Source: a phage. From it: DNA of 51,150 nt. The stretch lies in sequence record PX930853.1; one strand, written 5' to 3'. Position numbers and translations under genes: made by a program. Below the pieces are notes generated by a model. That model saw nothing but the letters and a program-made list of their open reading frames with translations, was not told where the DNA came from and did no database searches. This document shows positions 1 to 51,150 of this stretch, piece by piece; within the stretch, counting starts at the first letter, position 1, and each line of letters begins with the position of its first letter.

Positions 1-55
1 AGAAAGAAAACTCTACAAGCCCGAATCACTGCTATAAAACTCCGCTAGTATTACC
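1..55. repeat. 55-bp end overlap identical to 51096..51150 (circular-assembly overlap or short terminal repeat); carries last 37 nt of primase CDS
   Basis: Direct comparison of window ends: bases 1-55 equal bases 51096-51150. Confidence 0.9.
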
Positions 56-78
56 CCGCTTATGCGGGGTTTTTTTTT
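54..78 (+). terminator. rho-independent terminator downstream of primase gene
   Basis: CCCCGC-TTAT-GCGGGG stem-loop followed by run of 9 T. Confidence 0.7.
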
Positions 79-110
79 GCATTTGAAAATGCTATTATCT
101 GCATTGTCAT

Positions 111-128
111 TAGCAAAAAGTGCTATTT
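111..128 (-). promoter_or_regulatory. partial/degenerate copy of conserved intergenic box
   Basis: TAGCAAAAAGTGCTATTT resembles reverse complement of AATAGCACTTTTTG(T/C)TAAAAC box. Confidence 0.25.
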
Positions 129-143
129 AGGAGGATTTTACAA

Positions 144-2588
144 ATGGCGATTTACAGACAAGGCCAAGCGTCAATGGACGCTCAAGGTTATATAACTGGA
201 TACGACACAAAATGGCGAGAGCAACTAACACTCATTCGCCCTGGCGCGACCATTGTATTCTTAACTCAGCCGTTACAAATCGCTGTAATAACTGAAGTTA
301 TCAACGATACAAGCATTCGTGCAATTACAACTGGTGGAGCGGTAGTTGCTCGCTCAAATTACGCTATCTTGCTTCATGACTCAATAACTGTTGATGGGCT
401 TGCTCAAGATGTAGCGGAAACATTGCGCTACTATCAGAGTAAAGAAACAATCATTGAGGAAGCTATTGATTTTTTCAAAGACTTTGACCTGAAGGCGTTA
501 CAAGACCTGGTAAATCAGATTAAGGATGCAGCAGAAAATACATCAGCCGATCGCGCTGCAACTGAGCAACTTAAGAATGAAACAAATCAGATTAAATCTG
601 ATACGAACACCATTAAGCAACAGACTCAGCAAATAAAGGACTCTGCATTAACCGAAGTTAATAGCGCAAGAGATCAGGGAGTTCTGGCGGTAAACCAAAC
701 GAAAGATCAGGCTGTTTCAGAAATGAATCAGATAAAGAGTGATGTTTCCGGCCTTAAAAATGAAGCTGTGTCAGCAAGGGACTCAGCAAAGCAACACATG
801 ACAGATGCTCAGTCTGCAAAGAGTGCTGCTGAAACTGCAGAGGCTGGCGCTGTTACTGCGCGCAATGAGGCGGAGGAATTTGCTAAAAGCCTGAATGCTG
901 AAAACCTTTTACGCAAAGATGCAAACCTTTCAGATCTAACCAATGTTAATACAGCAAGGACAAGCTTAAAAGTTGACAAGGTTGTTCAAGGCGCATCGTA
1001 TTCAGACTTTTTAAGTGCGAATAGTGCTATGCGTCTTCGTGTTCAGGATAACAACACTTGGGGAGGTTGGAATGGTCAATGGATAGCTCTTAGTGTTGGT
1101 AATGGTGGTACTGGTGCAACAAGTGCAGAAGGTGCAAGGGATAATCTTGAAACGTTCCGTGAATCAAGGACCGCTCTTGGAGAAACAGATCTAAATACGC
1201 TGACTGGCGCAAAAAGCGGTGTGTATTATCAATCTGGAAACGCTGCCGCTACACCTGGTCGTGGATACCCAGAGAGTTCCGCTGGAACACTTATGGTGTT
1301 AAGAAACGTAGCAAACGGCATTGATGGTTGTACTCAGATTTACTACCCATACAATAACAGCAACAGATTTCATATAAGAAAATGTCTTGCAGGCAATCCA
1401 AGCTCATGGACAGGGTGGGCTACATATGACCGACCAAGCAATAGCCCTGAATTTAGAGATTCAATTGGGCTTGGAGGAACGGACAAAGTTCAATTTGGGC
1501 AGGTTAAGGCATACGGGACAAGTGGGTTTTTCGCCGATGGTATAGAAAGCACTCAGGGTGCATCCTTTGTCACAAGATACTATGACTCAACAAACACACA
1601 TAAAGGACAAGGTGAATTTATGGTTGACACTAATGGAGATGTGAGCATTATCAATAGGGGTGTAAAATCAGGTGATGCAACTCATTTCTTTACATTTGAC
1701 CGTGCTGGTCGCTTTTGGTCTCCGAATGGAATTACGACTGCCACAAGCATGAATTGGAATGATGGTAATAGTGTTGTTAACCGTGGCTTATTTATGGCAG
1801 GGCAAGCTAATGCACCCGTTGATTTGATGCACGGAGGGATACACGTTGGATACAGTAATTCCTACGCAATGCAGATCGCGGCAAGAGACAATGGCTTTTA
1901 CGGCAGGTGCATGGAGAGTAATATATGGAAGGAGTGGAAGAAATTTGCATTAGAAAACAGTGATATAGTTAACTTTTCAGCCGCTGGATATACATCAGAT
2001 GCAATATATACAACAAAAGCGATATCGTTTATAAATGGTGGTACAAATTATAATCTACCAGCCTCTTACGGCGTATTGGCTGGATTCGGTAATGGTAATA
2101 CTTCTGCGAATGGCTGCTATGTTGGTCAGCTATGCTGGGATAAAGCGACTGGCAACCTCTTTACAAGGATAAGGGATGATGGTCAGAAAGTATGGCTTAA
2201 CTGGTTGAAAGTAACAACCGCCGCCGTATCCGATGAAACACTGAAAGATGTTAAAGGCAATCTTAATGTTGAAGGCGCCCTAGACAACGTTAACCGCATG
2301 GAATTTAAGTTGTTCCGTTATCTGAACGATTCTCCAGAGCGTAGCGCTCGCCGTGGTGTTATAGCTCAGCAAGTCAGGAATATTGACCGTGAGTACACGA
2401 CAAAGGTCGGGGATCAGTTGCATCTTGACACGACTCCGATGTTGCTTGATGGTCTTGCTGCAATTCAGGCGTTAACCAAGCGGGATCAGGAAAACAAGGA
2501 AAGGATTAGCAAACTAGAAAGTGAACTTGAGGAACTAAAAGCTGTAGTTTCAGTGTTAATTAACAAGCCATCAACGCTTGAGGATTAA
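144..2588 (+). CDS. tail fiber protein with C-terminal intramolecular chaperone (peptidase S74-like) domain
   Basis: AGGAGG RBS then ATG at 144 (track ORF starts at upstream GTG 120); coiled-coil-rich N-terminal half; C-terminal ~120 aa ([28 protein letters not shown]...LESELEELK) resembles self-cleaving chaperone domain of endosialidase-type fibers. Confidence 0.75.
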
Positions 2589-2601
2589 CAAAATTTAACC
2601 G

Positions 2602-2631
2602 AAAGGCGCGGCTACGGCTTCGCCTTTTTTC
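2602..2631 (+). terminator. putative rho-independent terminator after tail fiber gene
   Basis: GC-rich dyad (AAAGGCG...CGCCTTT) followed by T-run. Confidence 0.5.
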
Positions 2632-2764
2632 GTATTTATGCCATTTACTGACATATCGCTTACAAATGTTTTATATATTCCTAGTAATTTGTCGCATGCT
2701 CTTTGTCGTAACATAAATGTTGCAAATTTTTTTTAATTTTTTTAACGTCAAAGAGGAATTTACT

Positions 2765-2965
2765 ATGTCAGATATTACTTTACTCCCTACTGGTAGTGGT
2801 TTTGGTTGAGAAGATGGCGCGGCTGGACTTGGTGGTGCTGTTGGTGGCATGTTGTCAATAATGACCGCCGGAAAGCTGAACGCTCATCAAACTGAACTTG
2901 CAAAGCGAATTACTGTTAATGTTATTTCTGTTCTTTGGATGGCTGAAAGTGAAAAAGGGGCGTAA
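2765..2965 (+). other. small Gly-rich ORF (66 codons) interrupted by in-frame TGA at codon 15 (2807-2809); pseudogene or readthrough candidate
   Basis: AGAGGA RBS 7 nt upstream of ATG 2765; MSDITLLPTGSGFG-TGA-EDGAAGLGGAVGGMLSIMTAGKLNAHQTELAKRITVNVISVLWMAESEKGA in one frame. Confidence 0.2.
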
Positions 2966-2978
2966 TGCCCCTTTGTTT
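2952..2978. terminator. bidirectional hairpin terminator
   Basis: GGGGC-GTAAT-GCCCC stem flanked by A-run upstream and TTTGTTT downstream. Confidence 0.5.
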
Positions 2979-3417
2979 ATGCGTTTAACCCTTCTCCGTT
3001 ATCTCTATGCCATTGCTTATGGTGTGCTTGGCACAGCCATCTAACTGATAAAGGTTTGCTGTAATCGTCATGGTGTGCAACTGATTTTTCACTACCGCAA
3101 ATTTCACATGGTGATTTTTCTACCTTCCCATCACGTAATGCGTTATTTAATGCGTTATGTGCTTTATATTTTCCTGGAAACTTATTTCTCCATGATTTTA
3201 AGTATTTAGGATCTTGCCTGCTTCCTCGATTCCTATCGTATTCCCTTTTTTCATCTATGTTATCCCACCTGTTTTTTGTGACATCCTTTTTTGTGCATTC
3301 CTTGCACTTGTTTAAGTGTCCATCAGCCATCCGTTTATGCTTATAGAATTCTTTAATGGGCTTTACAGCCCCGCATTTAAAGCATTTCTTAAAGCGCATA
3401 GATTCGATGTTTTCCAT
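2977..3417 (-). CDS. HNH family endonuclease (putative homing endonuclease) with N-terminal Cys-rich zinc-finger-like region
   Basis: CxxC...CxxC motifs and C-terminal HH...N...H signature (VAHHDDYSKPLSVRWLCQAHHKQWH); start overlaps SSB 3' end. Confidence 0.6.
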   Translation of the reverse strand: MENIESMRFKKCFKCGAVKPIKEFYKHKRMADGHLNKCKECTKKDVTKNRWDNIDEKREYDRNRGSRQDPKYLKSWRNKFPGKYKAHNALNNALRDGKVEKSPCEICGSEKSVAHHDDYSKPLSVRWLCQAHHKQWHRDNGEGLNA

Positions 3418-3886
3418 ATTGCAATCCTACACTAGCAAAAGGGATGTCATCGTCAAAGTCAATCGGCGGCTGATTGCTTTGCTGTGGATGCTGTTGAGTA
3501 TTTTGTTGCTGTTGCTGTTGTGGTTGCCCCCAGCCTCCTTGCGTTCGCTGCTGATATTGTTGCTGGCTTTCTCCGCGCTGGCTAAATATCAGGTTTGCAA
3601 ATCCGCCAGGCTGCACGGTGCTATAAATCTTTCCGTTGTATTCTCGCGTTTCAACTCGCAATGTATCGCAGGAAACAGAAATAACCTTTCCTACTTGGAA
3701 AGCATCAGCATACCAACCATTCAGGCCGTCTGTTTTCGCGTTAAAGAAAAATACATAGTTTGTATACTGCCAATTTCCCTCTCGGTCTTTGTATCGCTCG
3801 GAAAGCTCAACAACATATAGCGTGCTGCCGTTAGGCATTTGCTTTACTTTTGGCTCTTTTCGAATCTCACCTGTAATAACGTGCAT
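3389..3886 (-). CDS. ssb: single-stranded DNA-binding protein (SSB) with 15-aa extension after DDDIPF
   Basis: OB-fold-like N-terminal region, Gln/Gly-rich linker, acidic DFDDDIPF motif; AGGAGA RBS before ATG at 3886 (track ORF over-extended to 3937). Confidence 0.75.
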   Translation of the reverse strand: MHVITGEIRKEPKVKQMPNGSTLYVVELSERYKDREGNWQYTNYVFFFNAKTDGLNGWYADAFQVGKVISVSCDTLRVETREYNGKIYSTVQPGGFANLIFSQRGESQQQYQQRTQGGWGQPQQQQQQNTQQHPQQSNQPPIDFDDDIPFASVGLQYGKHRIYAL

Positions 3887-3908
3887 TTTGTTTTCTCCTA
3901 TGACAAAA

Positions 3909-3927
3909 GGGGCGCAAGCGCCCCGTT
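3909..3927 (-). terminator. hairpin (attenuator/terminator) between erf-like gene and ssb
   Basis: GGGGCGC-AA-GCGCCCC dyad followed on minus strand by TTTTGTC. Confidence 0.35.
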
Positions 3928-3929
3928 TA

Positions 3930-4586
<657 letters not shown>

Positions 4587-4844
4587 TTATTCCTTCTCGC
4601 TTTCAAGCATTTTAATAAATTCTTCTGTTGATTCAGCAACCAACCTCTCGCGCTCTTTGTTTCCCTTGCTCATCGTTGCAACAAGGATAACGTTGTCAAT
4701 GGATGCAACCACGTCCTTAATGTAAGTCTTCATTTCTTCCGACTCTTTAATGTTCATCGGCTTAATAAATTCTTTCATTGCAATGGTTACTCGATCAATG
4801 AATCGTTCTAAGTGCAATAAGGTGGCATTGTCTTTATCTGTCAT
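4587..4844 (-). CDS. hypothetical protein (85 aa) in recombination module
   Basis: ORF with GGAGAATGAGA RBS; stop 4 nt upstream of next gene start. Confidence 0.5.
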   Translation of the reverse strand: MTDKDNATLLHLERFIDRVTIAMKEFIKPMNIKESEEMKTYIKDVVASIDNVILVATMSKGNKERERLVAESTEEFIKMLESEKE

Positions 4845-4919
4845 TTCTCATTCTCCAGTTATCTGGTTGGCGAATTATATCACCAACCATTATAAAAGTT
4901 TAGCTATTTATTTAGTTTG

Positions 4920-5975
4920 TCATAGATACTGCCTGAATTGAGCACGAACCCAATCAGGAGTATCAAGATCAATTTCTGGTTGCCCGTTTGCATACGAAGG
5001 CCATTCATCTAACTGTTGGCAAACGTTGAACTTGTTGATCACGCTCATGTACTGGATACGACCGATCTTCAATTGCTCAATGTTCATGCGGAATGCGAGC
5101 GGCAAGTAAGGCTCTTTCTTCTCTTGAGCAAGCAATCTCACAATTACTGGCCTTTCCTCGTCTGGATACGCCTTTTTAAATAAATCATGCTGCAAAGCCA
5201 TTTTGAGATAATACCCGTGATTGTAAGCCAGGCGCTGGAAGTCAACCGGATTTGCGCTAACCGTTGTTTTATAGTCAGTGATAATCACAGCTTCTGGATA
5301 GATGACTTCTTCATAAATCGGTCGGCCTTTTTCGTCGTAACCGTTAATGATTGTGGCCTTTACATCCTTGTTTACGTCAACGTGATCAAGGCGCACTTTA
5401 ACTTTTACGCCATTGATGATCCCGAATATTGACATTTCACGCTGCGCGGTTGGGCTGTTCATGCAAGCGTTATGCTCCGGTATGGCCTCAAGTACGCGCC
5501 GCATCGCTACACAGGCATCATAATCTTTAGCGTCTATTAACTGCACTCCGTCCGCTGCGGCCTGGCATTCTGCCATCATTTCGATAAGCCACCACACATT
5601 GAGATCCTCGCCGCACTTGTACAGCATTTCCAGTAATTCAGGGTATTGTTTACCCGTCGTACCTTTCAGTCCAAAAGATTTCAGCTTTGATGCTAACGCC
5701 GTTTGACTAGTGATCAGATCTTTAAAATCATCCTGCGACGGTGCGCGGCGATATGTTTTTTCGAATAACTCCTTGCTTTCAAAATTGGTATGCGACTGCG
5801 TACCGAAAACAAGTGCCTTAGTTTCCTGGCGAGGCTTGTACTTCCAGTACGCCGGGCAAGTGCTGTAAATCTCCGCCAGGCTGGAACCGCTGACGTATTC
5901 AGCCGTCCACGCGTTAGGATCATGATAAAGCTCATTGCTCATTTCTTCGCTAGTATAGGCGTTAAAATCACTCAT
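4920..5975 (-). CDS. recombination exonuclease, PD-(D/E)XK type (RecE/exonuclease VIII-like), putative
   Basis: 351-aa ORF with GAGGAG RBS; D...ITDYKTT nuclease-like motif; first gene of exo-erf-ssb module. Confidence 0.6.
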   Translation of the reverse strand: MSDFNAYTSEEMSNELYHDPNAWTAEYVSGSSLAEIYSTCPAYWKYKPRQETKALVFGTQSHTNFESKELFEKTYRRAPSQDDFKDLITSQTALASKLKSFGLKGTTGKQYPELLEMLYKCGEDLNVWWLIEMMAECQAAADGVQLIDAKDYDACVAMRRVLEAIPEHNACMNSPTAQREMSIFGIINGVKVKVRLDHVDVNKDVKATIINGYDEKGRPIYEEVIYPEAVIITDYKTTVSANPVDFQRLAYNHGYYLKMALQHDLFKKAYPDEERPVIVRLLAQEKKEPYLPLAFRMNIEQLKIGRIQYMSVINKFNVCQQLDEWPSYANGQPEIDLDTPDWVRAQFRQYL

Positions 5976-6164
5976 CTTTAATGCTCCTCGTTGCTTTGTG
6001 TGTGCATTGTAGCCATTTGGTTGATTTAGTCAATAGTTGTTTTGTTTTTTTTCTGTTTTCTAAACGTTCTCAGATGGCAATAAAACAAATTTGACGAGTA
6101 AGTTAATGATTAATATGTGTTATTTTTCTTGTTCCTCTGTTCTCTCAGATACGCCGGATTATAT

Positions 6165-6335
6165 ACATACACATGAATGATGGCACATACAGATACACAG
6201 AAAGAAAAATCACCACAAACAACCAAAACCACAAGAAACACAGATAACAAGAAAAAACAAATATACATACATAAATAAATAAACTATTGATTTTATATGT
6301 ATATATCTATTTTATTAATTATTTATTGTTCTTAT
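6165..6335. repeat. AC/AT-rich non-coding repeat, copy A (homologous to 35615..35775)
   Basis: Shared blocks AGATACACA, A(C)CA(A)GATAACAA, ATACATA(C/T)ATAAATAAATAA in same order and orientation in both copies. Confidence 0.6.
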
Positions 6336-6404
6336 GTTGGCTAAAATTTGTGCTAAATTTACGCCGTCTTAATTCCGATAACACCGGAAAACAAAAAATA
6401 ACAA

Positions 6405-6424
6405 GTAGCACTTTTTGCTAAACG
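6405..6424 (+). promoter_or_regulatory. conserved intergenic box (TTGCTA variant), ~55 bp upstream of lipoprotein gene
   Basis: AGTAGCACTTTTTGCTAAAC; TATAGT hexamer ~21 nt downstream. Confidence 0.35.
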
Positions 6425-6477
6425 CGCTCCTTAAAATCGTGTATAGTTGAACCAACAACAACAAAGGAGATGAAAAG

Positions 6478-6705
6478 ATGAAAAAGTTAATTGCCGTTTT
6501 AATCGCAGCCGTTGCGCTGACTGGTTGCGCAAATATGCCTAAACGTGAATGTACGGCTATTTATGAAAATAGCGGAATGCAGTATTCAGTTGCTATCTTT
6601 GGGGCAAAACGAGTTGGCGATCGCACTCTTGTTAAGGCTGGCTATCCATTTAATTTTCAGTGGGTAAGCATTGATAACTTTAAAAACGCTGATTGCAGTC
6701 TGTAA
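6478..6705 (+). CDS. lipoprotein, Cor-like superinfection-exclusion candidate
   Basis: Signal peptide with lipobox LTGC (MKKLIAVLIAAVALTGC); AGGAG RBS; isolated plus-strand gene next to tail genes, as for cor in FhuA-dependent phages. Confidence 0.5.
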   Translation: MKKLIAVLIAAVALTGCANMPKRECTAIYENSGMQYSVAIFGAKRVGDRTLVKAGYPFNFQWVSIDNFKNADCSL

Positions 6706-6715
6706 ATAAAAACAA

Positions 6716-6737
6716 AGGGGCAAAAGCCCCTTTTTTA
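6716..6737. terminator. bidirectional rho-independent terminator
   Basis: AGGGGC-AAAA-GCCCCT stem with flanking A-run and T6. Confidence 0.6.
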
Positions 6738-6738
6738 A

Positions 6739-7377
6739 TTAGTCGTAAATATCAGTCTTTATTGCAATTATTGAATTTCCGTTGTTTGTTATAGATCCTG
6801 TTCCTGGAGTTGTCCTTGCCGCACTTATCCTTGTGCTTGAACCATTATACCTGCACGATGTGTATATGTCAGACGCACCCATACCTATAACCGCACCAAG
6901 CCTTGATGGGCAAACAGCATAAGAACCAGATAATGTCTGATCTATATTCGTCCCACCAGAAGATCCAGGAGTACCAATTGTTACAAGATCTGTTAGTACC
7001 CTGCTCTCATTAGTTAAAACCAACTTTCCGCTTTCATCCCATATTGCCATACCATATTTGGGTAGAGTTTGAGGGAAGATAGCAAATATATAAACAGTCA
7101 TTGTAAATGATTGACCGTATGGATTGCCTCCGTTTACATAAATGTTGCCACCGTTCCTGTAAGCTATTAATGCGGTTGGCTGCTGTGTGTTTGTTGTTTT
7201 TATAAATGCCATACATGGATAAGATTGATTTAATGGTATATTTGCGCTTGCGCTATGATAGGCAGAAGTGCCAGAAGATGAATAAGTGTACTTGCCATAT
7301 AAGCAAAATGGCGTTGATTTTGGTGTGATAAATGGATTCCCATTTGATAAAGATAACATTGCTCCATATTCAGCCAT
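6739..7377 (-). CDS. hypothetical tail-associated protein, MAEYG paralog 1
   Basis: ORF starting MAEYGAMLSLS with GAGAGGG RBS; internal YGMAIWDESGK repeats N-terminal motif of upstream paralog. Confidence 0.5.
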   Translation of the reverse strand: MAEYGAMLSLSNGNPFITPKSTPFCLYGKYTYSSSGTSAYHSASANIPLNQSYPCMAFIKTTNTQQPTALIAYRNGGNIYVNGGNPYGQSFTMTVYIFAIFPQTLPKYGMAIWDESGKLVLTNESRVLTDLVTIGTPGSSGGTNIDQTLSGSYAVCPSRLGAVIGMGASDIYTSCRYNGSSTRISAARTTPGTGSITNNGNSIIAIKTDIYD

Positions 7378-7378
7378 T

Positions 7379-7684
7379 TTAAGCCCTCTCAAGAAAAACA
7401 ACTAACTCGCACTTTGAAGAAGAATACCTATTTGGACCAACTGACGATGTAGGACTAATTCTTATTGTATTTCCAGATGCCACTATTTCCCTTCCAACTC
7501 CTCTAGCGCCTTCATCAAGTGAAACAACATACCCAACCTTAAAACCACTTGGAATGTTAAAACTCCACGATCCGCTTGTCTGACCAGCGGAAAGACTGAT
7601 AACACCAACAACTGAAACCGGCTTAATGCCGTAGTTATTATATTTTCCGTTTGCATCCCAAGTTGAGATACCATATTCAGCCAT
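7379..7684 (-). CDS. hypothetical tail-associated protein, MAEYG paralog 2
   Basis: ORF starting MAEYGISTWDANGK with GGAGG RBS; track ORF over-extended. Confidence 0.5.
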   Translation of the reverse strand: MAEYGISTWDANGKYNNYGIKPVSVVGVISLSAGQTSGSWSFNIPSGFKVGYVVSLDEGARGVGREIVASGNTIRISPTSSVGPNRYSSSKCELVVFLERA

Positions 7685-7727
7685 TATTAAACCTCCATAA
7701 ATGCGGGGCAAGCGCCCCGCTTTGATT

Positions 7728-10700
7728 TTACCACGTACCAGTAAGCCTACCAATCTGAACACGCAAGCTCCCGTTTGCGTCCCGTACACTTATCGTTTCG
7801 TTGGTCAACTTCATGGCCCCTTCTCCAGATGTAGAACCATAGTTCTCAAATCTGCCGTTTTTATCCAGCCTCCACCCCTGCTGATTAGCAACAAAGTTAT
7901 TCGACTGAATATAATTACCAATCATGGCATTTGTGATGGAACCGTTTTTCACTAGCAGGCTGTTAATGAAAACCTGGTTGTTTTCAACAACGAAAGGCAA
8001 AGTAAACGTACCTCCAGTAGAGCTAGTCATGATCGCGAACCTGTTAGCATCGAACAAGATTTGCGAGATCAGGCCTTGAGAAGATTGCGACAACTGCATG
8101 ATCATGCCTGCGCTGTACTTCTGCCCCTTGTAAGTAAGGCCCAATTTCATAGCGTACTTAGCGCCAACCGAATCAACGTTAGCCCACGAATCAAGTTTTT
8201 CGGCTAGTGCTGATTCAACGTCTCCGAATTTGGCTGTTAAAGCCTGGTCAGCCTGAACCCTTGCCTCTGTCTCATTAGCGATAGCCTGTCTTACTTCTGA
8301 TATGTTCGCCTCAACATCAACCTTGATTGCATCGTTAAGGTCATTAATCTCTTTCGAAAACTTAGCGTCAAGCTGCTGAACGGCTTGCGCACGCGCTTCT
8401 GATTCATTGGTAATGGTTTGCCTTACCTCGCCAATGCTTGCAGCCGTATCTCGTTTTACGCCGTCTATTTCCTTCGTAAATTTAGAATCAAGTTGCTGCA
8501 CTTGAGTAGCTCGCGTCTCTGATTCGTTGGCAATCGCTTCCTGAACGGTTTTGATACTTGAAACTATATCTTCATCAATTGACGCCTTTAACTCTTCGAT
8601 TTGAGTTACTCGCGCCTCCGTTTCGGTAGCAATAAGCTCCAGTGCATGACCATATTCAGCCTTACGCTTTCCGTTTTGTACTCGCGTCCACTTCACATCA
8701 GCATCGTTTGCCAATGCGTTCTGGATGATTGATTGCGCCTGGTCTTTGATTTTGTTGGCACTGTCTATGGCGTTCTCTTTGATTTCTTGACCAGCTTCGG
8801 TATCAAAAATCTTGTCCAGAATGTCGCCTAAAACAGAGTCAACATCATCTGACGCCATGCCACGAACAAAGTCAGTCCAGCCGGAAACGTTGCCTATTCT
8901 GTCAACGCTGCGGATTCTATACCATACAACTTGCCCCGCTGGTAACGTGCCATGCCAATACTCATATTGAGGATACGGGATCAGCGTAAGCAAACTTGAG
9001 TTTTCCACCGTTCCATCTGGCGATTGGTGAAGCTCGATGTAAGCCGTATCTCCTGACCCTTCCGGCATACCCCATTTGACACGAATGCCAAAAACTTCAT
9101 TATCAGAAGCTGTAAGATTAATCGGCGCTCCTGGCTCGCCAACTTTACCTGTCAGGGTTGCGGTTGCAATCTTTGACCACGGGGAAGTGTTACCGCTTGC
9201 AGAAACAGATCTAACCCTTACTTGGTAGTTACCAGAATAAATTCCTTCTACCTCTATCTCTTTGTTAGCTGTCTGCGGTGTATTCAGCCAGTTGCCATCA
9301 CCTTTTCGCCATTGCATTTCATACAATGACGCATAAGGCACTTTTTCCCATGACACAACCATAGTTTCAACGCTGACACCCTGCACGACGCGAGAATAAG
9401 ATGAGATCTGCACGTTCTCAGGCGCTGCCATCACGTCAGGCTGAACAATTGAAGTTGGCCTGTCATCAATGTTTACTCCATAATCAATCTCGTCGTATTT
9501 GTTCGGATCGTACTCTACAGCCGTGATTGAATAGGTAAACTCGTTTTCGTCATCACCCTTGCTGATAGTTGTCACAACGTATTGCTGCAACGCAAGGTCA
9601 GTACGGTCAATCGCAAAAACGGTATCAGGCTTAACATCAAAACCAAATCCAATATTTAACTCAATGGTTTTTCCGTCTGCGCTAACCTTTGAGATCGTGC
9701 GCTTAACTGGCTTACCGTCCGGCTTGTTGATGATAATAAAATCACCAGGACGAGCATCAACCTTAAACGGAACGAAAACCTGCAATCCTGAAACTTCCAT
9801 CACTCGGCCCGATAGGTTTAACGTTAGGTTGCTGCTCTGAAAATTATCAGCGATAGCAATCACATCACCTATTGATGGAATCATCCCCTCCAGTCCAGTA
9901 GCAAAGTTTACAGTAGTGCTTCTAAGGTTTGTTTTCAAAACCCACCGACCGCGACGATTCGCTTCGCTCCTGCGTGTACACCCGATCGCTGTAATGCTTG
10001 TTGGATTGTATCCAAATCGTAATGCCGCCTCAGTATCAAAAACCCCCTCTACGTCCTGTTGATACATGTTTTGTTCGTCGTCAAACGTCACGTTACACTG
10101 CGTGTACATGCTTTTTTCGCTTGCGGTTGTGTACTGAAAATCACCGTTGATGACGTTTTCATTAGTAAACACGTATGATGGATCGCGCGGCTTATCAATC
10201 ACGATTGATAAGCTCTCACCATTCCAAAAGCTCATTCCGCGAAAGATTGAGCAAATGTCACGGATTAGCTGATAAGCCTCAACTTGATTCTGAATCACAA
10301 CATCGCATAGGTAGCGAGGCTCTGTACCGCCTTTACCGTCTGGAACTTTCTGATCACAGTAAACTCCTGCCTCATATAAGCTCCACTTGTCGATCTGTAT
10401 TCCTAGCTCTCGCTGGTCAAGCCCATAACGCTGATTCGTTACCAGATCATAAAGCACCCAAGCAGGATTATTTGACCACGCTTTTTTAAAAGTACCATCC
10501 CATGACCCGTGATATTCTCTTGATATTGGATCGTAGTTGCTTGGCACGTTAATAATCTTCCATTTCTTTTTTATAGAAATGTTAGGGATTTGCGTAGGAA
10601 ACAATTCGCTGTCAAATTCTACGAATACAAGGCCAGTCAGAGGATAACGGAATTTTGCATCCACAACCTCAGCGTAACTTTGCAGTTTGATTTTATCAGT

Positions 10701-11306
10701 CACCTTTGAAGATGTGCTGTCTGGCGTAACTCGTCGAACGCGGAACAATACGCGATCATTGAACTTCGGCAAGTCGATACGGCGACTGCGGTCGTAACCT
10801 GTTCTCGTTTTACCGTTAATGGTGTCCAGCAAAACTTCTTTGTAAGATTCGCCATCAACCGCCATATCAACGGCATATGTGACACTAACACCTACCAGAT
10901 CTCCGTTATCCTCCTGCTTTATGCCAGTTGGCATCAGAATCTTGATTCTGATTGCGGAAAGATTTTTGTTTGTTACAGAGATAATATATGGATTGTCTGC
11001 TGTAATATCTCGCGAAACTGTCACCTCGCTTGATGTGTCAGTAAACCCCTGGATGTAATCTTGCGTCTGTGTGCCTGGTCTATATTCAGCCATTACCCCC
11101 TCATAGTTAACAGTGCCATCGCTGGCAATAACCGGAACATCATCAAGATAAAGATCACGCAACGTGAAATCTGGATCGCACTCGCCATCAGATACAGCCA
11201 GCAAAACTTTAATCTTGTTTATCGAGATCAGGTTATCTTCCATCTCTTTTGGCACGTATGGCTTTTTGCTTCCGCCCTTACTGCCGCTTATCATATATTT
11301 AGCCAT
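7728..11306 (-). CDS. tail tip / central tail fiber protein (lambda J-like host specificity protein)
   Basis: ~1190-aa ORF downstream of tail assembly I-K-L-M genes; N-terminus SGSKGG...KPYVP...DNLISINKIKVLLAVSDGE resembles J-family N-termini. Confidence 0.8.
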   Translation of the reverse strand: MAKYMISGSKGGSKKPYVPKEMEDNLISINKIKVLLAVSDGECDPDFTLRDLYLDDVPVIASDGTVNYEGVMAEYRPGTQTQDYIQGFTDTSSEVTVSRDITADNPYIISVTNKNLSAIRIKILMPTGIKQEDNGDLVGVSVTYAVDMAVDGESYKEVLLDTINGKTRTGYDRSRRIDLPKFNDRVLFRVRRVTPDSTSSKVTDKIKLQSYAEVVDAKFRYPLTGLVFVEFDSELFPTQIPNISIKKKWKIINVPSNYDPISREYHGSWDGTFKKAWSNNPAWVLYDLVTNQRYGLDQRELGIQIDKWSLYEAGVYCDQKVPDGKGGTEPRYLCDVVIQNQVEAYQLIRDICSIFRGMSFWNGESLSIVIDKPRDPSYVFTNENVINGDFQYTTASEKSMYTQCNVTFDDEQNMYQQDVEGVFDTEAALRFGYNPTSITAIGCTRRSEANRRGRWVLKTNLRSTTVNFATGLEGMIPSIGDVIAIADNFQSSNLTLNLSGRVMEVSGLQVFVPFKVDARPGDFIIINKPDGKPVKRTISKVSADGKTIELNIGFGFDVKPDTVFAIDRTDLALQQYVVTTISKGDDENEFTYSITAVEYDPNKYDEIDYGVNIDDRPTSIVQPDVMAAPENVQISSYSRVVQGVSVETMVVSWEKVPYASLYEMQWRKGDGNWLNTPQTANKEIEVEGIYSGNYQVRVRSVSASGNTSPWSKIATATLTGKVGEPGAPINLTASDNEVFGIRVKWGMPEGSGDTAYIELHQSPDGTVENSSLLTLIPYPQYEYWHGTLPAGQVVWYRIRSVDRIGNVSGWTDFVRGMASDDVDSVLGDILDKIFDTEAGQEIKENAIDSANKIKDQAQSIIQNALANDADVKWTRVQNGKRKAEYGHALELIATETEARVTQIEELKASIDEDIVSSIKTVQEAIANESETRATQVQQLDSKFTKEIDGVKRDTAASIGEVRQTITNESEARAQAVQQLDAKFSKEINDLNDAIKVDVEANISEVRQAIANETEARVQADQALTAKFGDVESALAEKLDSWANVDSVGAKYAMKLGLTYKGQKYSAGMIMQLSQSSQGLISQILFDANRFAIMTSSTGGTFTLPFVVENNQVFINSLLVKNGSITNAMIGNYIQSNNFVANQQGWRLDKNGRFENYGSTSGEGAMKLTNETISVRDANGSLRVQIGRLTGTW

Positions 11307-11353
11307 GACTTTTAACCTTTTGTGCTGTTTCTTGGTTTGCACATTATAAATGC

Positions 11354-11379
11354 ACAAAAAAACCAGCGCAATGCTGGTT
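11354..11379 (-). terminator. rho-independent terminator (minus strand)
   Basis: AACCAGC-GCAAT-GCTGGTT stem; T7 on minus strand. Confidence 0.5.
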
Positions 11380-11383
11380 AAAT

Positions 11384-11860
11384 CTACTTTCCGTGGTTTA
11401 TGTGGAATTTGTTTAAAACTTCAATCTCTATCCTCTTTTCTGCCGCATCCTGAAATGAATCAAAGTAAAATTCATGCCTAACACCATCAATCTTTGCTCT
11501 TGCAATCCATTTTCCGCGACTAAAGTTTACCCCAGTAATTCCCGTCTTGCTGTTCCTGTAAAGCGACTTATTCTTGTTGTTAACACTCATTCTAACAAGT
11601 CTTAAGTTTGAAATATTGTCGTTCATTGTGTTGTGATCTATGTGATCAACTTGCATTCCATGCGGTATTTCTCCATTATGAATTTCCCAAACTATCCTGC
11701 TCCTGTAGTATCTTTCTCCATCAATTGATATTCTAACCCTTTCTCCACTCTTCTTGCTTTTGCTTACGCTTCCTGCCTCACTTCATTTCTTTATCCTTCT
11801 TCCTACGTCTACAGCCCAAAATAACTTACCGTCATTATAATAAAAAATATCACGCCACAT
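11384..11860 (-). pseudogene. HNH homing endonuclease (HNH + AP2-like domain) interrupted by single in-frame TGA at 11783..11785
   Basis: One frame reads MWRDIFYYNDGKLFWAVDVGRRIKK-TGA-SEAGS...RYYRSRIVWEIHNGEIPHGMQVDHIDHNTMNDNISNLRLV...; GGAGGTGATC RBS before ATG 11860; track shows only the distal 90-aa piece. Confidence 0.6.
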
Positions 11861-11921
11861 GATCACCTCCTTAATTAATTGTAAAGCGAAAATCCGTTTT
11901 CGCTTTAACATATTGTGCTAT

Positions 11922-12518
11922 TTATGCTTTGTCCTCTGCGTAGCTGCCAGCCGACCAGATCGCGCCGCCTACTGTCCTATATCCATATGGCAAAGGAACC
12001 GGATAGCCTGCCGCCGTGGTATTTACTGCGCCGCCGAAAGCGTAAGAAGGCTTGTTTTCTGCTGATTGGCTTTGCAGTTTCATTCCGCCCTGCTGCGGAG
12101 AGATCATTTGCATGACACCGCCAAGCGCGATAGCACCACCCATCATAAATGCGGAAGATGCAAAAGCGCCCATAGCCGCCAGGCTTGCACCGCCAGTAAT
12201 GAACGCAGTAGCCATAATTACAGCACCAAAAACAACATTGAACAGGCCGCCGGACTTAGAACCAGTTGGAACAGGAACTATTCTAACCTCTCGCGCGCAC
12301 TTCCATGATTTTTCATCATGCTGACCAATGTTTTTACCGTCAACGAATATAGCATACTTCATGCGCGATCCAACTTCGCTTTGCATGTAGTCTTTGAACC
12401 CTTCAACCTGGGAAGATAACGCGCGTATTGCTTCGGGGTATGAGTCAACCGCCATTTTGTGAAAGACGCCAAATCTACGCCCCAGGGAACCAGATAGCTT
12501 AATTACTTTCAATGTCAT
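11922..12518 (-). CDS. tail assembly protein I
   Basis: 198-aa ORF after K; Gly/Ala-rich hydrophobic segment; lambda I-like position and size. Confidence 0.7.
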   Translation of the reverse strand: MTLKVIKLSGSLGRRFGVFHKMAVDSYPEAIRALSSQVEGFKDYMQSEVGSRMKYAIFVDGKNIGQHDEKSWKCAREVRIVPVPTGSKSGGLFNVVFGAVIMATAFITGGASLAAMGAFASSAFMMGGAIALGGVMQMISPQQGGMKLQSQSAENKPSYAFGGAVNTTAAGYPVPLPYGYRTVGGAIWSAGSYAEDKA

Positions 12519-13230
12519 ATTTCAGATCCTTATGTCGGCAAATTTTTACAGTGTGCTCCTGATACCATCCAGAATACAAGTCAATGCGAGATAGCTTTCC
12601 AAACGCATGATGTAATAGCTGATTGTTACCCAAATAAATCCCCGCATGATTCCAGACTGGCGATGATAGCTGCATAATCACCATATCACCAGGTTTTGGA
12701 GGCTCGTTAGTTTCAACAAATCCCTCTTTCAAATAATTATCCTGGTAAAGATTTTCACCATATTCTGACTTCCACCACTCGTAAGGCTTTCGGAAGTCAT
12801 TCAATACTACTCCGTGCTGTTTATGCCATGCCATGATAAGACCCCAGCAATCGAACGACCCCAGCGACCACGGGCGACCGATAAGCGGCCTCTCCTGCGG
12901 CTCGACAATTCTCATATCACCTTCTGGCCATGACACTATAATCCACGACACACCCATTTCATCGCACATACATGAGTCGTGCGCGCTCGGTATCGTGCTA
13001 GCACCATCCCCGCAATGGGAATGCACCACCGCGATTAATTCGCCTTTGTCGAGCGATTCAGCGTATTCTACGGCGTCCATTTCAAAATGATTTTCTGGAT
13101 CGTCATGCACGTTGGTTATGCGGTGATATTTCTGTACCCGTGATTTTTGAGTTATGACGCCGCAAGCCTCTTTAGGGTATTCCTCTTTAACGTGCTGCAT
13201 TATTTCAAGTTTAACTTTTGCACTAATCAT
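12499..13230 (-). CDS. tail assembly protein K (MPN/JAMM + NlpC/P60-like)
   Basis: HSH-x-motif (AVVHSHCGD) typical of MPN domain, Cys/His-containing C-terminal half; start ATG 13230 overlaps L stop. Confidence 0.75.
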   Translation of the reverse strand: MISAKVKLEIMQHVKEEYPKEACGVITQKSRVQKYHRITNVHDDPENHFEMDAVEYAESLDKGELIAVVHSHCGDGASTIPSAHDSCMCDEMGVSWIIVSWPEGDMRIVEPQERPLIGRPWSLGSFDCWGLIMAWHKQHGVVLNDFRKPYEWWKSEYGENLYQDNYLKEGFVETNEPPKPGDMVIMQLSSPVWNHAGIYLGNNQLLHHAFGKLSRIDLYSGWYQEHTVKICRHKDLKYDIESN

Positions 13231-13991
13231 TATTGATTCCTCCGTAGCAGTGACGCCACCGCGCAGCCGCCGAAATCCAATTCGTTTTTCTGACCGAATC
13301 TCAATTTGCAAGCCGTTACAGTTCCGGCGCAATAGTCTTGTGATGGATCTGTTACTGGCTTATTGTCTTTATCGAACATTGCCGATCCGTTATAAGAGCA
13401 ACCCTTTCCGCTCCTGTACCATCCCCTTTGCGCCCAATAGCAAACGCTTTGAGTGATGCGCGGCGGTATCATGATTCCATCCATATCGTAAGGCGATGTC
13501 AGATCAAATTTCGCCACCTCTCTATTATACTGGCTTGGGCGCTCAATGTAATAAACCAATTTTCTGTAAGCGCCACCTTTGATTGCCCCGCCTTCTCCGA
13601 TAAATTCCTTTGCCGTGATCCAGAAAGTCACTTTTGCTTGCATCATGCCATTGTAATTTCTGATCATTGCGCTAACCCTGCTGTCAAGGTTTGACACCAT
13701 AAGCTGAGGCTTATCTGCCCTGCCGTTACTTGTGAAGTTAATCCCGCTCACACCGAAAGGCCGCGCTCCGTAAACCTCACCTTGGAAAATAATATCTTTC
13801 GGCGGCAAGATTCCAGTTTGCTGCGCTTGCATTAATTCTTCGGCAGTATAAGAGATGTTTTCATTGTGAAATCGGTAAATATTTGCTCCGAACTTCGTCC
13901 CGTCAATCTCTACAAGCGTTATAATTTCGCCTGGGTACAAACTTTGTAGGCAGTTCTCAAATTCAACTCTACCTGATTCTTTATTAGCCAT
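13230..13991 (-). CDS. minor tail protein L
   Basis: 253-aa ORF with AAAGGAGG RBS; C-terminal Cys cluster (CYW...C...C...C) as in Fe-S containing lambda L family. Confidence 0.75.
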   Translation of the reverse strand: MANKESGRVEFENCLQSLYPGEIITLVEIDGTKFGANIYRFHNENISYTAEELMQAQQTGILPPKDIIFQGEVYGARPFGVSGINFTSNGRADKPQLMVSNLDSRVSAMIRNYNGMMQAKVTFWITAKEFIGEGGAIKGGAYRKLVYYIERPSQYNREVAKFDLTSPYDMDGIMIPPRITQSVCYWAQRGWYRSGKGCSYNGSAMFDKDNKPVTDPSQDYCAGTVTACKLRFGQKNELDFGGCAVASLLRRNQ

Positions 13992-14018
13992 TTTCTACCT
14001 CCTTTTTGCTCATTGTAA

Positions 14019-14040
14019 CATCAAGAAAAAAGCCGCACAA
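14019..14040. terminator. bidirectional hairpin between M and L genes
   Basis: AGCCGC-ACAAA-GGCGGCT with A-run/T-run flanks. Confidence 0.45.
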
Positions 14041-14054
14041 AGGCGGCTTTAAAA

Positions 14055-14405
14055 TTACTGCATTGATGTAAATTGTTCCGTAAAAGTGGCTTTTACTTCC
14101 TGAACGGTTGGCGACAATGGGGTAAGTCCGACGCTACCGCTTTTCACCCTAAACAATCCAGGGCTTCCATCTGGCATGATCCACAAGAAAGGTTTTAGCC
14201 TGTGCTCATTCAGGAACTTGACAACATCTCTGTAATCAAGCCCAGCGTAAACAATGCTAAACTCTCGCCGGATTGTGTTAAAACCTCCAGATGCTACCTG
14301 TGTGTATCCGTTACCGAATGCAATCTCTCGATCGTTATTCGATGACGTCATTGCCCCGCCTCCGTTCTGAACCTGCGTACACCACTTAAACTGATCCAGC
14401 TTCAT
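14055..14405 (-). CDS. minor tail protein M
   Basis: ~116-aa ORF immediately after tape measure stop (TGA 14408-14410); lambda M-like position. Confidence 0.65.
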   Translation of the reverse strand: MKLDQFKWCTQVQNGGGAMTSSNNDREIAFGNGYTQVASGGFNTIRREFSIVYAGLDYRDVVKFLNEHRLKPFLWIMPDGSPGLFRVKSGSVGLTPLSPTVQEVKATFTEQFTSMQ

Positions 14406-14407
14406 TA

Positions 14408-17089
14408 TCAACCTCGCTTGCTCATAACAAATTCGTAAACCTCCCCGCCCTGCATACAGGAACGTTTAATCATATCAGTAAAGATCATCTTAACACCAGT
14501 TTCGATACCCTTCGGATCGTTGCCGTTATTGATGCTAACATCAATCCCACCGATGTTAAATTGAGGTGCTCCACCAGTGACAGCTCCACCGCCAGTATAG
14601 CCGGAACTACCAACCGCGCCTCCGTTAGCATAGCCTCGCATCATGCGGTACAAGTTGCCTACCCCGATACGCTGCGTCGCCTCCTTCGTCATGACAAATT
14701 CACCTTTATGGACAATTCCGGCTGGCTCATACTTCCCGCCGTCGCCAGTGTATCCACCGCCAGCAAATCCGCCAATGTTCTTAAGCAAGCTCCCCATCGT
14801 CCAGGTTTGACCACCCATCAGGCCAGATAACGCATTAAAGACAACCATTTTCGTGATCATCTGAATAATCATTTTGATGATAGCCGTCGAGAAGTCTTTA
14901 AAGTTTGCCTTGCCAGTAGCGATAAAATTCGCTAATTGGTTTGTAAGGCCGTTTAACGCCTCGCTTGCGATCTGCTGAACATTGCCATAGGCATTGTTTG
15001 CATCTTCCGCGAATAGCTCCCATGCGTTTTTTGCTCCTGCCAACCAGTTGCCTTGAACCTCATCCTGTGTCTGATAATACTGCTTAAGTTTCGCCTCCAT
15101 TTGCTGAAAAACTTCATCGCTAACGCTTCCTCCTTGCGCCTCGTAGTCGGTGCGCAGCTTGCGTAACTCTAGCTCACGCTCGATCTGCTTTTCAGTGTAG
15201 CCAAGTTGCTTAAGGCCAAGCACATCAATAGCCGCCTGCGTTTCACGGATAAACTTAATGCTATCTTGCTCCAGCTTGTTTTTGCGCTCCTGCAAAACAA
15301 TCTGATCCCCTAATTCAGCCTTTTGCCTTGCCATTTCCAAAACGGATTTTTGCTCATTTAGTAGCGCCTGTTCCGCTCCGGTCAATTTACGCTTACTCTG
15401 CGCATCCTCCAGGATCTCGATCTGCTTTTCGATGCTCCATAAAGATTTACGCTGGCGAGAAATAACATCATTAACAGTGCGATGCTCTTTAAGCGTTTCC
15501 AGTTGCGCTTTTAAAACGTACAACTCTTTATCAAGCTGCTCAGTCGGGCCGCGAACTATTCCGCCTTTAGCCTCTTTCTTTTTCTGCTCCTGCTTCTTGA
15601 TCTCCTCAAGCTCTTTGCGTCTGAACTCCACGTTTTCAGCCGCACGCTTTTTCAGTTCTTCATCAGCCGAACGCGCCACGCCCTTCTGATCTTCAATGGC
15701 TTTGTTTAAAGCCTCCTGTGCTGCTCTCACTCTGTTCAAGGCCAGGTTTTCTTTGTCGATGCGCTCCGCTCGTTCAGCCATGTCCTTATTAGCATCTTTT
15801 ACGACCTTTCCAATGTCTTCATAAGTGTTAAGTGCAAACTTAAGCATAGGATTAACATAGCCAAGCTCTTTACCTAACAGGCCGCCGGACGGGGAAGCGT
15901 AATCACGCTTCGCTTTCAAAACTTCATACCACGACTCGCCCAACTCAAGGATTTTATTTTTGTGGTTTGCAATGTCGTTATTCAGGCCAACAAAGCTAGA
16001 TGCGCCTTTGTACTCGTTGACTTTCTTTTTTGCGTCATCATAAGTCATGCCAACGTCAACCAGTTTTTTAATCGCCTCGCTCGCTCCGTCTTTCGTGGTG
16101 ATGTAAGCCTTTGCCAGATCTTCGGCGCTTTCGCCTGTCTTGTCGGAAAGCTCCTGGATTCCGGTAGCAATCTTTTCGGCAAAATCACCAGTCAAGCCAG
16201 TTGTTTCCTGAACGGTTTTTTTAATTGCCTCAAACTCTGCCTGTGTTTTGTAGGCATTATATGCAGCAATTGCCAGCGTGCCGGAAAGCAAGCCAAACGC
16301 CACGTTTACCGGATTCAGGAAAGATAGCAACGCTTTTAAAGCATTGGATGCGCCACCAAAAGAATCCTTAATCTGTCCACCCTGCTGGATTGCTACCAAC
16401 CAAACGGGCATACCAGAAGCAAGTGAAGTCACCACGTCTGTGATCTGCATTGGCAATAGCTTCATTGCTTGATTGTATTGGCCTGTAGAAATCCCAAGTT
16501 TTTGGATCTGCTTTTCCTGCTCTTTCAGTCTTGCGATGTAAGGTGCTGCCTCCTGGCTAACTCCAAGCTGTGCCGCTTTCATTTCCAGCAATTCAGACTT
16601 GCTTTTTCCGGCTGCTTCTTCCTGCTCACGCAAAGCCTGGATGAATTTTTTAGCCTCTTCCGCTGCACGCGCTTTGTTCTTTGATTCCTCAAGCGCCGCG
16701 CGGCCTTCCTCTGTCATCGCTTTTTTGGTTGCGATCAGCTTGTTTTGCTGTGTCTCAAGAATTGCCCCAAGCTCAAAAAAAGTCTCATCAGGAACAATGC
16801 CCTTTTTCCATAGCGCATCAAGCTGTGTCGCTGCCTTTCGCAGCTTATCCATCTTTGACGCGGTGGGATCAATTGACTCCTGGATTTTCTTAAATTCTGC
16901 TTTCTGGCGCGCTAGTTCTTCGGCAAACTGTTTAGCTTGCTGTCGCGCCACAACCTCAGAATCAACAAATTCATTAACGCTTTTTTTTGCGTCGTCGTTT
17001 GCCTTCTTGAATTGCTGCAATGATTTAACAGCATTGTTGACCTGCGACACGTCAACGCCTAGCGTTAGGCCAGCGTATTTCTCAGCCAT
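14408..17089 (-). CDS. tail tape measure protein
   Basis: 893-aa ORF, long coiled-coil with Gly-rich C-terminus; GGAGG RBS; between chaperone G/T and M. Confidence 0.85.
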   Translation of the reverse strand: MAEKYAGLTLGVDVSQVNNAVKSLQQFKKANDDAKKSVNEFVDSEVVARQQAKQFAEELARQKAEFKKIQESIDPTASKMDKLRKAATQLDALWKKGIVPDETFFELGAILETQQNKLIATKKAMTEEGRAALEESKNKARAAEEAKKFIQALREQEEAAGKSKSELLEMKAAQLGVSQEAAPYIARLKEQEKQIQKLGISTGQYNQAMKLLPMQITDVVTSLASGMPVWLVAIQQGGQIKDSFGGASNALKALLSFLNPVNVAFGLLSGTLAIAAYNAYKTQAEFEAIKKTVQETTGLTGDFAEKIATGIQELSDKTGESAEDLAKAYITTKDGASEAIKKLVDVGMTYDDAKKKVNEYKGASSFVGLNNDIANHKNKILELGESWYEVLKAKRDYASPSGGLLGKELGYVNPMLKFALNTYEDIGKVVKDANKDMAERAERIDKENLALNRVRAAQEALNKAIEDQKGVARSADEELKKRAAENVEFRRKELEEIKKQEQKKKEAKGGIVRGPTEQLDKELYVLKAQLETLKEHRTVNDVISRQRKSLWSIEKQIEILEDAQSKRKLTGAEQALLNEQKSVLEMARQKAELGDQIVLQERKNKLEQDSIKFIRETQAAIDVLGLKQLGYTEKQIERELELRKLRTDYEAQGGSVSDEVFQQMEAKLKQYYQTQDEVQGNWLAGAKNAWELFAEDANNAYGNVQQIASEALNGLTNQLANFIATGKANFKDFSTAIIKMIIQMITKMVVFNALSGLMGGQTWTMGSLLKNIGGFAGGGYTGDGGKYEPAGIVHKGEFVMTKEATQRIGVGNLYRMMRGYANGGAVGSSGYTGGGAVTGGAPQFNIGGIDVSINNGNDPKGIETGVKMIFTDMIKRSCMQGGEVYEFVMSKRG

Positions 17090-17107
17090 TTTAAAACCTC
17101 CAGATAT

Positions 17108-17129
17108 TAAAAAAGCGCCTTGCGGCGCT
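17108..17129 (-). terminator. hairpin attenuator between T frame and tape measure gene
   Basis: AGCGCC-TTGC-GGCGCT stem followed by T-run on minus strand. Confidence 0.4.
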
Positions 17130-17763
17130 TATGTTTTGTTTGAATGAATCATTTCTAGCGCCTTTTGTTCCATGATGCGCAAATCATTTAGCGCCATCTC
17201 CCGATCCTCAATCTTGTAAATGTCAAAAAGCATAGGCAAAACGTTATAGTCGAACCCATACACACTGCCGATAGTCGATCTCCATTGCGTTTGCATAGCG
17301 CAAAACAGATCCCAAGATTGAAACATTGATTCATCAAAAATTACCTCCGGCGGCTCCTCCCCTTCGTAGTCTGAACGGGATAGGCCGACGGCCTCTAATT
17401 GTGCGTCAGTTGGCGGCTTGAGGTAAAACAGGTAAACCGCCCGCTTTAGTTTTTTACCCGCTGCCCCGCAAGTGCTTTCATATAATGACCAGTCAGCGAT
17501 AATGACGCAGAAGGGTAATAATCCAGCAATTTAGCAACATTTTCCTCGTTAAATTCATCTTCCAGATCCCAACCAGAAGCAAGGAAGGTGATCATTTCTA
17601 CGTCGCTCATCGGCTTTTCTGCCGTGTATCGTTCGTGAATCTCGCTTGCCTTCTTGTGGCGCACGGTAAAAACAATAACTTGCTCATCACCATTTGGAAG
17701 CACAAAAGAAACAGGTAGCTTAAAATCAGGCAGTGGGCCTAACGTTAGTTTCATCTTTGCCAT
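17129..17763 (-). CDS. tail assembly chaperone G-T fusion via -1 programmed ribosomal frameshift
   Basis: Slippery heptamer A AAA AAC (17455..17449, minus strand) at end of G; -1 frame open with no stop to 17129. Confidence 0.6.
17446..17763 (-). CDS. tail assembly chaperone G
   Basis: 105-aa ORF between major tail protein and tape measure; AAGGAGA RBS. Confidence 0.7.
   Translation of the reverse strand: MAKMKLTLGPLPDFKLPVSFVLPNGDEQVIVFTVRHKKASEIHERYTAEKPMSDVEMITFLASGWDLEDEFNEENVAKLLDYYPSASLSLTGHYMKALAGQRVKN
17449..17455 (-). other. -1 frameshift slippery site AAAAAAC
   Basis: In-frame X XXY YYZ heptamer two codons before the G stop. Confidence 0.55.
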
Positions 17764-17777
17764 CTCAAGATCTCCTT

Positions 17778-17797
17778 ATAGCACTTTTTGTTAAAAG
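17778..17797 (+). promoter_or_regulatory. conserved intergenic box, oriented opposite to flanking late genes
   Basis: ATAGCACTTTTTGTTAAAAG; TAGATT hexamer ~22 nt downstream; faces the 3' end of the major tail gene. Confidence 0.3.
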
Positions 17798-17837
17798 TGG
17801 AATTGATTTATTTGATAGATTGATTTTACAGGAATGA

Positions 17838-17862
17838 AAAAAGGGGCGCAACGCCCCTTGTT
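17838..17862. terminator. bidirectional terminator after major tail protein gene
   Basis: AGGGGCG-CAA-CGCCCCT stem with A6 upstream and TTGTTTT downstream. Confidence 0.6.
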
Positions 17863-18525
17863 TTAATTGATGTCGGAAGATAAGAACGTAAATCGACCTT
17901 TCAGAGATACGGAGAGGGAAACAGTTTCCATTTCGTTCATGGTGGTTTGCGGAATGTCATTAAAGGACAATACGCCAGCCCAGCAACGCATCTCTTTAGC
18001 TTTCGGAACGTACATACGCAAAGCGGTTACGTCGCCGGATTCCTCAGCCTCGCGCAAGATCGGATAAATCGGATTATCATATTCATGCGCGAAAGTGTAG
18101 GTAAGAGAAACGGCGCTCTTATAGGTCGGTAACTGCTGCTCCTGGTCATCAGCCAAACACTGATAAGTGTAATACTGTTGCTCGCCGCCGTCCTGCGCAA
18201 GATCCTGTACGCAAGGAATCTCTACCCAAGATTTCACCTCTCGGAAAGTTGCTGTGTTCTGTCCTTCTGGAAATACGTTTGTATCTTTAGTGCTAACACC
18301 TTCAAGAGTAACACTTACATTATCTGAAACTTCCTTAACTCGAAGCACGCGACTAACAAGTTTACCCCAAGAAGATGTTTCAATAAGAACATAAGCGCCC
18401 TTTTTGATGCTTTGAGTGTTTGCAGTCGTAAAAACAGGATCATCAGCATTGATGATTTGAGTAGCGCTAATAGGCTCACCCATATTAACGCCGATGAAAA
18501 TTTGAGAACCATTAGGCAAGTGCAT
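17863..18525 (-). CDS. major tail protein
   Basis: 220-aa ORF immediately upstream of G/G-T/tape measure; followed by strong terminator. Confidence 0.75.
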   Translation of the reverse strand: MHLPNGSQIFIGVNMGEPISATQIINADDPVFTTANTQSIKKGAYVLIETSSWGKLVSRVLRVKEVSDNVSVTLEGVSTKDTNVFPEGQNTATFREVKSWVEIPCVQDLAQDGGEQQYYTYQCLADDQEQQLPTYKSAVSLTYTFAHEYDNPIYPILREAEESGDVTALRMYVPKAKEMRCWAGVLSFNDIPQTTMNEMETVSLSVSLKGRFTFLSSDIN

Positions 18526-18527
18526 GA

Positions 18528-18929
18528 TTATTCCTCCTTTGTATCAAGCCTAACACTGAAACGGATCGGCAATAACCAACCTGTTTCACTTTTTAGTAAT
18601 GTGTTGACGTTTGCCCCCTCGCTAATATAGCCAGTTTCAATCATTCTACCATCATAGAAAAATCTCGCAATCTCTTTAGCCAGCAAACGCGCTTTATCAG
18701 TGCCGCCGCCAGGAGGAATGACAATTCCAACCTGAACCAAACCGATGTAAGAAACACATTTTCTATCAAGAGATATGCGATCCGTGTCCGCTTCCATGTA
18801 GTTAAATTTTAACCACATAGAACCATCTCCAGGCGGCACAAAATCAACGTTTTCATAGGCTATCTTAAATCGTGATTCATATTCAGCCGCCAGCGCCTTT
18901 CTTGCCGCCAACATTAAATCATAGTGCAT
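18528..18929 (-). CDS. tail terminator / tail completion protein, putative
   Basis: 133-aa ORF directly upstream of major tail gene; assignment by position. Confidence 0.4.
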   Translation of the reverse strand: MHYDLMLAARKALAAEYESRFKIAYENVDFVPPGDGSMWLKFNYMEADTDRISLDRKCVSYIGLVQVGIVIPPGGGTDKARLLAKEIARFFYDGRMIETGYISEGANVNTLLKSETGWLLPIRFSVRLDTKEE

Positions 18930-19371
18930 TTTTTGCCCTCGAATCCTTTATTGCCTTAGCCATATAAGATCGCAGCTTTACCGCCACGATTCCAAGTACG
19001 CCGGACGGCGCTTGTTTTGAATGACCGTATTCAAGCGCGTTGGCGTAAATGAGCATGTTTGAAAAATAGATTGACCGCACCGCGCCACCGCCACGCATGA
19101 TTGCATATATTGCTCGCTTGCCTTCTGCAATGGTTTTACTACCATCTCGATCGTATTGGTTGAGCGCATATAGAGGCGGCTTGTTTGCTGTTATCTGCCA
19201 GTTAGCTTTATATCGGCCCGTATCAACTGGCGAGCGCTTTACAAGATCCTCGTGGACGTTTGTCGCGAACATTTCAACACAATCAACAAGGCCGCTGCTT
19301 ACTGAATCAATCCACCTGCTTATATCACCGTGAAATTCTCTGATCTTATAATTATCAGCCATGCACAGCAA
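18919..19371 (-). CDS. neck protein (HK97 gp10-like), putative
   Basis: 150-aa ORF in head-tail joining cluster; assignment by position and size. Confidence 0.4.
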   Translation of the reverse strand: MLCMADNYKIREFHGDISRWIDSVSSGLVDCVEMFATNVHEDLVKRSPVDTGRYKANWQITANKPPLYALNQYDRDGSKTIAEGKRAIYAIMRGGGAVRSIYFSNMLIYANALEYGHSKQAPSGVLGIVAVKLRSYMAKAIKDSRAKNAL

Positions 19372-19735
19372 TCCTCCTTAATATCGGACGATAAGCTGCC
19401 GTGATGTTAGTCTGCCTGACTGGTCTTGCTTCAACGACAACATAACGTTCGCCATCAATTTCAATCTGATAACCATTTTTGATCTCAGTTTCATTGGTGA
19501 ATATCCCCAACTTGTCGGTTACTCGGATTGTTTCACCGTCAACCTCTCTAGTTCTAGGGGATCTAACAAGCCCCTTTATCATCACTGAAATCTCCGGCTT
19601 GGTAACTTCCTCTCCGCCGATAATCTCAACTCCGCCCTGCTGCGTGATGCACTTAAACATACCGTTAGCGTCGCTGAAAAAGTTAATCCCAGCCGTAGCC
19701 ATTCTTGCAATCTCATTGTAGTTCATCGGCAACAT
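19355..19735 (-). CDS. head closure / head-tail adaptor protein, putative
   Basis: 126-aa ORF in head-tail joining cluster. Confidence 0.4.
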
Positions 19736-20142
19736 CTCCGGCGCAATCCAGTTACAAGGCCAAAACCTCCACCGTGCTTACGGTTTAATACTTCGTACAT
19801 TTTGCCCCACGGCGTTTGTCGGATCTGCTTTCCGCTTGTATCGGAAGAGATTCGATCAAACGTCTGACTAAACTCACCAGTCAGAGTGAACGAGGCGACG
19901 CGGCGGGAATAGCTTTCTACGCTTTCACCTTCCTGTTTCATTGCCCCGTCTAAGGTCATAAGGTGAAGAGTGTAAAGAGCAACCGCTTTCTGGTATGAGT
20001 TTTTAAACCGCTTTTTGCAAACAAACTCTTTAGCAAGCTCAATCCATGCCACAATTAAATCGGGATCAACTTGTTGCATTGGCGGCGCTAACTTTACGAT
20101 TTGCTGCATGATTTCAGCGTCTGTGTAAAATTCATCTACCAT
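19723..20142 (-). CDS. head-tail connector protein (gp6-like), putative
   Basis: 139-aa ORF following capsid genes. Confidence 0.4.
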
Positions 20143-20188
20143 TTTGTTTTCTCCAGATGTGACAAAGGGCGCATAAGCGCCCCAATTA

Positions 20189-20455
20189 TTAATATTCGCC
20201 GCCGTCCTCTAGCTCTTTGCGGCTCTTGCCCTCGGTAGGATCTTTTTTGCGCTTTTTCTCCGCTTTCGCCTTGATTTGCTCGTTAATTTCGGAATTGTCT
20301 TTAACTTCCACATCACCGCGAGCGATCAGGTATTCAACTGCGGAATCATTAATGCGATCGGATTCAATTTCAATTTCATCACCAGGATGATAACGCTTAC
20401 CGTCCATAATAATCATGCAAACGCCAGTTACTTTAAGTTTTAAAGTTTTGCTCAT
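20189..20455 (-). CDS. hypothetical head-associated protein
   Basis: 88-aa ORF ([11 protein letters not shown]...) with GGAG RBS; highly charged C-terminus. Confidence 0.4.
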
Positions 20456-20512
20456 TTTGTGTACTCCATAAATAAAGAAAGGGGAACCATTAAGGCTCCC
20501 CATGTTATCTAA

Positions 20513-21484
20513 TTAATCAGCTTTTTTCAAGCCAGTAATAAGCACCATCGTAAAAGGACGATAAATCGTAAGGCCAGTACACTTGGAAGTGCAAGGAACC
20601 TTGAAATGTAGGTCTTTTGGCTGCGCCGGAAGCATGTTAAACGCTTCTGGAATCTCAATGCTCATGTTCATTGGATCTTTTTCGTAAACCAAGCAACCTT
20701 TCGTACCTTTGCCGTCAATATCCTCAAGCTCTGCGATAGAGTCGATAGTGATACCGCCGTTTTGCTTCTGGAAGTATTCCAGATAACTTTCAGTGGTATT
20801 TTCCATTCGAACCGTCAGGACTTTGCGCATGGACGGCGGGATCAGGATGTTAGTCGCGCGGTGCTGGCCTTTTGTTACTTCCTCGATCGTTTCGATTGCG
20901 GCCTCCAGTTCATCGCTTGCTACCTGCGGGAACTTGGTATTGCCGTCATTGCTCATCCAGCCTTTGGATGCAATTTTCGTAAGGTTAGGGTGATCGAAAA
21001 CGGAAACGATCTTATGAGGCTTAGAACCTTTGAACACCAGGAAGTTAATCAACTGATCATGCGCATTTTGCGCAGCGTTAGCCTTGCGAGTTGACAGGCT
21101 CTTGCCAGTTCGCTGACCTGCTTTAATCTCATCAATGGAGATCAGATAAGCGTTACCCAGGCGGAACACTTTGCCAAACTCAGAAGTCATCAGCGCGTCC
21201 ACAGTTGGCAGATCATCGGTGTAGTCGGCGATAATTTTCGCGTAGCCAACCTTATCAAAAGTCTGATATTCGAAAGTCTTGTCAGTATCAGAAAGCTCGT
21301 TTGTTACAGGGAATACGCGAAGCGCGGAACCTGCCGGATACTCTTTCTCGTATGCGGTAGAGCGGATCTTGTGTAGCTCTTGAGCGGTCCAAATACCCAT
21401 ATCAGAAGCGTCGGTCTTAACACCCTGAATCTGCAAATGATTCGCTACAATCGTAGCATCTAGTTCATCATATTTTTTAGCCAT
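20513..21484 (-). CDS. major capsid protein
   Basis: 323-aa ORF with GGAGG RBS, downstream of scaffold and decoration-like genes. Confidence 0.8.
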   Translation of the reverse strand: MAKKYDELDATIVANHLQIQGVKTDASDMGIWTAQELHKIRSTAYEKEYPAGSALRVFPVTNELSDTDKTFEYQTFDKVGYAKIIADYTDDLPTVDALMTSEFGKVFRLGNAYLISIDEIKAGQRTGKSLSTRKANAAQNAHDQLINFLVFKGSKPHKIVSVFDHPNLTKIASKGWMSNDGNTKFPQVASDELEAAIETIEEVTKGQHRATNILIPPSMRKVLTVRMENTTESYLEYFQKQNGGITIDSIAELEDIDGKGTKGCLVYEKDPMNMSIEIPEAFNMLPAQPKDLHFKVPCTSKCTGLTIYRPFTMVLITGLKKAD

Positions 21485-21499
21485 TTTGTTTCCTCCATA

Positions 21500-21528
21500 A
21501 AAAAGGCCGTTAAATGTAACGGCCTAGA
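21500..21528 (-). terminator. hairpin + T6 immediately upstream of major capsid RBS
   Basis: AGGCCGTTACATTTAACGGCCT dyad followed by TTTTTT on minus strand. Confidence 0.45.
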
Positions 21529-21529
21529 T

Positions 21530-21550
21530 GATAGCACTTTTTGTTAAACG
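21530..21550 (+). promoter_or_regulatory. conserved intergenic box, oriented opposite to flanking late genes
   Basis: GATAGCACTTTTTGTTAAACG between decoration-like gene stop and capsid gene start. Confidence 0.3.
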
Positions 21551-21573
21551 TGCAATGTTTTTTATGCTACTAG

Positions 21574-22356
21574 TTATTCGCCAGCGGTTTTCGTAAATAC
21601 AATATCAAACTGGTCAGCAACTCCAGAACCATCATTAGCAGTCCAGGTGACGTTAACTCTTCCTCCTACACCAGTAGGAACAACAAGACCTGTGCGGCTA
21701 ACACTGGCAACCTTTGGATATTGTGGATTTGTAATTGTCCACTGACCCGTTTTGTCATCAGCCCAAGTCGGAACAACCGTTACCTTTAATTGAACGTTGT
21801 TGATCGTCTCTGTGCCCTCTATGTATCCATTTTCAGCCTCAATAATCGCACCAGTGAGAAGATATTTTCTATGATAAAGCGGCGTTATTCTGACTCCGAC
21901 TATGTTTATTGTTTCATCAAACTTGTAGAAGTCACCAGTAAAAATCCAGCCATCGACGATTTCATCGCCATCACTCTTTGCTACAAAACCATCATTGTTA
22001 ACATAAACAAGATCCCCATGCTCAGGGGGAGATTCAATTGTTTGAGTTACACACCATACAACACCTCTTGTCAAAATGTTGATGGCGTCTCCTTCCTTGT
22101 AGTCGGAATACCCGTCTTCCTCGTTAACTGTCGTTGTTATGTTGCTTCTTAGCGCAACACCCGCAACCACGGCATCCTCCTCTTTGTGGTCAACAAATAT
22201 GTTGTAACCGCCGATTCTCTCCTTAAAGAAAACAACCTTACCAGCAATGATCGATTCAGAACCACAAACGCCAGTACCATCAATATTGTAGCGAGTAGAA
22301 TCAACCAAACAACCAGGGCAAGAAAGACCCATAACAGATGAATAATCTTTAGCCAT
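21574..22356 (-). CDS. putative capsid decoration/structural protein with C-terminal Ig-like domain (paralog 1)
   Basis: 260 aa; N-terminal 160 aa paralogous to 22407..22916 product; C-terminal segment resembles bacterial Ig-like fold. Confidence 0.5.
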   Translation of the reverse strand: MAKDYSSVMGLSCPGCLVDSTRYNIDGTGVCGSESIIAGKVVFFKERIGGYNIFVDHKEEDAVVAGVALRSNITTTVNEEDGYSDYKEGDAINILTRGVVWCVTQTIESPPEHGDLVYVNNDGFVAKSDGDEIVDGWIFTGDFYKFDETINIVGVRITPLYHRKYLLTGAIIEAENGYIEGTETINNVQLKVTVVPTWADDKTGQWTITNPQYPKVASVSRTGLVVPTGVGGRVNVTWTANDGSGVADQFDIVFTKTAGE

Positions 22357-22380
22357 TTCATTTCTCCTTACATAATAAAA

Positions 22381-22407
22381 AAGGCGCTCAAGCGAGCGCC
22401 TTGATTT
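22381..22407. terminator. bidirectional hairpin terminator
   Basis: GGCGCTC-AAGC-GAGCGCC stem with A/T flanks. Confidence 0.5.
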
Positions 22408-22916
22408 TAGCTTGGGAAGACCTTAACTTCAAACAAAGTCAACGCACCTTCGCCAGTTCCAAATGTGGTTTTATCCCCCGTGTAAATCCAGTTAGTATTG
22501 ATAGTGCCAGCACTTTTCACCTTGCCAGTGTTTTCATCAATTTTTACAGGCTCACGATACAATGGATTTTTGTTCTTGTCGGAATCATCGCCAATCATCC
22601 AAACACGGCCCTCGGTCATAACGTTGATTCCGCCGCCAGCCTCATAAACCATTCGCCCATTATCAGCCGTGGTTTGAAAGTGCGAGCGGATGCCAACGCC
22701 ATAAGGAACATCACCACCACCAGAAATAGCGTCGATCAGCTTATTACCCATTGAGTCAACGCCTTTTAGCTTAACAGCCACGCCAACCAGGATTGGGATG
22801 CCGTCTTCCTTGTCAAGAACGCAAGCGCCGTCGATGTTATATGCCGACGTGTCGGATACCTGACCAGGAAGAGCGCGCGCCATAGTGTCAAAATAACTTG
22901 CTCCAATTTTAGCCAT
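22407..22916 (-). CDS. putative capsid decoration/structural protein (paralog 2)
   Basis: 169 aa; shares YNIDG..., IN(I/V)(L/M)T.G.VW and W(I)(F/Y)TGD blocks with 21574..22356 product. Confidence 0.5.
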   Translation of the reverse strand: MAKIGASYFDTMARALPGQVSDTSAYNIDGACVLDKEDGIPILVGVAVKLKGVDSMGNKLIDAISGGGDVPYGVGIRSHFQTTADNGRMVYEAGGGINVMTEGRVWMIGDDSDKNKNPLYREPVKIDENTGKVKSAGTINTNWIYTGDKTTFGTGEGALTLFEVKVFPS

Positions 22917-22928
22917 TTTAATTACTCC

Positions 22929-24044
22929 TTATTTCAGTTTCTCAAAACGAGCGTTAGGATTCAGCTTGCAACCTGCGTCATCCTGTTTTTCATTAGCGAA
23001 AGAGTCACCTTTAATGCTCTTACGCTGTGCCGCCATTTTATCAGAGTTTTTGGCGATGTCGAAAGCTGTTTCGATATAGGCATCAGCTTTATCAGAAACG
23101 TCATTACCCATAACTTCTTTTATGTATGCAACCTTGATTGCTTTCGCATCCAGGCCGTCGCACTTGATGCCTAACTCTTTAGCGTCTGCCACTAATTGAG
23201 CATATTGCTCGGCATCTTCTTTGGCCTTCTTGACTGCGGCATCAATCTGATCCTGAATGCCATCTACTTTGGTTTGCAGCGCATCGCGCTCAGCTTCCAG
23301 GCCATCCGCCTTTTCTTTCTGTGCTTTGGCATCAGCTTTAAGCGTTTCAATGTGTTCCGCAACTGCTTTCGGCACATCAAATTCTACAGCGCCATCCAGT
23401 TTAATTTTTACAGTCATGATTTGATCCTCTTTGTTGTTAATAACGTCGTCACTATACGGAAAATCTTGCTGGCTATCAAGGTTTAATTTTGCAATACCGG
23501 CTCGACCTCGGAAAACTAAAGCGATGTGGTTTACCTTGATTTCAGTCTGGATTGCATCAAACTTAACCCAATCAGGAGAGTCAGGTTTCCAGTCTTCGCT
23601 AACATCCTCATCGAAAACGTACTCACCAGTTTTATTATTTCCCCAGCCTGGTTTATCAATATCAACCGATGTGTAACCAACTGAAATTTCAGCCGTGTCT
23701 CGCTTCTTCGCGCTTTCGATTGCTCGTTTTGAGTAAATGCTTAACGGAACCTCTACGCCGATCCCGTTCGGCACACCAGCGCCAGCACAAGAACCAACCA
23801 CAACCTTTTCGGCGTTTTCTGGAGTTACCGTAACGTGACCAACCGTGACTGGCTTCCCTGCGAAGGTGGCGAGTGAGTCGGCCTTGAACACTTCGGACGC
23901 AGGACGAAATTCTCTGCGCTCACCGAAAGGAGTCTGATAGACTTGTAAACCAATTCGCGCCACGATAGGGCGATCAACTAAAAACCCGTTATCATCAAAG
24001 TGCGCCTTTACTTTGGCGCTATCAAATCTTTGTTTTGCTTTCAT
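22929..24044 (-). CDS. head scaffolding protein with N-terminal prohead-protease-like domain, putative
   Basis: 371 aa; C-terminal half is charged coiled coil (KADAKAQKEKADGLEAERDALQTKVDGIQDQIDAAVKKAKEDAEQ); lies between head morphogenesis and capsid genes. Confidence 0.5.
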   Translation of the reverse strand: MKAKQRFDSAKVKAHFDDNGFLVDRPIVARIGLQVYQTPFGERREFRPASEVFKADSLATFAGKPVTVGHVTVTPENAEKVVVGSCAGAGVPNGIGVEVPLSIYSKRAIESAKKRDTAEISVGYTSVDIDKPGWGNNKTGEYVFDEDVSEDWKPDSPDWVKFDAIQTEIKVNHIALVFRGRAGIAKLNLDSQQDFPYSDDVINNKEDQIMTVKIKLDGAVEFDVPKAVAEHIETLKADAKAQKEKADGLEAERDALQTKVDGIQDQIDAAVKKAKEDAEQYAQLVADAKELGIKCDGLDAKAIKVAYIKEVMGNDVSDKADAYIETAFDIAKNSDKMAAQRKSIKGDSFANEKQDDAGCKLNPNARFEKLK

Positions 24045-24054
24045 TTAATACCTC

Positions 24055-24810
24055 TTAACTGTTCCAATCTGGTATGGCCCAACAACGACAACCGAAAGGC
24101 TCACCAGGAAAATCATGTTCAGAATCTAGCGCAATGCGCTTACCTTCCCATTGTACATGCTGCAATCGCTCTCTGTCATCAAGCATACCATGCCAAAAAT
24201 AATGAGTTACTTTTGCATCATACAGACGCTGGCGCATGAGTCTACTATTCCAAGCGCCTATGATGTTTTCCGCCCTGGTCTTACCCCAAGAGCTATAAAC
24301 TGCGAACCTCTTACCAGCCAATTCATTAACCTGACTATCTCTCATTCCGCGAAAGTTTGCCGATCTGATATTGGTTGACCAGTCAGACACAATGTTTCCA
24401 AATAGTTTTTGAAGAGATGCGATCGTCATGTCATGCCATTGACCGTATAGCGTCATATACCAACTCTCATTCGCATTGGCCCCAATAGCCATAAGGATGA
24501 TAACGGCGGAATTTGACTTGCCTCCCGATGATTTCGCTACGTTAATAAATTGCTTTGCGTTGAATTTATAAACAGCAAGGCCGATAACCGGAAGTGATGC
24601 GGCGATGCCAGCTATTAGCTTTAACGCGAAGCTACTAATCTCATCCTCTGCGGCGTTGATTTCTTCGGTGTCCGCGTCAAATTTCATCCCCTTTGTTTTG
24701 CTGCGCATCAGCACAACAAGATCCCTTATCGCCTCCTGAATTGAGCGGCGCAATTGCCGCTCGCTTGCTTCAGGAAAGCGCCATTGTTTAACGACGCCTT
24801 TCACTATCAT
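24055..24810 (-). CDS. head morphogenesis protein (Mu F / SPP1 gp7-like minor capsid protein)
   Basis: 251-aa ORF directly after portal; conserved C-terminal FGCRCW-type motif. Confidence 0.55.
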   Translation of the reverse strand: MIVKGVVKQWRFPEASERQLRRSIQEAIRDLVVLMRSKTKGMKFDADTEEINAAEDEISSFALKLIAGIAASLPVIGLAVYKFNAKQFINVAKSSGGKSNSAVIILMAIGANANESWYMTLYGQWHDMTIASLQKLFGNIVSDWSTNIRSANFRGMRDSQVNELAGKRFAVYSSWGKTRAENIIGAWNSRLMRQRLYDAKVTHYFWHGMLDDRERLQHVQWEGKRIALDSEHDFPGEPFGCRCWAIPDWNS

Positions 24811-26099
24811 TGATTGCTACCCTCGGTTGTTCCTGGCTCCGGCTCTACGTCCTGCTCAGGTAATTTAATGTTATTTCCGTCCTTTAGTTTAACGTTAGGC
24901 GCAATGGCTCGCAATGTGTCGCGCGCCTCCTCTGTATCCATGAATTGACCGTCAATAGCCTTGCTCAAAGAATCAATATTCTTGTTCAAGATCTCGGCTT
25001 GGTCCTTTTCACTGGGAACGCTTAACGGCGCAAACTGAATACTCCATTCTTCCTCTTGAATCAGGAACGGGATCAGAAATTCAAGGATTGGTTTGTATTC
25101 TTCCTTTCGCTTTCGATCGATCAGCTTGTAGAAGGTTTCAAGCGCCGTGTTTTGGCTCGCGCTAACACCGCCAACGTTCTTGTTTTTGAGGATGATTTCA
25201 TGGATTCCGGAAAGAGATACAATGCGATCCATCTTCTTTTCCAGGAATGAATCGACACCGGAAATATCAGAATTTAAAACATCATATTCCTCATCTTCCG
25301 CATCAATGCCGATCGCACGACCTACGCCACCCTCATCATCAACTTGAGCAAGGCGCAAACGTGCGGCGCTAACACCATCATCATCATCACAAAGATCAGC
25401 AAGACCTTTAGCCTTCCATACCGCCTGTTGCTTACGTCGCAACAATTGAGTTGCTAAGTTTTCGCAGTAGTTGTAATCACAAATAGCCTCAACCAATCGC
25501 TTATTCAGGATTGACTCACCCCAACCATCATTTGATTGACGTCGCTGATTTGGTAGCCGCTCACCGTCGATAATACAGACTCGCGAATAGTGAACCTGAT
25601 ATTCTGGCAAGTCCGCACCAGGTGAAATGGTGTAAATTAATGGCTCACCATATCGCACCTTGCGTGGATTAGTTTCTCGCTTTTCTACGCGAACCTGAAA
25701 GCGATCGTAAACGCGAACATCTTCAAGGATTGCACCAGGCGCTGCAGGTGACTTTAACGACCTGCCATCCTGAACGATTGCCACGATTGCCGCGCCACCA
25801 AAAAGACGCGACCAGCAAAGCGCATCAATGATTTTATCGTTTAGTCGCTTCTCATCCCACAAAGATCTAAAACTCTCCTCATCTTCCACGCCATCAATAT
25901 TAAATCCAGGTGTCACCATTTCTTCTGGAACAACGTCGATAATTCGTTTTGCTAGGCCGTCGAGAATGTAAAAATCAGCGTGCGTGGTGTATTCGAACCC
26001 TTGCATAAAGAAAGGCAACTCCACACGCCCATTGTCCTTGCTACCCTTGAAAATCTCGTTGTATCCATCGGCCTTAACTAGCCTTGTTTTTTCGCTCAT
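24807..26099 (-). CDS. portal protein
   Basis: ~430-aa ORF directly downstream of terminase large subunit; acidic C-terminus; GGAG RBS before ATG 26099. Confidence 0.8.
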   Translation of the reverse strand: MSEKTRLVKADGYNEIFKGSKDNGRVELPFFMQGFEYTTHADFYILDGLAKRIIDVVPEEMVTPGFNIDGVEDEESFRSLWDEKRLNDKIIDALCWSRLFGGAAIVAIVQDGRSLKSPAAPGAILEDVRVYDRFQVRVEKRETNPRKVRYGEPLIYTISPGADLPEYQVHYSRVCIIDGERLPNQRRQSNDGWGESILNKRLVEAICDYNYCENLATQLLRRKQQAVWKAKGLADLCDDDDGVSAARLRLAQVDDEGGVGRAIGIDAEDEEYDVLNSDISGVDSFLEKKMDRIVSLSGIHEIILKNKNVGGVSASQNTALETFYKLIDRKRKEEYKPILEFLIPFLIQEEEWSIQFAPLSVPSEKDQAEILNKNIDSLSKAIDGQFMDTEEARDTLRAIAPNVKLKDGNNIKLPEQDVEPEPGTTEGSNQ

Positions 26100-26116
26100 A
26101 GTCAAATCTCCATAAT

Positions 26117-26140
26117 AAAAAAGGCTGGAAAAATCCAGCC
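26117..26140 (-). terminator. hairpin + T-run between terminase large subunit and portal genes
   Basis: GGCTGGA-AAAA-TCCAGCC stem; T6 on minus strand. Confidence 0.45.
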
Positions 26141-26169
26141 TTGATTATATAACTTTTTAGCAATTAGTG

Positions 26170-27738
26170 CTATTTATTGCGTAGACCTGCCAGCTTTTTC
26201 ATCCTTGCTACCGGATCATCTGCCAAATTCATTTCGACGTTAACAGCATCAACTATATTATCGACAATATCATCATGGGGATGAGAATCATCAAAAGTGA
26301 ATGCTGCAACCTCTGCTAGTATCTCAGGCAGCATGGGGTGATTTTCTGGCAGTGCCACACGTCCGGCCCTCATTACTGGCGCGGCGTCCATTGCTCGCGT
26401 CACCTTGTCATTGCTTCGCTGAACGGGATTTATATCAATCGGGATCTTCTTTTTGGCCCCCTGAATCAAACCCGTGCCGCTGGCCTTATCCTCAATGTGG
26501 ATACGTCGCAAGCTGCCACACTCCTTATTGCGCTTCCAGCACTGGTTAACGAAGGCAATAAAATTTAATTCAAGATCCGGCGCTTCCCACTTTCCGCGAA
26601 TGCCATCAATGAAGTAAACTCGATTCTTATACATCCCCCAATAACAAAAAACCGAATAGTCGTTAAGCTCTCCGGCCTTCTGCGCGGTATCTCCAGTAAT
26701 AAATGTGTATTCAAAGCGATCCGGTTTTGGTAGTGCGCACTTTTCGCCGCTGCCGTAATACTGGAACCACTCTGTTTTAAACACGTTCCCGCCAAGCGCG
26801 ATTGGTTGCTGTTGGTATTGGCTGGCGAACGTGTAAGGATCTGCATTGCGCAATGCAAGCAACTCCTCCGCGCTTTCCTTCGCAGGCCAAAATGAATAAT
26901 GAGCGACGCCATCTATCATCACTGGCTTACTTGACAGCACATCACGATCAAATTCAGGCTTCAACCAATCAGGAAGCGTTTCGCGGTATTCTTTCGTAAC
27001 CAGCGCCGGAATGCTCACGACTTTAAACTCAATACCACCCATCCCGCCATTAAGCATGAACCAGGTGGAATCATTAACGTGTAGTCGCTGTTGCACCATA
27101 ACAATTGGCGTTGTGTCTTTCATTCGACGCGATCGCACTGTGTTTTTTAACCGCATATGAATAGCCTCGCGCTTGACCTTAGAAAGCATATCATCCGGCT
27201 TGTCTGGATCGTCAAGAACCAGCATACCAGTAAAACCATCGTCCATATAGCCGCCACGCAAACCTGTTACCTGGCCGCCAATAGAACGTGAGTTAACTTG
27301 CAATTTAACCTTGCCGCCTTCGGTGACTATCAGATCTTTAGCGCTCGCCTTTGCCAGTTTTCCTGGCCATAGCTCTTGCCACTCATGAGAACCAATAATC
27401 TCCTTTATCCGGTTGCTGTTTTGCTGGACAAGGCCATCACTAAACGAAAGGTTAAGATTTCTCACCTTCCGGCTTTTCAATGACGCGTAGGGTGACATGT
27501 GGATCGAGAAAATCTCAGTCTTGCCGCTACCTGGAGTAATGTTGAAAATCACATTCCGCGACTCTCCATTGATGATCTTCTCTACCTCACTGCACAATAA
27601 GCTAAAATGCCAGTTGCTCTGGAATTTTTGCCCCTGCAATAATTGGAACCAGATTCTGATCATCTTTTCGAATGAATGCTCACTGATTTCTTTAATGGCT
27701 CGCTTTTGCGCAGCCGTCAAATCTTCCCATATGATCAT
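26170..27738 (-). CDS. terminase large subunit
   Basis: 522 aa; Walker A-like PGSGKTE, nuclease-type C-terminal acidic residues; start overlaps small-subunit stop. Confidence 0.85.
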   Translation of the reverse strand: MIIWEDLTAAQKRAIKEISEHSFEKMIRIWFQLLQGQKFQSNWHFSLLCSEVEKIINGESRNVIFNITPGSGKTEIFSIHMSPYASLKSRKVRNLNLSFSDGLVQQNSNRIKEIIGSHEWQELWPGKLAKASAKDLIVTEGGKVKLQVNSRSIGGQVTGLRGGYMDDGFTGMLVLDDPDKPDDMLSKVKREAIHMRLKNTVRSRRMKDTTPIVMVQQRLHVNDSTWFMLNGGMGGIEFKVVSIPALVTKEYRETLPDWLKPEFDRDVLSSKPVMIDGVAHYSFWPAKESAEELLALRNADPYTFASQYQQQPIALGGNVFKTEWFQYYGSGEKCALPKPDRFEYTFITGDTAQKAGELNDYSVFCYWGMYKNRVYFIDGIRGKWEAPDLELNFIAFVNQCWKRNKECGSLRRIHIEDKASGTGLIQGAKKKIPIDINPVQRSNDKVTRAMDAAPVMRAGRVALPENHPMLPEILAEVAAFTFDDSHPHDDIVDNIVDAVNVEMNLADDPVARMKKLAGLRNK

Positions 27739-28265
27739 TAAAGTTGCTCCAGAATATCAATCACAGCCTCTTTCACCTCATCGGCAGTTACTGCGTCAAT
27801 GCTTGCATTAGCTGCCGCGCTCGCTTCAACGCTCACTGTTGCTGGCTTCTCTACTCCGATCTCTTTACCGATAAATCCAGAATTAATCATGTTATTTGCC
27901 GCAAGCTGGAATTTTTGCTCGTAAATTACTTTATCAACAAACTCCATCACATCGCAGAATCCAGGCTCTTTACGCCATTTGCTTACGGCAGCCTCAGTAA
28001 CGCCGAGATACAAGCTGAATCCGTTAACCGTGAAAACGCGAGGCTTGTAAACTCTGCTCTCGTACACGTCACCATGAAAGGAAGCAGTTTCAGCCGCCTG
28101 GATGTGATTCTCTTCGGCCCAAGTGAAATAGCGGATCGCCATATCAAAAACCTGTTCCGGCGTGTACTTGTGGCGGTTATTTAGCGTGACAATATCGCCA
28201 TAAGTTTTATTGTATAACTCTTTGAAATTTAATGCCTTTACAGCAGGCTCAACATTTTTAGCCAT
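27738..28265 (-). CDS. terminase small subunit, putative
   Basis: 175-aa ORF with AAAGGAGG RBS immediately upstream of large subunit. Confidence 0.6.
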   Translation of the reverse strand: MAKNVEPAVKALNFKELYNKTYGDIVTLNNRHKYTPEQVFDMAIRYFTWAEENHIQAAETASFHGDVYESRVYKPRVFTVNGFSLYLGVTEAAVSKWRKEPGFCDVMEFVDKVIYEQKFQLAANNMINSGFIGKEIGVEKPATVSVEASAAANASIDAVTADEVKEAVIDILEQL

Positions 28266-28315
28266 TATTAATCCTCCTTTGGTTAGATGCCTGATTATAC
28301 CAGACAACGGGCAAT

Positions 28316-28345
28316 AAAAAACCCGCCGTGCGGCGGGTAATTTTT
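28316..28345. terminator. bidirectional hairpin terminator upstream of packaging genes
   Basis: CCCGCCG...CGGCGGG dyad flanked by A6 and T5. Confidence 0.55.
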
Positions 28346-28568
28346 AAGCTGTATATTTTACTTTTCCATCTTTGGCTCGAATGGAATTTAGGATCTTGCT
28401 GCCGATCATCAGGTATTGACCACGTACAAGCCATTTCTTTTGTTTTTCGCTCCAGATTGCAGAAGCGTACCAGCCTTTATTGATCACGAACTTATAAGCA
28501 AGGCGCATGACAACGGAAAAGATAATGATAGCCATGATAAAACCAATGCAGAAAGATAATGCGATCAT
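28344..28568 (-). CDS. small membrane protein (one predicted TM helix)
   Basis: 74-aa ORF; hydrophobic N-terminus IALSFCIGFIMAIIIFSVVM. Confidence 0.45.
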   Translation of the reverse strand: MIALSFCIGFIMAIIIFSVVMRLAYKFVINKGWYASAIWSEKQKKWLVRGQYLMIGSKILNSIRAKDGKVKYTA

Positions 28569-28732
28569 TGTAAAGCCCTCACAAGGTTAATTGAAAATTG
28601 ATGTGTTTCAGGATTAGCGCCCGATTGCTCTTTTGCTTTTGCTACTGCTTCCAGTTCATCAAGAGCATCAACTACGCATTCATATTCCTGTTTGCATGAT
28701 TGGCAATTACGCCCCATTCGCCGGATCGTCAT
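28565..28732 (-). CDS. hypothetical Cys-rich small protein (start uncertain)
   Basis: ORF track 28565..28831; start trimmed to internal Met to limit overlap with 28707..28940. Confidence 0.3.
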   Translation of the reverse strand: MTIRRMGRNCQSCKQEYECVVDALDELEAVAKAKEQSGANPETHQFSINLVRALQ

Positions 28733-28940
28733 CTTTACTTTGTAATTCATCAGCGACAACCTCACGCTTAATGCTGGTAATGTTGTGAATCGGATAAGCA
28801 ACATTGCCGATAGAAATGCAAGTTTCGTCACCGTCTAGCTGATCCTCTGTAACTTCTACCGTAAAGCATTTAACAAAGCTCTTGAGGAAAGGATGAATAA
28901 CGGTATCACGGAAAGAAACAGTTAATTTGTATTTAATCAT
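28707..28940 (-). CDS. hypothetical protein (77 aa)
   Basis: ORF track; overlaps alternative ORF 28565..28831. Confidence 0.3.
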   Translation of the reverse strand: MIKYKLTVSFRDTVIHPFLKSFVKCFTVEVTEDQLDGDETCISIGNVAYPIHNITSIKREVVADELQSKDDDPANGA

Positions 28941-29101
28941 TTTGGATCCCCATTAAAAAGGCGATACATCTTACGGATTATTTTGCAATGCAAAAACCTC
29001 CTGCATATCGCCGTTGTTGTGTGACTATCGCGTCACGCGTTCGGACTAAGCCGCTCTTATGTAAACGACGCCATGCTAACCAATCAGGAAAGAGTTGTCA
29101 A

Positions 29102-29353
29102 TCATTCCCTGTCGAAAGCGTTCCCCCAACGTCCGCGCAAGTAACCACATAGCCAAATGAATTGAGTGATCGTCAACATTGGCGCGATTGGCTGGTAGTG
29201 TTCTGCAATGATGCCCTTCATTACTTCATCAACATACTTCCAGCGCTTTTCCACATCCGCTTTCATCGCCTCGCCGCACTTTTTAGCCTGGCGTTTAGCT
29301 GCGTTGAATTGCGCCTCATTCATGCCGAACATCAGTATCCTCTCCCCTTCCAT
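29102..29353 (-). CDS. hypothetical early protein
   Basis: ORF track, start moved to ATG with GGAAGA/GGAGAGGA RBS context. Confidence 0.4.
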   Translation of the reverse strand: MEGERILMFGMNEAQFNAAKRQAKKCGEAMKADVEKRWKYVDEVMKGIIAEHYQPIAPMLTITQFIWLCGYLRGRWGNAFDRE

Positions 29354-29530
29354 TCTTCCGCAAGTTTGAAATAGTTCATAGCTTCTTCCACATCTCCGCG
29401 CTCCAGTGCCTCTTCTTGCTTCTCTTTGCACCACTGCGAAGGTTGTTTGTACTCATCCATTAAATCACCTTACCAGAAAAATAGCTCGTTAGAATGCGAT
29501 TGAGGCGCTCTAACGGCTATGCGTTTTTAA

Positions 29531-29845
29531 TTAAAAGCCGTCGAGAATCTCTCGAAAGTTGTTTAGCGTCTTAATTTTGGCCTTGTCCCACGTTACAGAT
29601 CCTGCGTCTTCCCACGGGGAACCAGGGCCGTGATTTGTCATATCATCAATCAAGCAAGAGATCTCATCAATAACAACATCTTTTAAATGCTCGCGGTACT
29701 CAATATCTTCTACAGGCTCAAAAGCCTGAATGACGCCGCCTAAAACCTGTTGCTGGGCCTTTGCCTTGTCCAAATCATCGTGGATGAAACGATGCTCTTT
29801 TTTGTTCTCGTTAGTTCCGATTTGGTAGTAGTGAATGTAAATCAT
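29531..29845 (-). CDS. hypothetical early protein
   Basis: ORF track; start at ATG overlapping upstream stop (ATGA-type coupling). Confidence 0.45.
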   Translation of the reverse strand: MIYIHYYQIGTNENKKEHRFIHDDLDKAKAQQQVLGGVIQAFEPVEDIEYREHLKDVVIDEISCLIDDMTNHGPGSPWEDAGSVTWDKAKIKTLNNFREILDGF

Positions 29846-30105
29846 AAACCTGATTCCTCCATAGTCTCGTTTATGCGCTTCCAGTTTTCGACTTGCTGAT
29901 CTCTGTATCCGTTCTCTCCGAACCATGCGGCAGTTTCCGCTTGCTCAGTCCCAGCAGGATCAAATGCGTGTTCTAGCTGGCTGAAAACTTCACGCGCCAC
30001 TGGCTCATAAATTTTAACTGTGGCCTGTAAACCGTCATTGTCTCGCCAACCGAAGGCCGACAACATAATGCGCGCTTGCTGCTCTGACAGGTTAATCGTG
30101 ATCAT
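29842..30105 (-). CDS. hypothetical early protein
   Basis: ORF track; overlapping stop/start with neighbours. Confidence 0.45.
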   Translation of the reverse strand: MITINLSEQQARIMLSAFGWRDNDGLQATVKIYEPVAREVFSQLEHAFDPAGTEQAETAAWFGENGYRDQQVENWKRINETMEESGL

Positions 30106-30314
30106 TCTTCTACTACCTCGCATTCGTCATGGTTAACACTAATATTGTCGCCAGCCTTGATAAACTCGCTGTTACGCGGCGCAATAACACAATAAGATCC
30201 GTCGCTGAAATGACCGTCAACTTCCAGCACATCACCAACAACCAAACCGCATTGCTCAAGAGTGATTGATCCGTCGCCGTTGATGGTGTCGATTTTGGTG
30301 ATTTTAATTTTCAT
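30102..30314 (-). CDS. hypothetical early protein (70 aa)
   Basis: ORF track; ~60 bp downstream of conserved box. Confidence 0.45.
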   Translation of the reverse strand: MKIKITKIDTINGDGSITLEQCGLVVGDVLEVDGHFSDGSYCVIAPRNSEFIKAGDNISVNHDECEVVEE

Positions 30315-30370
30315 TGCGCTTTCCTCTGTTTCGCTTCAATAAGGGCACTTTACCAAATGCCCTTGCGGAA

Positions 30371-30391
30371 GTTTTAACAAAAAGTGCTATT
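30371..30391 (-). promoter_or_regulatory. conserved intergenic box (minus orientation)
   Basis: Reverse complement AATAGCACTTTTTGTTAAAAC; followed by GC dyad AAGGGCA...TGCCCTT and TAAAGT. Confidence 0.4.
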
Positions 30392-30680
30392 AGCTCAGAT
30401 AGTAAAGCTCATCGCGAGCGAAGTCGTCAAAATCTCGCTGTGTCAGCGGTCGATCCTCTCGCGCAGCTTCCTCTATCATGTTGATCAAAAAGTCGCTCAT
30501 CGCTCCTAGTCCACCATCCGGCATATAGCAAGCTGCGAAAGCTCGCGCCCATGAACGAGCATTTTTGAATCCGGCGCGCTTCATTGTGACTGGCGAGTGT
30601 TTAGAGTCGTTCCACTTGTTACACTGCGCAATGTTTTCAAAAGCGTTAACCAGTAGTTTGCGGTAAGTTTTGTTTGCCAT
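30390..30680 (-). CDS. hypothetical early protein (96 aa)
   Basis: ORF track; ATG start. Confidence 0.5.
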   Translation of the reverse strand: MANKTYRKLLVNAFENIAQCNKWNDSKHSPVTMKRAGFKNARSWARAFAACYMPDGGLGAMSDFLINMIEEAAREDRPLTQRDFDDFARDELYYLS

Positions 30681-30760
30681 TTCAGATCCACTTATTTTTG
30701 TTTAAGTCCCATCAGCATCTTGCGAACGCCGTCCTTTTTCCCGTCAGAGTAGCCAGTAAT

Positions 30761-30874
30761 TTAACCAGCGGCAAAAACCATCAAGTTGCCCCAAAAGGCC
30801 ATAATGCCCTCATAGTTAATGGTTAAATGGCTACCGAAAAGTATCAGGAAAAGAATAATAATACCAGTTTTCAT
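30761..30874 (-). CDS. small hydrophobic peptide (37 aa), not in ORF track
   Basis: GAGGTGAAA RBS then ATG; MKTGIIILFLILFGSHLTINYEGIMAFWGNLMVFAAG. Confidence 0.3.
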   Translation of the reverse strand: MKTGIIILFLILFGSHLTINYEGIMAFWGNLMVFAAG

Positions 30875-30881
30875 TTTCACC

Positions 30882-31130
30882 TCAGTAACAATCATTAACG
30901 TGAATCAGCACGGAAAAACGACACTTGCGTAAGCGGTGGCGCTTCTTGACGTACATGTAAGCATCACTGTAATACTTAAATTCAGTGGCAATGATGCCGA
31001 AAAAGTCGTCTGTAACATAGTGCCAATTGCCGCCTAAGCTGCGTCGCTGCACATGATAAGTAGAACAGTCGCGGCAAAATACGATCCGGCATTCCGGCTT
31101 AAACAGTCGTTTCAATGCGTTAAAAACCAT
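30882..31130 (-). CDS. hypothetical Cys-rich protein (82 aa)
   Basis: ORF track; CRxxFCRDC...C motifs suggest metal binding. Confidence 0.45.
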   Translation of the reverse strand: MVFNALKRLFKPECRIVFCRDCSTYHVQRRSLGGNWHYVTDDFFGIIATEFKYYSDAYMYVKKRHRLRKCRFSVLIHVNDCY

Positions 31131-31229
31131 AGTAGCGCCCTCATGCTATAAAGAAAAAGTAGCATTGATAATACCGCAATCATTGCGGAATGAAAATCAA
31201 AAGGTGGCTTAGGATTCGTTGCGTTATTG

Positions 31230-31610
31230 TTATTTCCCAGCATTGCGCGCAATCCTCTTGTATCCATAGTAGAAATCATCGCCTACGCCACGGAATTTTA
31301 ACGCGTTACGCGCCAGGCGGCGGATTCGACGATTATCCAGTTTGCCGTAATTTATTGGCGCTTTAATCGTCTTGATTGGGCAGCCGCGATGATTAGTAAT
31401 TCGTTTAAGAGTTGCAACAATACCCTCAAGCGCACGGATAGCGAAGCCGTCGAATCCAAGATCTTTATTGATTAGATAGCCATTGATACCATGGATTCCG
31501 AACCTTTTGCTATCAACCTTAACAATCTGGCCCTTCTTCATTCCGCTATCTGGAATGGCATAAGTAACTAAGAATTTAGTGCCGACGCGGATTTTTCGGA
31601 TGTTAACCAT
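31230..31610 (-). CDS. hypothetical early protein (126 aa)
   Basis: ORF track. Confidence 0.5.
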   Translation of the reverse strand: MVNIRKIRVGTKFLVTYAIPDSGMKKGQIVKVDSKRFGIHGINGYLINKDLGFDGFAIRALEGIVATLKRITNHRGCPIKTIKAPINYGKLDNRRIRRLARNALKFRGVGDDFYYGYKRIARNAGK

Positions 31611-31665
31611 TGTGATTTCCTCTTGATTGTTGATGCGAGCATTATAGCGGGGCCGATAACCCCGC

Positions 31666-31686
31666 GTTTAGCAATTCGTGCTATTT
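31666..31686 (-). promoter_or_regulatory. degenerate copy of conserved box with GC dyad and TATAAT
   Basis: Minus strand AAATAGCACGAATTGCTAAAC then GCGGGG-TTATCGG-CCCCGC then TATAAT. Confidence 0.3.
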
Positions 31687-32271
31687 AATCTGTGTGTGCT
31701 TCCATTTGACTGCATTGACGATCTCGCTTACAGCCAGTTCCGGCTTGCCGTCCTGCAAGTGGAAGTCATAGTGATGAATTCGATAGTGATAACCGCTCAG
31801 GTCAATGTAGTCTCTCGAATCGCCAGCAAACGTGAAGCCGTCGCGATGCAATCGGCAAATATGCACTTCATGCCCTGCCTTAACCAGCGGATTGATTTCT
31901 TCGGGGAATCCGCCATCACTGATCACAACCGCCAAATCTCGGTACATCTCGTGAATCTCTTCAACCATTCGACGCCCGAAATAGTGATCCCCAAAAACTG
32001 GCTTCATTACATCCTCGCTAATCCAGATCATGAATTGTCGAGGTGACTTGCCGCCTAAGATAACTTGAGGCTTTTCTTTTTGTTCTCGGTCGTTGTACAG
32101 GTCCATAAATTCATCGTATCGGTACACGCCCAGCATGGAAAACGCAATATCGAACATCGGCTGTTTGAATGACGCCTTAACCGCTGGGTAACGATGGCCC
32201 GTTAGGTAAGCTGCAATAGTGTCCTTTCCACAACCAGGCGGCCCATTAAGGATAATAATGTCTCGTTTCAT
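31681..32271 (-). CDS. P-loop kinase, deoxynucleoside monophosphate kinase-like
   Basis: Walker A GPPGCGKDT at N-terminus (GKD-type P-loop); 196 aa. Confidence 0.55.
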   Translation of the reverse strand: MKRDIIILNGPPGCGKDTIAAYLTGHRYPAVKASFKQPMFDIAFSMLGVYRYDEFMDLYNDREQKEKPQVILGGKSPRQFMIWISEDVMKPVFGDHYFGRRMVEEIHEMYRDLAVVISDGGFPEEINPLVKAGHEVHICRLHRDGFTFAGDSRDYIDLSGYHYRIHHYDFHLQDGKPELAVSEIVNAVKWKHTQIK

Positions 32272-32273
32272 GA

Positions 32274-32426
32274 TTAATGATCTCCATAGCGAAAAATCGC
32301 ATTAAATTTTTTCCCGCGCTTCTTGTCTTCGTTGCGCTTCTTGCGTTGCTTTTTCACAAGCTCCACATGCTCATCGTACCCGCGACGCTTCTTTTTGGTA
32401 ATGATTTTCTCAAAGTTGCGCATCAT
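32274..32426 (-). CDS. small highly basic protein (50 aa), not in ORF track
   Basis: AAGGGGG RBS then ATGATG; MMRNFEKIITKKKRRGYDEHVELVKKQRKKRNEDKKRGKK... Confidence 0.3.
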   Translation of the reverse strand: MMRNFEKIITKKKRRGYDEHVELVKKQRKKRNEDKKRGKKFNAIFRYGDH

Positions 32427-32482
32427 TTCCCCCTTTAGGTTTTCTCAACATGGCGCACTGCATGAATGCGCCATAGCAAGAA

Positions 32483-32668
32483 TCACCAATCAAATTTCTG
32501 TTTGTCTCTGATGATCTCGTAAATTGCTAACCACACCCAAACAAACCAGAAAGCGAGAACCATTTTATCGTCCTTGTCTGTCGTGTCAGAATATTTCACC
32601 AACGCGCGGAACGTGAATAAGCCTGAAATGTAAAGAAAAACAACCAAAAAAGCAAGTAACCAAATCAT
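32483..32668 (-). CDS. small membrane protein (61 aa, two hydrophobic segments)
   Basis: ORF track; MIWLLAFLVVFLYISGLF and LAFWFVWVWLAIY segments. Confidence 0.45.
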   Translation of the reverse strand: MIWLLAFLVVFLYISGLFTFRALVKYSDTTDKDDKMVLAFWFVWVWLAIYEIIRDKQKFDW

Positions 32669-32928
32669 TTATTTTCTCCTTCTACTACCAGAGTGTAAAG
32701 CAGAACAGGCTCTACCATGTCGCGGCGGCGCGGCTCTCGTGGCGAATCTTGCCATGCACATTTCCCGTTTGCCACAACATGACCTACCAGGTCACTAAGT
32801 TTTGAGATTCCATCTCGACGGATAACGTTGTACCCAATATCCTTGCCGTCAATAGAATGGATCGCAAAGAAGCTAGGCGCGCAGTCGATAATGTCTACCG
32901 CTTTAAAAAATTCGATCTTGTTAGCCAT
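32665..32928 (-). CDS. hypothetical early protein (87 aa)
   Basis: ORF track; ~60 bp downstream of conserved box. Confidence 0.5.
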   Translation of the reverse strand: MANKIEFFKAVDIIDCAPSFFAIHSIDGKDIGYNVIRRDGISKLSDLVGHVVANGKCAWQDSPREPRRRDMVEPVLLYTLVVEGENK

Positions 32929-32983
32929 GATTTAATCCTCGTTTGTTGTTGATGGGCTTACTATACCGCAAGCCCGTTGAGAT

Positions 32984-33005
32984 GTTTTAACAAAAAGTGC
33001 TATTT
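32984..33005 (-). promoter_or_regulatory. conserved intergenic box (minus orientation)
   Basis: Reverse complement AAATAGCACTTTTTGTTAAAAC; GGGCTT...AAGCCC dyad and TATAGT 22 nt after TTGTTA. Confidence 0.4.
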
Positions 33006-33152
33006 CTTAATACATAGCGTGTGAGTGTACGCATAAAACCTGTTGTTGTTCTTGATCTGCTCTCGTGCCTCAATGCAAGATTGCTGGCTATTCATTTCGA
33101 TATGGTCAACGCCGCCATCAATCATAAGAATCAGCAAAATCCAGGTAGCCAT
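33000..33152 (-). CDS. small ORF (50 aa), not in ORF track
   Basis: GAGGTGAGAG RBS then ATG; MATWILLILMIDGGVDHIEMNSQQSCIEAREQIKNNNRFYAYTHTLCIKK. Confidence 0.25.
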   Translation of the reverse strand: MATWILLILMIDGGVDHIEMNSQQSCIEAREQIKNNNRFYAYTHTLCIKK

Positions 33153-33228
33153 CTCTCACCTCAATAAAATCTAAACAGGTAGGCAAACAATCCGATCCAT
33201 GCGGCGACGTGCGCCGCAGTGAGCAAAC

Positions 33229-34122
33229 TCAAATCTTCACCTTCCACTTAACCATCGTTCCGCGCTTGATGCTGATCTCACCTGCAACCGTACGGTTTTT
33301 AGCGCAGCCATAGTGAAGCAGGAGGATAACAACATCATCATGAATTTCGATCGTCTTTGGTGTAGCCGTTAATTCATACCATGTACCATCATCAAGCCGG
33401 ACTCCTTTTAGCGTGGCTGCAACTGGCATATCTTCAATTGCGCCCTGCGTTACGATTTCTTGATTTGCAAAGGCGCTCTTGTCAATACGCCAGCCTCCAG
33501 GTGCTTTCATTTCGGCAGCCGCTTTGTGGATCTCATCGCCAATGATTTTTTGAATTGACGTCTTACCGCCGCCGAATTGAGTTTCTCCAAATAAGTGTTT
33601 TGTAATATCTTCCACGTAATACACTTTATCTTTTTCGTTGTGCGGATTGTGTCTATTGTGACCATTGACAAAGAAATCAACTTTCAACTCTGATTTCGTA
33701 CCATCGCTATAAACGCCATTGCCGCGCGATGTGAATCGAATCGTTGAATTACCAACCGTGTAGAACGTGATCGGGTACTTGATATTGTCCACACTTAAGC
33801 ACCACGGCTTTTTGTAGTCGCATGTTTTCATATTGACCATCGGAATCTCTGCGCGTTCCGGCGATCGCACTGGCAACACCTGGCCTTTATATGGCTTGTA
33901 GTGGAAGCTGGTATATCCTGGCATTGCATAGCCATAGTCTTTAAGTGCGTTGTAGTGCGTATTGTGTGCATCAATAAAGTGTTCAATCTCCATTGTTGAT
34001 GGGCTTAGTTTGTCGCTATTCATATCAACCTTATGGCATGTTTTTGCATCGGTAAAAATGTAATGACCAATGACGCGAGATTCGAAGGTGATCGGGAATT
34101 TAATGTCAGCAAGTTTTAACAT
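33229..34122 (-). CDS. hypothetical protein (297 aa), largest unknown in leftward early region
   Basis: ORF track; no motif I can assign with confidence. Confidence 0.55.
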   Translation of the reverse strand: MLKLADIKFPITFESRVIGHYIFTDAKTCHKVDMNSDKLSPSTMEIEHFIDAHNTHYNALKDYGYAMPGYTSFHYKPYKGQVLPVRSPERAEIPMVNMKTCDYKKPWCLSVDNIKYPITFYTVGNSTIRFTSRGNGVYSDGTKSELKVDFFVNGHNRHNPHNEKDKVYYVEDITKHLFGETQFGGGKTSIQKIIGDEIHKAAAEMKAPGGWRIDKSAFANQEIVTQGAIEDMPVAATLKGVRLDDGTWYELTATPKTIEIHDDVVILLLHYGCAKNRTVAGEISIKRGTMVKWKVKI

Positions 34123-34201
34123 GGTGCTTTCTCCTGATTGGTTTAACTGGGCGACGCCGTGCCGCCCTATGTGATTTATTATGCCTGGTTATCGTTTTTG
34201 A

Positions 34202-34223
34202 GTTTTAACAAAAAGTGCTATTT
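34202..34223 (-). promoter_or_regulatory. conserved intergenic box (minus orientation)
   Basis: Reverse complement AAATAGCACTTTTTGTTAAAAC ~80 bp upstream of 33229..34122 start. Confidence 0.4.
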
Positions 34224-34407
34224 AGAATTTCACTTCTTCCACAAGCTCAACCATCTTGTAACCAAGACGATAAGAGTCACCGAACAACAAGATCCCCATA
34301 AATTCATCGTGGCTTATTGACTCTTTGCCAACCGTTCTAAGCTCTCCGTTGTGAATCACAGTATCGCCGATCTTGATTTCTGATTTATGGACTAATTTCG
34401 TTTTCAT
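34222..34407 (-). CDS. hypothetical early protein (61 aa)
   Basis: ORF track. Confidence 0.45.
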   Translation of the reverse strand: MKTKLVHKSEIKIGDTVIHNGELRTVGKESISHDEFMGILLFGDSYRLGYKMVELVEEVKF

Positions 34408-34422
34408 TTATTCACCTGCTAA

Positions 34423-34608
34423 TTAAAAGAAAGCTACATAGTTTGCAATGCCTTTGGCGTCGTCGTTTGGCATTGCTTTTACAGCCAGGTCATAACCTGC
34501 CTCTACCTTCTGCTTTGCTGCTTCTTCGTTGTAGCCCCAGATAACCAGGATTTTAACTACGTTTTCTTTGTTCAGGACTTTAAGGTCTTTGGTGATGCGA
34601 CGTGCCAT
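34423..34608 (-). CDS. hypothetical early protein (61 aa)
   Basis: ORF track; ~55 bp downstream of conserved box. Confidence 0.5.
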   Translation of the reverse strand: MARRITKDLKVLNKENVVKILVIWGYNEEAAKQKVEAGYDLAVKAMPNDDAKGIANYVAFF

Positions 34609-34664
34609 TTTTGTTTCCTCAATCTCGTTTCGATGAGGCTATTATGCCAGGCTTTGCGCCTGGC

Positions 34665-34686
34665 GTTTTAACAAAAAGTGCTATTT
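34665..34686 (-). promoter_or_regulatory. conserved intergenic box (minus orientation)
   Basis: Reverse complement AAATAGCACTTTTTGTTAAAAC followed by GCCAGGC-GCAAA-GCCTGGC dyad and CATAAT. Confidence 0.4.
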
Positions 34687-34953
34687 TGTCTCGACGGTCA
34701 TATGTTCTGTCTTCGTGCCTTTGCCGTTGCTTTTCGACACTTCCCAGCTAGTCGTTCCCTTGCAGTTGGTGAAGTAAACAGTGCGACCGTCATAGAATCG
34801 GTAAACAGTGCAACCATCGGCGGTGAATAGCTCCCTTACGCTGTAGTCATCGCCAGGGTTAGCCATCTGCACATTGCCAACATGCGCGCCATCCTCTTTG
34901 CATCCGGTCAGGAATGCCATTGCCACCAAAACACCGATTAACGCCTTTTTCAT
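34681..34953 (-). CDS. lipoprotein (second lipobox protein), function unknown
   Basis: MKKALIGVLVAMAFLTGC signal peptide with lipobox. Confidence 0.6.
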   Translation of the reverse strand: MKKALIGVLVAMAFLTGCKEDGAHVGNVQMANPGDDYSVRELFTADGCTVYRFYDGRTVYFTNCKGTTSWEVSKSNGKGTKTEHMTVETK

Positions 34954-35414
34954 TGCTCATCCTCCAGGAAAGTTTTTTTGATCATCGCGTGAAAGTCAGC
35001 GACGGCCTTTGATAATGTTTCATACTCTTCCGGAGCATAGTTTGCCAGGTTGGGTGACATATCGATGATCGCCTCTGCAACTTTGCGCTTGGCCTGGCGT
35101 ACTGCCCTTTCCAATGCCTCTTTGTTGTAAACCTTGCGACGGCCTTCAACAATGCGCACCTCGTAGAAAGTGCTACCGAAGTTTTCATCTTCCGGCCCGT
35201 AAACGCCACGGGTAACGGATACGCGCCCCCGCTCGGCGACTTCTGGCACTCGACTCATGATCTGGCGAATGTAGGCCGCCGGATTGCTTGCCGACTTCTT
35301 GCCGAACATGTGGACCTGCAAATACGCGTCAGGAATATTGATCGTCTCTTCCTCGCCATTAGCCAGCATAATAGCGGCACGGCGCAGCGTGTCAGTGAAT
35401 GATTGCTCGCTCAT
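34950..35414 (-). CDS. hypothetical protein, first gene of leftward early operon
   Basis: ORF track; start moved to ATG preceded by AGGAGG. Confidence 0.5.
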   Translation of the reverse strand: MSEQSFTDTLRRAAIMLANGEEETINIPDAYLQVHMFGKKSASNPAAYIRQIMSRVPEVAERGRVSVTRGVYGPEDENFGSTFYEVRIVEGRRKVYNKEALERAVRQAKRKVAEAIIDMSPNLANYAPEEYETLSKAVADFHAMIKKTFLEDEQ

Positions 35415-35614
35415 TTCTGCCTCCTGGTTGTTAGGTGTGGGCATTATCAATAATGCTATTTAATGTGTCAACTGTTTTTTCTTGTTCCAGCGTGTTTTAT
35501 CAATTTTATATGGTGGCACAATAACAATATGGGCGTTATTTTTCCTTATAAATCAATGTTATCATTGCTTGTTATCGAAGTTTTCTCGCGGAAAGTGCCA
35601 TATAGATATATATG

Positions 35615-35775
35615 CCCCTACATACCCATACACACATATAGATACACAAAAACTATATACCCCCACCAAATACCACAATAACCAAGATAACAAAAGAGAA
35701 TATATAGATACATATAAATAAATAATCCTTATTTTTCAATGTATTATATAGGTATTGTTTGTTATTTTTTGTTAT
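35615..35775. repeat. AC/AT-rich non-coding repeat, copy B (homologous to 6165..6335)
   Basis: Same ordered sequence blocks as copy A; both copies lie in divergent intergenic regions. Confidence 0.6.
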
Positions 35776-35889
35776 CGTATTTTGCGGAAGGTCAACAAAA
35801 GAACAGGTGGGAACGGAACATAACAACCACTGACAGCCAGGCGGAAAAGTGAGGCAAGAGGGGAAGGTTTCACTATCTCCCCTGCAATC

Positions 35890-35985
35890 AATGATTAAAC
35901 GTGATTACTTTCTCATCAAATTTGCAAATGCAATCATCATTTTGACGTGATTTGATTACGAATGATTACTTTTGATTATTTCTAT
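35890..35985. promoter_or_regulatory. phased GATTA(C) repeats and 10-bp palindrome ATTTGCAAAT (candidate operator/origin-like element)
   Basis: Five GATTA(C) units at ~10-11 bp spacing in two clusters; perfect palindrome near 35920. Confidence 0.3.
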
Positions 35986-36010
35986 CACAGTCCTGGCGCT
36001 AACCGTCAAA

Positions 36011-36029
36011 TGGCACTTTTTGTTAAAAC
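36011..36029 (+). promoter_or_regulatory. conserved intergenic box (TGGCAC variant) ~58 bp upstream of first rightward early gene
   Basis: TGGCACTTTTTGTTAAAAC. Confidence 0.4.
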
Positions 36030-36087
36030 TCAGGCCGTCTGATCGGGTACATTGCACACATCAAAACGAACCGCTCAGGAGATAGCA

Positions 36088-36360
36088 ATGAACATCAGCA
36101 AAACCACTTTCAACTTCGCTAAGCGTCACGGTCTGGATCTGACTGTTGAAGATTTTGGCGATGTTCTGCAACTCTGCATTTGTGAAGCAGATAACGATTG
36201 CGAGTGGCTTTGCTCTTATCGTATCAACTACGATTGCTTGACCTGGCACGGCAATATCTATCTGCCGCAAGAAGTGAAAGAAGAATTGCCAGCGACTATC
36301 AACAACGAGGTTTTCTTGCGTCAGGTGCTGAAATTTATCAGTGAGGAGATCAAGAAGTAA
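36088..36360 (+). CDS. hypothetical early protein (90 aa)
   Basis: AGGAG RBS then ATG 36088 (track ORF starts at upstream TTG). Confidence 0.5.
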   Translation: MNISKTTFNFAKRHGLDLTVEDFGDVLQLCICEADNDCEWLCSYRINYDCLTWHGNIYLPQEVKEELPATINNEVFLRQVLKFISEEIKK

Positions 36361-36626
36361 TGGCGGTGATTACCGAAAATGATTTGGATCTGGCGGAGGC
36401 ATTTTGCAGGGCCGCCAGGGCTAACCTGGATGTGGCTACTAAATTTCTTCCGGCGCGACCACTCTTTTCGTGTGCGCCCGTGAATAAACCGACTCGCGTA
36501 ATGATCGTGATTGAAGGTGATGGCCTGTACGCTGAAAAGACGTTCCACATCAGCAACATTAAGGGCCGTGCTGATTTTATCAATGATGTTTGCTTATTGC
36601 AGGAGAAGAAAAAATGTTGGATGTGA
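36360..36626 (+). CDS. hypothetical early protein, paralog pair member 1
   Basis: C-terminal GRADFINDVCLLQEKKK similar to GAQSNFINEVCDLYGRI of next gene. Confidence 0.45.
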   Translation: MAVITENDLDLAEAFCRAARANLDVATKFLPARPLFSCAPVNKPTRVMIVIEGDGLYAEKTFHISNIKGRADFINDVCLLQEKKKCWM

Positions 36627-36823
36627 TCAACAAAGCCCGTGAGATGGGTATGGATGTTTCAATCAGTGATGCGCAACGCTATAACCGCTCAATGCCTGAA
36701 AACATGGTTGTAGTCATCGTGCATAATCATAAGTTTGAATGCCGCGCAATTCTTGAGCGTGACAACAAAGGGGCGCAAAGCAATTTTATCAACGAAGTCT
36801 GTGATCTGTATGGGCGTATCTGA
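36614..36823 (+). CDS. hypothetical early protein, paralog pair member 2
   Basis: GGAGAAG RBS before ATG 36614. Confidence 0.45.
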   Translation: MLDVINKAREMGMDVSISDAQRYNRSMPENMVVVIVHNHKFECRAILERDNKGAQSNFINEVCDLYGRI

Positions 36824-36824
36824 A

Positions 36825-37037
36825 ATGTTCAAGAAATTGTTATGGCTGTACCGCTCCAGGCGCAACAAGGGATATTGCAGGGGCACGGAAAGGAATCTTG
36901 ACCGCGCTTATAAATACTGCCTGTTATTGCTCGCCAGGATGCCGGAAAACAGGAAGGAATATATTGCACTGCGGGAAATAACAATGCGGATATATAGTTA
37001 CCGCAATAAACTATACGTCTTTAAATCTTTACGATAA
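36825..37037 (+). CDS. hypothetical basic protein (start uncertain)
   Basis: ORF track 36735..37037 trimmed to first ATG after upstream stop; weak RBS. Confidence 0.3.
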   Translation: MFKKLLWLYRSRRNKGYCRGTERNLDRAYKYCLLLLARMPENRKEYIALREITMRIYSYRNKLYVFKSLR

Positions 37038-37049
37038 GGAGTAATAACC

Positions 37050-37313
37050 ATGAAAATTAATGCACCTATTCCAGTTAAGCGCAAAGCACGTTTGCTAAAC
37101 AACGGATGTTACGCCATGCGGCCCGCATTTAAGGATCGCACATTTCCGGTTATCGTTAACGTGTCTCATGTAAGCCGTAGCGGAAACCTGGTATTCGTTA
37201 AAGGTGAAGATCTGACGGCGCTTGGATTCTATGGCGGTGTTCACGGCGAACCGCTCGGATTCTGGCTTGTGGATCCGCTAACTGGAGAGCGTGAAATCGA
37301 ATTCCTGGACTAA
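37050..37313 (+). CDS. hypothetical early protein (87 aa)
   Basis: AAGGAG RBS. Confidence 0.5.
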   Translation: MKINAPIPVKRKARLLNNGCYAMRPAFKDRTFPVIVNVSHVSRSGNLVFVKGEDLTALGFYGGVHGEPLGFWLVDPLTGEREIEFLD

Positions 37314-37333
37314 ATAGCACTTTTTGTTAAAAA
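37313..37333 (+). promoter_or_regulatory. conserved intergenic box
   Basis: AATAGCACTTTTTGTTAAAAC overlapping upstream TAA stop; ~55 bp before ATG 37389. Confidence 0.4.
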
Positions 37334-37388
37334 CGATGTGCGCCTGAATGGTATATTACACCCATCGACAACAAGCGAGGATTTAAAG

Positions 37389-37586
37389 ATGGAAAATCAG
37401 GTTGATGTTAAAGTTGTTAAGCGCGACAAGTCTCACGAAAAAGGTTTGTTTAAGAAAGGCGCTGAAATCACCATTGACCTTGATGATATGGAGGCGTACC
37501 ACTCAGGGCTAACTTGGAACGTGCGCAAATGTGAAAACGGCCTGTTCAAGTTAAATGGCTTTGAAACATACATGGAGATCATTTAA
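37389..37586 (+). CDS. hypothetical early protein (65 aa)
   Basis: GAGGA RBS then ATG 37389 (track ORF begins at upstream GTG). Confidence 0.5.
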   Translation: MENQVDVKVVKRDKSHEKGLFKKGAEITIDLDDMEAYHSGLTWNVRKCENGLFKLNGFETYMEII

Positions 37587-37840
37587 TGGCATACGAAAAG
37601 AATGATTTCAATAGCGCAAGAGAAAAAATCAAGGCGGCGCGAATTAAACAGCGCGCCTTTAGATTCTGGCTTGACTATCGCGATCTAAGAAAAGAGATGG
37701 ATACGCTTATTAAGAACGGTAGCGCATTCTGCTCTAATAGAACGGTTTGGCGAAATATGAATCGCAGTACGGCCAGGGTAAAATTCGTGTATTTGGCGGC
37801 GCTGTTGATGCTTATGTATTTAGCGCAACAAATGCTGTAA
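37586..37840 (+). CDS. hypothetical early protein (84 aa), hydrophobic C-terminus
   Basis: ORF track; TAATG stop-start overlap. Confidence 0.45.
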   Translation: MAYEKNDFNSAREKIKAARIKQRAFRFWLDYRDLRKEMDTLIKNGSAFCSNRTVWRNMNRSTARVKFVYLAALLMLMYLAQQML

Positions 37841-37865
37841 GTTTTAACGTAACTGGGATCGCATA

Positions 37866-38078
37866 ATGGCAAAGCAATTAAAACTTAAATGCGTAGAAAC
37901 TTATAACTCAATTTGGAAATTTACGCGCGGAAAAGAATATCCACTAATGGGAAATCTCAAAGAAGATCCTCATGTAATTTCAGATAATGGTCTTCACCTT
38001 TATTTAATGGAATACAACGATGGGTATATTGGCGCTGGTGTTCCAGGTCATAAATTTAAGCTGAAAAATAAGAAATGA
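37866..38078 (+). CDS. hypothetical early protein (70 aa)
   Basis: ORF track. Confidence 0.45.
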   Translation: MAKQLKLKCVETYNSIWKFTRGKEYPLMGNLKEDPHVISDNGLHLYLMEYNDGYIGAGVPGHKFKLKNKK

Positions 38079-38186
38079 GGCTATTTATTTTCAAAAACGC
38101 TTGGATGGTGGCGGTTGCAAATGACCATTACGGCGGCGACGGAAAAAGAGCGCCACGTCATTCATATTTCAATTGAGGATATTTAA

Positions 38187-38414
38187 ATGAAAGCAAAAGT
38201 TTTAAACATTATGGCAACTATTGACGCTCATCACCGCGTGGCTGTAAAACTTGATAAGTCATGCGGAATTAGCCAAATCACTATCACAGAGGGCAAAGGC
38301 GGCTATCTTATTGGTATCCATCCAGGCGGTAAGGTGCGCAAATACAATAAAGATCAGGTAAAAGAATTACTGGAAGAAAACGCTTTCTATATTCAAAGTT
38401 GGCGCGCTCTTTAA
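38187..38414 (+). CDS. hypothetical early protein (75 aa)
   Basis: GAGGA RBS. Confidence 0.5.
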   Translation: MKAKVLNIMATIDAHHRVAVKLDKSCGISQITITEGKGGYLIGIHPGGKVRKYNKDQVKELLEENAFYIQSWRAL

Positions 38415-38421
38415 TTAATCT

Positions 38422-38447
38422 GGCGGCGTTTTGCCGCCTTTTAAATG
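38422..38447 (+). terminator. putative rho-independent terminator
   Basis: GGCGGCG-TTTT-GCCGCC stem followed by TTTTAAA. Confidence 0.5.
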
Positions 38448-38456
38448 AGGTGAAAA

Positions 38457-38573
38457 ATGATAGATAAAGCTATTGATTTCTTTTTTTATTCGATTATTGG
38501 CGCGGTTGGATTTTTGGTTACTGCTGCTGGCCTGGCTATTATCTTGGCTGTTATTAAGGGAGTTATGCGATGA
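38457..38573 (+). CDS. small membrane peptide (38 aa), not in ORF track
   Basis: GAGGTGAAAA RBS; MIDKAIDFFFYSIIGAVGFLVTAAGLAIILAVIKGVMR; ATGA overlap with next gene. Confidence 0.3.
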   Translation: MIDKAIDFFFYSIIGAVGFLVTAAGLAIILAVIKGVMR

Positions 38574-38794
38574 GTCAGGACGGTTTTTTTGAGCGCCTTC
38601 AAATGGCAGAAGATGCCGGACTAAATAAAGAGGCGGCGCTTGAAGTGGCATATAAAATTAAGACTCTTGATGAGGCTTTAGGTGATATGGATATGGATCT
38701 TGAATCAAGCGCAATATTTGCAGATCCAAATATGATTGTTAATGATTGTGGATGCGATTTCGATCCTAGTTGTCCGCGCTGTTTTCCGTTTTGA
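38570..38794 (+). CDS. hypothetical acidic protein with C-terminal Cys cluster
   Basis: ORF track; CGCDFDPSCPRC motif. Confidence 0.45.
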   Translation: MSQDGFFERLQMAEDAGLNKEAALEVAYKIKTLDEALGDMDMDLESSAIFADPNMIVNDCGCDFDPSCPRCFPF

Positions 38795-38802
38795 GGTAAT
38801 GA

Positions 38803-39330
38803 ATGAATTGGCACGATTACTTTACATACAATCCAGAAACTGGAAAGCTGTTCTGGAAAGAAAGAAAAGATATTCACCCATCAAGAGTTAAACAATGGAA
38901 TGCTTGCAATGCTGGTAATGAGGTTGGCTCTTTTGGTAGTGGTGGCAGATATTTAGAAACTGCACTTACTGTAAACGGAAAACGTTATAACCTGAAAGTT
39001 CATAGAATATGCTATGAAATGCACTATGGGCCTATACCGGAAGGAAAGGAGGTTGATCACGTAAATCACATCACGACTGATAACAGAGCAATAAACTTTG
39101 AGTTAAAAGATCACAAAGGAAATATGCGAAACACATCAAAGCAGAAAAACAATACAAGTGGCATACCAGGTGTGCATAAAAATAAACATGGCAAATGGGT
39201 TGTAAGGGTTGGAGGCGGAAAGCGAGGAAGTAGGATTTATATAGGTTGTTTTTCCAGTTTTGGAGATGCTGTTGCCGCAAAACGTAAAGCCGAGAATGAA
39301 TTGGGGTATCATAAAAATCATGGGAAATAA
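38803..39330 (+). CDS. HNH homing endonuclease with AP2-like DNA-binding domain
   Basis: YNPETGKLFW...VDHVNHITTDNRAINFEL HNH signature; C-terminal GIPGVHKNKHGKWVVRV AP2-like segment. Confidence 0.65.
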   Translation: MNWHDYFTYNPETGKLFWKERKDIHPSRVKQWNACNAGNEVGSFGSGGRYLETALTVNGKRYNLKVHRICYEMHYGPIPEGKEVDHVNHITTDNRAINFELKDHKGNMRNTSKQKNNTSGIPGVHKNKHGKWVVRVGGGKRGSRIYIGCFSSFGDAVAAKRKAENELGYHKNHGK

Positions 39331-40006
39331 AGTTGCTTACTCAATGTTTGATGGATCTGGAATCATGCTGCTTGAATATGCGAAGGCTGGCTATCAATGC
39401 TATTGCTTTAACGCTGATGAAGGCAATCACGGCGAATATTTCATCAAGATGAAACATGAAAATCTGCATTATGTGAATATGTGGATTGATGAAAATTTCA
39501 TTGAAAGAATCAGTAAGATTGGTATTCCAAAACCAGATATTGTATTTGGATTTCCAGACTGCACCATGTTTGCCCAATCAGGAATCAAGCACGTGCGAAG
39601 CGATGATGATATTCAGGTTGCGCTCAAAAATGCAATCATGGTTGAAACTGTCGGGAATCATTTCGGTGTCCCCTGGATGGCTGAGAATCCTGTAGGCCGA
39701 CTATCAACGCTATGGCGAAAGCCTGATTTTTATTTCAATCCTCGCGATTTTGGTAACTACCTGGACGAATCCGATGGATCTTTTCACCCCAAGATGCCGC
39801 TAAAGGATGGCTACACAAAAAGGACTGCTATCTGGTGCGGCAACGGATTTACAGAACCCGAACGCAAGCCGTTATCCAATGATGATGGCGTAATGTTCTT
39901 TTGGGGTTGGAAGTTTTTAGGCGGTAAGTCTGCCAGAACAAAGCAACTACGCTCCCTCACTCCGCGCGGCTTTGCTCGCGCCGTCTTTGAGTCAAACTCA
40001 AAATAG
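39320..40006 (+). CDS. putative SAM-dependent DNA methyltransferase (C5-cytosine-like motifs, atypical)
   Basis: FDGSG (motif I-like), FGFPDC (PC-like motif IV with inserted Asp), AENPVG (ENV-like); start overlaps 3' end of HNH gene. Confidence 0.4.
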   Translation: MGNKVAYSMFDGSGIMLLEYAKAGYQCYCFNADEGNHGEYFIKMKHENLHYVNMWIDENFIERISKIGIPKPDIVFGFPDCTMFAQSGIKHVRSDDDIQVALKNAIMVETVGNHFGVPWMAENPVGRLSTLWRKPDFYFNPRDFGNYLDESDGSFHPKMPLKDGYTKRTAIWCGNGFTEPERKPLSNDDGVMFFWGWKFLGGKSARTKQLRSLTPRGFARAVFESNSK

Positions 40007-40022
40007 CACTTTTTGTTAAAAG
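40002..40022 (+). promoter_or_regulatory. conserved intergenic box
   Basis: AATAGCACTTTTTGTTAAAAG then CCAGGT-GTAAAAA-ACCTGG dyad then CATAAT; ~50 bp before ATG 40076. Confidence 0.4.
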
Positions 40023-40075
40023 CCAGGTGTAAAAACCTGGCATAATCACATCGAACAAACAAAGGAGATCTGATC

Positions 40076-40462
40076 ATGAATGTTATCTGTAATGAAACCA
40101 ACGTATTGATGAAAGGCCGTTTTAAAACTGTTTATCAGAAGATTGCAGGAAGTGATGATGTGATCGAGGTGGAAGAGTTCCAGGTTAAGACGCTTGTTAA
40201 GGGTGGCCGCTGGCTTCCAGCAAACCGAGATGATTACCGCGCCATTAACACAAAAACCGTTCTTTGCACGTTTGTAGATCATAACATGCCGTGCAAAAAG
40301 CACTTTAAGCAGGGCAAGCGATACCAGATCGAGAAAGGGCGACCGCTTGGAAGCGTTGCGGGTTATGTTTTTGATGAGTGCGGCGACCGCTGGAACCTGT
40401 ACCGTGAAGAGGTCGGATTCTCTGCTGGCGGCTGTTATCTGTTTGAGGGCAAATATCTGTGA
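40076..40462 (+). CDS. hypothetical early protein (128 aa)
   Basis: AAAGGAG RBS. Confidence 0.5.
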   Translation: MNVICNETNVLMKGRFKTVYQKIAGSDDVIEVEEFQVKTLVKGGRWLPANRDDYRAINTKTVLCTFVDHNMPCKKHFKQGKRYQIEKGRPLGSVAGYVFDECGDRWNLYREEVGFSAGGCYLFEGKYL

Positions 40463-40680
40463 TAAACAGTGAAAACCGTTACAAAGTAACGCATTCTACC
40501 ACAAAGACTTTCAAGCCTGGCGATATAGTCAGGCCCATCAAAAAAACGGCGGTAGGTTGGCTGATTGGTTTTTCATATCATAAGGCGCTTTACTTTACGT
40601 TTAAGGATGGGATTACAGGAGAATGCTACAGCGACCGCCAGCCTGATCGACTTCTGGTTGCAATAGAGCGGATCAAATAG
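40459..40680 (+). CDS. hypothetical early protein (73 aa)
   Basis: ORF track; overlapping stop-start. Confidence 0.45.
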   Translation: MINSENRYKVTHSTTKTFKPGDIVRPIKKTAVGWLIGFSYHKALYFTFKDGITGECYSDRQPDRLLVAIERIK

Positions 40681-40696
40681 CACTTTTTGACAAAAC
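40676..40696 (+). promoter_or_regulatory. conserved intergenic box (TTGACA variant)
   Basis: AATAGCACTTTTTGACAAAAC then GGGCCGT...ACGGCCC dyad containing TAAAAT. Confidence 0.4.
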
Positions 40697-40748
40697 GGGG
40701 TAGTATTGGGCCGTTAAAATTTACGGCCCACAAAGGAGAAGCTAACGA

Positions 40749-42329
40749 ATGTTTTCATTAGAAACGAACAAATTAACTCCACAGCAAATAATCGCTATGG
40801 CTGAAAGCCAGAACCTTTCACCAGTTCGCGTATCAATTCAGGCTAACGGCTATCGCCAGTCGTCCAGCTTTTGGGGCGACGTGAAGGATGTAAATAGCGG
40901 TCACGATCGCTACCCCGTAATTTCTCTTGGTAATGATATTGATGTTGTCGGAAAGTTATCACGCAGTATTGCGCGATCCGTTCAATTCCCTGAATCATCG
41001 GCTTACATGCACTTTATCGGCTGCATTTCTGCCGCCATGCTTGGACGCTTTACGGTTGACTATCACGGGACCGATCAGCCGACTGCGATTTACGTCGTTA
41101 CAAGCCAGCCGCCGTCAACTGGTAAATCTGCGATCAACAGTATGGCTATTGCTCCGATGATTGCGGAAGTTGAGAAGATCAACGAGCAACGCCGCAAGGA
41201 AAGAAAGAAAATACAGGCAAAGTTGGCAGGTCTTGCAAAGGAGATGAAAAGCGAAAGATCAGGCGCTGATATGGAATCTCTATACCAGGAAAAAGAGGAT
41301 CTGGAAGAGAAGCTGGAAAAGATGTGTGATATAACTTTCCCTGTTTCAGATACAACTCCAGAAGGCTTGGCAAAAATCAACAACAAGCAAGGTAACTTTG
41401 CCGTAATATCTGACGAAGCAACAAGTATTAACAGTCTGTTAGGCTTGACCTATGCCAATAGCGAAAGGAAGACTAACAGTGAGCTAGTGCTTAAGGCGTG
41501 GGATAATGGTCACGTATCAATTGCCCGTGCTAATGCTGACAATAACATGAGTTTTCGCGCACTTGGATGTATGAGCGTTATAGCCCAGGATGAAACGATA
41601 AGCGGAATCATGGACGCTGGATCGCGCGGTATCGGTGTGAGTGAGCGCTTTTTGTTGGTCCGTGAGGAATCATTCTTAGGCCGTCGCTCATTCATTGATG
41701 AAAATGGTGATTCTACCTATGAGGCGGTGGATCCTGAATTGAAGGCCCAATATTATCAATTGGTGCATAACATCATGAGCGAATCAAATATATCGCTGAA
41801 AATAAGCCGTTCAGCTATGCGAGTGCTCAACATTGCTCGCCAGGATATGGAACCGCATCTTGCAGACGGCGGAAAGTATTCTCATACAATGTTACGCGGT
41901 GCGCTGGGTAAAATGGATAAACAGGTGATCAGGCTTGCTTCCGTCCTGCATGTTATCCGCAACTGGTTTAATCCTGCTGGATACCCGCAGAAGTCGAAAG
42001 AGATCGACGTGGAAACAATGCAAGAGGCGCTGATCATGTTTCAGGAATTGAGCAAAACATACATTAGCGCCGCCAATGCTTCTGGTTATGCTGGTGATGA
42101 TGCTGAAATGGGCAAATTGATTGAATTGATCACTAGACACGGCAAGGCTAATAAAGGGATTCTGAATATTCGCGCCCTGTACGAATCAGCGAGAAAGGTA
42201 AAACCTTTCGTTGGTCAGGCTGGCGTAATGAAGAGGATAGAAGGGCACTTGCTGCCAATGCTGGAAGAAAGAAATTATGTTTGTGTGATTAATGGTGTTA
42301 TTTTTGTCAATCCAATACTGCTGGGATGA
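40749..42329 (+). CDS. large early protein with P-loop NTPase-like motifs, function unknown
   Basis: 526 aa; Walker A-like PPSTGKSA, Walker B-like FAVISDEAT, central charged coiled coil; AAAGGAG RBS. Confidence 0.55.
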   Translation: MFSLETNKLTPQQIIAMAESQNLSPVRVSIQANGYRQSSSFWGDVKDVNSGHDRYPVISLGNDIDVVGKLSRSIARSVQFPESSAYMHFIGCISAAMLGRFTVDYHGTDQPTAIYVVTSQPPSTGKSAINSMAIAPMIAEVEKINEQRRKERKKIQAKLAGLAKEMKSERSGADMESLYQEKEDLEEKLEKMCDITFPVSDTTPEGLAKINNKQGNFAVISDEATSINSLLGLTYANSERKTNSELVLKAWDNGHVSIARANADNNMSFRALGCMSVIAQDETISGIMDAGSRGIGVSERFLLVREESFLGRRSFIDENGDSTYEAVDPELKAQYYQLVHNIMSESNISLKISRSAMRVLNIARQDMEPHLADGGKYSHTMLRGALGKMDKQVIRLASVLHVIRNWFNPAGYPQKSKEIDVETMQEALIMFQELSKTYISAANASGYAGDDAEMGKLIELITRHGKANKGILNIRALYESARKVKPFVGQAGVMKRIEGHLLPMLEERNYVCVINGVIFVNPILLG

Positions 42330-42721
42330 TTATGTTTTTGCTTGATCTGTATAAATGGTGTGAGTCATACGACTGGTTTAACAGGCAGCACATAGCCAAA
42401 TTTATCTATCAGCATAGAGAATGTGAGCGGCTCGCACGGGCCGCCGGACTTACGCCGCGAATGTTCGCCAGCCTTGCATCTAAGGAATTTTGCGCAAGAA
42501 TGATGACGGCTGGCTATATAGATGGGGTCTGCGGTAAATACTGGTCCAAAGGATCGTCAAAGCGGCCTTTCGGATTCGAATTGTATAGCCTGGATGGTAT
42601 GCGCAACGACTGGATCAGGGATATGGCGAGAATAGGGGAGATGGGCGATGATGAATTGTTCCAGGCAAAATCTAATAGACAAGATCTTGAAGCACTGCGC
42701 CGTAAATTCAATATCACATGA
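42326..42721 (+). CDS. hypothetical protein translationally coupled to P-loop protein
   Basis: ATGA start/stop overlap with 40749..42329. Confidence 0.5.
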   Translation: MIMFLLDLYKWCESYDWFNRQHIAKFIYQHRECERLARAAGLTPRMFASLASKEFCARMMTAGYIDGVCGKYWSKGSSKRPFGFELYSLDGMRNDWIRDMARIGEMGDDELFQAKSNRQDLEALRRKFNIT

Positions 42722-42837
42722 GGATTTTATTCATGCTTTACTTACGCTACTTTATTCAGATATGCGCGCTTTTAGCACCACTGAACATGTTTTATGCAAT
42801 GATGATGGTGTATTACTGGTTACGGTAAAGCGTATGG

Positions 42838-42858
42838 AATAGCATTTTTTGTTAAAAC
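42838..42858 (+). promoter_or_regulatory. conserved intergenic box
   Basis: AATAGCATTTTTTGTTAAAAC then CCCGGC...GTCGGG dyad then TATATT. Confidence 0.4.
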
Positions 42859-42918
42859 GCCCGGCATAGTGTCGGGTATATTTGTTTCATCGAAACGAAA
42901 CAACCAAAAGGTAAAATT

Positions 42919-43143
42919 ATGTCCAGCAAGTTTTTAGTAGTTCGCGTATATAATCATGACAACGGATCTTCTGCTGAAATCCCGACAATTTATGACAGGG
43001 ATTTTGGATGGAGTGAGCAATCGGCTGTTGAAAATGAGCGCAAGATTGCAGAACTGTACGGCGACACTTGCAGCATTGAAGTAAGGCAGTACGACGAATC
43101 GAACAAGCCAACAAACGAAACTCATATGTGGCCCGACGCATAA
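42919..43143 (+). CDS. hypothetical early protein (74 aa), last gene of rightward early cluster
   Basis: ORF track; followed by strong bidirectional terminator. Confidence 0.5.
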   Translation: MSSKFLVVRVYNHDNGSSAEIPTIYDRDFGWSEQSAVENERKIAELYGDTCSIEVRQYDESNKPTNETHMWPDA

Positions 43144-43177
43144 AAATAAAGGAGGCATTAAGCCTCCTTTTTCTTTT
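43142..43177. terminator. bidirectional rho-independent terminator between early-right and lysis clusters
   Basis: GGAGGC-ATTAA-GCCTCC stem with A-run upstream and T-run downstream. Confidence 0.6.
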
Positions 43178-43553
43178 CCCTCCAGTAAAGACAAATCAGC
43201 ACAATGAACACAACCACGCATATGATTATTGGATCGTACCATCTGCCGTTATTACCCTGCACGACCTGAATTTTGTCTGCCTTGATGGTATTGGCCTGAA
43301 TGGTTGATGTTGTGAAATCCTTCTTGCTGGACGTGTCCACCTTGTCAACCGCAGATTCCTTTATTGTGGTTTCCTGTTTTGTGCTGGCGTCCTGCTTTGC
43401 TGTAATGCCAACTGTCTGCTTCACGTTCTCCGCGCCAGCCTGTGCTGTTATTTCCGGCTTACTGCCGATTAATCCGGTCAGTGGCGTAACGCTTGAACAT
43501 CCAGACAAGATCACCGCCATTGCGATTGGTGTAAATAAAAATTTCTTCATCAT
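43158..43553 (-). CDS. unimolecular spanin (u-spanin): N-terminal lipoprotein signal plus C-terminal transmembrane helix
   Basis: [19 protein letters not shown] lipobox and C-terminal [16 protein letters not shown] followed by basic tail; directly after endolysin. Confidence 0.7.
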
Positions 43554-44041
43554 TTCAGATCCATTGTGCAATATTTGTATTCGACCTTGCGCCTGTTAAG
43601 TAAGCCTTTAGACTTCTCGCGCTTTCCTGTTTTGGGGTTATGGTAATACGTCCAACGATAAAGCTGATCGCAAGCCTCGTTTAATTTCCCCTGGTTGATG
43701 AGTTTCAGCATTGTTGAATTTCTGAAAGCTCCCACACCTGCATTGTAAGTGAATGAGTACATTGCTGCACGCATACTATCAGGAATGTCAACCTTAACTT
43801 GCTTGTCAACTTCCTTTTTAGCAACCTGGATATGCTTAGCCAACAAAGCATCACACTCTTTTTTAGTGTACGTTTTCCCCAGGATAACATCTGGTCCGGT
43901 GATTCCTGCGCAAACCGTCCATACTCCCGCAATATCTTTGTATGGCTTGTATCTTACCCCTTCGATCTCTTCAAGAAGTGGAGAAGTCAAGGCAACCGCA
44001 ACGCCAAAGGCCGCAGCCGCTACCTTGTTCTTTATGCTCAT
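43550..44041 (-). CDS. endolysin, lysozyme-like (T4/lambda R-type fold) with N-terminal signal-anchor-release-like segment
   Basis: E-x8-D-x5-T catalytic-type spacing ([22 protein letters not shown]); weakly hydrophobic Ala/Gly-rich N-terminus [17 protein letters not shown]. Confidence 0.8.
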
Positions 44042-44262
44042 TACTTGCCCCTGATCTCAATAGCTTTTTGAATATCACCTTTTTCGATCGCCTCGTGGAA
44101 TTTTTTACTATCACGCCAGCGAAGGTAAGCGCCCCATGCACCGAATGCAGCCATTAAAACAAAGCTGGCAATAGCAATGGTTAACTGCCCTGTAGCGGCG
44201 CTTGCGATAGATGAACCGCCAGATCCGGCGGTAGCTGCGTTAATAAAATCTTTCATTTTCAT
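44041..44262 (-). CDS. holin (pinholin-like, two predicted TM segments)
   Basis: 73 aa; Gly/Ala-rich first hydrophobic segment, second [23 protein letters not shown], charged C-terminus; GGAGA RBS. Confidence 0.65.
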
Positions 44263-44401
44263 TCTCCATATTAATTAAAGTCAATATATTGACCGCATGA
44301 TAAACGCACATGGTAAAAAATTAAACAAAAAAAAGAGGCGACAAACGCCGCCCCTTTGCAAGTTTTTGATTTAATTTGTCATTGATTTAAATAAAAATTC
44401 A

Positions 44402-45517
44402 TCAATTCATCATTTCTGGATAGTGAACAAATCGCCCAACCTCTCCATGCTCTTTGTCGTAAATGATAACCGCCGCACGGCGTCGAGATCTCCAGCCACC
44501 GCGCGCGGCGTATGCGTCTTTTGCCGCCAGGGTGCTATGTACCTCCACGATCCCAAGCGACGTTTCCGTCACGGTCTGGTGATGCCAGTGCCCTACGTGC
44601 GCATACATCGTTTTTGAGTTTCCGAAGTCCTCCCGCCAATCTGACGCGCACATCATTAGCAAAGTCTCCGGTTTACGCACTGTGTGCCCGTGATGGTACG
44701 CAAGGAAAGTTTTTCCGTATTGCGTGTGGTGAACAACGCGAGGAGAAACATCAACGTAAACGCGCGGCTCGTTCTCATATGCTGCCGCCATTGCTGCGCG
44801 TAGCCAAATCATTCCTGATTGGTCGTGATTGCCCTCAACGATCTGGACCTCAACATGTTTATGCTTTAACAGCATTTTATTAATTGCGCGGCGCATTGCA
44901 CGTATTGCAACGTAAACCAATTTTGCATATCGGCTATCTTGATCAAGTACGTGACCGCTTGCAGGGGTCACAGCCTCCAGGCCATCGCTATGAAGCATGT
45001 CGCCACCAATCAGGATAACAGCCTTTTCACTGTCAGGTGCGCACATCAAAGCATAGTCGATAAAGTTATTCATAACGCGCTCCGCCGTCGCAGTATCCCA
45101 ATTTTCGCCGCATTCGTGCTTATGGGCCATAGCGCCTAAGTGCATGTCAAAGATCGGATACAATGAAAGCGTTTCATTATAGTCACGCTCCTGCAATGGA
45201 ACTGGATCTAATCGCGGCACTTCCTCGCTAAACGCCTCCATTGCTGCGCGCATCAATGCTTCTAATTGCTCTTTGTCCTTGCTGGTTTTGGTCCACTTGA
45301 GGATTATGTTGCCTTCTTTGTCGGTCATTACTGACTCACCATGAACACCAAAACCAGGCGCTCCAATGGTCGATAACTGTCCTTGCTTTGCAAGACGCGC
45401 CGCGCGACGCTCGACGCTTCTCACATTCATTCCGTACTCTTGAGCGATCTGTTTATATGTCTTACCTGCCGCCCGTTCGATCTTGAATTGCTCATCTGTA
45501 ATTTTTACATTTTTCAT
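44402..45517 (-). CDS. HTH domain fused to calcineurin-like metallophosphoesterase
   Basis: N-terminal HTH-like KTYKQIAQEYGMNVRSVERRAARL; phosphoesterase motifs DMH, GGDMLHSD, GNHD, HHGH, GHWHH. Confidence 0.6.
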   Translation of the reverse strand: MKNVKITDEQFKIERAAGKTYKQIAQEYGMNVRSVERRAARLAKQGQLSTIGAPGFGVHGESVMTDKEGNIILKWTKTSKDKEQLEALMRAAMEAFSEEVPRLDPVPLQERDYNETLSLYPIFDMHLGAMAHKHECGENWDTATAERVMNNFIDYALMCAPDSEKAVILIGGDMLHSDGLEAVTPASGHVLDQDSRYAKLVYVAIRAMRRAINKMLLKHKHVEVQIVEGNHDQSGMIWLRAAMAAAYENEPRVYVDVSPRVVHHTQYGKTFLAYHHGHTVRKPETLLMMCASDWREDFGNSKTMYAHVGHWHHQTVTETSLGIVEVHSTLAAKDAYAARGGWRSRRRAAVIIYDKEHGEVGRFVHYPEMMN

Positions 45518-45611
45518 TCTGCTACCTATCTCATTACTATATGGTACATAACTGTAACAGCGATGATAACGGGTAACGGTAGAACAAACAAGCGCCACAT
45601 GATAACTATCC

Positions 45612-45854
45612 TCATTTATAATATTTGCGAGGCTCTCGGATTTTAGCCATTGCCTCTTTGAAATCAATTTTTGTTGGAACTGCTGGAACTCTTACCATTT
45701 TTCGCGGCCTTTCCTTGAGGAAAGTCATCTTATCACCGCTAATTATGCTCACATCTGCAATATCAAAGTATTGCGCGATCTTCTTTATATCGTCGGCAAT
45801 ACCGCATTCTTTAGCGTGATTCCATACCGCCTCTCTCCCTTGCTCAACCTTCAT
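45612..45854 (-). CDS. hypothetical protein (80 aa)
   Basis: GGAGG RBS before internal ATG of track ORF 45612..45902. Confidence 0.45.
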   Translation of the reverse strand: MKVEQGREAVWNHAKECGIADDIKKIAQYFDIADVSIISGDKMTFLKERPRKMVRVPAVPTKIDFKEAMAKIREPRKYYK

Positions 45855-46023
45855 GCTTATAATATGCCTCCGCTTGTTCAATTGGCGCGTGACCGTATGC
45901 AACTTTCAGTAAAAACATTGCGATCTCCCAATCAAACTGGAACCCTTCCTTTGAACCGCCATCCACTGAACCTTTTGCTACTTCTTGAGCAAGATTAAAA
46001 GCGCGTTTATCGAATACCACCAT
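45844..46023 (-). CDS. small ORF (59 aa), not in ORF track
   Basis: GAGGAAAT RBS then ATG; ~55 bp downstream of conserved box at 46081. Confidence 0.3.
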   Translation of the reverse strand: MVVFDKRAFNLAQEVAKGSVDGGSKEGFQFDWEIAMFLLKVAYGHAPIEQAEAYYKHEG

Positions 46024-46080
46024 TTTTTATTTCCTCATGTTTGCTTCGTTGAAATAATTATGCCCGACACTAGGCCGGGC

Positions 46081-46101
46081 GTTTTAACAAAAAGTGCTAT
46101 T
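46081..46101 (-). promoter_or_regulatory. conserved intergenic box (minus orientation)
   Basis: Reverse complement AATAGCACTTTTTGTTAAAAC then GCCCGGC...GTCGGGC dyad then CATAAT. Confidence 0.4.
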
Positions 46102-46357
46102 AGTGGTTCATTCCGTGCTGAAAATTCCACGAATCGACAAACTCTTGCATGTCATTTCTGATTTGTTCGTGCCATTTTTCAAGCGGGAGTTTTCTTGTCT
46201 CCTCAAAGCTCATATCTAATGCGCTTGAAAATTCCCACGGATCGCAATCAATCATCTTTTTCACGTTAGGATTTTTATCAAGTGCATCGCACACCATAGC
46301 GCGAAATAACAACCATTCGCCAGTTTCATTTAAATAAAAGCTTCTCTCTTTTTTCAT
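46100..46357 (-). CDS. hypothetical protein (85 aa)
   Basis: ORF track. Confidence 0.5.
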   Translation of the reverse strand: MKKERSFYLNETGEWLLFRAMVCDALDKNPNVKKMIDCDPWEFSSALDMSFEETRKLPLEKWHEQIRNDMQEFVDSWNFQHGMNH

Positions 46358-46361
46358 CGTG

Positions 46362-47093
46362 TTAGCTCCGTTTGCGTGCGCGACGTTCTGTTACAGAAGG
46401 GCAAATATCGCTGATCTTAACGTATCGCGTTTTCTGCTCCTCGCCTTCTTTAAGTTTGCGCATGACAAAAATCACGCTTCCCTTGTTGTTGCCCTGCACA
46501 GGCTCACCAGTCAATCCAGACACAAAGGCAATTCTTCCGGTGCGGGAGTATTCTACTCCACCCTCTTCGTAAACCTCACCAGTGATCCAGATGATTTCAG
46601 CCGCGTTTTTCTGCGCCTCATAAAACCATGCTGTAGAGTTGTCGGCTGGCAACAAAACATCAATTTGGTTGTTGTGCTCCATTTGCTCAATTGCTTTCTT
46701 GATAAATGGAGTTGGGTTGCTGTACGGCGGGTTAAGCCATACGTGCTTGTTGCTACCCCACCAACGCTTTAAGCAGTTTGTTTCCTTGCTATAGAACTTC
46801 TCGCAAACTGCGTTTTCCTGGCTTGCTGCCGCGTCGAGATCGTATTCACCAAATTCTGATTCCATCCACTCCACGATCTCTTGAGGCGTGCTCCACATAT
46901 CTCGCACAACGTCCGGCGTAGTGCTTCCAGCGTATCGGTTTCCGCTTACCTTATAATATTGATTTGGCTTTACTGCCTGGTAATGGCCTCCAGTTGCAAG
47001 GGCATTCCCTATAAACGTTTCTCTCTCCAACTGCTCAAAGCTAACGAATGCGTCATGGGTGTCTTTATCTAAAATATCTTTAGCCATTTTCAT
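46362..47093 (-). CDS. dam: DNA N6-adenine methyltransferase (phage Dam-like)
   Basis: NPPY motif (HVWLNPPYS) and SAM-binding-like region; start chosen at downstream ATG with RBS (track start 47114 also possible). Confidence 0.75.
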   Translation of the reverse strand: MKMAKDILDKDTHDAFVSFEQLERETFIGNALATGGHYQAVKPNQYYKVSGNRYAGSTTPDVVRDMWSTPQEIVEWMESEFGEYDLDAAASQENAVCEKFYSKETNCLKRWWGSNKHVWLNPPYSNPTPFIKKAIEQMEHNNQIDVLLPADNSTAWFYEAQKNAAEIIWITGEVYEEGGVEYSRTGRIAFVSGLTGEPVQGNNKGSVIFVMRKLKEGEEQKTRYVKISDICPSVTERRARKRS

Positions 47094-47151
47094 TTCTCCG
47101 CTATTAAAAGCCATCTCGTGTTATTGAATTATGGCGCAATCCATCGCGCCA

Positions 47152-47173
47152 GTTTTAACAAAAAGTGCTATTT
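47152..47173 (-). promoter_or_regulatory. conserved intergenic box (minus orientation) upstream of dam
   Basis: Reverse complement AAATAGCACTTTTTGTTAAAAC then TGGCGC...GCGCCA dyad then ATAATT. Confidence 0.4.
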
Positions 47174-47587
47174 AAGCATGTATTCAATAGCCAACTTAAA
47201 CTGATTGAATCCGTAGGCTACCGCAGCGAATCCTCCTAAGCTGCGAACGCGACGCAAAAAAGCCTTTTGTTCATCGCTGACTGGTGATGCTTTCCCCTTG
47301 CCTGATTTATTCACTCGTTTGATCTCAATCGCTGCAAAGGGGTATTTTCCGTTTAAACCAATCAGAATGATGAAATCGCTTACTCCCTTAACCAAGCCGG
47401 ACTGCTGATCAATCATCGCCGTTGCTTTAGACTTCTCATTCTCGTTTACCGTATGCCACGCCAGCAAATAAGGATGAGCATAAGTCAACCACTGAAAACT
47501 ATCTATCTGGTGATTAACTTCCCTTCTCGTGTCGGTTGGATCCCTTTCGTAAAACTCAAGATAATCGCCTTTATCAGTTATAGCCAT
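47168..47587 (-). CDS. VRR-NUC domain nuclease (PD-(D/E)XK), putative
   Basis: GVSDFIILIG...AAIEIKR motif pattern; start overlaps helicase stop. Confidence 0.55.
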   Translation of the reverse strand: MAITDKGDYLEFYERDPTDTRREVNHQIDSFQWLTYAHPYLLAWHTVNENEKSKATAMIDQQSGLVKGVSDFIILIGLNGKYPFAAIEIKRVNKSGKGKASPVSDEQKAFLRRVRSLGGFAAVAYGFNQFKLAIEYMLK

Positions 47588-49584
47588 TAAACAAACTCCC
47601 GTTTTGCAATGTTATCCTCACCTTTGCCGTTTTTGCGATGCGTTACGCGTACAGGAGGCATGATGTGATGAGCGTATGACATTATTTTACGCGCATTTCT
47701 ATAGCTAGCCACCATACCAGCAATCTTGCGATCCGGTATGTGCTGCAATGCTATTTTTCTCCATATCGTCCGGCAAATGTTGCTTTCTGACTCAGGGAAA
47801 AATCTTTCGTATGCCTTGAACGTGTCGCCGTTGGCCTCAAGCTCATAGCAAAAAACAATTCCTTTCTGGTTTTTCGTCATATCAACGCGGAAAGATTTAA
47901 CGTCGCACCAATCGTTTTTGGTGTAGTGCTTGCCGCTTAACTTCTCGTTAGGATCGACAAGAGAAATATCGCAACAACGGCATACTCTCGCAACTACGTC
48001 GTTTTTTGTTCCGCAACCGCGCTTGATTATCTTTTTCGTTCTCGGATCTACCTGGTCCTCGCAAATTCTGTAAGTCCAAAAATGCTCGCATCTCTTCCCG
48101 TTATCGTCTACGTGCATACATCGGCGAGCGTAAAAGCTGTTTAGCGTTCCACATATCGGACAAGTCTTAGGCTCTTTCCCGTTTGTAAATCTCTTTTGGA
48201 ATTGCGCTTGCTCAAGGATTGGATCGAAATACAAATCCCCTAACTCATCCATAGTACCGGCAAAATCCAATACAAGATGGTCTTTTTTCTTGAATCCCTG
48301 CTCAATGTGCCATTGCTTAAGCAGTCGCATACCGCGCCCCAAAAGCTGGATAAGTAATGTTAGAGATCCTATCTTTCTCAGTATTACCGAAGTATCCCAA
48401 AACGGAACGTTAACGCCAGTGGTAAGCGCCTGTACCTGAAAGATGTATTTTACTTTTCCCTCGTATGCCTCCCTCAGCCACTCTTTACGCTGATTGTCTC
48501 CAGTCTTGCCAGTTATGATCCTGTATTCAACGCCTGGCGGAAGTGCGGCGGCGGCCTCCTTGCAGTGTCTTTCCCCTGCGCATGTAACTAAAACTCCGTT
48601 CCTGTCTTTGCATATCTCATGGACTTTAGCCATGATTTTCTGTGTCATTGTTGCGTCTTGATGGATCTTTTCTTCCATCTTGCGCAATGTTTTAGCGTCA
48701 AAGTCTGAAACGCCATCCTCGCTACTGGCTTCGAACTCTGAAAGGTCATACCCCAGGTCGCCTACGTCGCCGAAATTTGTTGACACTACCGAACCAAATT
48801 TGATTAAGTAGTTTGTGTCTATGTTAGTCACCTGCTCACGCCAGAATCCCTTTTTGTTCTTATCTTCAACCAGTATTGGAACCACGCCGCGAAACTCAGA
48901 TCCAGTCATACCGAATATTCGCAATTCGTGCCCGTATGCCTCGCGACACCTGCGCATCATTTCCATGATTATTACGGTGTACTGTGTGCGTCCTGTTCCG
49001 AACATTGGATCGCCATTGGAATCAAATTGCTGTTCTTCTCCAATCAGTACAGGCAAATCCTTCTTAGTGGTCATCTGCTGGTAAGATTCATTATTTTCTA
49101 TCGCGTCGGCGAGATCCTCCCAATCCACCTGGTGACATTCATCAATACCGATAACGTGCGGAACATAATCACCTAACGACTTAAACAATCCGTTTACCAC
49201 AGTGCCCTCAGAACCGACTACGATCGGAAAGTATGCGCTTTTTGTTTTCAGTCCGGCGCAATAGATTGAGTTTGGCACGCCAAGATTGCTGATCTCTTCC
49301 GAATCCTGATCAACAATTTCAGCCTGGCGAGCAAGGACCATCATTTTCAATCCCATTTTGCGGCATTGCGCAGCAACCATCGCAAACATCAAAGTTTTGC
49401 CAGCCGACACAGAAGCCTTAACGAAGAAAGGATGCTCATAGTTTTTCATGCGCTTTGCGATCTCGGCATACGCAACGCACTGATAAGGATAAGGCACTAT
49501 ATTGCCAACCGTGAATCGCTCTTGGATGATTTTTATTACTGCCTCGCCTAACGCTGATATTTGTTTTTCGATATTTGGAATCAT
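47587..49584 (-). CDS. superfamily 2 ATP-dependent helicase with C-terminal Cys-rich zinc-finger region
   Basis: Walker A SAGKT, DExH box IGIDECHQV, multiple CxxC pairs near C-terminus. Confidence 0.75.
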   Translation of the reverse strand: MIPNIEKQISALGEAVIKIIQERFTVGNIVPYPYQCVAYAEIAKRMKNYEHPFFVKASVSAGKTLMFAMVAAQCRKMGLKMMVLARQAEIVDQDSEEISNLGVPNSIYCAGLKTKSAYFPIVVGSEGTVVNGLFKSLGDYVPHVIGIDECHQVDWEDLADAIENNESYQQMTTKKDLPVLIGEEQQFDSNGDPMFGTGRTQYTVIIMEMMRRCREAYGHELRIFGMTGSEFRGVVPILVEDKNKKGFWREQVTNIDTNYLIKFGSVVSTNFGDVGDLGYDLSEFEASSEDGVSDFDAKTLRKMEEKIHQDATMTQKIMAKVHEICKDRNGVLVTCAGERHCKEAAAALPPGVEYRIITGKTGDNQRKEWLREAYEGKVKYIFQVQALTTGVNVPFWDTSVILRKIGSLTLLIQLLGRGMRLLKQWHIEQGFKKKDHLVLDFAGTMDELGDLYFDPILEQAQFQKRFTNGKEPKTCPICGTLNSFYARRCMHVDDNGKRCEHFWTYRICEDQVDPRTKKIIKRGCGTKNDVVARVCRCCDISLVDPNEKLSGKHYTKNDWCDVKSFRVDMTKNQKGIVFCYELEANGDTFKAYERFFPESESNICRTIWRKIALQHIPDRKIAGMVASYRNARKIMSYAHHIMPPVRVTHRKNGKGEDNIAKREFV

Positions 49585-49640
49585 CTTAAACCTTTAAAAA
49601 ATGCCATTTTGAGTATATAATAGACTCATTACAATAAACT

Positions 49641-49660
49641 GTTTTAACAAAAAATGCTAT
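49641..49660 (-). promoter_or_regulatory. conserved intergenic box (variant) upstream of helicase gene
   Basis: Reverse complement ATAGCATTTTTTGTTAAAAC; TATTAT 22 nt after TTGTTA. Confidence 0.4.
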
Positions 49661-49671
49661 GAGGTGACTAG

Positions 49672-50148
49672 ATGAAAGATGCACGAATTGCAGTGTCTAC
49701 GGGTGAGATCGACAAGCGCACTATTAACGGTAACAACGGAACGCGACGAGGTAAAGACAAAAAGCCACGAAAACACAGAACCGGATTTCTTATCCTGCGA
49801 GATGAGGTAAAAGCAAGCCTGAAATCTCGCCTTGACATTCTGATCGAGTATTACGGCGGCGTTCCTGCTATGGCTCGACGTCTGCGCGTATCTCAGCAAG
49901 TTGTTAACCAATGGCGAAAGCGTGGTATGATTTCAGCCGCTGGAGCACAAAAGGTGCATAACGACTACAAATATAATGGATGCAAAGGATACCGCGCCTC
50001 GTTTTGTCGTCCAGATCTGCGGTTTGATTCTAACGGCAAGCCTCTTACTACCCGTTGCGACAAATACGAAATGTTGCGCGTAGTCAAAAATTCAGACTAC
50101 GAACCAGGCGGACGATTCTACAAAGGTGATAACAGCACGAATAGCTAA
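49672..50148 (+). CDS. putative DNA-binding protein with Cro/YdaS-like helix-turn-helix
   Basis: GGVPAMARRLRVSQQVVNQWRKRGMIS HTH-like segment; basic N-terminus. Confidence 0.45.
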   Translation: MKDARIAVSTGEIDKRTINGNNGTRRGKDKKPRKHRTGFLILRDEVKASLKSRLDILIEYYGGVPAMARRLRVSQQVVNQWRKRGMISAAGAQKVHNDYKYNGCKGYRASFCRPDLRFDSNGKPLTTRCDKYEMLRVVKNSDYEPGGRFYKGDNSTNS

Positions 50149-50155
50149 TGATAAG

Positions 50156-50190
50156 GCCCAGCGAAATGATAATATTTGCTGGGCTTTTTT
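50156..50190 (+). terminator. rho-independent terminator
   Basis: GCCCAGC...GCTGGGC stem followed by T6. Confidence 0.7.
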
Positions 50191-50202
50191 ATTGAGGTTG
50201 CT

Positions 50203-51132
50203 ATGAATACTGAAAACTTTATGACCTATCAGAAAGAAGATGTTTTGCCATATATGAAGGGGTTATGGCGTGAAGCACTACAAAGCATTTGCGGACTGCA
50301 TAGCGATGTTTTCAACAAAAAGCATCAGCCTTGCCCACACTGCGGCGGTAAGGATCGTTTTAGATGGACTGATAAGCTAAATGAAGAGGGCGACGGCGGC
50401 GCGATCTGCAACGTATGCGGTAACGACACGGGGATCGGTTGGTTAATGAAATTAACTGGCGAACCTTACAGCGAGGCCATCAACATTTTGGGCCGCTTCC
50501 TCGGCAAAGTGCCACAAGATTACAGGATCAGAGCAAACAAGCGCGCTTCACGTTCTTCTGGCTACTCGTTCGGGAAACAGGCAAGTCATGAATGCTGCGA
50601 AAAAGTGATGGCAAAAACATTAAAATTCGATCGCACACCCTTAAGCGTTTATGAGGGGATATATCCGCCGGAAGATTGTTATTATGATTGCGGCGTCAAG
50701 GATGGTCGATACATTCACGCGCTACCTTGTCACCTGGTGCATGATGACGGGCTGGATGATGAAATGTGTAACGTGCTTTTCATTGATGAGGATGGAAAGG
50801 ATTGGTTTTTAGCTCGCGACTACACGCGCGGGTCTGTTGTTAAAACAGGTAGCACAGATAAGACGATCTATTTGTGCCTTGATTGGGTTGATTCTCAGCA
50901 TGTTCATTTATCAACTGGTCAAGAGGTGTGGGCCTGCTTTACTCCTTCAAATCTTGAAATGGTTGCGCATAGATATAAAGGAGAAAGAAGAATGCGCGTA
51001 GTCTGCCGGAAAGATGATCGTGATGTGATAATCGCGGCAGAGGAAAGAGGTCTTGACATAATGATGCCTGTTAACGATAATTTTAAACAGGGCGTAGAAA
51101 GAAAACTCTACAAGCCCGAATCACTGCTATAA
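50203..51132 (+). CDS. DNA primase (zinc-finger type), putative
   Basis: CPHCGG...CNVCG zinc-binding motif near N-terminus, acidic DxD-containing core; GAGG RBS before ATG 50203; 3' end repeated at 1..37. Confidence 0.6.
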   Translation: MNTENFMTYQKEDVLPYMKGLWREALQSICGLHSDVFNKKHQPCPHCGGKDRFRWTDKLNEEGDGGAICNVCGNDTGIGWLMKLTGEPYSEAINILGRFLGKVPQDYRIRANKRASRSSGYSFGKQASHECCEKVMAKTLKFDRTPLSVYEGIYPPEDCYYDCGVKDGRYIHALPCHLVHDDGLDDEMCNVLFIDEDGKDWFLARDYTRGSVVKTGSTDKTIYLCLDWVDSQHVHLSTGQEVWACFTPSNLEMVAHRYKGERRMRVVCRKDDRDVIIAAEERGLDIMMPVNDNFKQGVERKLYKPESLL

Positions 51133-51150
51133 AACTCCGCTAGTATTACC
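51096..51150. repeat. 55-bp end overlap identical to 1..55
   Basis: Direct comparison of window ends. Confidence 0.9.

What the first reader, a model, noticed from the sequence alone, without database searches (positions are those of the whole stretch)
2765..2965. Second ORF with an early in-frame TGA: small Gly-rich protein between tail fiber and HNH genes
A strong RBS (AGAGGA) precedes ATG 2765. The frame reads MSDITLLPTGSGFG, then TGA at 2807-2809, then continues open for 51 more codons with a glycine-zipper-like hydrophobic stretch (GLGGAVGGMLSIMTAG), and ends in the loop of a terminator. Together with the HNH gene this makes two ORFs each broken by a single early opal codon, while TGA clearly works as a stop elsewhere (tape measure and the 526-aa protein end in ATGA overlaps). 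This may be coincidental decay of two accessory genes, or context-dependent TGA readthrough giving low-level expression of a small membrane protein.
Basis: seen in the sequence. Interest (0 to 1): 0.45.

Follow-up and report, generated by a model that had tools for sequence, protein, structure and literature searches.

The report
Decayed fusion scar of two deleted genes
The "small ORF with an in-frame TGA" is the dead remnant left when a 1.6-kb deletion joined the first 28 codons of one accessory phage gene to the last 38 codons of another; it is an ordinary pseudogene scar, not a readthrough gene.

Summary
The sequence is as described: AGAGGA, ATG 2765, 14 codons, TGA 2807-2809, 51 open codons, and TAA in a terminator loop. 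The interpretation does not hold.

The window is a T1-like (Drexlerviridae) phage. In Hanrivervirus relatives, four genes lie between the tail-fibre module and the convergent HNH/SSB genes: a 233-aa protein (phrog_9288), 107-aa and 163-aa proteins, and an 85-aa protein (phrog_7239).

- **Left part, 2765-2848:** codons 1-28 of the first gene.
- **Right part, 2849-2965:** codons 48-85 of the fourth gene.
- **Junction, 2848|2849:** the two parts are joined in frame at a short microhomology.

The RBS and the terminator are simply inherited from the two parent genes. The "glycine zipper" straddles the junction.

The TGA is private to this genome; all ten relatives have GGC. It sits among other private changes that hit family-invariant residues (M4I; RIAVKVIAVLG→RITVNVISVLW). 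The fragments change at an intergenic-like rate, about seven times that of the adjacent HNH gene.

At least seven other independent truncations of the same cassette exist. The closest backbone relatives have no gene here at all. The HNH gene is intact, with no early TGA.

Verdict: a neutral deletion scar, of low interest.

The parts
2589..2764 (+). Intergenic leader inherited from Hanrivervirus-type phages. It holds the tail-fibre terminator hairpin plus T-run (~2603-2631) and the untranslated leader of the former phrog_9288 gene.
   Evidence: Alignable to 8 relatives, with 8/176 window-private changes. The hairpin was read directly from the sequence. No sigma-70 consensus promoter was found and there was no Rfam match.
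2752..2757 (+). Shine-Dalgarno AGAGGA, the native ribosome-binding site of the phrog_9288 (pSf-1 gp92-like) gene.
   Evidence: AGAGGAA is invariant in all 8 aligned sequences, 7 nt upstream of the ATG.
2765..2848 (+). 5' remnant: codons 1-28 of a phrog_9288 gene, which is 233 aa in pSf-1 gp92 and KarlJaspers bas06_0034. It carries window-private changes M4I, G11S, G15stop, A17D and 2 synonymous changes.
   Evidence: phrog_9288 positions 1-30 of 234 are matched by residues 1-30, E=1.2e-9. 7/84 changes are private. M4 is invariant in 33 family members.
2807..2809 (+). In-frame TGA, derived from GGC (Gly15) by two substitutions (G>T and C>A). It is private to this genome.
   Evidence: All 10 relatives have GGC at this codon. 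TGA is a normal stop in this genome and no tRNA gene is present.
2844..2851 (.). Deletion junction (2848|2849). The left parent reads ..GTGGC|CTG.., the right parent reads ..GTGGA|ATG.., and the window reads GTGGC|ATG. This is an imperfect microhomology GTGGnnTG in the same codon phase, so the fusion is in frame.
   Evidence: BLAST end-points overlap at 2844-2852. The three sequences are shown side by side.
2849..2965 (+). 3' remnant: codons 48-85 plus the stop of a phrog_7239 gene, which is 85 aa in pSf-1 gp89 and Henu8 gp50. ATG 2849 is the internal Met48 codon of that gene, not a native start. The family motif RIAVKVIAVLG is degraded to RITVNVISVLW.
   Evidence: phrog_7239 positions 43-85 of 85 are matched, E=1e-13. 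Five amino-acid changes fall on columns conserved in 39-40 of 40 family representatives. 6/117 changes are private, against 4/441 in HNH.
2954..2974 (.). Bidirectional intrinsic-terminator hairpin (AAAGGGGC-GTAAT-GCCCCTTT) shared by the convergent units. It is the native terminator of the phrog_7239 gene, and the TAA stop lies in its loop.
   Evidence: Terminator scan. The identical hairpin follows the intact 85-aa gene in Henu8, vB_EcoP_06 and E6.
2977..3417 (-). Intact HNH/endonuclease VII-like gene of 146 aa. It is a neighbour, not part of the scar. It is listed because the finding claimed it was interrupted.
   Evidence: The ORF is uninterrupted. It is 95% identical to annotated endonucleases of the same length. 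It matches phrog_2340 with E=8.5e-38.

Best explanation
The ORF is a non-functional deletion scar, a chimeric pseudogene.

An ancestor of this part of the genome carried the four-gene accessory cassette found in Hanrivervirus-type phages between the lateral tail-fibre module and the convergent HNH/SSB genes. The cassette consists of phrog_9288 (233 aa), phrog_9157 (107 aa), phrog_8329 (163 aa) and phrog_7239 (85 aa).

An illegitimate, microhomology-guided recombination (GTGGnnTG) deleted about 1.6 kb, from codon 29 of the first gene to codon 47 of the fourth. The microhomology lies in the same codon phase in both genes, so the two stumps were joined in frame. The stumps kept the first gene's RBS and ATG and the fourth gene's stop and terminator. 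That is why the region looks like a tidy small gene.

Freed from selection, the stumps then accumulated substitutions at an intergenic-like rate, mostly GC>AT. These include the double change GGC>TGA.

Shown: the chimeric homology, the junction, the private substitutions and their pattern, and independent deletions in other phages. Inferred: the order of events, the lack of any product beyond at most a 14-residue peptide, and arrival of the scar in this Warwickvirus-like backbone together with the HNH gene and the tail-fibre 3' end by recombination.
For: 1. **Chimeric homology.** The conceptual product hits two unrelated PHROGs end to end. Residues 1-30 match phrog_9288 positions 1-30/234, and residues 24-66 match phrog_7239 positions 43-85/85.
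2. **Parent genes are separate.** In morffagbaw, ESh4, pSf-1 and KarlJaspers the two parent genes are intact and ~1.6 kb apart. BLAST places window 2586-2851 on the first gene and 2844-3448 on the fourth gene plus HNH.
3. **Junction.** The junction microhomology is shown.
4. **The TGA is private.** All 10 relatives have GGC. In the 84-nt stump the window has 7 private changes (4 codons altered, 2 silent), while 7 relatives are identical or differ by one base.
5. **Invariant residues are lost.** In the 3' stump the five amino-acid changes fall on columns conserved in 39-40 of 40 full-length family representatives. The window residue is seen in 0, 0, 0, 1 and 0 of 40. Intact genes differ almost only synonymously (e.g. 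7 synonymous: 1 non-synonymous). Fisher p=0.0075.
6. **Substitution rates.** Private-substitution rates are 8.3% and 5.1% in the stumps, 4.5% in the intergenic leader and 0.9% in HNH. Stumps versus HNH give p=1.4e-4. 10 of 13 changes are GC>AT.
7. **Independent truncations of the same cassette:**
   - Henu8, vB_EcoP_06 and A121: 8-nt microhomology, 85-aa gene kept.
   - E6 and A14b: fused out of frame.
   - PGN590.
   - ENA contigs L014 and L015.
   - Logan contigs L016 and L017.
   - Tls.
   - PDP46.
   - JakobBernoulli: CAA>TAA nonsense mutation.

8. **Nothing here in backbone relatives.** vB_Eco-B1.2 and SLUR29, 96-97% identical over window 3400-9000, have nothing between the tail-fibre module and SSB.
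9. **Standard genetic code.** TGA ends 16/55 long ORFs and there is no tRNA gene.
Against: - The RBS and ATG are intact, so a 14-residue peptide may still be made. ATG 2849 could in principle start a 38-residue peptide.
- No expression data exist.
- A second, independent in-frame fusion of the same two genes, uninterrupted and 99 aa long, exists in another phage (P0169). Such fusions are therefore at least tolerated.
- The substitution counts are small (13 changes) and the set of relatives is modest.
- The G>W change is shared with the L014/L015 contigs, so not every change arose after this particular deletion.
Confidence: 0.93

Rival explanations
1. Programmed or context-dependent UGA readthrough yields a low-abundance 66-residue Gly-rich membrane protein.
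For: The frame stays open for 51 codons after the TGA and ends at a terminator. The RBS is strong. The RNA around and after the TGA folds somewhat better than shuffles (z=-2.2). An uninterrupted fusion of the same two genes exists elsewhere (P0169).
Against: - The TGA is not conserved; all 10 relatives have GGC.
- The open downstream frame is explained by its origin as the coding sequence of another gene.
- The downstream part has lost the family's invariant motif and evolves at an intergenic rate.
- There is no suppressor tRNA and no Rfam element.
- Peak hydrophobicity is 1.21, below a transmembrane threshold, and the 'zipper' spans the junction.
- No Gly-zipper Pfam family is hit at E<=0.1.
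- From my own recollection of Poole et al. 1995, not checked here, UGA-G is not among the leakiest E. coli contexts.
Confidence: 0.02
2. The 38-codon ORF starting at ATG 2849 (MLSIMTAGK...EKGA) is a functional mini-protein, a retained C-terminal module of the 85-aa family.
For: It has an ATG start and the native stop and terminator. Remnants beginning at nearly the same residue occur in L016/L017 and in PDP46, where a 46-aa ORF is annotated.
Against: - ATG 2849 is an internal Met codon of the parent gene.
- The only purine-rich run (GGTGG) ends 1 nt before the ATG, too close for a normal Shine-Dalgarno (read).
- Five of 38 residues are changed at positions that are 97-100% conserved in the family.
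- No gene with this product is on record in the 153-billion-gene index.
- The apparent clustering of breakpoints is expected from the detection floor of homology searches, because shorter remnants cannot be found.
Confidence: 0.03
3. The TGA is a sequencing or assembly error in an otherwise intact fused gene.
For: Only one genome with this junction is available. The junction 24-mer and 32-mer are absent from the viral and metagenome collections.
Against: GGC>TGA needs two separate base changes in one codon. It sits among eleven other private substitutions across 201 nt, whereas the adjacent 441-nt HNH gene has only four. This pattern indicates real divergence rather than a local read error. 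Even without the TGA, the product would be a chimera lacking both families' conserved parts.
Confidence: 0.02

Closest known systems
phrog_9288 family (Shigella phage pSf-1 gp92; BASEL KarlJaspers bas06_0034, annotated 'putative sugar-binding protein'; Escherichia phage aaroes gp76)
   Same: Window 2765-2848 is homologous to codons 1-28. It has the identical RBS and start context and the conserved N-terminus MSDMTLLPTGG..GGEAGAAGLGGAVGG.
   Different: Family members are 225-265 aa long. They have a Gly-rich N-terminal ~50 residues, a long predicted helix and a Cys-rich C-terminus. The structure model has low confidence, pLDDT 54. Here only 12% of the gene remains, with a stop at codon 15 and the invariant Met4 changed.
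phrog_7239 family (pSf-1 gp89; Henu8 gp50; DanielBernoulli bas08_0027), 85-aa proteins of unknown function
   Same: Window 2849-2965 is homologous to codons 48-85, with the same stop-in-terminator-loop arrangement.
   Different: The N-terminal 47 residues are missing. The invariant motif RIAVKVIAVLG reads RITVNVISVLW.
Other deletion alleles of the same cassette (Henu8, vB_EcoP_06, E6/A14b, PGN590, Tls, contigs L014-L017)
   Same: The locus and outer boundaries are the same: the tail-fibre terminator on the left and the bidirectional terminator on the right. The junctions are microhomology-type, and the left breakpoint region is the same as in Henu8.
   Different: This junction (28|48) is unique to the window. 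It is in frame but additionally carries a nonsense codon. Henu8-type alleles keep the whole 85-aa gene. The E6-type fusion is out of frame. The L016-type fusion is in frame and uninterrupted.
Programmed stop-codon readthrough genes of phages (e.g. Qbeta A1 readthrough of UGA; named from general knowledge)
   Same: There is a single in-frame UGA followed by a long open frame.
   Different: The stop, the extension and the joint product are not conserved. The two halves come from different genes.

Membership tests
Programmed UGA-readthrough gene | The stop codon is conserved at the same position in homologues. | tested here: not met
   All 10 relatives have GGC (Gly) at this codon; the TGA is private.
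Programmed UGA-readthrough gene | The upstream and downstream parts form one conserved protein, with the extension under purifying selection. | tested here: not met
   The two parts map to two genes 1.6 kb apart in intact relatives. The downstream part has 5 changes at family-invariant positions and an intergenic-like substitution rate.
Programmed UGA-readthrough gene | A decoding aid is present: a suppressor tRNA, recoding signal or leaky context. | tested here: inconclusive
   No tRNA gene in the window and no Rfam element. The downstream fold has z=-2.2 only. The actual readthrough efficiency of GGT-TGA-GAA cannot be measured with these tools.
phrog_9288 (pSf-1 gp92-like) protein | Full-length protein of ~225-265 aa with helical body and Cys-rich C-terminus. 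| tested here: not met
   Only codons 1-28 are present, with a stop at codon 15.
phrog_7239 (pSf-1 gp89-like) protein | Protein of ~78-98 aa with the invariant RIAVKVIAVLG motif. | tested here: not met
   Only codons 48-85 are present, and the motif reads RITVNVISVLW.
Pseudogene / deletion scar | Homology to parts of intact genes in relatives, with the intervening sequence missing. | tested here: met
   About 1.6 kb is absent relative to morffagbaw, ESh4 and pSf-1.
Pseudogene / deletion scar | Disabling lesions and relaxed selective constraint. | tested here: met
   There is a premature TGA. Nine non-synonymous or nonsense changes against 2-3 synonymous private changes, compared with 1:8 among intact genes, gives p=0.0075. 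The private-change rate in the stumps versus HNH gives p=1.4e-4.
Pseudogene / deletion scar | The locus is dispensable: independent losses or absence in relatives. | tested here: met
   At least 7 other truncation alleles and one nonsense allele exist. The locus is empty in vB_Eco-B1.2 and SLUR29.
Glycine-zipper small membrane protein | A conserved transmembrane-length GxxxG segment, or a match to Gly-zipper families. | tested here: not met
   No Gly-zipper Pfam hit at E<=0.1. The Kyte-Doolittle 19-residue maximum is 1.21. The segment GLGGAVGG|MLSIMTAG is split by the junction, with its halves coming from different genes.

The most novel reading that the evidence does not exclude
In-frame fusions of the Gly-rich N-terminus of the 233-aa protein to the C-terminal ~40 residues of the 85-aa protein have arisen at least twice: here, and as an uninterrupted 99-aa ORF in contigs L016/L017. 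The C-terminal ~38-40 residues are also retained in PDP46. One could read this as selection for a minimal functional module, a mini-protein that keeps a residual activity of the tail-fibre-adjacent cassette, with the window's copy expressed at a low level by UGA readthrough or from ATG 2849. My evidence makes this unlikely for the window, because invariant residues are lost. It does not formally exclude it.
Probability: 0.03. Interest if true: 0.4.

Novelty: already known. Interest (0 to 1): 0.08.

Why it matters
The main value is for annotation. Neither the 14-codon ORF, the 38-codon ORF nor a 'readthrough' ORF should be annotated as a gene. The window provides no evidence for opal readthrough or recoding in this phage.

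A secondary point concerns the four-gene cassette of unknown function next to the lateral tail-fibre genes. It is conserved across several siphophage groups, yet it has been lost or truncated many times independently. That marks it as a conditionally dispensable accessory module. Its full-length form could be tested functionally, for example in pSf-1 or the BASEL phage KarlJaspers.

Tried and rejected
- **Recoding or suppressor tRNA.** ARAGORN found no tRNA, and stop-codon usage is standard. Rejected.
- **Structured RNA or known RNA family in 2400-3600.** No Rfam match at E<=1. The fold around the TGA is only mildly better than shuffles. Rejected as a recoding signal.
- **Sigma-70 promoter in the leader.** None found by the consensus scan. 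This is uninformative for phage-specific promoters.
- **Other genomes with the same junction.** The exact 32-mer and 24-mer are absent from viral contigs and metagenome contigs. The 38-aa product is absent from the gene index. The allele is so far private.
- **Function of the parent 233-aa family.** There is no Pfam domain and no informative names. The AlphaFold model has low confidence (pLDDT 54, pTM 0.22), so I ran no fold search. The BASEL paper (PMC8594841) discusses variability of the lateral tail-fibre locus but not this gene.
- **Antisense ORF 2671-2850 (59 aa).** It is the Pro/Ala/Ser-rich mirror of the Gly codons and runs through the intergenic leader. I considered it an artefact.
- **tblastn with the extended SSB tail.** It found nothing, probably because of low-complexity masking and the short query.
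- **Clustering of right-hand breakpoints at codons 45-48 of the 85-aa gene.** I considered this as a sign of a protected module. I attribute it mainly to ascertainment, because shorter remnants would not be detected by the searches used.

Full report
**1. The observation**

Reading the window confirms the description.
- AGAGGA lies at 2752-2757 and ATG at 2765.
- The frame reads MSDITLLPTGSGFG, then TGA at 2807-2809, then 51 sense codons, then TAA at 2963-2965.
- That TAA lies in the loop of the hairpin AAAGGGGC-GTAAT-GCCCCTTT (2954-2974).
- TGA is a regular stop in this genome.
- No tRNA gene is present.

The companion statement about the HNH gene is wrong. ORF 2977-3417 (-) is an uninterrupted 146 codons. 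It is 95% identical to, and the same length as, the annotated endonucleases of phages morffagbaw and ESh4.

**2. What the region is**

The window belongs to a T1-like phage (Drexlerviridae, Tempevirinae). In Hanrivervirus-type relatives (pSf-1, KarlJaspers, morffagbaw, ESh4) the layout is:
- The lateral tail-fibre module comes first, followed by a conserved ~175-nt leader.
- Four genes on the same strand follow: a 233-236-aa protein (phrog_9288; pSf-1 gp92), a 107-aa protein (phrog_9157), a 163-aa protein (phrog_8329) and an 85-aa protein (phrog_7239; pSf-1 gp89).
- A bidirectional terminator comes next.
- The convergent SSB gene lies beyond it, preceded in some phages by an HNH gene.

The window ORF is a chimera of the two outer genes.
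- Window 2586-2851 aligns to the leader plus the first 28 codons of the 233-aa gene.
- Window 2844-3448 aligns to the last 38 codons of the 85-aa gene plus HNH.
- The conceptual readthrough product hits phrog_9288 positions 1-30 of 234 with its residues 1-30. It hits phrog_7239 positions 43-85 of 85 with its residues 24-66.

About 1.6 kb is missing. The junction is 2848|2849.
- The left parent reads GTTGGTGGC|CTG.
- The right parent reads GAGTGGA|ATG.
- The window reads GTTGGTGGC|ATG.

This is an imperfect microhomology, GTGGnnTG, lying in the same codon phase in both genes, and that is why the fusion is in frame.

- The strong RBS is the native RBS of the 233-aa gene and is invariant in relatives.
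- The open frame after the TGA is the coding sequence of the 85-aa gene.
- The stop in a terminator loop is that gene's native end and is identical in Henu8, vB_EcoP_06 and E6.
- The 'glycine zipper' GLGGAVGG|MLSIMTAG is half from one gene and half from the other. Its hydrophobicity peak (1.21) is below a transmembrane threshold.

**3. Evidence that it is dead**

*The 84-nt 5' stump.* The TGA replaces GGC, which is present in all ten relatives compared. Two base changes were required. The window has seven private substitutions here: M4I, G11S, G15stop (2 nt), A17D and two silent changes. Seven of the relatives are identical to each other or differ by one base. Met4 is invariant in 33 diverse family members.

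*The 3' stump.* The window differs by T>A, A>T, K>N, A>S and G>W. These columns are conserved in 39, 40, 39, 39 and 39 of 40 full-length cluster representatives. The family's most conserved motif, RIAVKVIAVLG, becomes RITVNVISVLW. Intact genes differ from each other here almost only synonymously, up to 7 synonymous against 1 non-synonymous.

*Statistics.*

| Region | Window-private changes | Rate |
|---|---|---|
| 5' stump | 7/84 | 8.3% |
| 3' stump | 6/117 | 5.1% |
| Intergenic leader | 8/176 | 4.5% |
| HNH gene | 4/441 | 0.9% |

- Window-private non-synonymous to synonymous counts (about 9:3), compared with 1:8 among intact genes, give Fisher p=0.0075.
- The two stumps against HNH give p=1.4e-4.
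- Ten of the 13 changes are GC>AT, and seven of them are G:C>T:A. This is what unconstrained DNA under the usual mutational bias looks like.

**4. The locus is repeatedly lost**

I found many independent lesions of the same cassette, measured against the intact layout.
- **(A) Henu8, vB_EcoP_06 and A121.** The deletion runs from codon 29 of the 233-aa gene to just upstream of the 85-aa gene, across a perfect 8-nt microhomology GTGGCCTG. It leaves a 29-codon stump and an intact 85-aa gene.
- **(B) E6 and A14b.** The stumps are fused out of frame, with an 11-nt filler.
- **(C) PGN590.** The deletion runs from the RBS into codon ~15 of the 85-aa gene.
- **(D) The window.**
- **(E) ENA contigs L014 and L015.** The deletion runs from the leader into codon ~24. 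These contigs also carry the G>W change and an adjacent HNH gene.
- **(F) Logan contigs L016 and L017.** This is a more distant phage with an uninterrupted in-frame fusion, 63 codons of the first gene joined to ~36 of the last (99 aa).
- **Others.** Tls and Henu4_2 carry an unannotated remnant. PDP46 has a 46-codon remnant next to TerL. BASEL phage JakobBernoulli has a CAA>TAA nonsense mutation at codon 78.

The phages closest to the window's backbone are vB_Eco-B1.2 and SLUR29 (Warwickvirus), 96-97% identical over window 3400-9000. They have no gene at all here. The tail-fibre module's stop codon, a different terminator and the SSB stop follow one another within 33 nt.

Window homology to that backbone stops near 523 and resumes exactly at the SSB Phe codon (3438). 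The interval 2505-3437 is Hanrivervirus-like. I infer that the scar arrived by recombination together with the HNH gene and the 3' end of the tail-fibre gene. Co-conversion during HNH homing is a plausible but untested route.

**5. Rival explanations**

*Readthrough.* This fails every comparative test: the stop is not conserved, the joint protein is not conserved, and the extension is not under constraint. There is also no suppressor tRNA or known recoding RNA.

*A 38-residue peptide from ATG 2849.* This is not excluded by sequence alone. However, that ATG is an internal Met codon without a properly spaced Shine-Dalgarno. The peptide has lost the family's invariant residues. No such gene product is on record.

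*Sequencing error.* This is unlikely because the TGA needs two changes and is embedded in a run of other private substitutions.

*Recurrent retention of the last ~38-40 codons (window, L016, PDP46).* This could hint at a protected module. I attribute it mainly to the detection floor of the homology searches that found these remnants.

**6. Comparison with the known, and verdict**

The parent families, phrog_9288 and phrog_7239, have no known function.
- The 233-aa family has no Pfam domain.
- Its model suggests a disordered Gly-rich head and a long helix, but confidence is low.
- The BASEL label 'putative sugar-binding protein' is an annotation, not a tested function.

The window's ORF is not a member of either family in any functional sense. 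It is a remnant of both. As a kind of object, a microhomology-mediated deletion scar decaying in a dispensable phage accessory locus, it is ordinary. Interest is low. The useful outcome is that no gene and no opal readthrough should be inferred here.

Noticed in passing
window 3389-3439 (-), with L006 3045-3100 and L007 3043-3100: In HNH-bearing phages (window, morffagbaw, ESh4) the SSB gene has no stop after its canonical C-terminal DDDIPF. It continues for 15 codons (ASVGLQYGKHRIYAL), overlapping the HNH start by 29 nt. HNH-less relatives (Henu8, vB_Eco-B1.2, SLUR29) end exactly at DDDIPF. From general knowledge of E. coli SSB, the free C-terminal Phe matters for partner binding, so the HNH insertion may alter SSB function.
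   Followed up: partly
window ~524-3437: This interval is a mosaic patch. The backbone on both sides (1-523 at 84-86%, and 3438 onward at 96%) matches Warwickvirus-like phages SLUR29 and vB_Eco-B1.2. The interval 2505-3437 matches Hanrivervirus-type phages, and the distal tail-fibre part (524-2504) matches none of the loci fetched. The right boundary coincides exactly with the end of the SSB core and the HNH insertion, which is compatible with co-conversion during homing.
   Followed up: partly
L006 792-2622 (morffagbaw); L003, L004, L007; many phages: A four-gene cassette (phrog_9288, 9157, 8329, 7239; 233, 107, 163 and 85 aa) of unknown function sits next to the tail-fibre genes. Its two outer genes (the only ones searched) occur in several siphophage groups: Drexlerviridae, JenK1/slur01-type, Solent/Sasha-type, Aeromonas SD04, Hafnia yong3 and Edwardsiella eiAU (85-aa gene only). 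It has been truncated independently at least eight times.
   Followed up: partly
L016 3001-3300 and L017 662-961 (Logan ERR13651904/5): A more distant phage carries an uninterrupted in-frame fusion (99 aa, P0169). It joins the first 63 codons of the 233-aa gene to the last ~36 codons of the 85-aa gene, at an ATGAGCGG-type microhomology, and it keeps the RIAVKVIAVLG motif.
   Followed up: partly
L002 1706-2410 (JakobBernoulli / Bas07): The 233-aa gene of this BASEL phage carries a CAA>TAA nonsense codon at position 78. It is annotated as two separate ORFs, one labelled 'hypothetical protein' and one 'putative sugar-binding protein'.
   Followed up: yes
L019 ~2000-2204 (phage Tls) and L018 2477-2617 (phage PDP46): Tls carries an unannotated remnant of the 85-aa gene, from about codon 18, with the stop codon lost, between its tail-fibre gene and ssb. 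PDP46 has a 46-codon remnant of the same gene annotated immediately after TerL, in a different genomic context.
   Followed up: partly
P0134 / P0168 (Escherichia phage BEK12B and relatives): This is a variant of the 85-aa gene. The conserved sequence stops at ...RIAV and is replaced by an unrelated C-terminus (YVVNFNIAYQIAFNEGNSKPVRLKSLAMDVYTYVSIPKRSGL). It looks like another rearrangement at the same locus.
   Followed up: no
window 2765-2965: The mutation spectrum of the window-specific changes in the scar is strongly GC>AT (10 of 13). Seven of these are G:C>T:A transversions, including both changes that created the TGA.
   Followed up: partly

What the first reader, a model, noticed from the sequence alone, without database searches (positions are those of the whole stretch)
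6165..6335. Two homologous ~170-bp AC/AT-rich non-coding regions at both divergent-transcription points
Region 6165-6335 and region 35615-35775 share the same ordered sequence blocks in the same orientation. Each lies in one of the two largest non-coding gaps (about 5976-6477 and 35415-36087), and each gap separates divergently transcribed gene groups. A duplicated non-coding module at both hubs suggests a shared function such as an origin, a host-factor binding array, a divergent promoter cassette, or a non-coding RNA.
Basis: seen in the sequence. Interest (0 to 1): 0.65.

Follow-up and report, generated by a model that had tools for sequence, protein, structure and literature searches.

The report
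Paired origin-like modules in T1-like phage
The two look-alike non-coding stretches are real, about 290 bp each, conserved across the whole T1-like phage family, and built like replication origins (the easiest-to-melt DNA in the genome flanked by repeated protein-binding motifs), which gives a testable candidate for the still unmapped T1 origin.

Summary
The window is a complete Warwickvirus (Drexlerviridae, Tempevirinae) genome.

- **Paralogy.** 6114-6407 and 35566-35825 are paralogous ~290-bp modules. A profile built only from recE-upstream modules of other phages finds the second copy at E=1e-20, and nothing else on the forward strand of the genome.
- **Architecture.** Each module runs: left arm of TGTTNNC repeats, GC-rich box (TTTACGCCGGAT-like), ~100-nt A+C-rich tract, ~80-bp AT-rich imperfect palindrome, GC-rich box, inverted right arm.
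- **Stability.** The two AT cores are the two least stable 80-bp stretches in this genome. The same holds in T1, TLS, Ec_L1 and AAS23.
- **Shared lineage-specific repeats.** In Ec_L1, 14 of 15 genomic ATCCTCCG copies flank the two AT cores. In T1, all 6 TGTTACA copies lie in the two gaps.
- **Divergent transcription is not required.** TLS, Ec_L1 and AAS23 carry module A between co-directional genes.
- **Not pac.** The mapped TLS pac site lies ~190 nt outside module B.
- **Not RNA or protein.** No Rfam family matches and no ORF is conserved.
- **Candidate initiator.** The phage's DUF3987 helicase models as an MCM-like AAA+ protein with a C-terminal winged helix, like the self-loading initiator-helicases of SaPIs.

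Best reading: a pair of replication-origin(-like) sites, as in SPP1 oriL/oriR. This is inferred, not shown (confidence ~0.55). The main rival is a regulator-binding hub for early promoters.

The parts
6114..6407 (+). Module A, full extent (recE-upstream origin-like module)
   Evidence: nhmmer hit E 4e-52 to the Tempevirinae module profile. Architecture read from the 26-sequence alignment.
6118..6144 (+). Module A left arm: TGTTATTTTTCTTGTTCCTCTGTTCTC (three TGTT-type repeats)
   Evidence: 21 of 27 bases complementary to the right arm; 4 of 500 shuffles reach the score. The block is conserved in all Tempevirinae copies.
6150..6161 (+). Left GC-rich box TACGCCGGATTA (family consensus TTTACGCCGGAT)
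   Evidence: Direct repeat of 6360-6371, spacing 210 (D7). Conserved column block. The exact 12-mer TTTACGCCGGAT occurs only in the two gaps of Ec_L1, where the related TTTACGGAGGAT is the dominant iteron.
6162..6262 (+). A+C-rich, G/T-poor tract. Composition is conserved, sequence is variable. Contains the conserved box GAAACACAGATAACAAG at 6235-6251.
   Evidence: Top A+C window of the genome, 0.90 over 60 nt. A+C richness (0.73-0.90) is kept at this position in the Tempevirinae and TLS-like loci but not in T1-like ones. Excess identity at even lags, i.e. purine-pyrimidine alternation.
6255..6334 (.). AT-rich core of module A: least stable 80 bp of the genome, with imperfect palindrome arms 6249-6274 / 6291-6316
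   Evidence: Nearest-neighbour dG -77.2 against genome mean -108.9, sd 6.0. GC 8%. Inverted repeat I1. Central hairpin in the DNA fold.
6360..6371 (+). Right GC-rich box TACGCCGTCTTA
   Evidence: Direct repeat of 6150-6161. Conserved TTTACGCCG block.
6377..6403 (-). Module A right arm, inverted copy of the left arm (reverse complement TGTTATTTTTTGTTTTCCGGTGTTATC)
6006..6033 (-). Sigma-70-like promoter for recE-erf-ssb (TTGACT-16-TACAAT), outside the module
   Evidence: TAGTCAATA and the TAnnAT hexamer are conserved in the alignment.
35566..35825 (+). Module B (early-region origin-like module). With its left arm it extends to about 35533-35833.
   Evidence: nhmmer E 1e-20 with a profile containing no module-B sequences. 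Alignment.
35533..35595 (+). Module B left arm (GTTATTTTTCC...TGTTATC..CTTGTTATCG) plus GC-rich box TTTTCTCGCGGAAAG (35581-35595). An extra CTTGTTCC copy lies at 35481-35488.
   Evidence: TTGTTAT occurs 8 times in the two gaps out of 21 in the genome, p 1e-8.
35615..35700 (+). A+C-rich tract of module B, with conserved box AACCAAGATAACAAAAG at 35680-35696
   Evidence: Second highest A+C window of the genome (0.83); 44-nt G-free run 35642-35685.
35687..35766 (.). AT-rich core of module B: second least stable 80 bp of the genome
   Evidence: dG -81.2; the third-ranked window in the genome is only -88.8. Central hairpin.
35779..35833 (-). Right GC-rich box ATTTTGCGGAAGG (35779-35791) and inverted right arm (35800-35833; reverse complement ..TTGTTATGTTCCGTTCC..)
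   Evidence: The arm pairing is weak on its own (42 of 500 shuffles reach it) and is supported mainly by family conservation.
35883..35981 (.). TGATTA(C)/AATCA repeat array. Found in gap B only and not part of the module. Probable pac region.
   Evidence: Direct repeats D1 and D3. TGATTA counts are 1 in gap A and 5 in gap B. The T1 and TLS records start inside the equivalent array. The TLS HindIII site at 5876 agrees with the experimentally mapped pac, 5882 bp from HindIII.
40749..42329 (+). DUF3987 helicase: MCM-like AAA+ domain plus C-terminal winged helix (residues ~450-520). Candidate protein that binds the repeats.

Best explanation
The two modules are a pair of paralogous replication-origin(-like) sites of a T1-like phage.

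Each consists of a DNA-unwinding element, an ~80-bp AT-rich imperfect palindrome that is the easiest DNA to melt in the genome. It is bracketed by short repeats in opposite orientation (TGTTNNC arms and TTTACGCCGGAT-like boxes). A strand-asymmetric A+C-rich tract lies on the recE-proximal side.

Proposed mechanism (inferred):
1. A phage-encoded sequence-specific protein binds the repeats on both sides. The most likely candidate is the MCM-like DUF3987 helicase, through its C-terminal winged helix. The Cro/YdaS-like HTH protein encoded next to the primase may assist.
2. Negative supercoiling from the adjacent outward-reading promoters helps the AT core to open.
3. The helicase self-loads, and the separate Zn-ribbon/TOPRIM primase starts synthesis by the host polymerase.

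Two copies would give two initiation sites. Alternatively, as proposed for SPP1 oriL/oriR, one copy initiates and the other is a protein-bound site that stalls forks and feeds the recE-erf-ssb recombination-dependent pathway encoded right next to module A.

Shown here: the paralogy, the architecture, family-wide conservation, the extreme instability of the core, the shared lineage-specific repeats, and the helicase fold. Not shown: any binding, melting or initiation.
For: 1. **Paralogy at full length.** The profile from module A finds module B at E 1e-20. It finds two copies in TLS, and one copy upstream of the helicase in 25 of the 45 IMG/VR loci searched.
2. **Instability.** In five genomes from five genera (window, T1, TLS, Ec_L1, AAS23) the two least stable 80-bp windows genome-wide are exactly these two loci, 4.6-6 sd from the mean, with a clear gap to the third. 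The AT island lies 248-315 nt upstream of recE in 42 of 43 loci, down to 57% RecE identity.
3. **Repeats shared by both loci and different between genera.**
   - Ec_L1: ATCCTCCG occurs 15 times, 7 and 7 in the two gaps and 1 elsewhere, about 1.6 expected by chance. It includes tandem runs at 10-11-bp spacing, with (+) copies immediately left and (-) copies immediately right of each AT core.
   - AAS23: ATCTACCGCAAA occurs 5 times, 4 and 1 in the gaps and none elsewhere.
   - T1: TGTTACA, 6 of 6 copies in the gaps, p 2.5e-10.
   - TLS: TGTTCAC, 4 of 8.
   - Window: TTGTTAT, 8 of 21, p 1e-8.
4. **Inverted arms around the core.** Window A 6118-6144 / 6377-6403, conserved across Tempevirinae.
5. 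**Match to a published origin architecture.** SaPI origins have at least two iterons on each side of an AT-rich centre, pointing in opposite directions, bound by the C-terminal winged helix of a self-loading helicase (PMC9371898).
6. **Helicase fold.** The phage helicase is MCM-like with a C-terminal winged helix. That domain is the fastest-evolving part of the protein.
7. **Precedent for two origins.** SPP1 has two similarly organised origins bound by one protein (PMC6316719).
8. **Position near replication genes.** In Ec_L1 and AAS23 module A lies directly between the primase gene and recE.
9. **The origin is an open question.** The origin of T1-like phages is unmapped, and the 2024 TLS re-annotation reports finding no iterons.
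Against: - There is no experimental evidence of initiation at these sites.
- GC skew shows no switch inside the 29-kb unidirectional gene block between the two modules. The test has low power in a small phage.
- In this window the repeats are short and degenerate, and the module B arm pairing is not significant on its own. The crisp iteron arrays are seen in other genera.
- The modules are not adjacent to the helicase gene here, unlike SaPI origins.
- The same features would also fit a regulator-binding hub.
- Two different repeat types (TGTTNNC and TTTACGCCGGAT-like) are present, and which protein binds which is unknown.
- The A+C-rich tract has no established role in origins.
Confidence: 0.55

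Rival explanations
1. Regulatory hubs. The repeats are operators or enhancer sites for a phage transcription regulator, for example the Cro/YdaS-like HTH protein at 49672-50148. This protein would co-ordinately control the recE-erf-ssb operon and the two early operons, in the manner of lambda OL/OR. The AT-rich core would serve as a bendable or UP-like spacer.
For: - Both modules lie upstream of leftward sigma-70-like promoters.
- In gap B a CTTGTTCC copy lies 10 nt from the -35 element.
- The right arm of module A abuts the 21-nt promoter-associated repeat.
- An HTH regulator is encoded in the replication cluster.
- Lineage-specific repeats are equally expected for a regulator.
Against: - The repeats do not overlap the -35/-10 hexamers. 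They lie 10-85 nt or more upstream, with about 200 bp of AT/AC-rich DNA between the arms.
- An 80-bp core that is the least stable DNA in five genomes is not needed for an operator array.
- Ec_L1 has 7 or more sites per locus, including five tandem copies next to the primase terminator, far from any promoter.
- Module architecture is kept whether or not a rightward promoter exists (TLS).
Confidence: 0.2
2. Architectural DNA. The modules are intrinsically flexible, curved or easily melted AT-rich spacers that bind host nucleoid proteins (IHF, Fis, H-NS). They would absorb transcription-generated supercoiling or insulate neighbouring transcription units, with no dedicated phage protein involved.
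For: - Extreme AT content and purine-pyrimidine alternation.
- Location behind outward-reading promoters.
- An IHF-like match WATCAANNNNTTR at about 6285-6297 on the - strand, read by eye and not tested statistically.
Against: - This does not explain the repeats that are genus-specific yet shared by both loci.
- It does not explain the conserved ordered blocks, inverted arms and GC-rich boxes.
- No similarity to E. coli DNA was found.
Confidence: 0.1
3. Recombination or fork-processing sites only. The modules are not initiation sites. They are protein-bound barriers or cleavage hot-spots that create the ends used by RecE/Erf/SSB for recombination-dependent, concatemer-forming replication.
For: - Module A is always immediately upstream of recE-erf-ssb.
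- In SPP1, oriR is proposed to act in this way.
- The palindromic AT core could extrude as a cruciform.
Against: - Module B has no such neighbours.
- The inferred self-loading helicase still needs an entry site, and no other candidate with these properties exists in the genome.
- The hairpin z-scores are modest (-3.0 and -1.9).
Confidence: 0.08
4. Non-coding RNA genes or small protein genes. Several GenBank records annotate 'hypothetical proteins' over the module.
For: - Some records place 2-3 small CDSs there.
- A C-rich, G-poor transcript would resemble a Rho-loading or Hfq-binding sequence (my own knowledge).
Against: - No Rfam hit, even at E up to 5.
- No promoter reads into the module on the + strand.
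- ORFs differ in strand, frame and length between copies, and one copy has none of 35 aa or longer.
- Indels are not multiples of three.
Confidence: 0.03
5. Packaging (pac) signals.
For: The T1 and TLS GenBank records start inside gap B, and T1 annotates a 2800-bp terminal repeat from position 1.
Against: - The mapped TLS pac and the T1 record start fall in the AATCA/TGATT array, about 150-200 nt to the right of module B and outside the module.
- That array is absent from gap A.
Confidence: 0.02

Closest known systems
SaPI replication origins with self-loading Rep initiator-helicases (SaPIbov1/Rep2-type MCM-like SF6; also the SCCmec Cch helicase)
   Same: - An AT-rich centre with at least two short iterons on each side pointing in opposite directions.
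- An initiator that is itself a hexameric AAA+ helicase with a C-terminal winged helix, plus a separate or fused primase (PMC9371898).
   Different: - SaPI origins lie immediately downstream of rep and there is one per element. Here there are two copies, 4.7 kb and ~15 kb from the helicase gene.
- Each module carries an extra ~100-nt A+C-rich tract and GC-rich boxes.
- There is no detectable sequence similarity to PDB Rep proteins.
- Binding has not been tested.
Bacillus phage SPP1 oriL / oriR
   Same: - A virulent pac-type siphovirus with two origins of similar organisation (repeats plus an AT-rich DUE).
- Both origins are bound by the same phage protein.
- The second copy is proposed to stall forks and trigger the switch to recombination-dependent concatemeric replication, using a 5'-3' exonuclease, an SSAP and an SSB (PMC6316719).
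- Here module A sits directly next to recE-erf-ssb.
   Different: - SPP1 uses a dedicated origin-binding protein (gp38), a loader and a DnaB-type helicase. The T1-like phages have an MCM-like helicase and no recognisable loader.
- SPP1 oriL lies inside a gene, whereas both modules here are intergenic.
- There is no sequence relationship.
Satellite phage P4 ori and crr (from my own knowledge, not checked here)
   Same: - Two homologous cis elements with TGTTCACC-type iterons, bound by the C-terminal winged helix of a primase-helicase.
- The TLS arms use TGTTCAC.
- The phage primase carries the same Zn-ribbon Pfam domain, PF08273.
   Different: - P4 alpha is one fused primase, SF3 helicase and origin-binding protein. 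Here the primase and an MCM-like helicase are separate proteins.
- The iteron resemblance may be coincidence.
- Whether both copies are required in cis is unknown.
Lambda OL/OR operator regions
   Same: Two homologous non-coding control regions at the starts of the early transcription units, and a Cro-like HTH protein encoded by the phage.
   Different: - The repeats do not overlap the promoter hexamers.
- A large, extremely AT-rich core separates the arms.
- The module persists where no divergent promoter exists.

Membership tests
Iteron-plus-DUE replication origin (self-loading initiator-helicase type, e.g. SaPI ori) | Central AT-rich DNA-unwinding element | tested here: met
   The cores at 6255-6334 and 35687-35766 are the two least stable 80-bp windows of the genome (-77.2 and -81.2, against -108.9 +/- 6.0). 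The equivalent cores rank the same way in T1, TLS, Ec_L1 and AAS23.
Iteron-plus-DUE replication origin (self-loading initiator-helicase type, e.g. SaPI ori) | [quoted passage not shown] | tested here: met
   - Window module A: arms 6118-6144 / 6377-6403, each with TGTT repeats.
- Conserved across Tempevirinae.
- Very clear in Ec_L1, T1 and AAS23.
- Weak for window module B taken alone (42 of 500 shuffles reach the score).
Iteron-plus-DUE replication origin (self-loading initiator-helicase type, e.g. SaPI ori) | Element encodes an initiator-helicase with a DNA-binding winged helix | tested here: met
Iteron-plus-DUE replication origin (self-loading initiator-helicase type, e.g. SaPI ori) | Origin lies next to the rep/helicase gene | tested here: not met
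   The helicase gene is at 40749-42329, 4.7 kb from module B and ~15 kb from module A across the circular junction. In Ec_L1 and AAS23 module A is adjacent to the primase gene instead.
Iteron-plus-DUE replication origin (self-loading initiator-helicase type, e.g. SaPI ori) | Specific initiator binding, melting, and ability to drive replication | not testable with these tools
   Needs EMSA or footprinting, KMnO4 probing, plasmid replication assays and marker-frequency analysis.
Dual origins of SPP1 type (oriL/oriR) | Two copies with the same organisation in one genome | tested here: met
   The profile built from module A finds module B at full length. There are two forward-strand copies in each complete genome searched, the window and TLS.
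Dual origins of SPP1 type (oriL/oriR) | Both copies bound by the same phage protein | tested here: inconclusive
   Inferred only. The same genus-specific repeats occur at both loci. No binding data exist.
Dual origins of SPP1 type (oriL/oriR) | Origin-binding protein, loader and DnaB-type helicase | tested here: not met
   The replication genes here are a Zn-ribbon primase, an MCM-like DUF3987 helicase and an SNF2-like helicase. No DnaB or loader family was detected among the nine proteins of the replication and recombination clusters that were scanned.
Lambda-type operator regions (OL/OR) | Operators overlap the -35/-10 of the controlled promoters | tested here: not met
   The promoter hexamers at 6006-6033 and 35443-35471 lie outside the repeats. 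The arms are 10-85 nt upstream.
Known RNA families (Rfam 15) | Match to a covariance model at gathering score | tested here: not met
   No hit in the window at gathering threshold. Only chance-level hits at E 0.18-3 appear in the gaps.
pac site of T1-like phages | Coincides with the mapped first packaging cut | tested here: not met
   TLS pac corresponds to record position ~1 (HindIII at 5876; the paper gives 5882 bp). That position lies ~190 nt outside module B, in the AATCA array.
MITE / small mobile element | Terminal inverted repeats with target-site duplication outside them, and variable insertion sites | tested here: not met
   The direct repeats lie inside the inverted arms, not outside them. 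Both copies are syntenic in every genome examined from five or more genera.

The most novel reading that the evidence does not exclude
T1-like phages may use a two-site replication system with division of labour, driven by a bacterial-virus MCM-like helicase.

- One module (B, next to pac and the early promoters) would fire theta replication.
- The other (A, hard-wired upstream of recE-erf-ssb) would act as a protein-bound fork trap or secondary origin that switches the phage to recombination-dependent concatemer synthesis.
- The conserved strand-asymmetric A+C/G+T tract on one side of the unwinding element would be a composition-coded, not sequence-coded, loading or priming track. It would fix which strand the helicase or primase engages, and therefore the direction of the first fork.
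Probability: 0.15. Interest if true: 0.8.

Novelty: new member of a known kind. Interest (0 to 1): 0.58.

Why it matters
T1 is one of the seven classic T phages, yet its origin of replication has not been located in anything I could find. The 2024 TLS re-annotation states explicitly that no iterons were found (PMC11447400).

This analysis gives two precise, family-wide candidate sites of ~290 bp each, a candidate initiator (an MCM-like helicase with a winged helix), and simple experiments to test them.

If confirmed it would:
- add a Gram-negative lytic-phage example of self-loading MCM-like helicase origins;
- add a second case, after SPP1, of paired origins linked to the theta-to-concatemer switch;
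- help the engineering of Drexlerviridae, which are common therapeutic candidates and notorious laboratory contaminants;
- remove the spurious 'hypothetical protein' calls over these regions in many GenBank records.

Tried and rejected
- **GC/AT skew** inside the 29-kb block 6739-35450, which is transcribed in one direction. There is no switch (GC skew -0.07 to -0.20 throughout), so the test says nothing either way.
- **Concerted evolution.** Identity between modules A and B within a genome (~54% full module, 60-73% core) is no higher than between genomes. The duplication is therefore old, and the similarity is maintained by constraint rather than by gene conversion.
- **Rfam**, at gathering and permissive thresholds: nothing.
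- **Single-strand DNA folding.** Only a modest central hairpin, z -3.0 and -1.9.
- **Small ORFs in the modules.** Not conserved.
- **Similarity to E. coli genomes.** None.
- **Sequence and profile search of the helicase against PDB.** Nothing. Fold comparison was needed.
- **Trinucleotide (DnaA-trio-like) periodicity in the A+C tract.** No lag-3 signal, only even-lag alternation.
- **TTTACGCCGGAT-like boxes in the window.** Only two per module, with look-alikes elsewhere in the genome. Their status as binding sites rests on conservation and on Ec_L1.
- **DnaA box.** No convincing match, by eye only.
- **Literature.** The Rtp genome paper and the T1 genome paper (Roberts 2004) are not held in the library. 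Full-text searches found no described origin for Drexlerviridae.
- **Greedy ORF-gap listing** is confounded by spurious ORFs. The claim that these are the two largest gaps rests on the T1 and TLS annotations.
Full report
**What the window is.** The window is a complete phage genome: 51,095 bp plus a 55-bp assembly overlap, with 1-55 identical to 51096-51150. It is 89-97% identical over the gap-A region to coliphages of the genus Warwickvirus (Drexlerviridae, Tempevirinae), relatives of TLS and T1. Gap A (5976-6477) lies between recE (4920-5975, - strand, first gene of recE-erf-ssb) and cor (6478-6705, + strand). Gap B (35418-36087) lies between the leftward and rightward early gene blocks.

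**Checking the observation.**
- The two stretches align in the same orientation with a local score of 86. Dinucleotide shuffles gave 23.5 +/- 4.0 (max 41). Shuffles that preserve composition in 10-nt blocks gave a maximum of 62. None of 1000 reached the observed score in any control.
- They are the two most A+C-rich 60-nt windows of the genome (0.90 and 0.83). Each is followed at once by one of the two lowest-GC windows (8% and 15%).
- I built a profile HMM only from recE-upstream modules of 25 Tempevirinae sequences, one of them the window's own module A. It hits 6114-6407 (E 4e-52) and 35566-35825 (E 1e-20, nearly full length). The only other hit in the window is a weak reverse-strand self-hit from the palindromic centre.
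- The same profile finds two copies in TLS, and one copy upstream of the DUF3987 helicase gene in 25 of 45 IMG/VR loci.
- The repeat is therefore real, about 290 bp long, and conserved.

**Anatomy.** Alignments of 26 module A copies and of A plus B from 14 genomes show one ordered plan:
1. A left arm with two or three TGTTNNC repeats (window A: 6118-6144, TGTTATTTTTCTTGTTCCTCTGTTCTC).
2. A GC-rich box (6150-6161; family consensus TTTACGCCGGAT).
3. A short alternating ATATACATAC stretch.
4. A ~100-nt A+C-rich tract. Its sequence drifts but its composition is kept, and it ends in a conserved GAAACAnnGAnAACAA box (6235-6251; 35680-35696).
5. An ~80-bp AT-rich imperfect palindrome (6255-6334; 35687-35766).
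6. A T-rich stretch.
7. A second GC-rich box in direct orientation (6360-6371; spacing 210).
8. A right arm that is the inverted copy of the left arm (6377-6403; 21 of 27 bases; 4 of 500 shuffles reach the score).

In module B the arm pairing is weak on its own, but the blocks align with the family.

By nearest-neighbour energies the two AT cores are the two least stable 80-bp windows of the genome: -77.2 and -81.2 kcal/mol, against a mean of -108.9 and sd of 6.0. The same holds for the equivalent loci in T1, TLS, Ec_L1 and AAS23.

**Conservation and context.**
- The AT island sits 248-315 nt upstream of recE in 42 of 43 loci, spanning 57-100% RecE identity. The A+C-rich tract is present in Tempevirinae and Ec_L1 but is weak in T1-like phages.
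- The context is not always divergent. In TLS-like phages cor is absent, and module A lies between the tail-gene terminator and the recE promoter. In Ec_L1 and AAS23 it lies between the primase gene and recE, all on one strand.
- The recognisable sigma-70 promoters (6033..6006 and 35471..35443) and the rightward promoters marked by the known 21-nt repeat aaATAGCACnnnTTGnTAAAA (6403-6423 and 36008-36028; PMC11447400) all lie outside the module. This rules out the 'divergent promoter cassette' reading.

**Shared, lineage-specific repeats.** This is the most telling result.
- In Ec_L1 the 8-mer ATCCTCCG occurs 15 times in 51.9 kb: 7 in gap B, 7 in the recE-upstream gap and 1 elsewhere, against about 1.6 expected by chance. 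There are tandem runs at 10-11-bp spacing, a (+) copy just left of each AT core and a (-) copy just right of it.
- In AAS23, ATCTACCGCAAA occurs 5 times: 4 and 1 in the two gaps and none elsewhere.
- In T1 all 6 TGTTACA copies lie in the two gaps (p 2.5e-10). In TLS 4 of 8 TGTTCAC copies do. In the window 8 of 21 TTGTTAT copies do (p 1e-8).
- The window's GC-rich box TTTACGCCGGAT also occurs, exactly, only in the two gaps of Ec_L1. It differs by two bases from the Ec_L1 iteron TTTACGGAGGAT.
- Repeats that differ between genera but are the same at both loci of one genome indicate a co-evolving, phage-encoded, sequence-specific binding protein acting at both modules.

**What it is not.**
- *Not a known RNA.* Rfam gives nothing at gathering threshold and only chance-level hits at E 0.18-3 in the gaps. 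Folding is only modestly better than shuffles.
- *Not protein-coding.* ORFs differ in strand, frame and length between copies.
- *Not host-derived.* There is no match in 5,426 E. coli genomes.
- *Not a recent duplication or gene conversion.* Identity between A and B within a genome equals that between genomes.
- *Not pac.* The TLS paper maps pac 5,882 bp from a HindIII site, and the TLS record has HindIII at 5876, so pac is at record position ~1. That position lies in gap B about 190 nt to the right of module B, inside an AATCA/TGATT repeat array. The T1 record, with its 2,800-bp terminal repeat, starts in the same array. The array is present in the window at 35883-35981 and is absent from gap A.

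**Candidate trans-acting protein.**
- The replication genes are a Zn-ribbon primase (50176-51132), a DUF3987 helicase (40749-42329), an SNF2-like helicase (47587-49584) and a Cro/YdaS-like HTH protein (49672-50148).
- The DUF3987 helicase has no sequence relative in the PDB.
- The winged helix is the most divergent domain between genera: 38-66% identity, against 62-82% for the AAA+ core.

**Comparison with known systems.**
- SaPI origins are described as iterons on both sides of an AT-rich centre, with at least two per side in opposite orientation. They are recognised by the C-terminal winged helix of a self-loading helicase, of which one class is MCM-like (PMC9371898). The architecture found here and the helicase fold match this description. 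The position relative to the helicase gene, the copy number and the extra A+C tract do not.
- SPP1 supplies the precedent for two similarly organised origins bound by one protein. There the second copy is proposed to stall forks and hand over to an exonuclease, SSAP and SSB pathway (PMC6316719). Here module A is fixed next to recE-erf-ssb.
- P4 ori/crr is a further analogue, from memory only.
- Lambda OL/OR is the model for the main rival, but the repeats here do not overlap the promoter hexamers.

**Verdict.**
- The most likely function is a pair of replication-origin(-like) sites, with confidence about 0.55. A regulator-binding hub is the main rival at about 0.2.
- Every mechanistic step (binding, melting, loading) is inferred.
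- I found no description of an origin for T1-like phages in the searchable literature. The TLS re-annotation says that none was found.
- This is a new member of a known kind of element, and it makes an old open question about a classic phage directly testable.

Noticed in passing
window 110-130, 6403-6423, 17776-17804, 21529-21557, 26157-26177, 30371-30393, 31668-31688, 32984-33006, 34202-34224, 34665-34687, 36008-36028, 37312-37332, 40001-40021, 40675-40695, 42837-42857, 46081-46103, 47152-47174, 49641-49663: There are about 18 copies of the 21-nt repeat AAATAGCACTTTTTGTTAAAA, always pointing in the direction of transcription. Each is followed ~22 nt later by a TATAnT-like -10 element. This is the intergenic repeat described for TLS (PMC11447400), whose function is still unknown. 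It looks like a promoter-proximal element for a phage-specific promoter class.
   Followed up: partly
window 35883-35981: An array of TGATTA(C)/AATCA repeats is found only in gap B. The GenBank records of T1 and TLS begin inside the equivalent array, and the experimentally mapped TLS pac falls there. This is the probable pac / small-terminase binding region of this phage.
   Followed up: partly
L051 (IMGVR_UViG_3300045988_032316) 2552-2853, compared with window 35566-35825: A relative has an identical DUF3987 helicase and a 95% identical module A, but its module B is only 55% identical, with different arm repeats (GTTCAC/GTTAAC). Module B and the early region around it are exchanged as a mosaic cassette between phages.
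   Followed up: partly
window 49557-49636 (gap 49585-49671): The third least stable 80-bp window of the genome (-88.8) lies in the short divergent gap between the SNF2-like helicase gene and the HTH-regulator/primase genes.
   Followed up: no
window 40749-42329: The DUF3987 'helicase' of T1-like phages is structurally an MCM-like AAA+ protein with a C-terminal winged helix. It has no sequence-detectable relative in the PDB.
   Followed up: yes
L096/L097 (Ec_L1 50248-50821) and L098 (AAS23 24581-25196): In Eclunavirus and Sauletekiovirus the gene order is rearranged, so the recE-upstream module lies directly downstream of the primase gene. AAS23 annotates two tiny 'hypothetical proteins' inside it, which are probably spurious.
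   Followed up: partly
window 1-55 and 51096-51150: An exact 55-bp duplication at the two ends of the window. This is an assembly overlap of a circularly permuted genome, not a biological terminal repeat.
   Followed up: no
window 6714-6733: A bidirectional intrinsic terminator hairpin (AAAGGGGCAAAAGCCCCTTT) lies between cor (+) and the convergent tail-associated genes (-). Similar GC hairpins recur at 2952, 3900, 7694, 17834 and 20159.
   Followed up: no
GenBank records under (e.g. ON716453, OK272485, OR896819): Several deposited genomes annotate two to four 'hypothetical proteins' across module A. The ORFs are not conserved between copies and are likely over-annotation.
   Followed up: partly

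Follow-up and report, generated by a model that had tools for sequence, protein, structure and literature searches.

The intergenic box that recurs in this T1-like Drexlerviridae coliphage (Warwickvirus) is, judged by its letters, a near-perfect marbox, that is, the asymmetric site of the host activators MarA, SoxS and Rob. We consider it probable that the boxes form class II promoters of the Mar/Sox/Rob type driven by a host activator, which suggests that the phage may borrow MarA, SoxS or Rob to switch on its early genes. Directly observed are the marbox identity of the box, its geometry and its conservation throughout the family, as well as the lack of a MarA homologue encoded by the phage. 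The window refers to the whole stretch of DNA analysed (PX930853.1, 51,150 nucleotides).

Using the family consensus ATAGCACnnnTTGnTAAAA at a threshold of <=2 mismatches, 19 copies were counted in the window compared to 0.21 expected; a 20th, degenerate copy lies at 50132(+). A search with AATAGCACTTTTTGTTAAAAC at <=3 mismatches returned 14 matches (0.01 expected), a number reached in 0/100 shuffles. The 12 copies that a preliminary description had called clear were all recovered in place and on the right strand, with 0-2 mismatches to AATAGCACTTTTTGTTAAAAC, and its three weaker variants (6405(+), 31666(-) and ~108(-)) were confirmed, but its list lacked 17778(+), 21531(+), 26155(-), 11903(-) and the degenerate 50132(+). 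In the early regions the first base of the box stands 72-99 nt, and the end of the box 52-79 nt, before the start codon, in line with the position described earlier. The described overlap with the stop codon of the preceding gene also holds at most sites, where ORF ends and box coordinates place that stop codon in the box's own TAG or in a TAA just upstream. Co-orientation with the downstream gene is true of the early regions but does not extend to 108(-) or to the late region as a whole: there, 26155(-) and 11903(-) are co-oriented with genes, and two strong copies, 17778(+) and 21531(+), lie on the opposite strand.

A motif search of the window and related genomes found the box kept across six Drexlerviridae genomes, with 110 copies (hereafter the family boxes). 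The published marbox consensus 5'-gcannwwntgnnaaa-3' (PMC12052159) occurs with 0 mismatches at 18 window sites compared to 1.76 expected, and 18/18 are boxes; 93/110 family boxes fit it perfectly. Furthermore, the consensus obtained by MarA ChIP-seq, gcactaattgctaaa (PMC5684230), is identical to the window box at 26156(-), and T1 boxes equal the E. coli pheP and ybjC sites. With a matrix built solely from 32 in-vitro-confirmed host MarA sites, the top 17 window hits are all boxes (16.5-20.0 bits); on this scale native sites have a median of 11.8 and shuffled sequence usually peaks at 13-15. Among the family boxes GCAC is invariant (100%), G12 nearly so (99%), position 13 is C or T, matching the Y of the marbox consensus, and the variable positions coincide exactly with the n and w positions of the marbox. 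No MarA, SoxS or Rob homologue was found across the six phage genomes (best E 0.25), an AraC-type Pfam domain is absent from the 44 early ORFs, and the literature yielded no published link between the marbox and T1-like phages.

The 20-bp box is followed, after a gap of exactly 18 nt, by a -10-like hexamer at 14 window sites and in 87/110 family boxes. At this one exact offset, A occupies hexamer position 2 in 91/110 and T position 6 in 95/110 family boxes; G is found at -14 in 83/110, and C/A at -1/+1 (A in 85/110). Extended -10 elements are frequent among the 87 register-locked sites, 70 of which carry G-14 and 34 the full TG. At normal spacing (16-18 nt), the best -35 match in the family boxes reaches only 2-3 of 6. 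The TTGnTA within the box lies 22 nt from the hexamer, and the preliminary description was right that its TTGTTA is too distant for a normal -35; its reading of the motif as -35-like is not supported: TTGnTA is the 'tg..aaa' half of the marbox and not a shifted -35. Taken together, these data support the box as a specific recognition element tied to promoters. The early-region promoters are as follows, with predicted starts:

30371..30390 (-): box ATAGCACTTTTTGTTAAAAC, -10 TAAAGT 30352..30347, start ~30340, ORF from 30314, MarA matrix 17.8; hairpin 30364..30341 encloses the -10.
31665..31684 (-): GAAT-type box ATAGCACGAATTGCTAAACG (ATAGCACGAATTGCTAAAC as read at 31666(-)), -10 TATAAT 31646..31641, start ~31634, ORF from 31610, matrix 19.0; hairpin 31665..31647.
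32984..33003 (-): box ATAGCACTTTTTGTTAAAAC, -10 TATAGT 32965..32960, start ~32953 (CCCATC), ORF from 32928; hairpin 32977..32952 encloses the -10.
34202..34221 (-): box, -10 CATAAT 34183..34178, start ~34171, 297-aa ORF from 34122.
34665..34684 (-): box, extended -10 TGG + CATAAT 34646..34641, start ~34634 (CTCATC), ORF from 34608; hairpin GCCAGGC/GCCTGGC 34664..34646 abuts the -10.
36010..36029 (+): box variant ATGGCACTTTTTGTTAAAAC, -10 TACATT 36048..36053, start ~36060, ATG 36088; first promoter of the rightward early block.
37314..37333 (+): box, TGG + TATATT 37352..37357, start ~37364, ATG 37389.
40003..40022 (+): box, TGG + CATAAT 40041..40046, start ~40053, ATG 40076; hairpin 40022..40041.
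40677..40696 (+): box variant ATAGCACTTTTTGACAAAAC, -10 TAAAAT 40715..40720, start ~40727, matrix 14.4, before the helicase-like gene 40749..42329; hairpin 40708..40729 encloses the -10.
42839..42858 (+): box variant ATAGCATTTTTTGTTAAAAC, -10 TATATT 42877..42882, start ~42889, ATG 42919; hairpin CCCGGCA/TGTCGGG 42860..42876 with a G.T pair, scored terminator-like.
46081..46100 (-): box, -10 CATAAT 46062..46057, start ~46050, ATG 46023; hairpin 46080..46062, terminator-like by score.
47152..47171 (-): box, -10 CATAAT 47133..47128, start ~47121, before the Dam-like methyltransferase gene 46362..~47100; hairpin 47151..47132, the T1 homologue of which is annotated as a terminator (T1 38973..39001).
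49641..49660 (-): box variant ATAGCATTTTTTGTTAAAAC, -10 TATTAT 49622..49617, start ~49610, before the helicase gene 47587..49584; the box is back-to-back with the ribosome-binding site of a regulator gene.
50132..50151 (+): degenerate box ACAGCACGAATAGCTAATGA, -10 TAATAT 50170..50175 within a terminator-hairpin loop, start ~50182, primase ATG 50203, matrix 14.0; overlaps the end of the regulator gene, with homologues at T1 35977(-) and TLS 35222(-).
35443..35471 (-): box-independent promoter candidate (TTGACA, 17 nt, GATAAT) before the first leftward early gene (DUF7174).

Late-region and atypical boxes are listed separately:

107..126 (-): weak box ATAGCACTTTTTGCTAATGA, matrix 14.9, back-to-back with the ribosome-binding site of the tail-fibre gene (ATG ~144, +); no -10 at the usual offset, an alternative being TTGCTA, 16 nt, TAGCAT; faces a terminator at ~70..45; homologues at T1 34902(+), Rtp 33762(+) and e4/1c 30492(+).
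6405..6424 (+): weak box GTAGCACTTTTTGCTAAACG, -10 TATAGT 6442..6447, one base closer than usual, matrix 18.0, before a small lipoprotein (Cor-like) gene 6478..6705 (LPAM_1 match among early ORFs).
11902..11921 (-): box ATAGCACAATATGTTAAAGC, -10 TACAAT 11883..11878, start ~11871, matrix 18.0, before a small ORF and a putative HNH-type ORF (HNH_3 matches) inserted between tail genes.
17778..17797 (+): box antisense to late genes, with the major tail gene on one side and the tape-measure chaperone gene on the other, -10 TAGATT 17816..17821; its promoter would read into a bidirectional terminator (~17838..17862), and the box abuts the ribosome-binding site of the gene from 17763(-), an arrangement repeated at T1 18832(-).
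21531..21550 (+): box in inverted orientation, upstream of the gene for the major capsid protein; it supplies both spacer and TGn to a sense sigma-70 promoter (TTGCAC 21555..21550, 16 nt, TGcTATCAT 21533..21528) and reads TTGTTA, 16 nt, TATGCT in its own direction; kept in T1, TLS, PKP126, Vc1 and Motto.
26154..26173 (-): box ATAGCACTAATTGCTAAAAA, located between the genes for large terminase and portal, matrix 20.0, the best in the window; its core agrees exactly with both the MarA ChIP consensus and the yneO site of E. coli; a -10 is missing at the usual offset, with TATAAT at 26149..26144 and then a terminator hairpin 26142..26121.

In class II promoters, a forward marbox overlaps the -35 and is centred near -41.5. 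The phage marbox would likewise lie forward over the -35 region (~-50 to -31) of a sigma-70 promoter that has a good, often extended -10 and lacks a -35 hexamer. A host activator would bind GCAC (-47..-44) and TAAA (-36..-33), displace sigma region 4 from the DNA and recruit RNA polymerase via alpha-CTD and sigma contacts, with transcription predicted to start at an A ~6-7 nt past the -10; about 14 such promoters would serve nearly all early gene clusters. Candidate readers are MarA, SoxS and Rob (RamA in Klebsiella), all of them monomeric activators with two HTHs; Rob seems the most plausible because it is made constitutively. In the Rob-micF cryo-EM structure, the contacted G and A are placed at -47 and -45, in agreement with the register of the phage box, and Rob keeps sigma region 4 off the -35, consistent with the lack of a -35 in the phage promoters. 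It is from sequence that we infer the start sites, the binding of Rob, MarA or SoxS and the dependence of phage transcription on them. The hosts named in 850 records of related phages belong almost without exception to the Enterobacterales.

The closest known counterparts are the E. coli class II MarA/SoxS/Rob promoters micF (marbox ACAGCACTGAATGTCAAAAC, compared to ATAGCACTTTTTGTTAAAAC in the phage, then 18 nt and TAGAAT), inaA (18 nt, TATAGT) and fumC (17-18 nt), to which lpxC P2, lpxL P1 and rfaY P1 can be added. They share with the phage the same 20-bp asymmetric site, set forward across the -35 region and 18 nt from a sigma-70 -10, and like it they have no functional -35 hexamer. Unlike them, the phage sites, at which binding and activation are putative, occur on a virulent phage as ~20 near-consensus copies per 51 kb (16.5-20 bits), whereas host sites are few and degenerate (median about 12); the phage promoters also often have an extended -10 and an RNA hairpin built into the spacer. 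The box is the same element as the 21-nt direct repeats of phage TLS, aaATAGCACnnnTTGnTAAAA, with which it shares consensus, orientation, position ~76 nt before start codons and T/G/A subtypes (PMC11447400). That paper, published in 2024, also names T1, Rtp and Rogue1, so the repeat is not a novel element; it offered a stoperator, an enhancer site or an UP element as possible functions, without the -10 register or the marbox identity. Both of these are new here.

Activators over a poor -35 region are familiar from other phages. Lambda PRM is activated by cI at OR2 (centre -42), and the middle and late promoters of Mu depend on phage-encoded Mor and C bound over the -35 region. These activators are phage-encoded dimers on symmetric sites, whereas the present box is asymmetric and matches a host monomer. 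In T4 middle promoters, a MotA box together with AsiA ('sigma appropriation') replaces the -35 and keeps the sigma-70 -10; the MotA box, however, has its centre at -30, compared to near -41 here, and requires two phage-encoded proteins, and MotA or AsiA homologues were not seen in the phage.

Several points count against a host activator. It is counter-intuitive that a virulent phage would rely on stress-induced MarA or SoxS or on largely sequestered Rob, and the extended -10 may give substantial activity without an activator. The genes classically tied to T1 resistance are, to our knowledge, fhuA and tonB; rob, marA and soxS are not among them. The same boxes are present in phages whose labels give Vibrio cholerae and Pseudomonas aeruginosa as hosts, which would argue against an enterobacterial factor if the labels are right; we consider these doubtful, since the genomes of both are typically coliphage-like, with a GC content of 45%. 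Finally, a regulator gene's own canonical promoter and adjacent box also fit a cascade run by a phage protein:

49672..50148 (+): phage 'transcriptional regulator', homologous to T1 gp23 and the rival candidate for reading the box.
49593..49621 (+): its sigma-70 promoter candidate (TTTAAA, 17 nt, TATAAT).

We regard it as unlikely that a phage protein, chiefly this Cro-like regulator, reads the box and that the marbox likeness is coincidence or mimicry. Expressed early from a canonical promoter of its own, the regulator would sit as a dimer on the partial dyad TAGCA-N5-TG(C/T)TA centred at -42, and would activate like lambda cI at PRM or later shut the promoters off. It has weak Pfam YdaS/P22_Cro HTH matches, its AlphaFold2 model (pLDDT 85.6) has Cro proteins as best PDB folds, it is conserved in the 850 related phage records and an invariant N-terminal basic motif could contact DNA. 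Its gene always adjoins a box. On the other strand, the helicase box promoter uses the same -10 region as the regulator's promoter, which has an inverted box in its leader and equivalents in T1 (TTGAAT-17-TATAAT), TLS (TTGACT-17-TATCAT) and PKP126; this box-independent promoter and inverted leader box would suit autoregulation. The partial dyad TAGCA-N5-TGCTA is perfect in about half of the boxes, but the flanks are asymmetric (ATA..C left, T..AAAA right), orientation to the -10 is strict, the invariant G3 is mirrored by C in just 51% of sites, and the positions outside the dyad are exactly those required by the marbox, a 15-mer that an unrelated site fits by chance at ~4e-6 per register. The earlier suggestion of a phage HTH reader also sits poorly with the protein itself, which has a single-HTH Cro-type fold, not a two-HTH one, and a putative recognition helix that varies (41-82% identity in eight phages with the same box consensus; an insertion in Vc1/Motto) while the box stays invariant. 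Moreover, two non-Drexlerviridae phages with a related HTH carry no boxes.

Quite unlikely, in our view, is a reading of the box by holoenzyme alone, as an UP-element-like or bent-DNA element aiding the extended -10 of strong constitutive early promoters that need no further factor; UP elements were one suggestion of the TLS authors for the repeat (PMC11447400). The location at -50..-31 is where alpha-CTD binds, T- and A-tracts occur in the box, G-14 or TGn is present in many of the promoters, and at 21531(+) and 108(-) TTGnTA stands 16 nt from a -10-like hexamer and could be a true -35. However, UP elements are A/T-only, as reported by Estrem et al. in 1998, and the invariant positions of the box (within GCAC and at G12) are G and C; the register is 5 bp off the UP consensus, and the usual 22 nt from TTGnTA to the -10 is incompatible with sigma region 4 contact.

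A mainly negative role is very unlikely. The boxes would then be stoperator-like roadblocks, as the TLS authors suggested (PMC11447400), or decoys that dampen the host stress response by soaking up MarA, SoxS or Rob. With ~20 high-scoring sites, each genome copy could titrate MarA or SoxS, which are scarce; some boxes (26155-, T1 8362+ and TLS 24908+) have no -10 at the usual offset, and others lie over core promoters or leaders of the capsid, tail fibre and regulator genes. Yet in 87/110 boxes a -10 stands at precisely the distance and in the orientation of class II, needless for a pure roadblock or decoy, and for these virulent phages no encoded immunity repressor is known.

It is highly improbable that the box works at the RNA level by directing the processing or stability of polycistronic early transcripts: the box is transcribed in read-through RNA and has hairpins downstream with RNA-type pairing, but its fixed distance is to the DNA -10 hexamer and not to the variable hairpins, an Rfam search gave no match and inverted copies are present. 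Among the options raised in the preliminary description (promoter, activator site or RNA signal), the activator site fits best and RNA processing by the box itself is unsupported.

The hairpins adjoining the box look like RNA-level features in their own right. Unlike the fixed distance from box to -10, their position and sequence vary, and their pairing is of the RNA type, with 17 G.T compared to 3 A.C mismatches. The free 18-nt stretch between box and -10 would encode these short GC hairpins, which may serve as terminators or insulators in RNA that runs on from the gene upstream; each intergenic cassette would thereby combine a terminator and a promoter.

The window is all, or nearly all, of the genome of a T1-like coliphage. 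Its nearest relatives, MikeNSara, Poky, tonijn and FritzSarasin, are 96–98% identical to it over 20 kb, and FritzSarasin is classified as Drexlerviridae, Tempevirinae, Warwickvirus. The genes are arranged in the following blocks:

About 28.3 kb to 7.7 kb, minus strand: late structural genes
35.4 to 28.3 kb, minus strand: early block 1
36.0 to 43.1 kb, plus strand: early block 2
49.6 to 44.4 kb, minus strand: early block 3

A search for the conserved intergenic repeat (hereafter, the box) with AATAGCACTTTTTGTTAAAAC retrieves 14 copies in the window at up to three mismatches (0.01 expected), and the looser family consensus ATAGCACnnnTTGnTAAAA retrieves 19 at up to two mismatches (0.21 expected). 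The box coordinates in the preliminary description are all correct, including those of the weak variants at 6405, 31666 and about 108, but its list overlooked 17778(+), 21531(+), 26155(-), 11903(-) and a degenerate copy at 50132(+). The overlap that it noted with the preceding gene also holds: that gene commonly ends with the TAG of the box itself or with a TAA immediately ahead of it. The next start codon follows at 72–99 nt, counted from the box's first base. The observation is thus confirmed. The repeat as such is already published: phage TLS, re-annotated in 2024, has a direct repeat of 21 nt, aaATAGCACnnnTTGnTAAAA, in 21 copies that are co-oriented with transcription, lie about 76 nt ahead of start codons, fall into T, G and A subtypes and occur likewise in T1, Rtp and Rogue1 (PMC11447400). 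The same authors found only three sigma-70-like promoters in TLS and suggested that the repeats are stoperators, enhancer sites or UP elements, leaving their function open (PMC11447400). The motif search of related T1-like genomes proposed in the preliminary description returned 15–21 copies per genome in five genera, represented by T1, Rtp, TLS, Klebsiella phage PKP126 and e4/1c. In IMG/VR, scanned for the exact pattern, contigs with several copies were confined to the 41–52 kb size class.

We aligned 110 boxes from six Drexlerviridae genomes by their first base and sought other conserved features around them. The sole further features lie downstream of the box at a fixed distance. A hexamer at positions 38–43 has the sigma-70 -10 hallmarks, with A at the second base in 91/110 and T at the sixth in 95/110. 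Two bases 5' of it, at -14, G is present in 83/110, preceded at -15 by T in 49/110. Positions 49/50 are C then A (A in 85/110), at the expected start, 6–7 nt past the hexamer. The gap between box and -10 is exactly 18 nt in 87 of the 110 sites, and all 87 of these boxes are forward-oriented; their -10 agrees with TATAAT at five or more of six positions in 67 cases. Relative to the predicted start, the 20-bp box covers about -50 to -31 (centre -40.5). Because the -10 hexamer is fixed while the best TTGACA match 16–18 nt upstream of it reaches only 2–3 of 6 positions in 79 of the 87 sites, the box cassettes are predicted promoters with a good, often extended -10, without a -35 and with a conserved upstream box, their starts being predicted. 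A leader, (C)ATCGAAACGAAA..GAGGA, is also conserved at +1 to about +15 in many cassettes across genera (e.g. 34634..34620 and 37364..37378); it could possibly be a translational enhancer, an initial transcribed sequence or an RNase site.

The TTGnTA of the box had been described as too far from the -10 for sigma70, and the spacer is indeed 22 nt at standard sites, a 16-nt spacing occurring only at 21531(+) and 108(-). At the standard sites this rules out TTGTTA as a -35, for which 16–18 nt is required; the hexamers located at 16–19 nt (AAAACn, TAAAAC, TTAAAA) are poor or not conserved. An extended -10 within the box (TGnTAAAAC) has the final T in only 3/110 copies. Its antisense counterpart, read on the opposite strand (TGCTATnnn), is mostly without the final T; it would be credible only at the sites of the capsid gene, which have a complete sense promoter. 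A sigma-54 promoter (GG-N10-GC) misfits in spacing and in the essential GG, judged by eye. Canonical promoter-like sites seem to be under-represented in the early regions: 29000..48900 has 21 sigma-70-like consensus matches, fewer than the 36.1 ± 6.2 of shuffled sequence. The best canonical candidate in the early regions is:

35443..35471, minus strand: TTGACA, 17 nt, GATAAT, ahead of the first leftward gene (DUF7174)

It sits in a roughly 600-bp non-coding stretch (35.45–36.05 kb) that is the equivalent of the T1 genome ends/pac region.

Judged at the level of sequence, the box is very probably a marbox, the asymmetric, non-palindromic site of the host activators MarA, SoxS and Rob (RamA in Klebsiella), which are monomers with two HTHs, in class II geometry. 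In a class II promoter, a forward marbox overlaps the -35 and is centred at about -41.5 (within -36 to -55). A 20-mer marbox consensus, reportedly given by Martin et al. in 1999 as AYnGCACnnWnnRYYAAAYn with A site GCAC and B site YAAA, is found at no more than one mismatch in 91/110 family boxes; box position 13 is C or T, matching a Y of this 20-mer. Shorter descriptions are the 15-mer gcannwwntgnnaaa (PMC12052159), the MarA ChIP-seq consensus 5'-gcactaattgctaaa-3' (PMC5684230) and the A site GCAC with the B site CAAA (PMC9638938). The 15-mer occurs without mismatch at 18 sites in the window (1.76 expected), all 18 of which are boxes, and is perfect in 93/110 family boxes; variation among boxes falls on the marbox's n and w positions. 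Identity extends to individual host sites: box 26156(-) is identical to both the MarA ChIP consensus and the E. coli yneO site, and T1 boxes are identical in sequence to the E. coli pheP and ybjC sites. MarA binds the yneO, pheP and ybjC sites at 0.3 µM in vitro. We further scored the window with a weight matrix made from 32 confirmed host MarA sites only. Boxes are the 17 best positions of the 51 kb, at 16.5–20.0 bits, and all 19 are inside the top 21; for comparison, the median leave-one-out score of the native sites is 11.8, and the highest score in a shuffled window is usually 13–15. One other matrix match, GCACAATAAGCTAAA (16.4 bits) at 27592..27606 (+), is antisense inside the large-terminase gene, has no -10 at class II distance and is probably due to chance.

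The 18-nt gap is likewise that of known host promoters. In the E. coli K-12 sequence, micF consists of the marbox ACAGCACTGAATGTCAAAAC, 18 nt and TAGAAT, and inaA of a forward marbox candidate (three mismatches to the 20-mer consensus), 18 nt and TATAGT; in fumC, 17–18 nt separate a perfect marbox from an A/T hexamer. The marbox of the mar operon itself, GATGCCACGTTTTGCTAAATC, lies on the reverse strand. The micF marbox is centred at -41.5 (PMC9638938), and Rob bound there contacts G-47 and A-45 and blocks sigma region 4 from the -35 (PMC9178005). Counted from the predicted start, the phage box has its G and A at -47 and -45, the positions that Rob contacts in the micF cryo-EM structure.

Reading of the box by a host activator is the most economical interpretation, and activation of the box promoters by a Mar/Sox/Rob-type factor of the host is reasonably probable. 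Among 850 related phage records, the named hosts are almost all Enterobacterales, the group that has MarA, SoxS, Rob and RamA. Rob would be the obvious candidate since it is always present in the cell, being constitutively abundant (PMC9178005). Against this interpretation, it is counter-intuitive that a phage should rely on stress regulators, and two phages are labelled with non-enterobacterial hosts. These two, ‘Vibrio’ phage Vc1 and ‘Pseudomonas’ phage Motto, have standard boxes (15 and 18, respectively) and 45% GC like coliphages; either their doubtful host labels are unreliable, as in ‘Campylobacter’ T1-like records, or the boxes work outside Enterobacterales.

None of the alternatives, namely a phage-encoded reader, polymerase alone, a negative role and an RNA role, accounts for as much of the conserved pattern as the marbox does. 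The first would assign the box to a protein of the phage, the rival candidate being the Cro-like HTH regulator (49672..50148, plus strand; T1 gp23 homologue). Its structural model (pLDDT 85.6) has Cro proteins with a single HTH as best matches, with weak scores (E 0.017). The putative recognition helix is 41–82% identical among eight phages that have one common box consensus; variation of the helix while the consensus stays constant disfavours the regulator as reader. The operator of a dimeric Cro/cI-type repressor would have symmetric half-sites that are equally conserved; the box does have a 5-bp dyad, TAGCA/TGYTA, but its conservation is asymmetric, with G3 at 100% against 51% for its mirror C and with unmirrored flanks. 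Boxes are also absent from two unrelated phages whose sole common feature is a Cro-like HTH. On the other side, an N-terminal basic motif of the regulator, DKRxxNGNNGxxRGxDKKxRK, is almost invariant, in a low-confidence part of the model, and would leave some room for doubt about excluding this protein. A C-terminal segment, GYRASFCRPDLxFDxNGK..C, is conserved as well, and these two parts may have a binding target that is not a specific operator. A reader of MarA/AraC type encoded by the phage was rejected: phmmer and hmmsearch of six-frame ORFs from the six genomes found no MarA/SoxS/Rob homologue (best E 0.25), Pfam found no AraC-type domain in 44 early ORFs, and the fold of the regulator is Cro-like. 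The phosphoesterase/‘DNA repair exonuclease’ homologue at 44402..45517 (-) has an N-terminal HTH whose likeness to sigma-70 region 4 scores 18.4 bits, below the Pfam cut-off of 25.7.

As for polymerase alone, basal activity from the extended -10 is possible. The box itself misfits an UP element, an A/T-only sequence at -59 to -38 with no base-specific G/C positions: its GCAC and G12 are 99–100% invariant, and its register is, in our alignment, 5 bp off the UP consensus. A negative role, as in the stoperators of mycobacteriophage L5, which are asymmetric sites inside transcription units that halt elongation once the phage repressor binds them, is at odds with the constant spacing that ties the boxes to a -10 ahead of predicted starts; no repressor-type gene other than the Cro-like regulator was seen. 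IHF or Lrp sites match only partially; the marbox fitted every conserved position. An RNA role similar to lambda nut boxA/boxB was dismissed because the hairpins vary in sequence and position, and Rfam gave no match.

These hairpins are nevertheless a frequent element of the cassettes. A stem of at least 5 bp lies between box and start in 66/110 cassettes, against 16–27 in shuffles; the stems differ in sequence, and GAAA or UUCG loops are frequent. Single stem mismatches are G.T in 17 cases and A.C in 3, a bias indicating that selection on the hairpins acts on the sense strand and hence in RNA. Some hairpins lie directly against the -10; the others surround it, their 3' arm reaching about -1. 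Either position would leave them out of the cassette's own transcripts and place them in read-through RNA from upstream. Several coincide with rho-independent terminators of the T1 GenBank record (38973..39001, 39998..40024, 41980..42007 and 35930..35971). Only some of them end in a clear U-run (e.g. 26142..26121, the hairpin downstream of 50132, and T1 41956); behind many others there is just the -10 hexamer. We infer that they act as terminators, insulators or 3'-end stabilisers. In class II promoters, the DNA between activator site and -10 has no sequence requirement, and this freedom would let a hairpin be encoded there.

Copies that depart from the simple pattern, and sites associated with them, are as follows:

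21499..21555 region, minus strand: inverted box 21531(+), forming the spacer and TGn of the major capsid sense promoter (TTGCAC, 16 nt, TGcTATCAT)
108, minus strand: box back-to-back with the ribosome-binding site of the divergent tail fibre gene
17778, plus strand: box back-to-back with the ribosome-binding site of the divergent tape-measure chaperone gene
49642, minus strand: box back-to-back with the ribosome-binding site of the divergent regulator gene
49593..49671 region, plus strand: canonical promoter of the regulator gene (TTTAAA, 17 nt, TATAAT)
26155, minus strand: box without a -10 at the usual distance
50132..50203 region, plus strand: degenerate 20th box ACAGCACGAATAGCTAATGA, overlapping the end of the regulator gene

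A terminator-like hairpin (21524..21505 plus T-run) immediately precedes the ribosome-binding site of the capsid gene, and the predicted start of the capsid promoter falls in the 5' arm of this hairpin. The capsid-gene arrangement with its inverted box recurs in T1, TLS, PKP126, Vc1 and Motto; in Rtp and e4/1c, its place is taken by TTGCGT-N17-TATAAT without a box. The canonical regulator promoter has equivalents in T1, TLS and PKP126. Its -10 overlaps that of the helicase box promoter on the opposite strand, forming a bidirectional -10 region, and the regulator leader contains an inverted box beside the Shine-Dalgarno sequence. Placements of this kind suggest that a box-bound protein could repress late or regulator promoters as well. 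In the 50132(+) cassette, a terminator hairpin, GGCCCAGC...GCTGGGCC plus T-run, has the -10 TAATAT (50170..50175) in its loop and the predicted start in its 3' arm, so that termination would affect transcripts from upstream alone. Between regulator and primase, T1 and TLS have a cassette of the same build.

A wider reading, which we regard as speculative and rather unlikely, is that almost the whole of T1-like early transcription is handed to MarA/SoxS/Rob(/RamA), with the same factor acting negatively at inverted boxes as part of a passive early-to-late timer. Repression would then target the major capsid, tail fibre, tape-measure chaperone and Cro-like regulator genes. As replication multiplies the genomes, each with about 20 near-consensus boxes, the factor would be titrated, or else the quasi-palindromic core would be contested by the Cro-like protein; early promoters would weaken, and late ones would be freed. 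If this were true, up-regulation of marA, ramA or soxS in the host, which is found in many multidrug-resistant clinical isolates, should measurably change its support of Drexlerviridae, exposure of the host to salicylate, bile or paraquat should likewise alter it, and the effect should extend to the Klebsiella Webervirus phages used in therapy.

The class II marbox interpretation would supply the missing early promoters of T1-like phages with predicted starts and explain why intergenic cassettes contain some of the annotated ‘terminators’. A simple prediction for genetics follows from it, dependence on rob/marA/soxS, and it would tie phage expression to the multidrug-resistance regulators of E. 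coli, Salmonella and Klebsiella, with relevance for phage-antibiotic combinations and the choice of Drexlerviridae production hosts. The cassettes would also form a collection of compact activator-dependent promoters with natural insulation. Should dependence on the host factor fail, the finding would be the published repeat with a better-defined promoter anatomy. The searchable literature yielded nothing relevant on transcript mapping in Drexlerviridae or on a link between marbox and phage, and as far as it shows, the promoter anatomy and marbox identity of the repeat are new.

Two minor observations concern the late regions. A box-like ACAGCACAAAAGGTTAAAAG at 11311..11330 (-) in the window and at TLS 24908 (+) abuts the start codon of the J-like tail-tip gene; it has AGG in place of TTG, probably as a Shine-Dalgarno sequence, and no -10 follows. 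HNH homing-endonuclease genes have their own box promoter (window 11860..11921 (-), Rtp 6316 and 21393, TLS 48177), and these mobile genes seem to travel with the promoter cassette of the family.

What the first reader, a model, noticed from the sequence alone, without database searches (positions are those of the whole stretch)
6478..6705. Two separate lipobox proteins: Cor-like gene near the tail genes and a second lipoprotein in the early region
The protein at 6478-6705 (MKKLIAVLIAAVALTGC...) is an isolated plus-strand gene with its own box and terminator, placed between the recombination and tail modules; this fits a Cor-type outer-membrane receptor-blocking lipoprotein. A second lipoprotein (34681-34953, MKKALIGVLVAMAFLTGC...) opens the leftward early region. 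Two lipoproteins may mean exclusion activities against two different receptors or phage groups, or one may act in lysis inhibition.
Basis: inference. Interest (0 to 1): 0.45.

Follow-up and report, generated by a model that had tools for sequence, protein, structure and literature searches.

The report
Cor exclusion lipoprotein plus unrelated DUF4884 lipoprotein
The first gene is an ordinary, already annotated Cor lipoprotein that T1-like phages use to shut their FhuA receptor against further infection, while the second is a widespread phage lipoprotein of unknown function (DUF4884) that is unrelated to Cor and not tied to receptor choice.

Summary
Both ORFs exist at the stated coordinates and both carry a textbook lipoprotein signal (L-T-G-C). 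The window is a complete T1-like phage (Drexlerviridae, Warwickvirus-like backbone).

ORF 6478-6705 is Cor. It passes NCBIfam's curated "phage exclusion lipoprotein Cor" model (66.8 bits, cut-off 31) and PHROG 1119 (E 2e-28). It is 56% identical to T1 Cor and 81% to Cor of the FhuA-dependent BASEL phage PaulSarasin. Its best PDB match, by sequence and by fold, is T5 Llp bound to FhuA. It closes a FhuA-type host-recognition cassette (gpJ, 101-aa protein, 212-aa protein, convergent cor). It has its own promoter box and a shared bidirectional terminator.

ORF 34681-34953 is a DUF4884 lipoprotein. It is the second gene, not the first, of the leftward early operon. Its mature domain shows no similarity to Cor, Llp or Rtp45. 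An identical copy sits in phage tonnikala, which has a different receptor cassette, and homologues occur in FhuA-, BtuB- and LptD-dependent phages and in phages of other genera. So it is not a cognate receptor blocker, and its function is unknown.

A third lipoprotein, the u-spanin (43161-43553), fills the lysis role. Verdict: ordinary, already annotated; low interest.

The parts
6478..6705 (+). cor: 75-aa precursor of the Cor superinfection-exclusion lipoprotein. Signal peptide 1-16, lipobox L14-T15-G16-C17, mature-part cysteines C25 and C73, GYPF motif 55-58.
   Evidence: NCBIfam NF047972 'phage exclusion lipoprotein Cor' 66.8 bits vs cut-off 31; phrog_1119 E 1.8e-28; 56% identity to T1 Cor, 81% to PaulSarasin, 36% to phi80 Cor, with invariant residues; top PDB hit is Llp 8a60_B by sequence and by fold.
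6408..6447 (+). Promoter-like element of cor: a copy of the phage's repeated 19-nt box (6408-6426, one base shorter than the consensus) plus a TATAGT -10-like hexamer (6442-6447). The Shine-Dalgarno AAGGAG lies at 6464-6469.
   Evidence: Box family of 15 copies vs 0.12 expected; aligned copies all carry a -10-like hexamer about 16 nt downstream; sequence read.
6714..6733 (.). Bidirectional intrinsic terminator shared by cor (+) and the convergent tail-tip/RBP operon (-).
   Evidence: 8-bp stem with 5 GC pairs and T-runs on both strands. T1 has a terminator at the same place.
6739..7377 (-). 212-aa protein of the FhuA-type receptor-specificity cassette (annotated 'membrane associated protein'; homologue of T1 ST31 and N15 gp23).
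   Evidence: phrog_425 E 1.8e-69; 56% identity to T1 ST31, E 6e-74.
7379..7684 (-). 101-aa protein of the FhuA-type cassette (annotated 'outer membrane protein'; homologue of T1 ST32 and N15 gp22).
   Evidence: phrog_557 E 1.9e-30; 63% identity to T1 ST32, E 2e-44.
7728..11306 (-). J-like central tail fibre / tail tip protein, immediately upstream of the cassette.
   Evidence: ORF; 86% identity to the tonnikala tail fibre; annotated tail protein in relatives.
34681..34953 (-). 90-aa DUF4884 lipoprotein ('LP2'). Lipobox L15-T16-G17-C18, +2 residue Lys, conserved core 42-66 LFTADGCTVYRFYD...YFTNCKG with cysteines C48 and C64.
   Evidence: PF16225 33 bits vs cut-off 30, E 5e-8; phrog_6360; invariant core across 12 homologues; 1762 cluster representatives; lipobox present in at least 139 of 160 representatives.
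34950..35414 (-). 154-aa DUF7174 protein, the first gene of the leftward operon. Its stop overlaps the LP2 start (ATGA).
   Evidence: PF23796 E 5e-28; phrog_4841; sequence.
35443..35471 (-). Near-consensus sigma-70 promoter (TTGACA-17-GATAAT) for the DUF7174-LP2 pair.
   Evidence: 11 of 12 consensus matches. This is a pattern match only.
43161..43553 (-). Third lipoprotein: the unimolecular spanin (lipobox L-S-G-C plus a C-terminal transmembrane helix), next to the endolysin (43550-44041) and the holin (44041-44262).
   Evidence: phrog_1804 'Rz-like spanin' E 2.5e-47; sequence; lipobox scan.

Best explanation
The window is a complete T1-like lytic phage whose host-recognition module is of the FhuA type.

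Cor (6478-6705). [quoted passage not shown] This would protect the infected cell from superinfection and keep progeny from being wasted on debris. In this lytic phage cor is inverted relative to the tail operon and has its own promoter box, so it need not wait for late tail-gene transcription.
- Shown here: family membership, anatomy and cassette linkage.
- Inferred from family knowledge: FhuA binding and exclusion.

LP2 (34681-34953). It is an unrelated small lipoprotein of the large DUF4884 family, carried mainly by phages and prophages. It is expressed as the second gene of an operon behind a near-consensus host-type promoter. It consists of a tether of about 24 residues and a 45-residue beta-rich domain with two invariant cysteines that could form a disulfide. 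Its allele is independent of the receptor cassette and its core is conserved in phages of distant hosts. The most likely role is therefore an early periplasmic action on a conserved envelope component or on incoming phage machinery, not blockade of a particular receptor. This last step is inference only.

Lysis. The lipoprotein needed for lysis is a third gene, the u-spanin.
For: Cor:
- Curated NCBIfam equivalog passed, 66.8 vs 31 bits; PHROG 1119 E 1.8e-28.
- Full-length alignment with T1, PaulSarasin and phi80 Cor, invariant LTGC, C25, GYPF, VS and C73.
- 95-100% identical proteins are annotated Cor in RefSeq phages.
- The best PDB match by sequence (E 0.038, cysteine aligned) and by fold (prob 0.99, TM 0.47/0.56) is Llp in its FhuA complex.
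- The cassette partners are 63% and 56% identical to T1 ST32 and ST31.
- PaulSarasin carries the same three-gene cassette and was shown experimentally to need FhuA.
- BASEL phages with Cor plus both partners all use FhuA (PMC13164509).
- The Llp mechanism and the Llp-Cor relationship are described in PMC9586334 and in the preprint 10.64898/2026.03.26.714494.

LP2:
- Pfam DUF4884 above its gathering score.
- Invariant core and cysteines.
- 1762 representative clusters, almost all stand-alone proteins of 80-95 aa with a lipobox.
- Homologues lie in phage contigs and in an apparent Pseudomonas prophage early region.
- tonnikala has 100% identical LP2 but a different, inverted cassette with another lipoprotein. 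Ten other phages with LP2 of 92-98% identity (tonn, tonijn, swan01, XY3, SECphi27, JK16, JLBYU10, JLBYU16, MikeNSara, tuinn) carry that other lipoprotein too.
- Phages with 95-99% identical Cor have only 46-55% identical LP2.
- LP2 homologues occur in phages with experimentally determined FhuA, BtuB and LptD receptors.

Spanin.
Against: - No experiment on this phage's Cor exists. The Cor-Llp fold match is top-ranked but not statistically significant (Foldseek E 0.08), and the alignment behind the model was shallow (7 sequences).
- The literature notes that the molecular mechanism of Cor itself is not solved, and one study implicates other outer membrane proteins in exclusion (reference cited).
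- For LP2 nothing functional is known. The AlphaFold model is weak (pLDDT 62), fold searches are uninformative, and the promoter assignment is a consensus match only.
- Eleven of about 140 family representatives have Asp at +2, so outer-membrane sorting is not a family-wide rule.
Confidence: 0.8

Rival explanations
1. One reading: LP2 is a second receptor-blocking exclusion lipoprotein. It would shut a different outer-membrane receptor (for example BtuB, LamB or LptD) against other phage groups, giving the phage two exclusion specificities.
For: - It is a small, early-expressed lipoprotein whose two mature-part cysteines could form a disulfide. This is the same general format as Cor, Llp and Rtp45.
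- Allelic diversity within Drexlerviridae, with at least two types only about 46% identical, could reflect an arms race.
Against: - It is not adjacent to any receptor-binding gene.
- The core motif is nearly invariant in phages of Serratia, Pseudomonas, Xanthomonas and Bacteroidota. Their receptors differ, which argues for a conserved target.
- The known receptor-blocking lipoproteins compared here (Cor, Llp, Rtp45) are encoded next to their cognate RBP.
Confidence: 0.15
2. LP2 is a post-adsorption exclusion factor. It would be tethered in the periplasm and intercept incoming phage machinery (tape measure or ejection proteins, or a tail-associated peptidoglycan hydrolase). It would work like the Ltp lipoprotein of Streptococcus phage TP-J34 or like T4 Spackle, independently of the receptor.
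For: - Early promoter-proximal position.
- Periplasmic tether of constant length, 21-33 residues.
- Independence from the receptor cassette.
- Presence in lytic phages of several morphotypes and in prophage early regions.
- A periplasmic precedent exists: T4 Spackle (PMC7677548, listed). Ltp is recalled from my own knowledge, not from a tool.
Against: There is no sequence or fold similarity to Spackle or Ltp, and no PADLOC or NCBIfam exclusion model matches. The reading is purely circumstantial.
Confidence: 0.2
3. LP2 is a host-takeover or envelope-remodelling factor with no exclusion role. It would bind a conserved envelope machine or peptidoglycan to tune envelope integrity, lysis timing or vesiculation for the benefit of the infecting phage.
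For: - Extreme conservation of the 25-residue core across distant hosts.
- Translational coupling to another conserved early protein of unknown function, DUF7174.
- A weak per-repeat resemblance of the core to PQQ-type beta-propeller blades, the repeat class of the BamB lipoprotein. The BamB link is from my own knowledge.
Against: - The propeller-blade match is only about 5 bits per repeat and is inflated by identical repeats in designed proteins.
- The gene is absent from many Drexlerviridae. Only 119 phage records match, and T1 was not among the records listed, so it is accessory.
- It is not in the lysis cassette.
Confidence: 0.2
4. The ORF at 6478-6705 is a Cor homologue that has been retargeted. 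It would block a receptor other than FhuA, as some Cor/Llp-like proteins in BtuB-dependent phages are thought to do.
For: Cor-like proteins occur in BtuB-dependent Markadamsvirinae and in one Tempevirinae phage (PMC13164509). Identity to T1 Cor is only 56%.
Against: - The complete three-gene FhuA-type cassette is present, and it co-varies: all three proteins are 56-63% identical to T1's.
- The closest phage with an experimentally determined receptor, PaulSarasin (81% identical Cor), needs FhuA.
- JakobBernoulli, a Hanrivervirus like the phages whose Cor is 92-97% identical to this one, also uses FhuA.
Confidence: 0.05

Closest known systems
Cor of coliphage T1 (ST30) and of T1-like Tempevirinae (aalborv, Henu8, PaulSarasin)
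   Same: Same length (75 aa), same lipobox, same conserved cysteines and GYPF motif. Same position and inverted orientation between exonuclease VIII and the two cassette genes downstream of gpJ. Same terminator arrangement and the same ~500-bp AT-rich upstream spacer.
   Different: Only 56% identical to T1 Cor, but 92-100% identical to Hanrivervirus and SLUR29 proteins. Here the cassette sits on a Warwickvirus-like backbone. At least eleven of that backbone's relatives (tonnikala and others listed) carry a different cassette.
Cor of temperate lambdoid phages (phi80, N15, HK022, mEp167)
   Same: Homologous lipoprotein (33-36% identity, E 4e-6), linked to the same two cassette genes after gpJ. 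Cor of such prophages has been shown to inactivate FhuA and to exclude FhuA-dependent phages (literature cited).
   Different: In phi80, cor is co-directional with the tail genes. Here, as in T1, it is inverted and has its own promoter box.
Llp of phage T5 (PDB 8A60, FhuA-Llp complex)
   Same: Best PDB match of the Cor model and of the Cor sequence. Small lipoprotein with a disulfide that ties the termini (Llp C11-C58; the two mature-part cysteines of Cor lie at mature positions 9 and 57). Encoded next to the receptor-binding protein gene. Presumed identical mechanism: periplasmic binding to the FhuA plug and reverse allostery.
   Different: About 20% identity. The RBP families are unrelated (pb5 vs the T1-type cassette), and binding of Cor to FhuA has not been shown structurally.
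Rtp45 of phage Rtp (LptDE-Rtp45 cryo-EM, PDB 9RPS) and the tonnikala-type cassette lipoprotein
   Same: Same logic: a small periplasmic lipoprotein encoded in the receptor-specificity locus downstream of gpJ that blocks the phage's own receptor.
   Different: Different receptor and unrelated sequence. This shows that the locus, not the protein family, defines the function. LP2 lies outside this locus.
Pfam DUF4884 (PF16225) / PHROG 6360
   Same: LP2 meets the Pfam gathering score and carries the family's invariant core. Deposited relatives are already annotated 'DUF4884 domain-containing protein'.
   Different: No function has been described for any member. Only two papers in the searched library mention the name, both in passing.

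Membership tests
Cor exclusion lipoprotein (NCBIfam NF047972, PHROG 1119) | Sequence match above the curated family threshold over the full length | tested here: met
   NF047972 equivalog 66.8 bits vs cut-off 31, residues 1-73; phrog_1119 E 1.8e-28, residues 1-74.
Cor exclusion lipoprotein (NCBIfam NF047972, PHROG 1119) | SPase II signal peptide with a lipobox, and no Asp at +2 | tested here: met
   MKKLIAVLIAAVA-LTGC-A. Actual lipidation cannot be tested here.
Cor exclusion lipoprotein (NCBIfam NF047972, PHROG 1119) | Family-invariant residues: two cysteines near the mature N and C termini (the disulfide pair in Llp), the GYPF motif, and V-S | tested here: met
   C25, G55-Y56-P57-F58, V63-S64 and C73 are invariant with T1, PaulSarasin and phi80 Cor. 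C25 aligns with the Llp cysteine.
Cor exclusion lipoprotein (NCBIfam NF047972, PHROG 1119) | Linkage to the FhuA-type cassette (N15 gp22- and gp23-like genes) directly downstream of gpJ | tested here: met
   phrog_557 and phrog_425 proteins at 7379-7684 and 6739-7377, 63% and 56% identical to T1 ST32 and ST31.
Cor exclusion lipoprotein (NCBIfam NF047972, PHROG 1119) | Llp-like fold | tested here: inconclusive
   The top Foldseek PDB hit is 8a60_B (prob 0.99, TM 0.47/0.56), but E is 0.08 and Tudor/chromo-like small barrels score similarly.
Cor exclusion lipoprotein (NCBIfam NF047972, PHROG 1119) | Inactivates FhuA and excludes FhuA-dependent phages | not testable with these tools
   Needs plating and uptake assays. 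The nearest phage with an experimentally determined receptor (PaulSarasin, Cor 81% identical) requires FhuA.
DUF4884 (PF16225), tested for LP2 | Pfam match above the gathering score, and the conserved core DGC-x-VYRF...YFTNCKG | tested here: met
   33.0 bits vs 30. Nineteen invariant columns, including both cysteines.
DUF4884 (PF16225), tested for LP2 | Stand-alone small lipoprotein architecture | tested here: met
   Median length 88 aa. A lipobox was found upstream of the core in at least 139 of 160 representatives, with a tether of 21-33 residues.
Receptor-coupled exclusion lipoproteins (Cor/Llp/Rtp45 type), tested for LP2 | Sequence or profile similarity of the mature domain | tested here: not met
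   hhalign of the LP2 family against the Cor family aligns only the signal peptide and lipobox. LP2 has no Cor match in PHROGs, Pfam or NCBIfam. The PDB profile search does not return Llp or Rtp45.
Receptor-coupled exclusion lipoproteins (Cor/Llp/Rtp45 type), tested for LP2 | Fold similarity to Llp or Rtp45 | tested here: inconclusive
Receptor-coupled exclusion lipoproteins (Cor/Llp/Rtp45 type), tested for LP2 | Encoded next to the receptor-binding genes and co-varying with them | tested here: not met
   LP2 lies 27 kb from the cassette. LP2 is 100% identical in tonnikala, which has a different cassette. Phages with 95-99% identical Cor have only 46-55% identical LP2.
Spanins (lysis lipoproteins), tested for LP2 | Location in the lysis cassette, and either a C-terminal transmembrane helix (u-spanin) or embedding in or next to an i-spanin gene | tested here: not met
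   LP2 has no C-terminal hydrophobic segment and lies among early genes. A bona fide u-spanin is present at 43161-43553.

The most novel reading that the evidence does not exclude
DUF4884 proteins (about 1,760 clusters at 50% identity, nearly all stand-alone lipoproteins of about 88 aa, found in siphophages, myophages, jumbo phages and prophages of Proteobacteria and Bacteroidota) could be a so far unrecognised, widespread class of early phage periplasmic effectors. Such an effector would be a receptor-independent superinfection-exclusion or envelope-targeting factor acting on a target conserved across Gram-negative bacteria. This phage would then carry two mechanistically different envelope defences, Cor and LP2.
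Probability: 0.3. Interest if true: 0.55.

Novelty: already known. Interest (0 to 1): 0.18.

Why it matters
The Cor assignment lets one predict from sequence alone that this phage uses FhuA and will exclude T1, T5 and phi80-type phages. That is useful for choosing phage cocktails and for explaining cross-resistance. It adds nothing new to the biology of Cor.

The only open point is the DUF4884 lipoprotein. It is a very large, sharply conserved phage family without any known function, expressed early and exported to the periplasm. A cheap expression and plating experiment could show whether it is a new type of exclusion or envelope effector.

Tried and rejected
- LP2 as a Cor paralogue: rejected. 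The profile-profile alignment covers only the signal peptide.
- LP2 as a beta-propeller blade: the E of 6e-13 against the designed 'Cake' propellers comes from summing about 5 bits over nine identical repeats. No single repeat is significant. One natural relative, P0163, has five tandem half-motifs, but it looks like a repeat expansion and not a propeller.
- Longer homologues (187-289 aa) look like mis-called starts or fusions with an upstream ORF, because they keep an internal signal peptide and lipobox. They give no domain-fusion clue.
- PADLOC defence models: no match for Cor, LP2 or the DUF7174 protein.
- NCBIfam: nothing for LP2 beyond signal-peptide noise.
- Literature: searching 'DUF4884' returned two incidental mentions and no functional data. 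The Rtp genome paper (PMC1367250) is not held.
- Rfam: no family reaches its gathering score anywhere in the window.
- Standard sigma-70 promoter upstream of cor: none found by the consensus scan. The phage-specific box is there instead.

Full report
**What is in the sequence**

Each begins with a short basic n-region, a hydrophobic stretch and the lipobox L-T-G-C.

A scan of every possible start codon in six frames finds three such ORFs of at least 50 aa. Random sequences of the same dinucleotide make-up give 0.04 on average, and none of 100 reached three. The third is at 43161-43553 (-).

The window as a whole is a complete T1-like siphophage genome (Drexlerviridae, Tempevirinae). Its early region is 97-98% identical at the DNA level to Warwickvirus phages such as tonnikala and NorthRox.

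**The first gene is cor**

Sequence evidence:
- The 75-aa protein passes NCBI's curated equivalog model 'phage exclusion lipoprotein Cor' (NF047972, 66.8 bits against a cut-off of 31).
- It matches PHROG 1119 'Cor superinfection exclusion protein' over its full length (E 1.8e-28).
- It is 100% identical to a protein encoded in phage vB_Eco_SLUR29 and 92-99% identical to proteins annotated Cor in RefSeq Hanrivervirus genomes.
- It is 81% identical to the homologue in BASEL phage PaulSarasin, 56% to T1 Cor and 33-36% to Cor of phi80 and HK022.
- Aligned with T1, PaulSarasin and phi80 Cor, the lipobox, Cys25, the G-Y-P-F motif, V-S and Cys73 are invariant.

Structural evidence:
- An AlphaFold2 model of moderate quality (pLDDT about 89 over the mature domain) has the T5 exclusion lipoprotein Llp, in its crystal complex with FhuA (8A60 chain B), as its top Foldseek hit in the PDB (prob 0.99, TM 0.47/0.56, E 0.08).
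- The same chain is also the top phmmer hit (E 0.038), with the first mature-part cysteine aligned.
- Neither value is significant on its own. Both agree with published statements that Llp and Cor share about 20% identity, the disulfide and the fold (PMC9586334; preprint 10.64898/2026.03.26.714494; PMC13164509).

**Genomic anatomy around cor**

- cor is the only plus-strand gene between exonuclease VIII (4920-5975, -) and the tail-tip genes.
- Downstream of the J-like tail tip gene (7728-11306, -) lie a 101-aa gene (7379-7684) and a 212-aa gene (6739-7377). They are 63% and 56% identical to T1 ST32 and ST31 and belong to PHROGs 557 and 425.
- cor converges on these genes and shares a perfect bidirectional terminator with them (6714-6733).
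- The arrangement is the same in T1 and PaulSarasin. In phi80 the same three genes are co-directional with the tail genes.
- Upstream of cor is a ~500-bp AT-rich non-coding spacer (GC 0.25-0.33).
- Then comes a copy of a 19-nt box, GCACTTTTTGTTAAAAC(G/T)C. The box occurs 15 times in the window against 0.12 expected. Each copy is followed about 16 nt later by a -10-like hexamer; for cor this is TATAGT at 6442-6447.
- An AAGGAG lies 8 nt before the ATG.

**Which receptor**

Published comparative work matches the locus downstream of gpJ to the terminal receptor in Drexlerviridae (PMC8594841; preprint 10.64898/2026.04.02.716166). Among BASEL phages, those carrying Cor together with both partner proteins all use FhuA (PMC13164509). 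PaulSarasin carries the same three-gene cassette and is listed with FhuA as its experimentally determined receptor.

I therefore predict that this phage uses FhuA and that its Cor blocks FhuA. By analogy with Llp, Cor would bind the periplasmic face and plug of the transporter and cause extracellular loops to occlude the phage binding site. Family membership and linkage are shown here. Binding and exclusion are inferred.

**The second lipoprotein is something else**

Identity and expression:
- The 90-aa protein (LP2) meets the Pfam gathering score for DUF4884 (33 vs 30 bits) and matches PHROG 6360, which has no known function.
- It is not the first gene of the leftward early operon. A near-consensus TTGACA-17-GATAAT promoter at 35471-35443 precedes a 154-aa DUF7174 gene.
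- That gene's stop overlaps the LP2 start in ATGA, and a GGAGGA lies 8 nt upstream.
- A copy of the 19-nt box follows directly after the LP2 stop.

The family:
- Homologues share an almost invariant core, LFT-x-DGCTVYRFYD...YFTNCKG, with two invariant cysteines.
- A full HMM search of 1.8 billion cluster representatives finds 1,762 relatives (752 with E of 1e-10 or better). Nearly all are stand-alone proteins of 80-95 aa.
- At least 139 of 160 examined have a recognisable lipobox 21-33 residues upstream of the core.

Where they occur:
- many Drexlerviridae, Serratia myophages, Pseudomonas phage Dolphis and a Xanthomonas jumbo phage;
- a 124-kb phage contig and a 71-kb phage contig with queuosine genes;
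- Pseudomonas chromosomes, in what looks like a prophage early region;
- Bacteroidota MAGs.

**LP2 is not a Cor-type, receptor-coupled blocker**

- A profile-profile comparison with the Cor family aligns only the signal peptide and lipobox.
- LP2 lies 27 kb from the receptor cassette, and its allele is independent of that cassette.
- tonnikala encodes a 100% identical LP2 but has a different, inverted three-gene cassette (204 aa, 92 aa and an 89-aa lipoprotein). It has no homologue of Cor or its partners detectable by tblastn.
- That other lipoprotein is present at 94-100% identity in ten further phages whose LP2 is 92-98% identical to the window's: tonn, tonijn, swan01, XY3, SECphi27, JK16, JLBYU10, JLBYU16, MikeNSara and tuinn.
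- Conversely, phages with 95-99% identical Cor (JLBYU41, aalborv, Henu8, herni, G29-2) have LP2 homologues of only 46-55% identity.
- LP2 homologues occur in BASEL phages with experimentally assigned FhuA (JakobBernoulli), BtuB (FritzSarasin) and LptD (JeanPiccard) receptors.

The near-invariance of the core across phages of unrelated hosts points to a conserved target. That target could be an envelope machine, peptidoglycan or a component of incoming phages, not a particular E. coli receptor. Nothing more can be said without experiments. The two papers in the searched library that mention DUF4884 contain no functional data.

**The lysis lipoprotein**

The third lipobox protein (43161-43553) has a C-terminal transmembrane helix and matches the spanin PHROG 1804 (E 2.5e-47). 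It sits directly after the endolysin and holin genes, which makes it the T1-type unimolecular spanin.

**Novelty and verdict**

Cor is a textbook case and is already annotated as such in near-identical deposited genomes. LP2 is already annotated as 'DUF4884 domain-containing protein' in relatives. I rate the finding as already known, with low interest.

The one reading worth a small experiment is that DUF4884 proteins form a widespread, unstudied class of early periplasmic phage effectors. I give this about 0.3 probability.

Noticed in passing
window 6408, 17781, 21534, 36013, 37317, 40006, 40680, 42842 (+ strand) and 30387, 33000, 34218, 34681, 46097, 47168, 49657 (- strand; the coordinate is the first base of the box): A 19-nt box, GCACTTTTTGTTAAAAC(G/T)C, occurs 15 times (0.12 expected). 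Each copy is followed about 16 nt later by a -10-like hexamer. The distance from TTGTTA to the -10 hexamer is about 22 nt, too long for a standard sigma-70 promoter. This suggests a phage-specific promoter class or a regulator site upstream of a -10 element.
   Followed up: partly
window 17781-17859 (+) and 21534-21552 (+): Two copies of the box point against the direction of the structural genes. The one at 17781 is followed by a bidirectional terminator at 17841-17859, so a transcript of about 50 nt antisense to the major-tail/chaperone intergenic region is conceivable. No Rfam family matches.
   Followed up: partly
window 5976-6477: A ~500-bp non-coding, strongly AT-rich spacer (GC 0.25-0.33, against about 0.44 in the flanks) lies between exonuclease VIII and cor. 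A spacer of similar length is present in T1 and PaulSarasin.
   Followed up: no
window 6739-11306 compared with L019 40615-45233: Module swap. The backbone is Warwickvirus-like, but the cassette after gpJ is the FhuA type (98% nt identity to vB_Eco-B1.2, 87% to Hanrivervirus). tonnikala and at least ten related phages carry an inverted 204 + 92 + 89-aa cassette with a different Cys-flanked lipoprotein.
   Followed up: partly
window 34681-35414 compared with L019 15629-16365: LP2 sits at a mosaic junction. tonnikala's LP2 is 100% identical, but the translationally coupled upstream DUF7174 gene is only 27% identical. In other phages the similarity breaks on the opposite side of LP2.
   Followed up: no
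window 6470-6481: A four-codon mini-ORF (ATG AAA AGA TGA) starts immediately after the Shine-Dalgarno sequence and overlaps the cor start codon in another frame. Its significance is unknown.
   Followed up: no
P0163 (293 aa, metagenomic): One DUF4884 relative is a lipoprotein with five tandem copies of the LFEHEGCRxYRYEYYGW half-motif. This is the only multi-repeat architecture among the top 150 hits.
   Followed up: no
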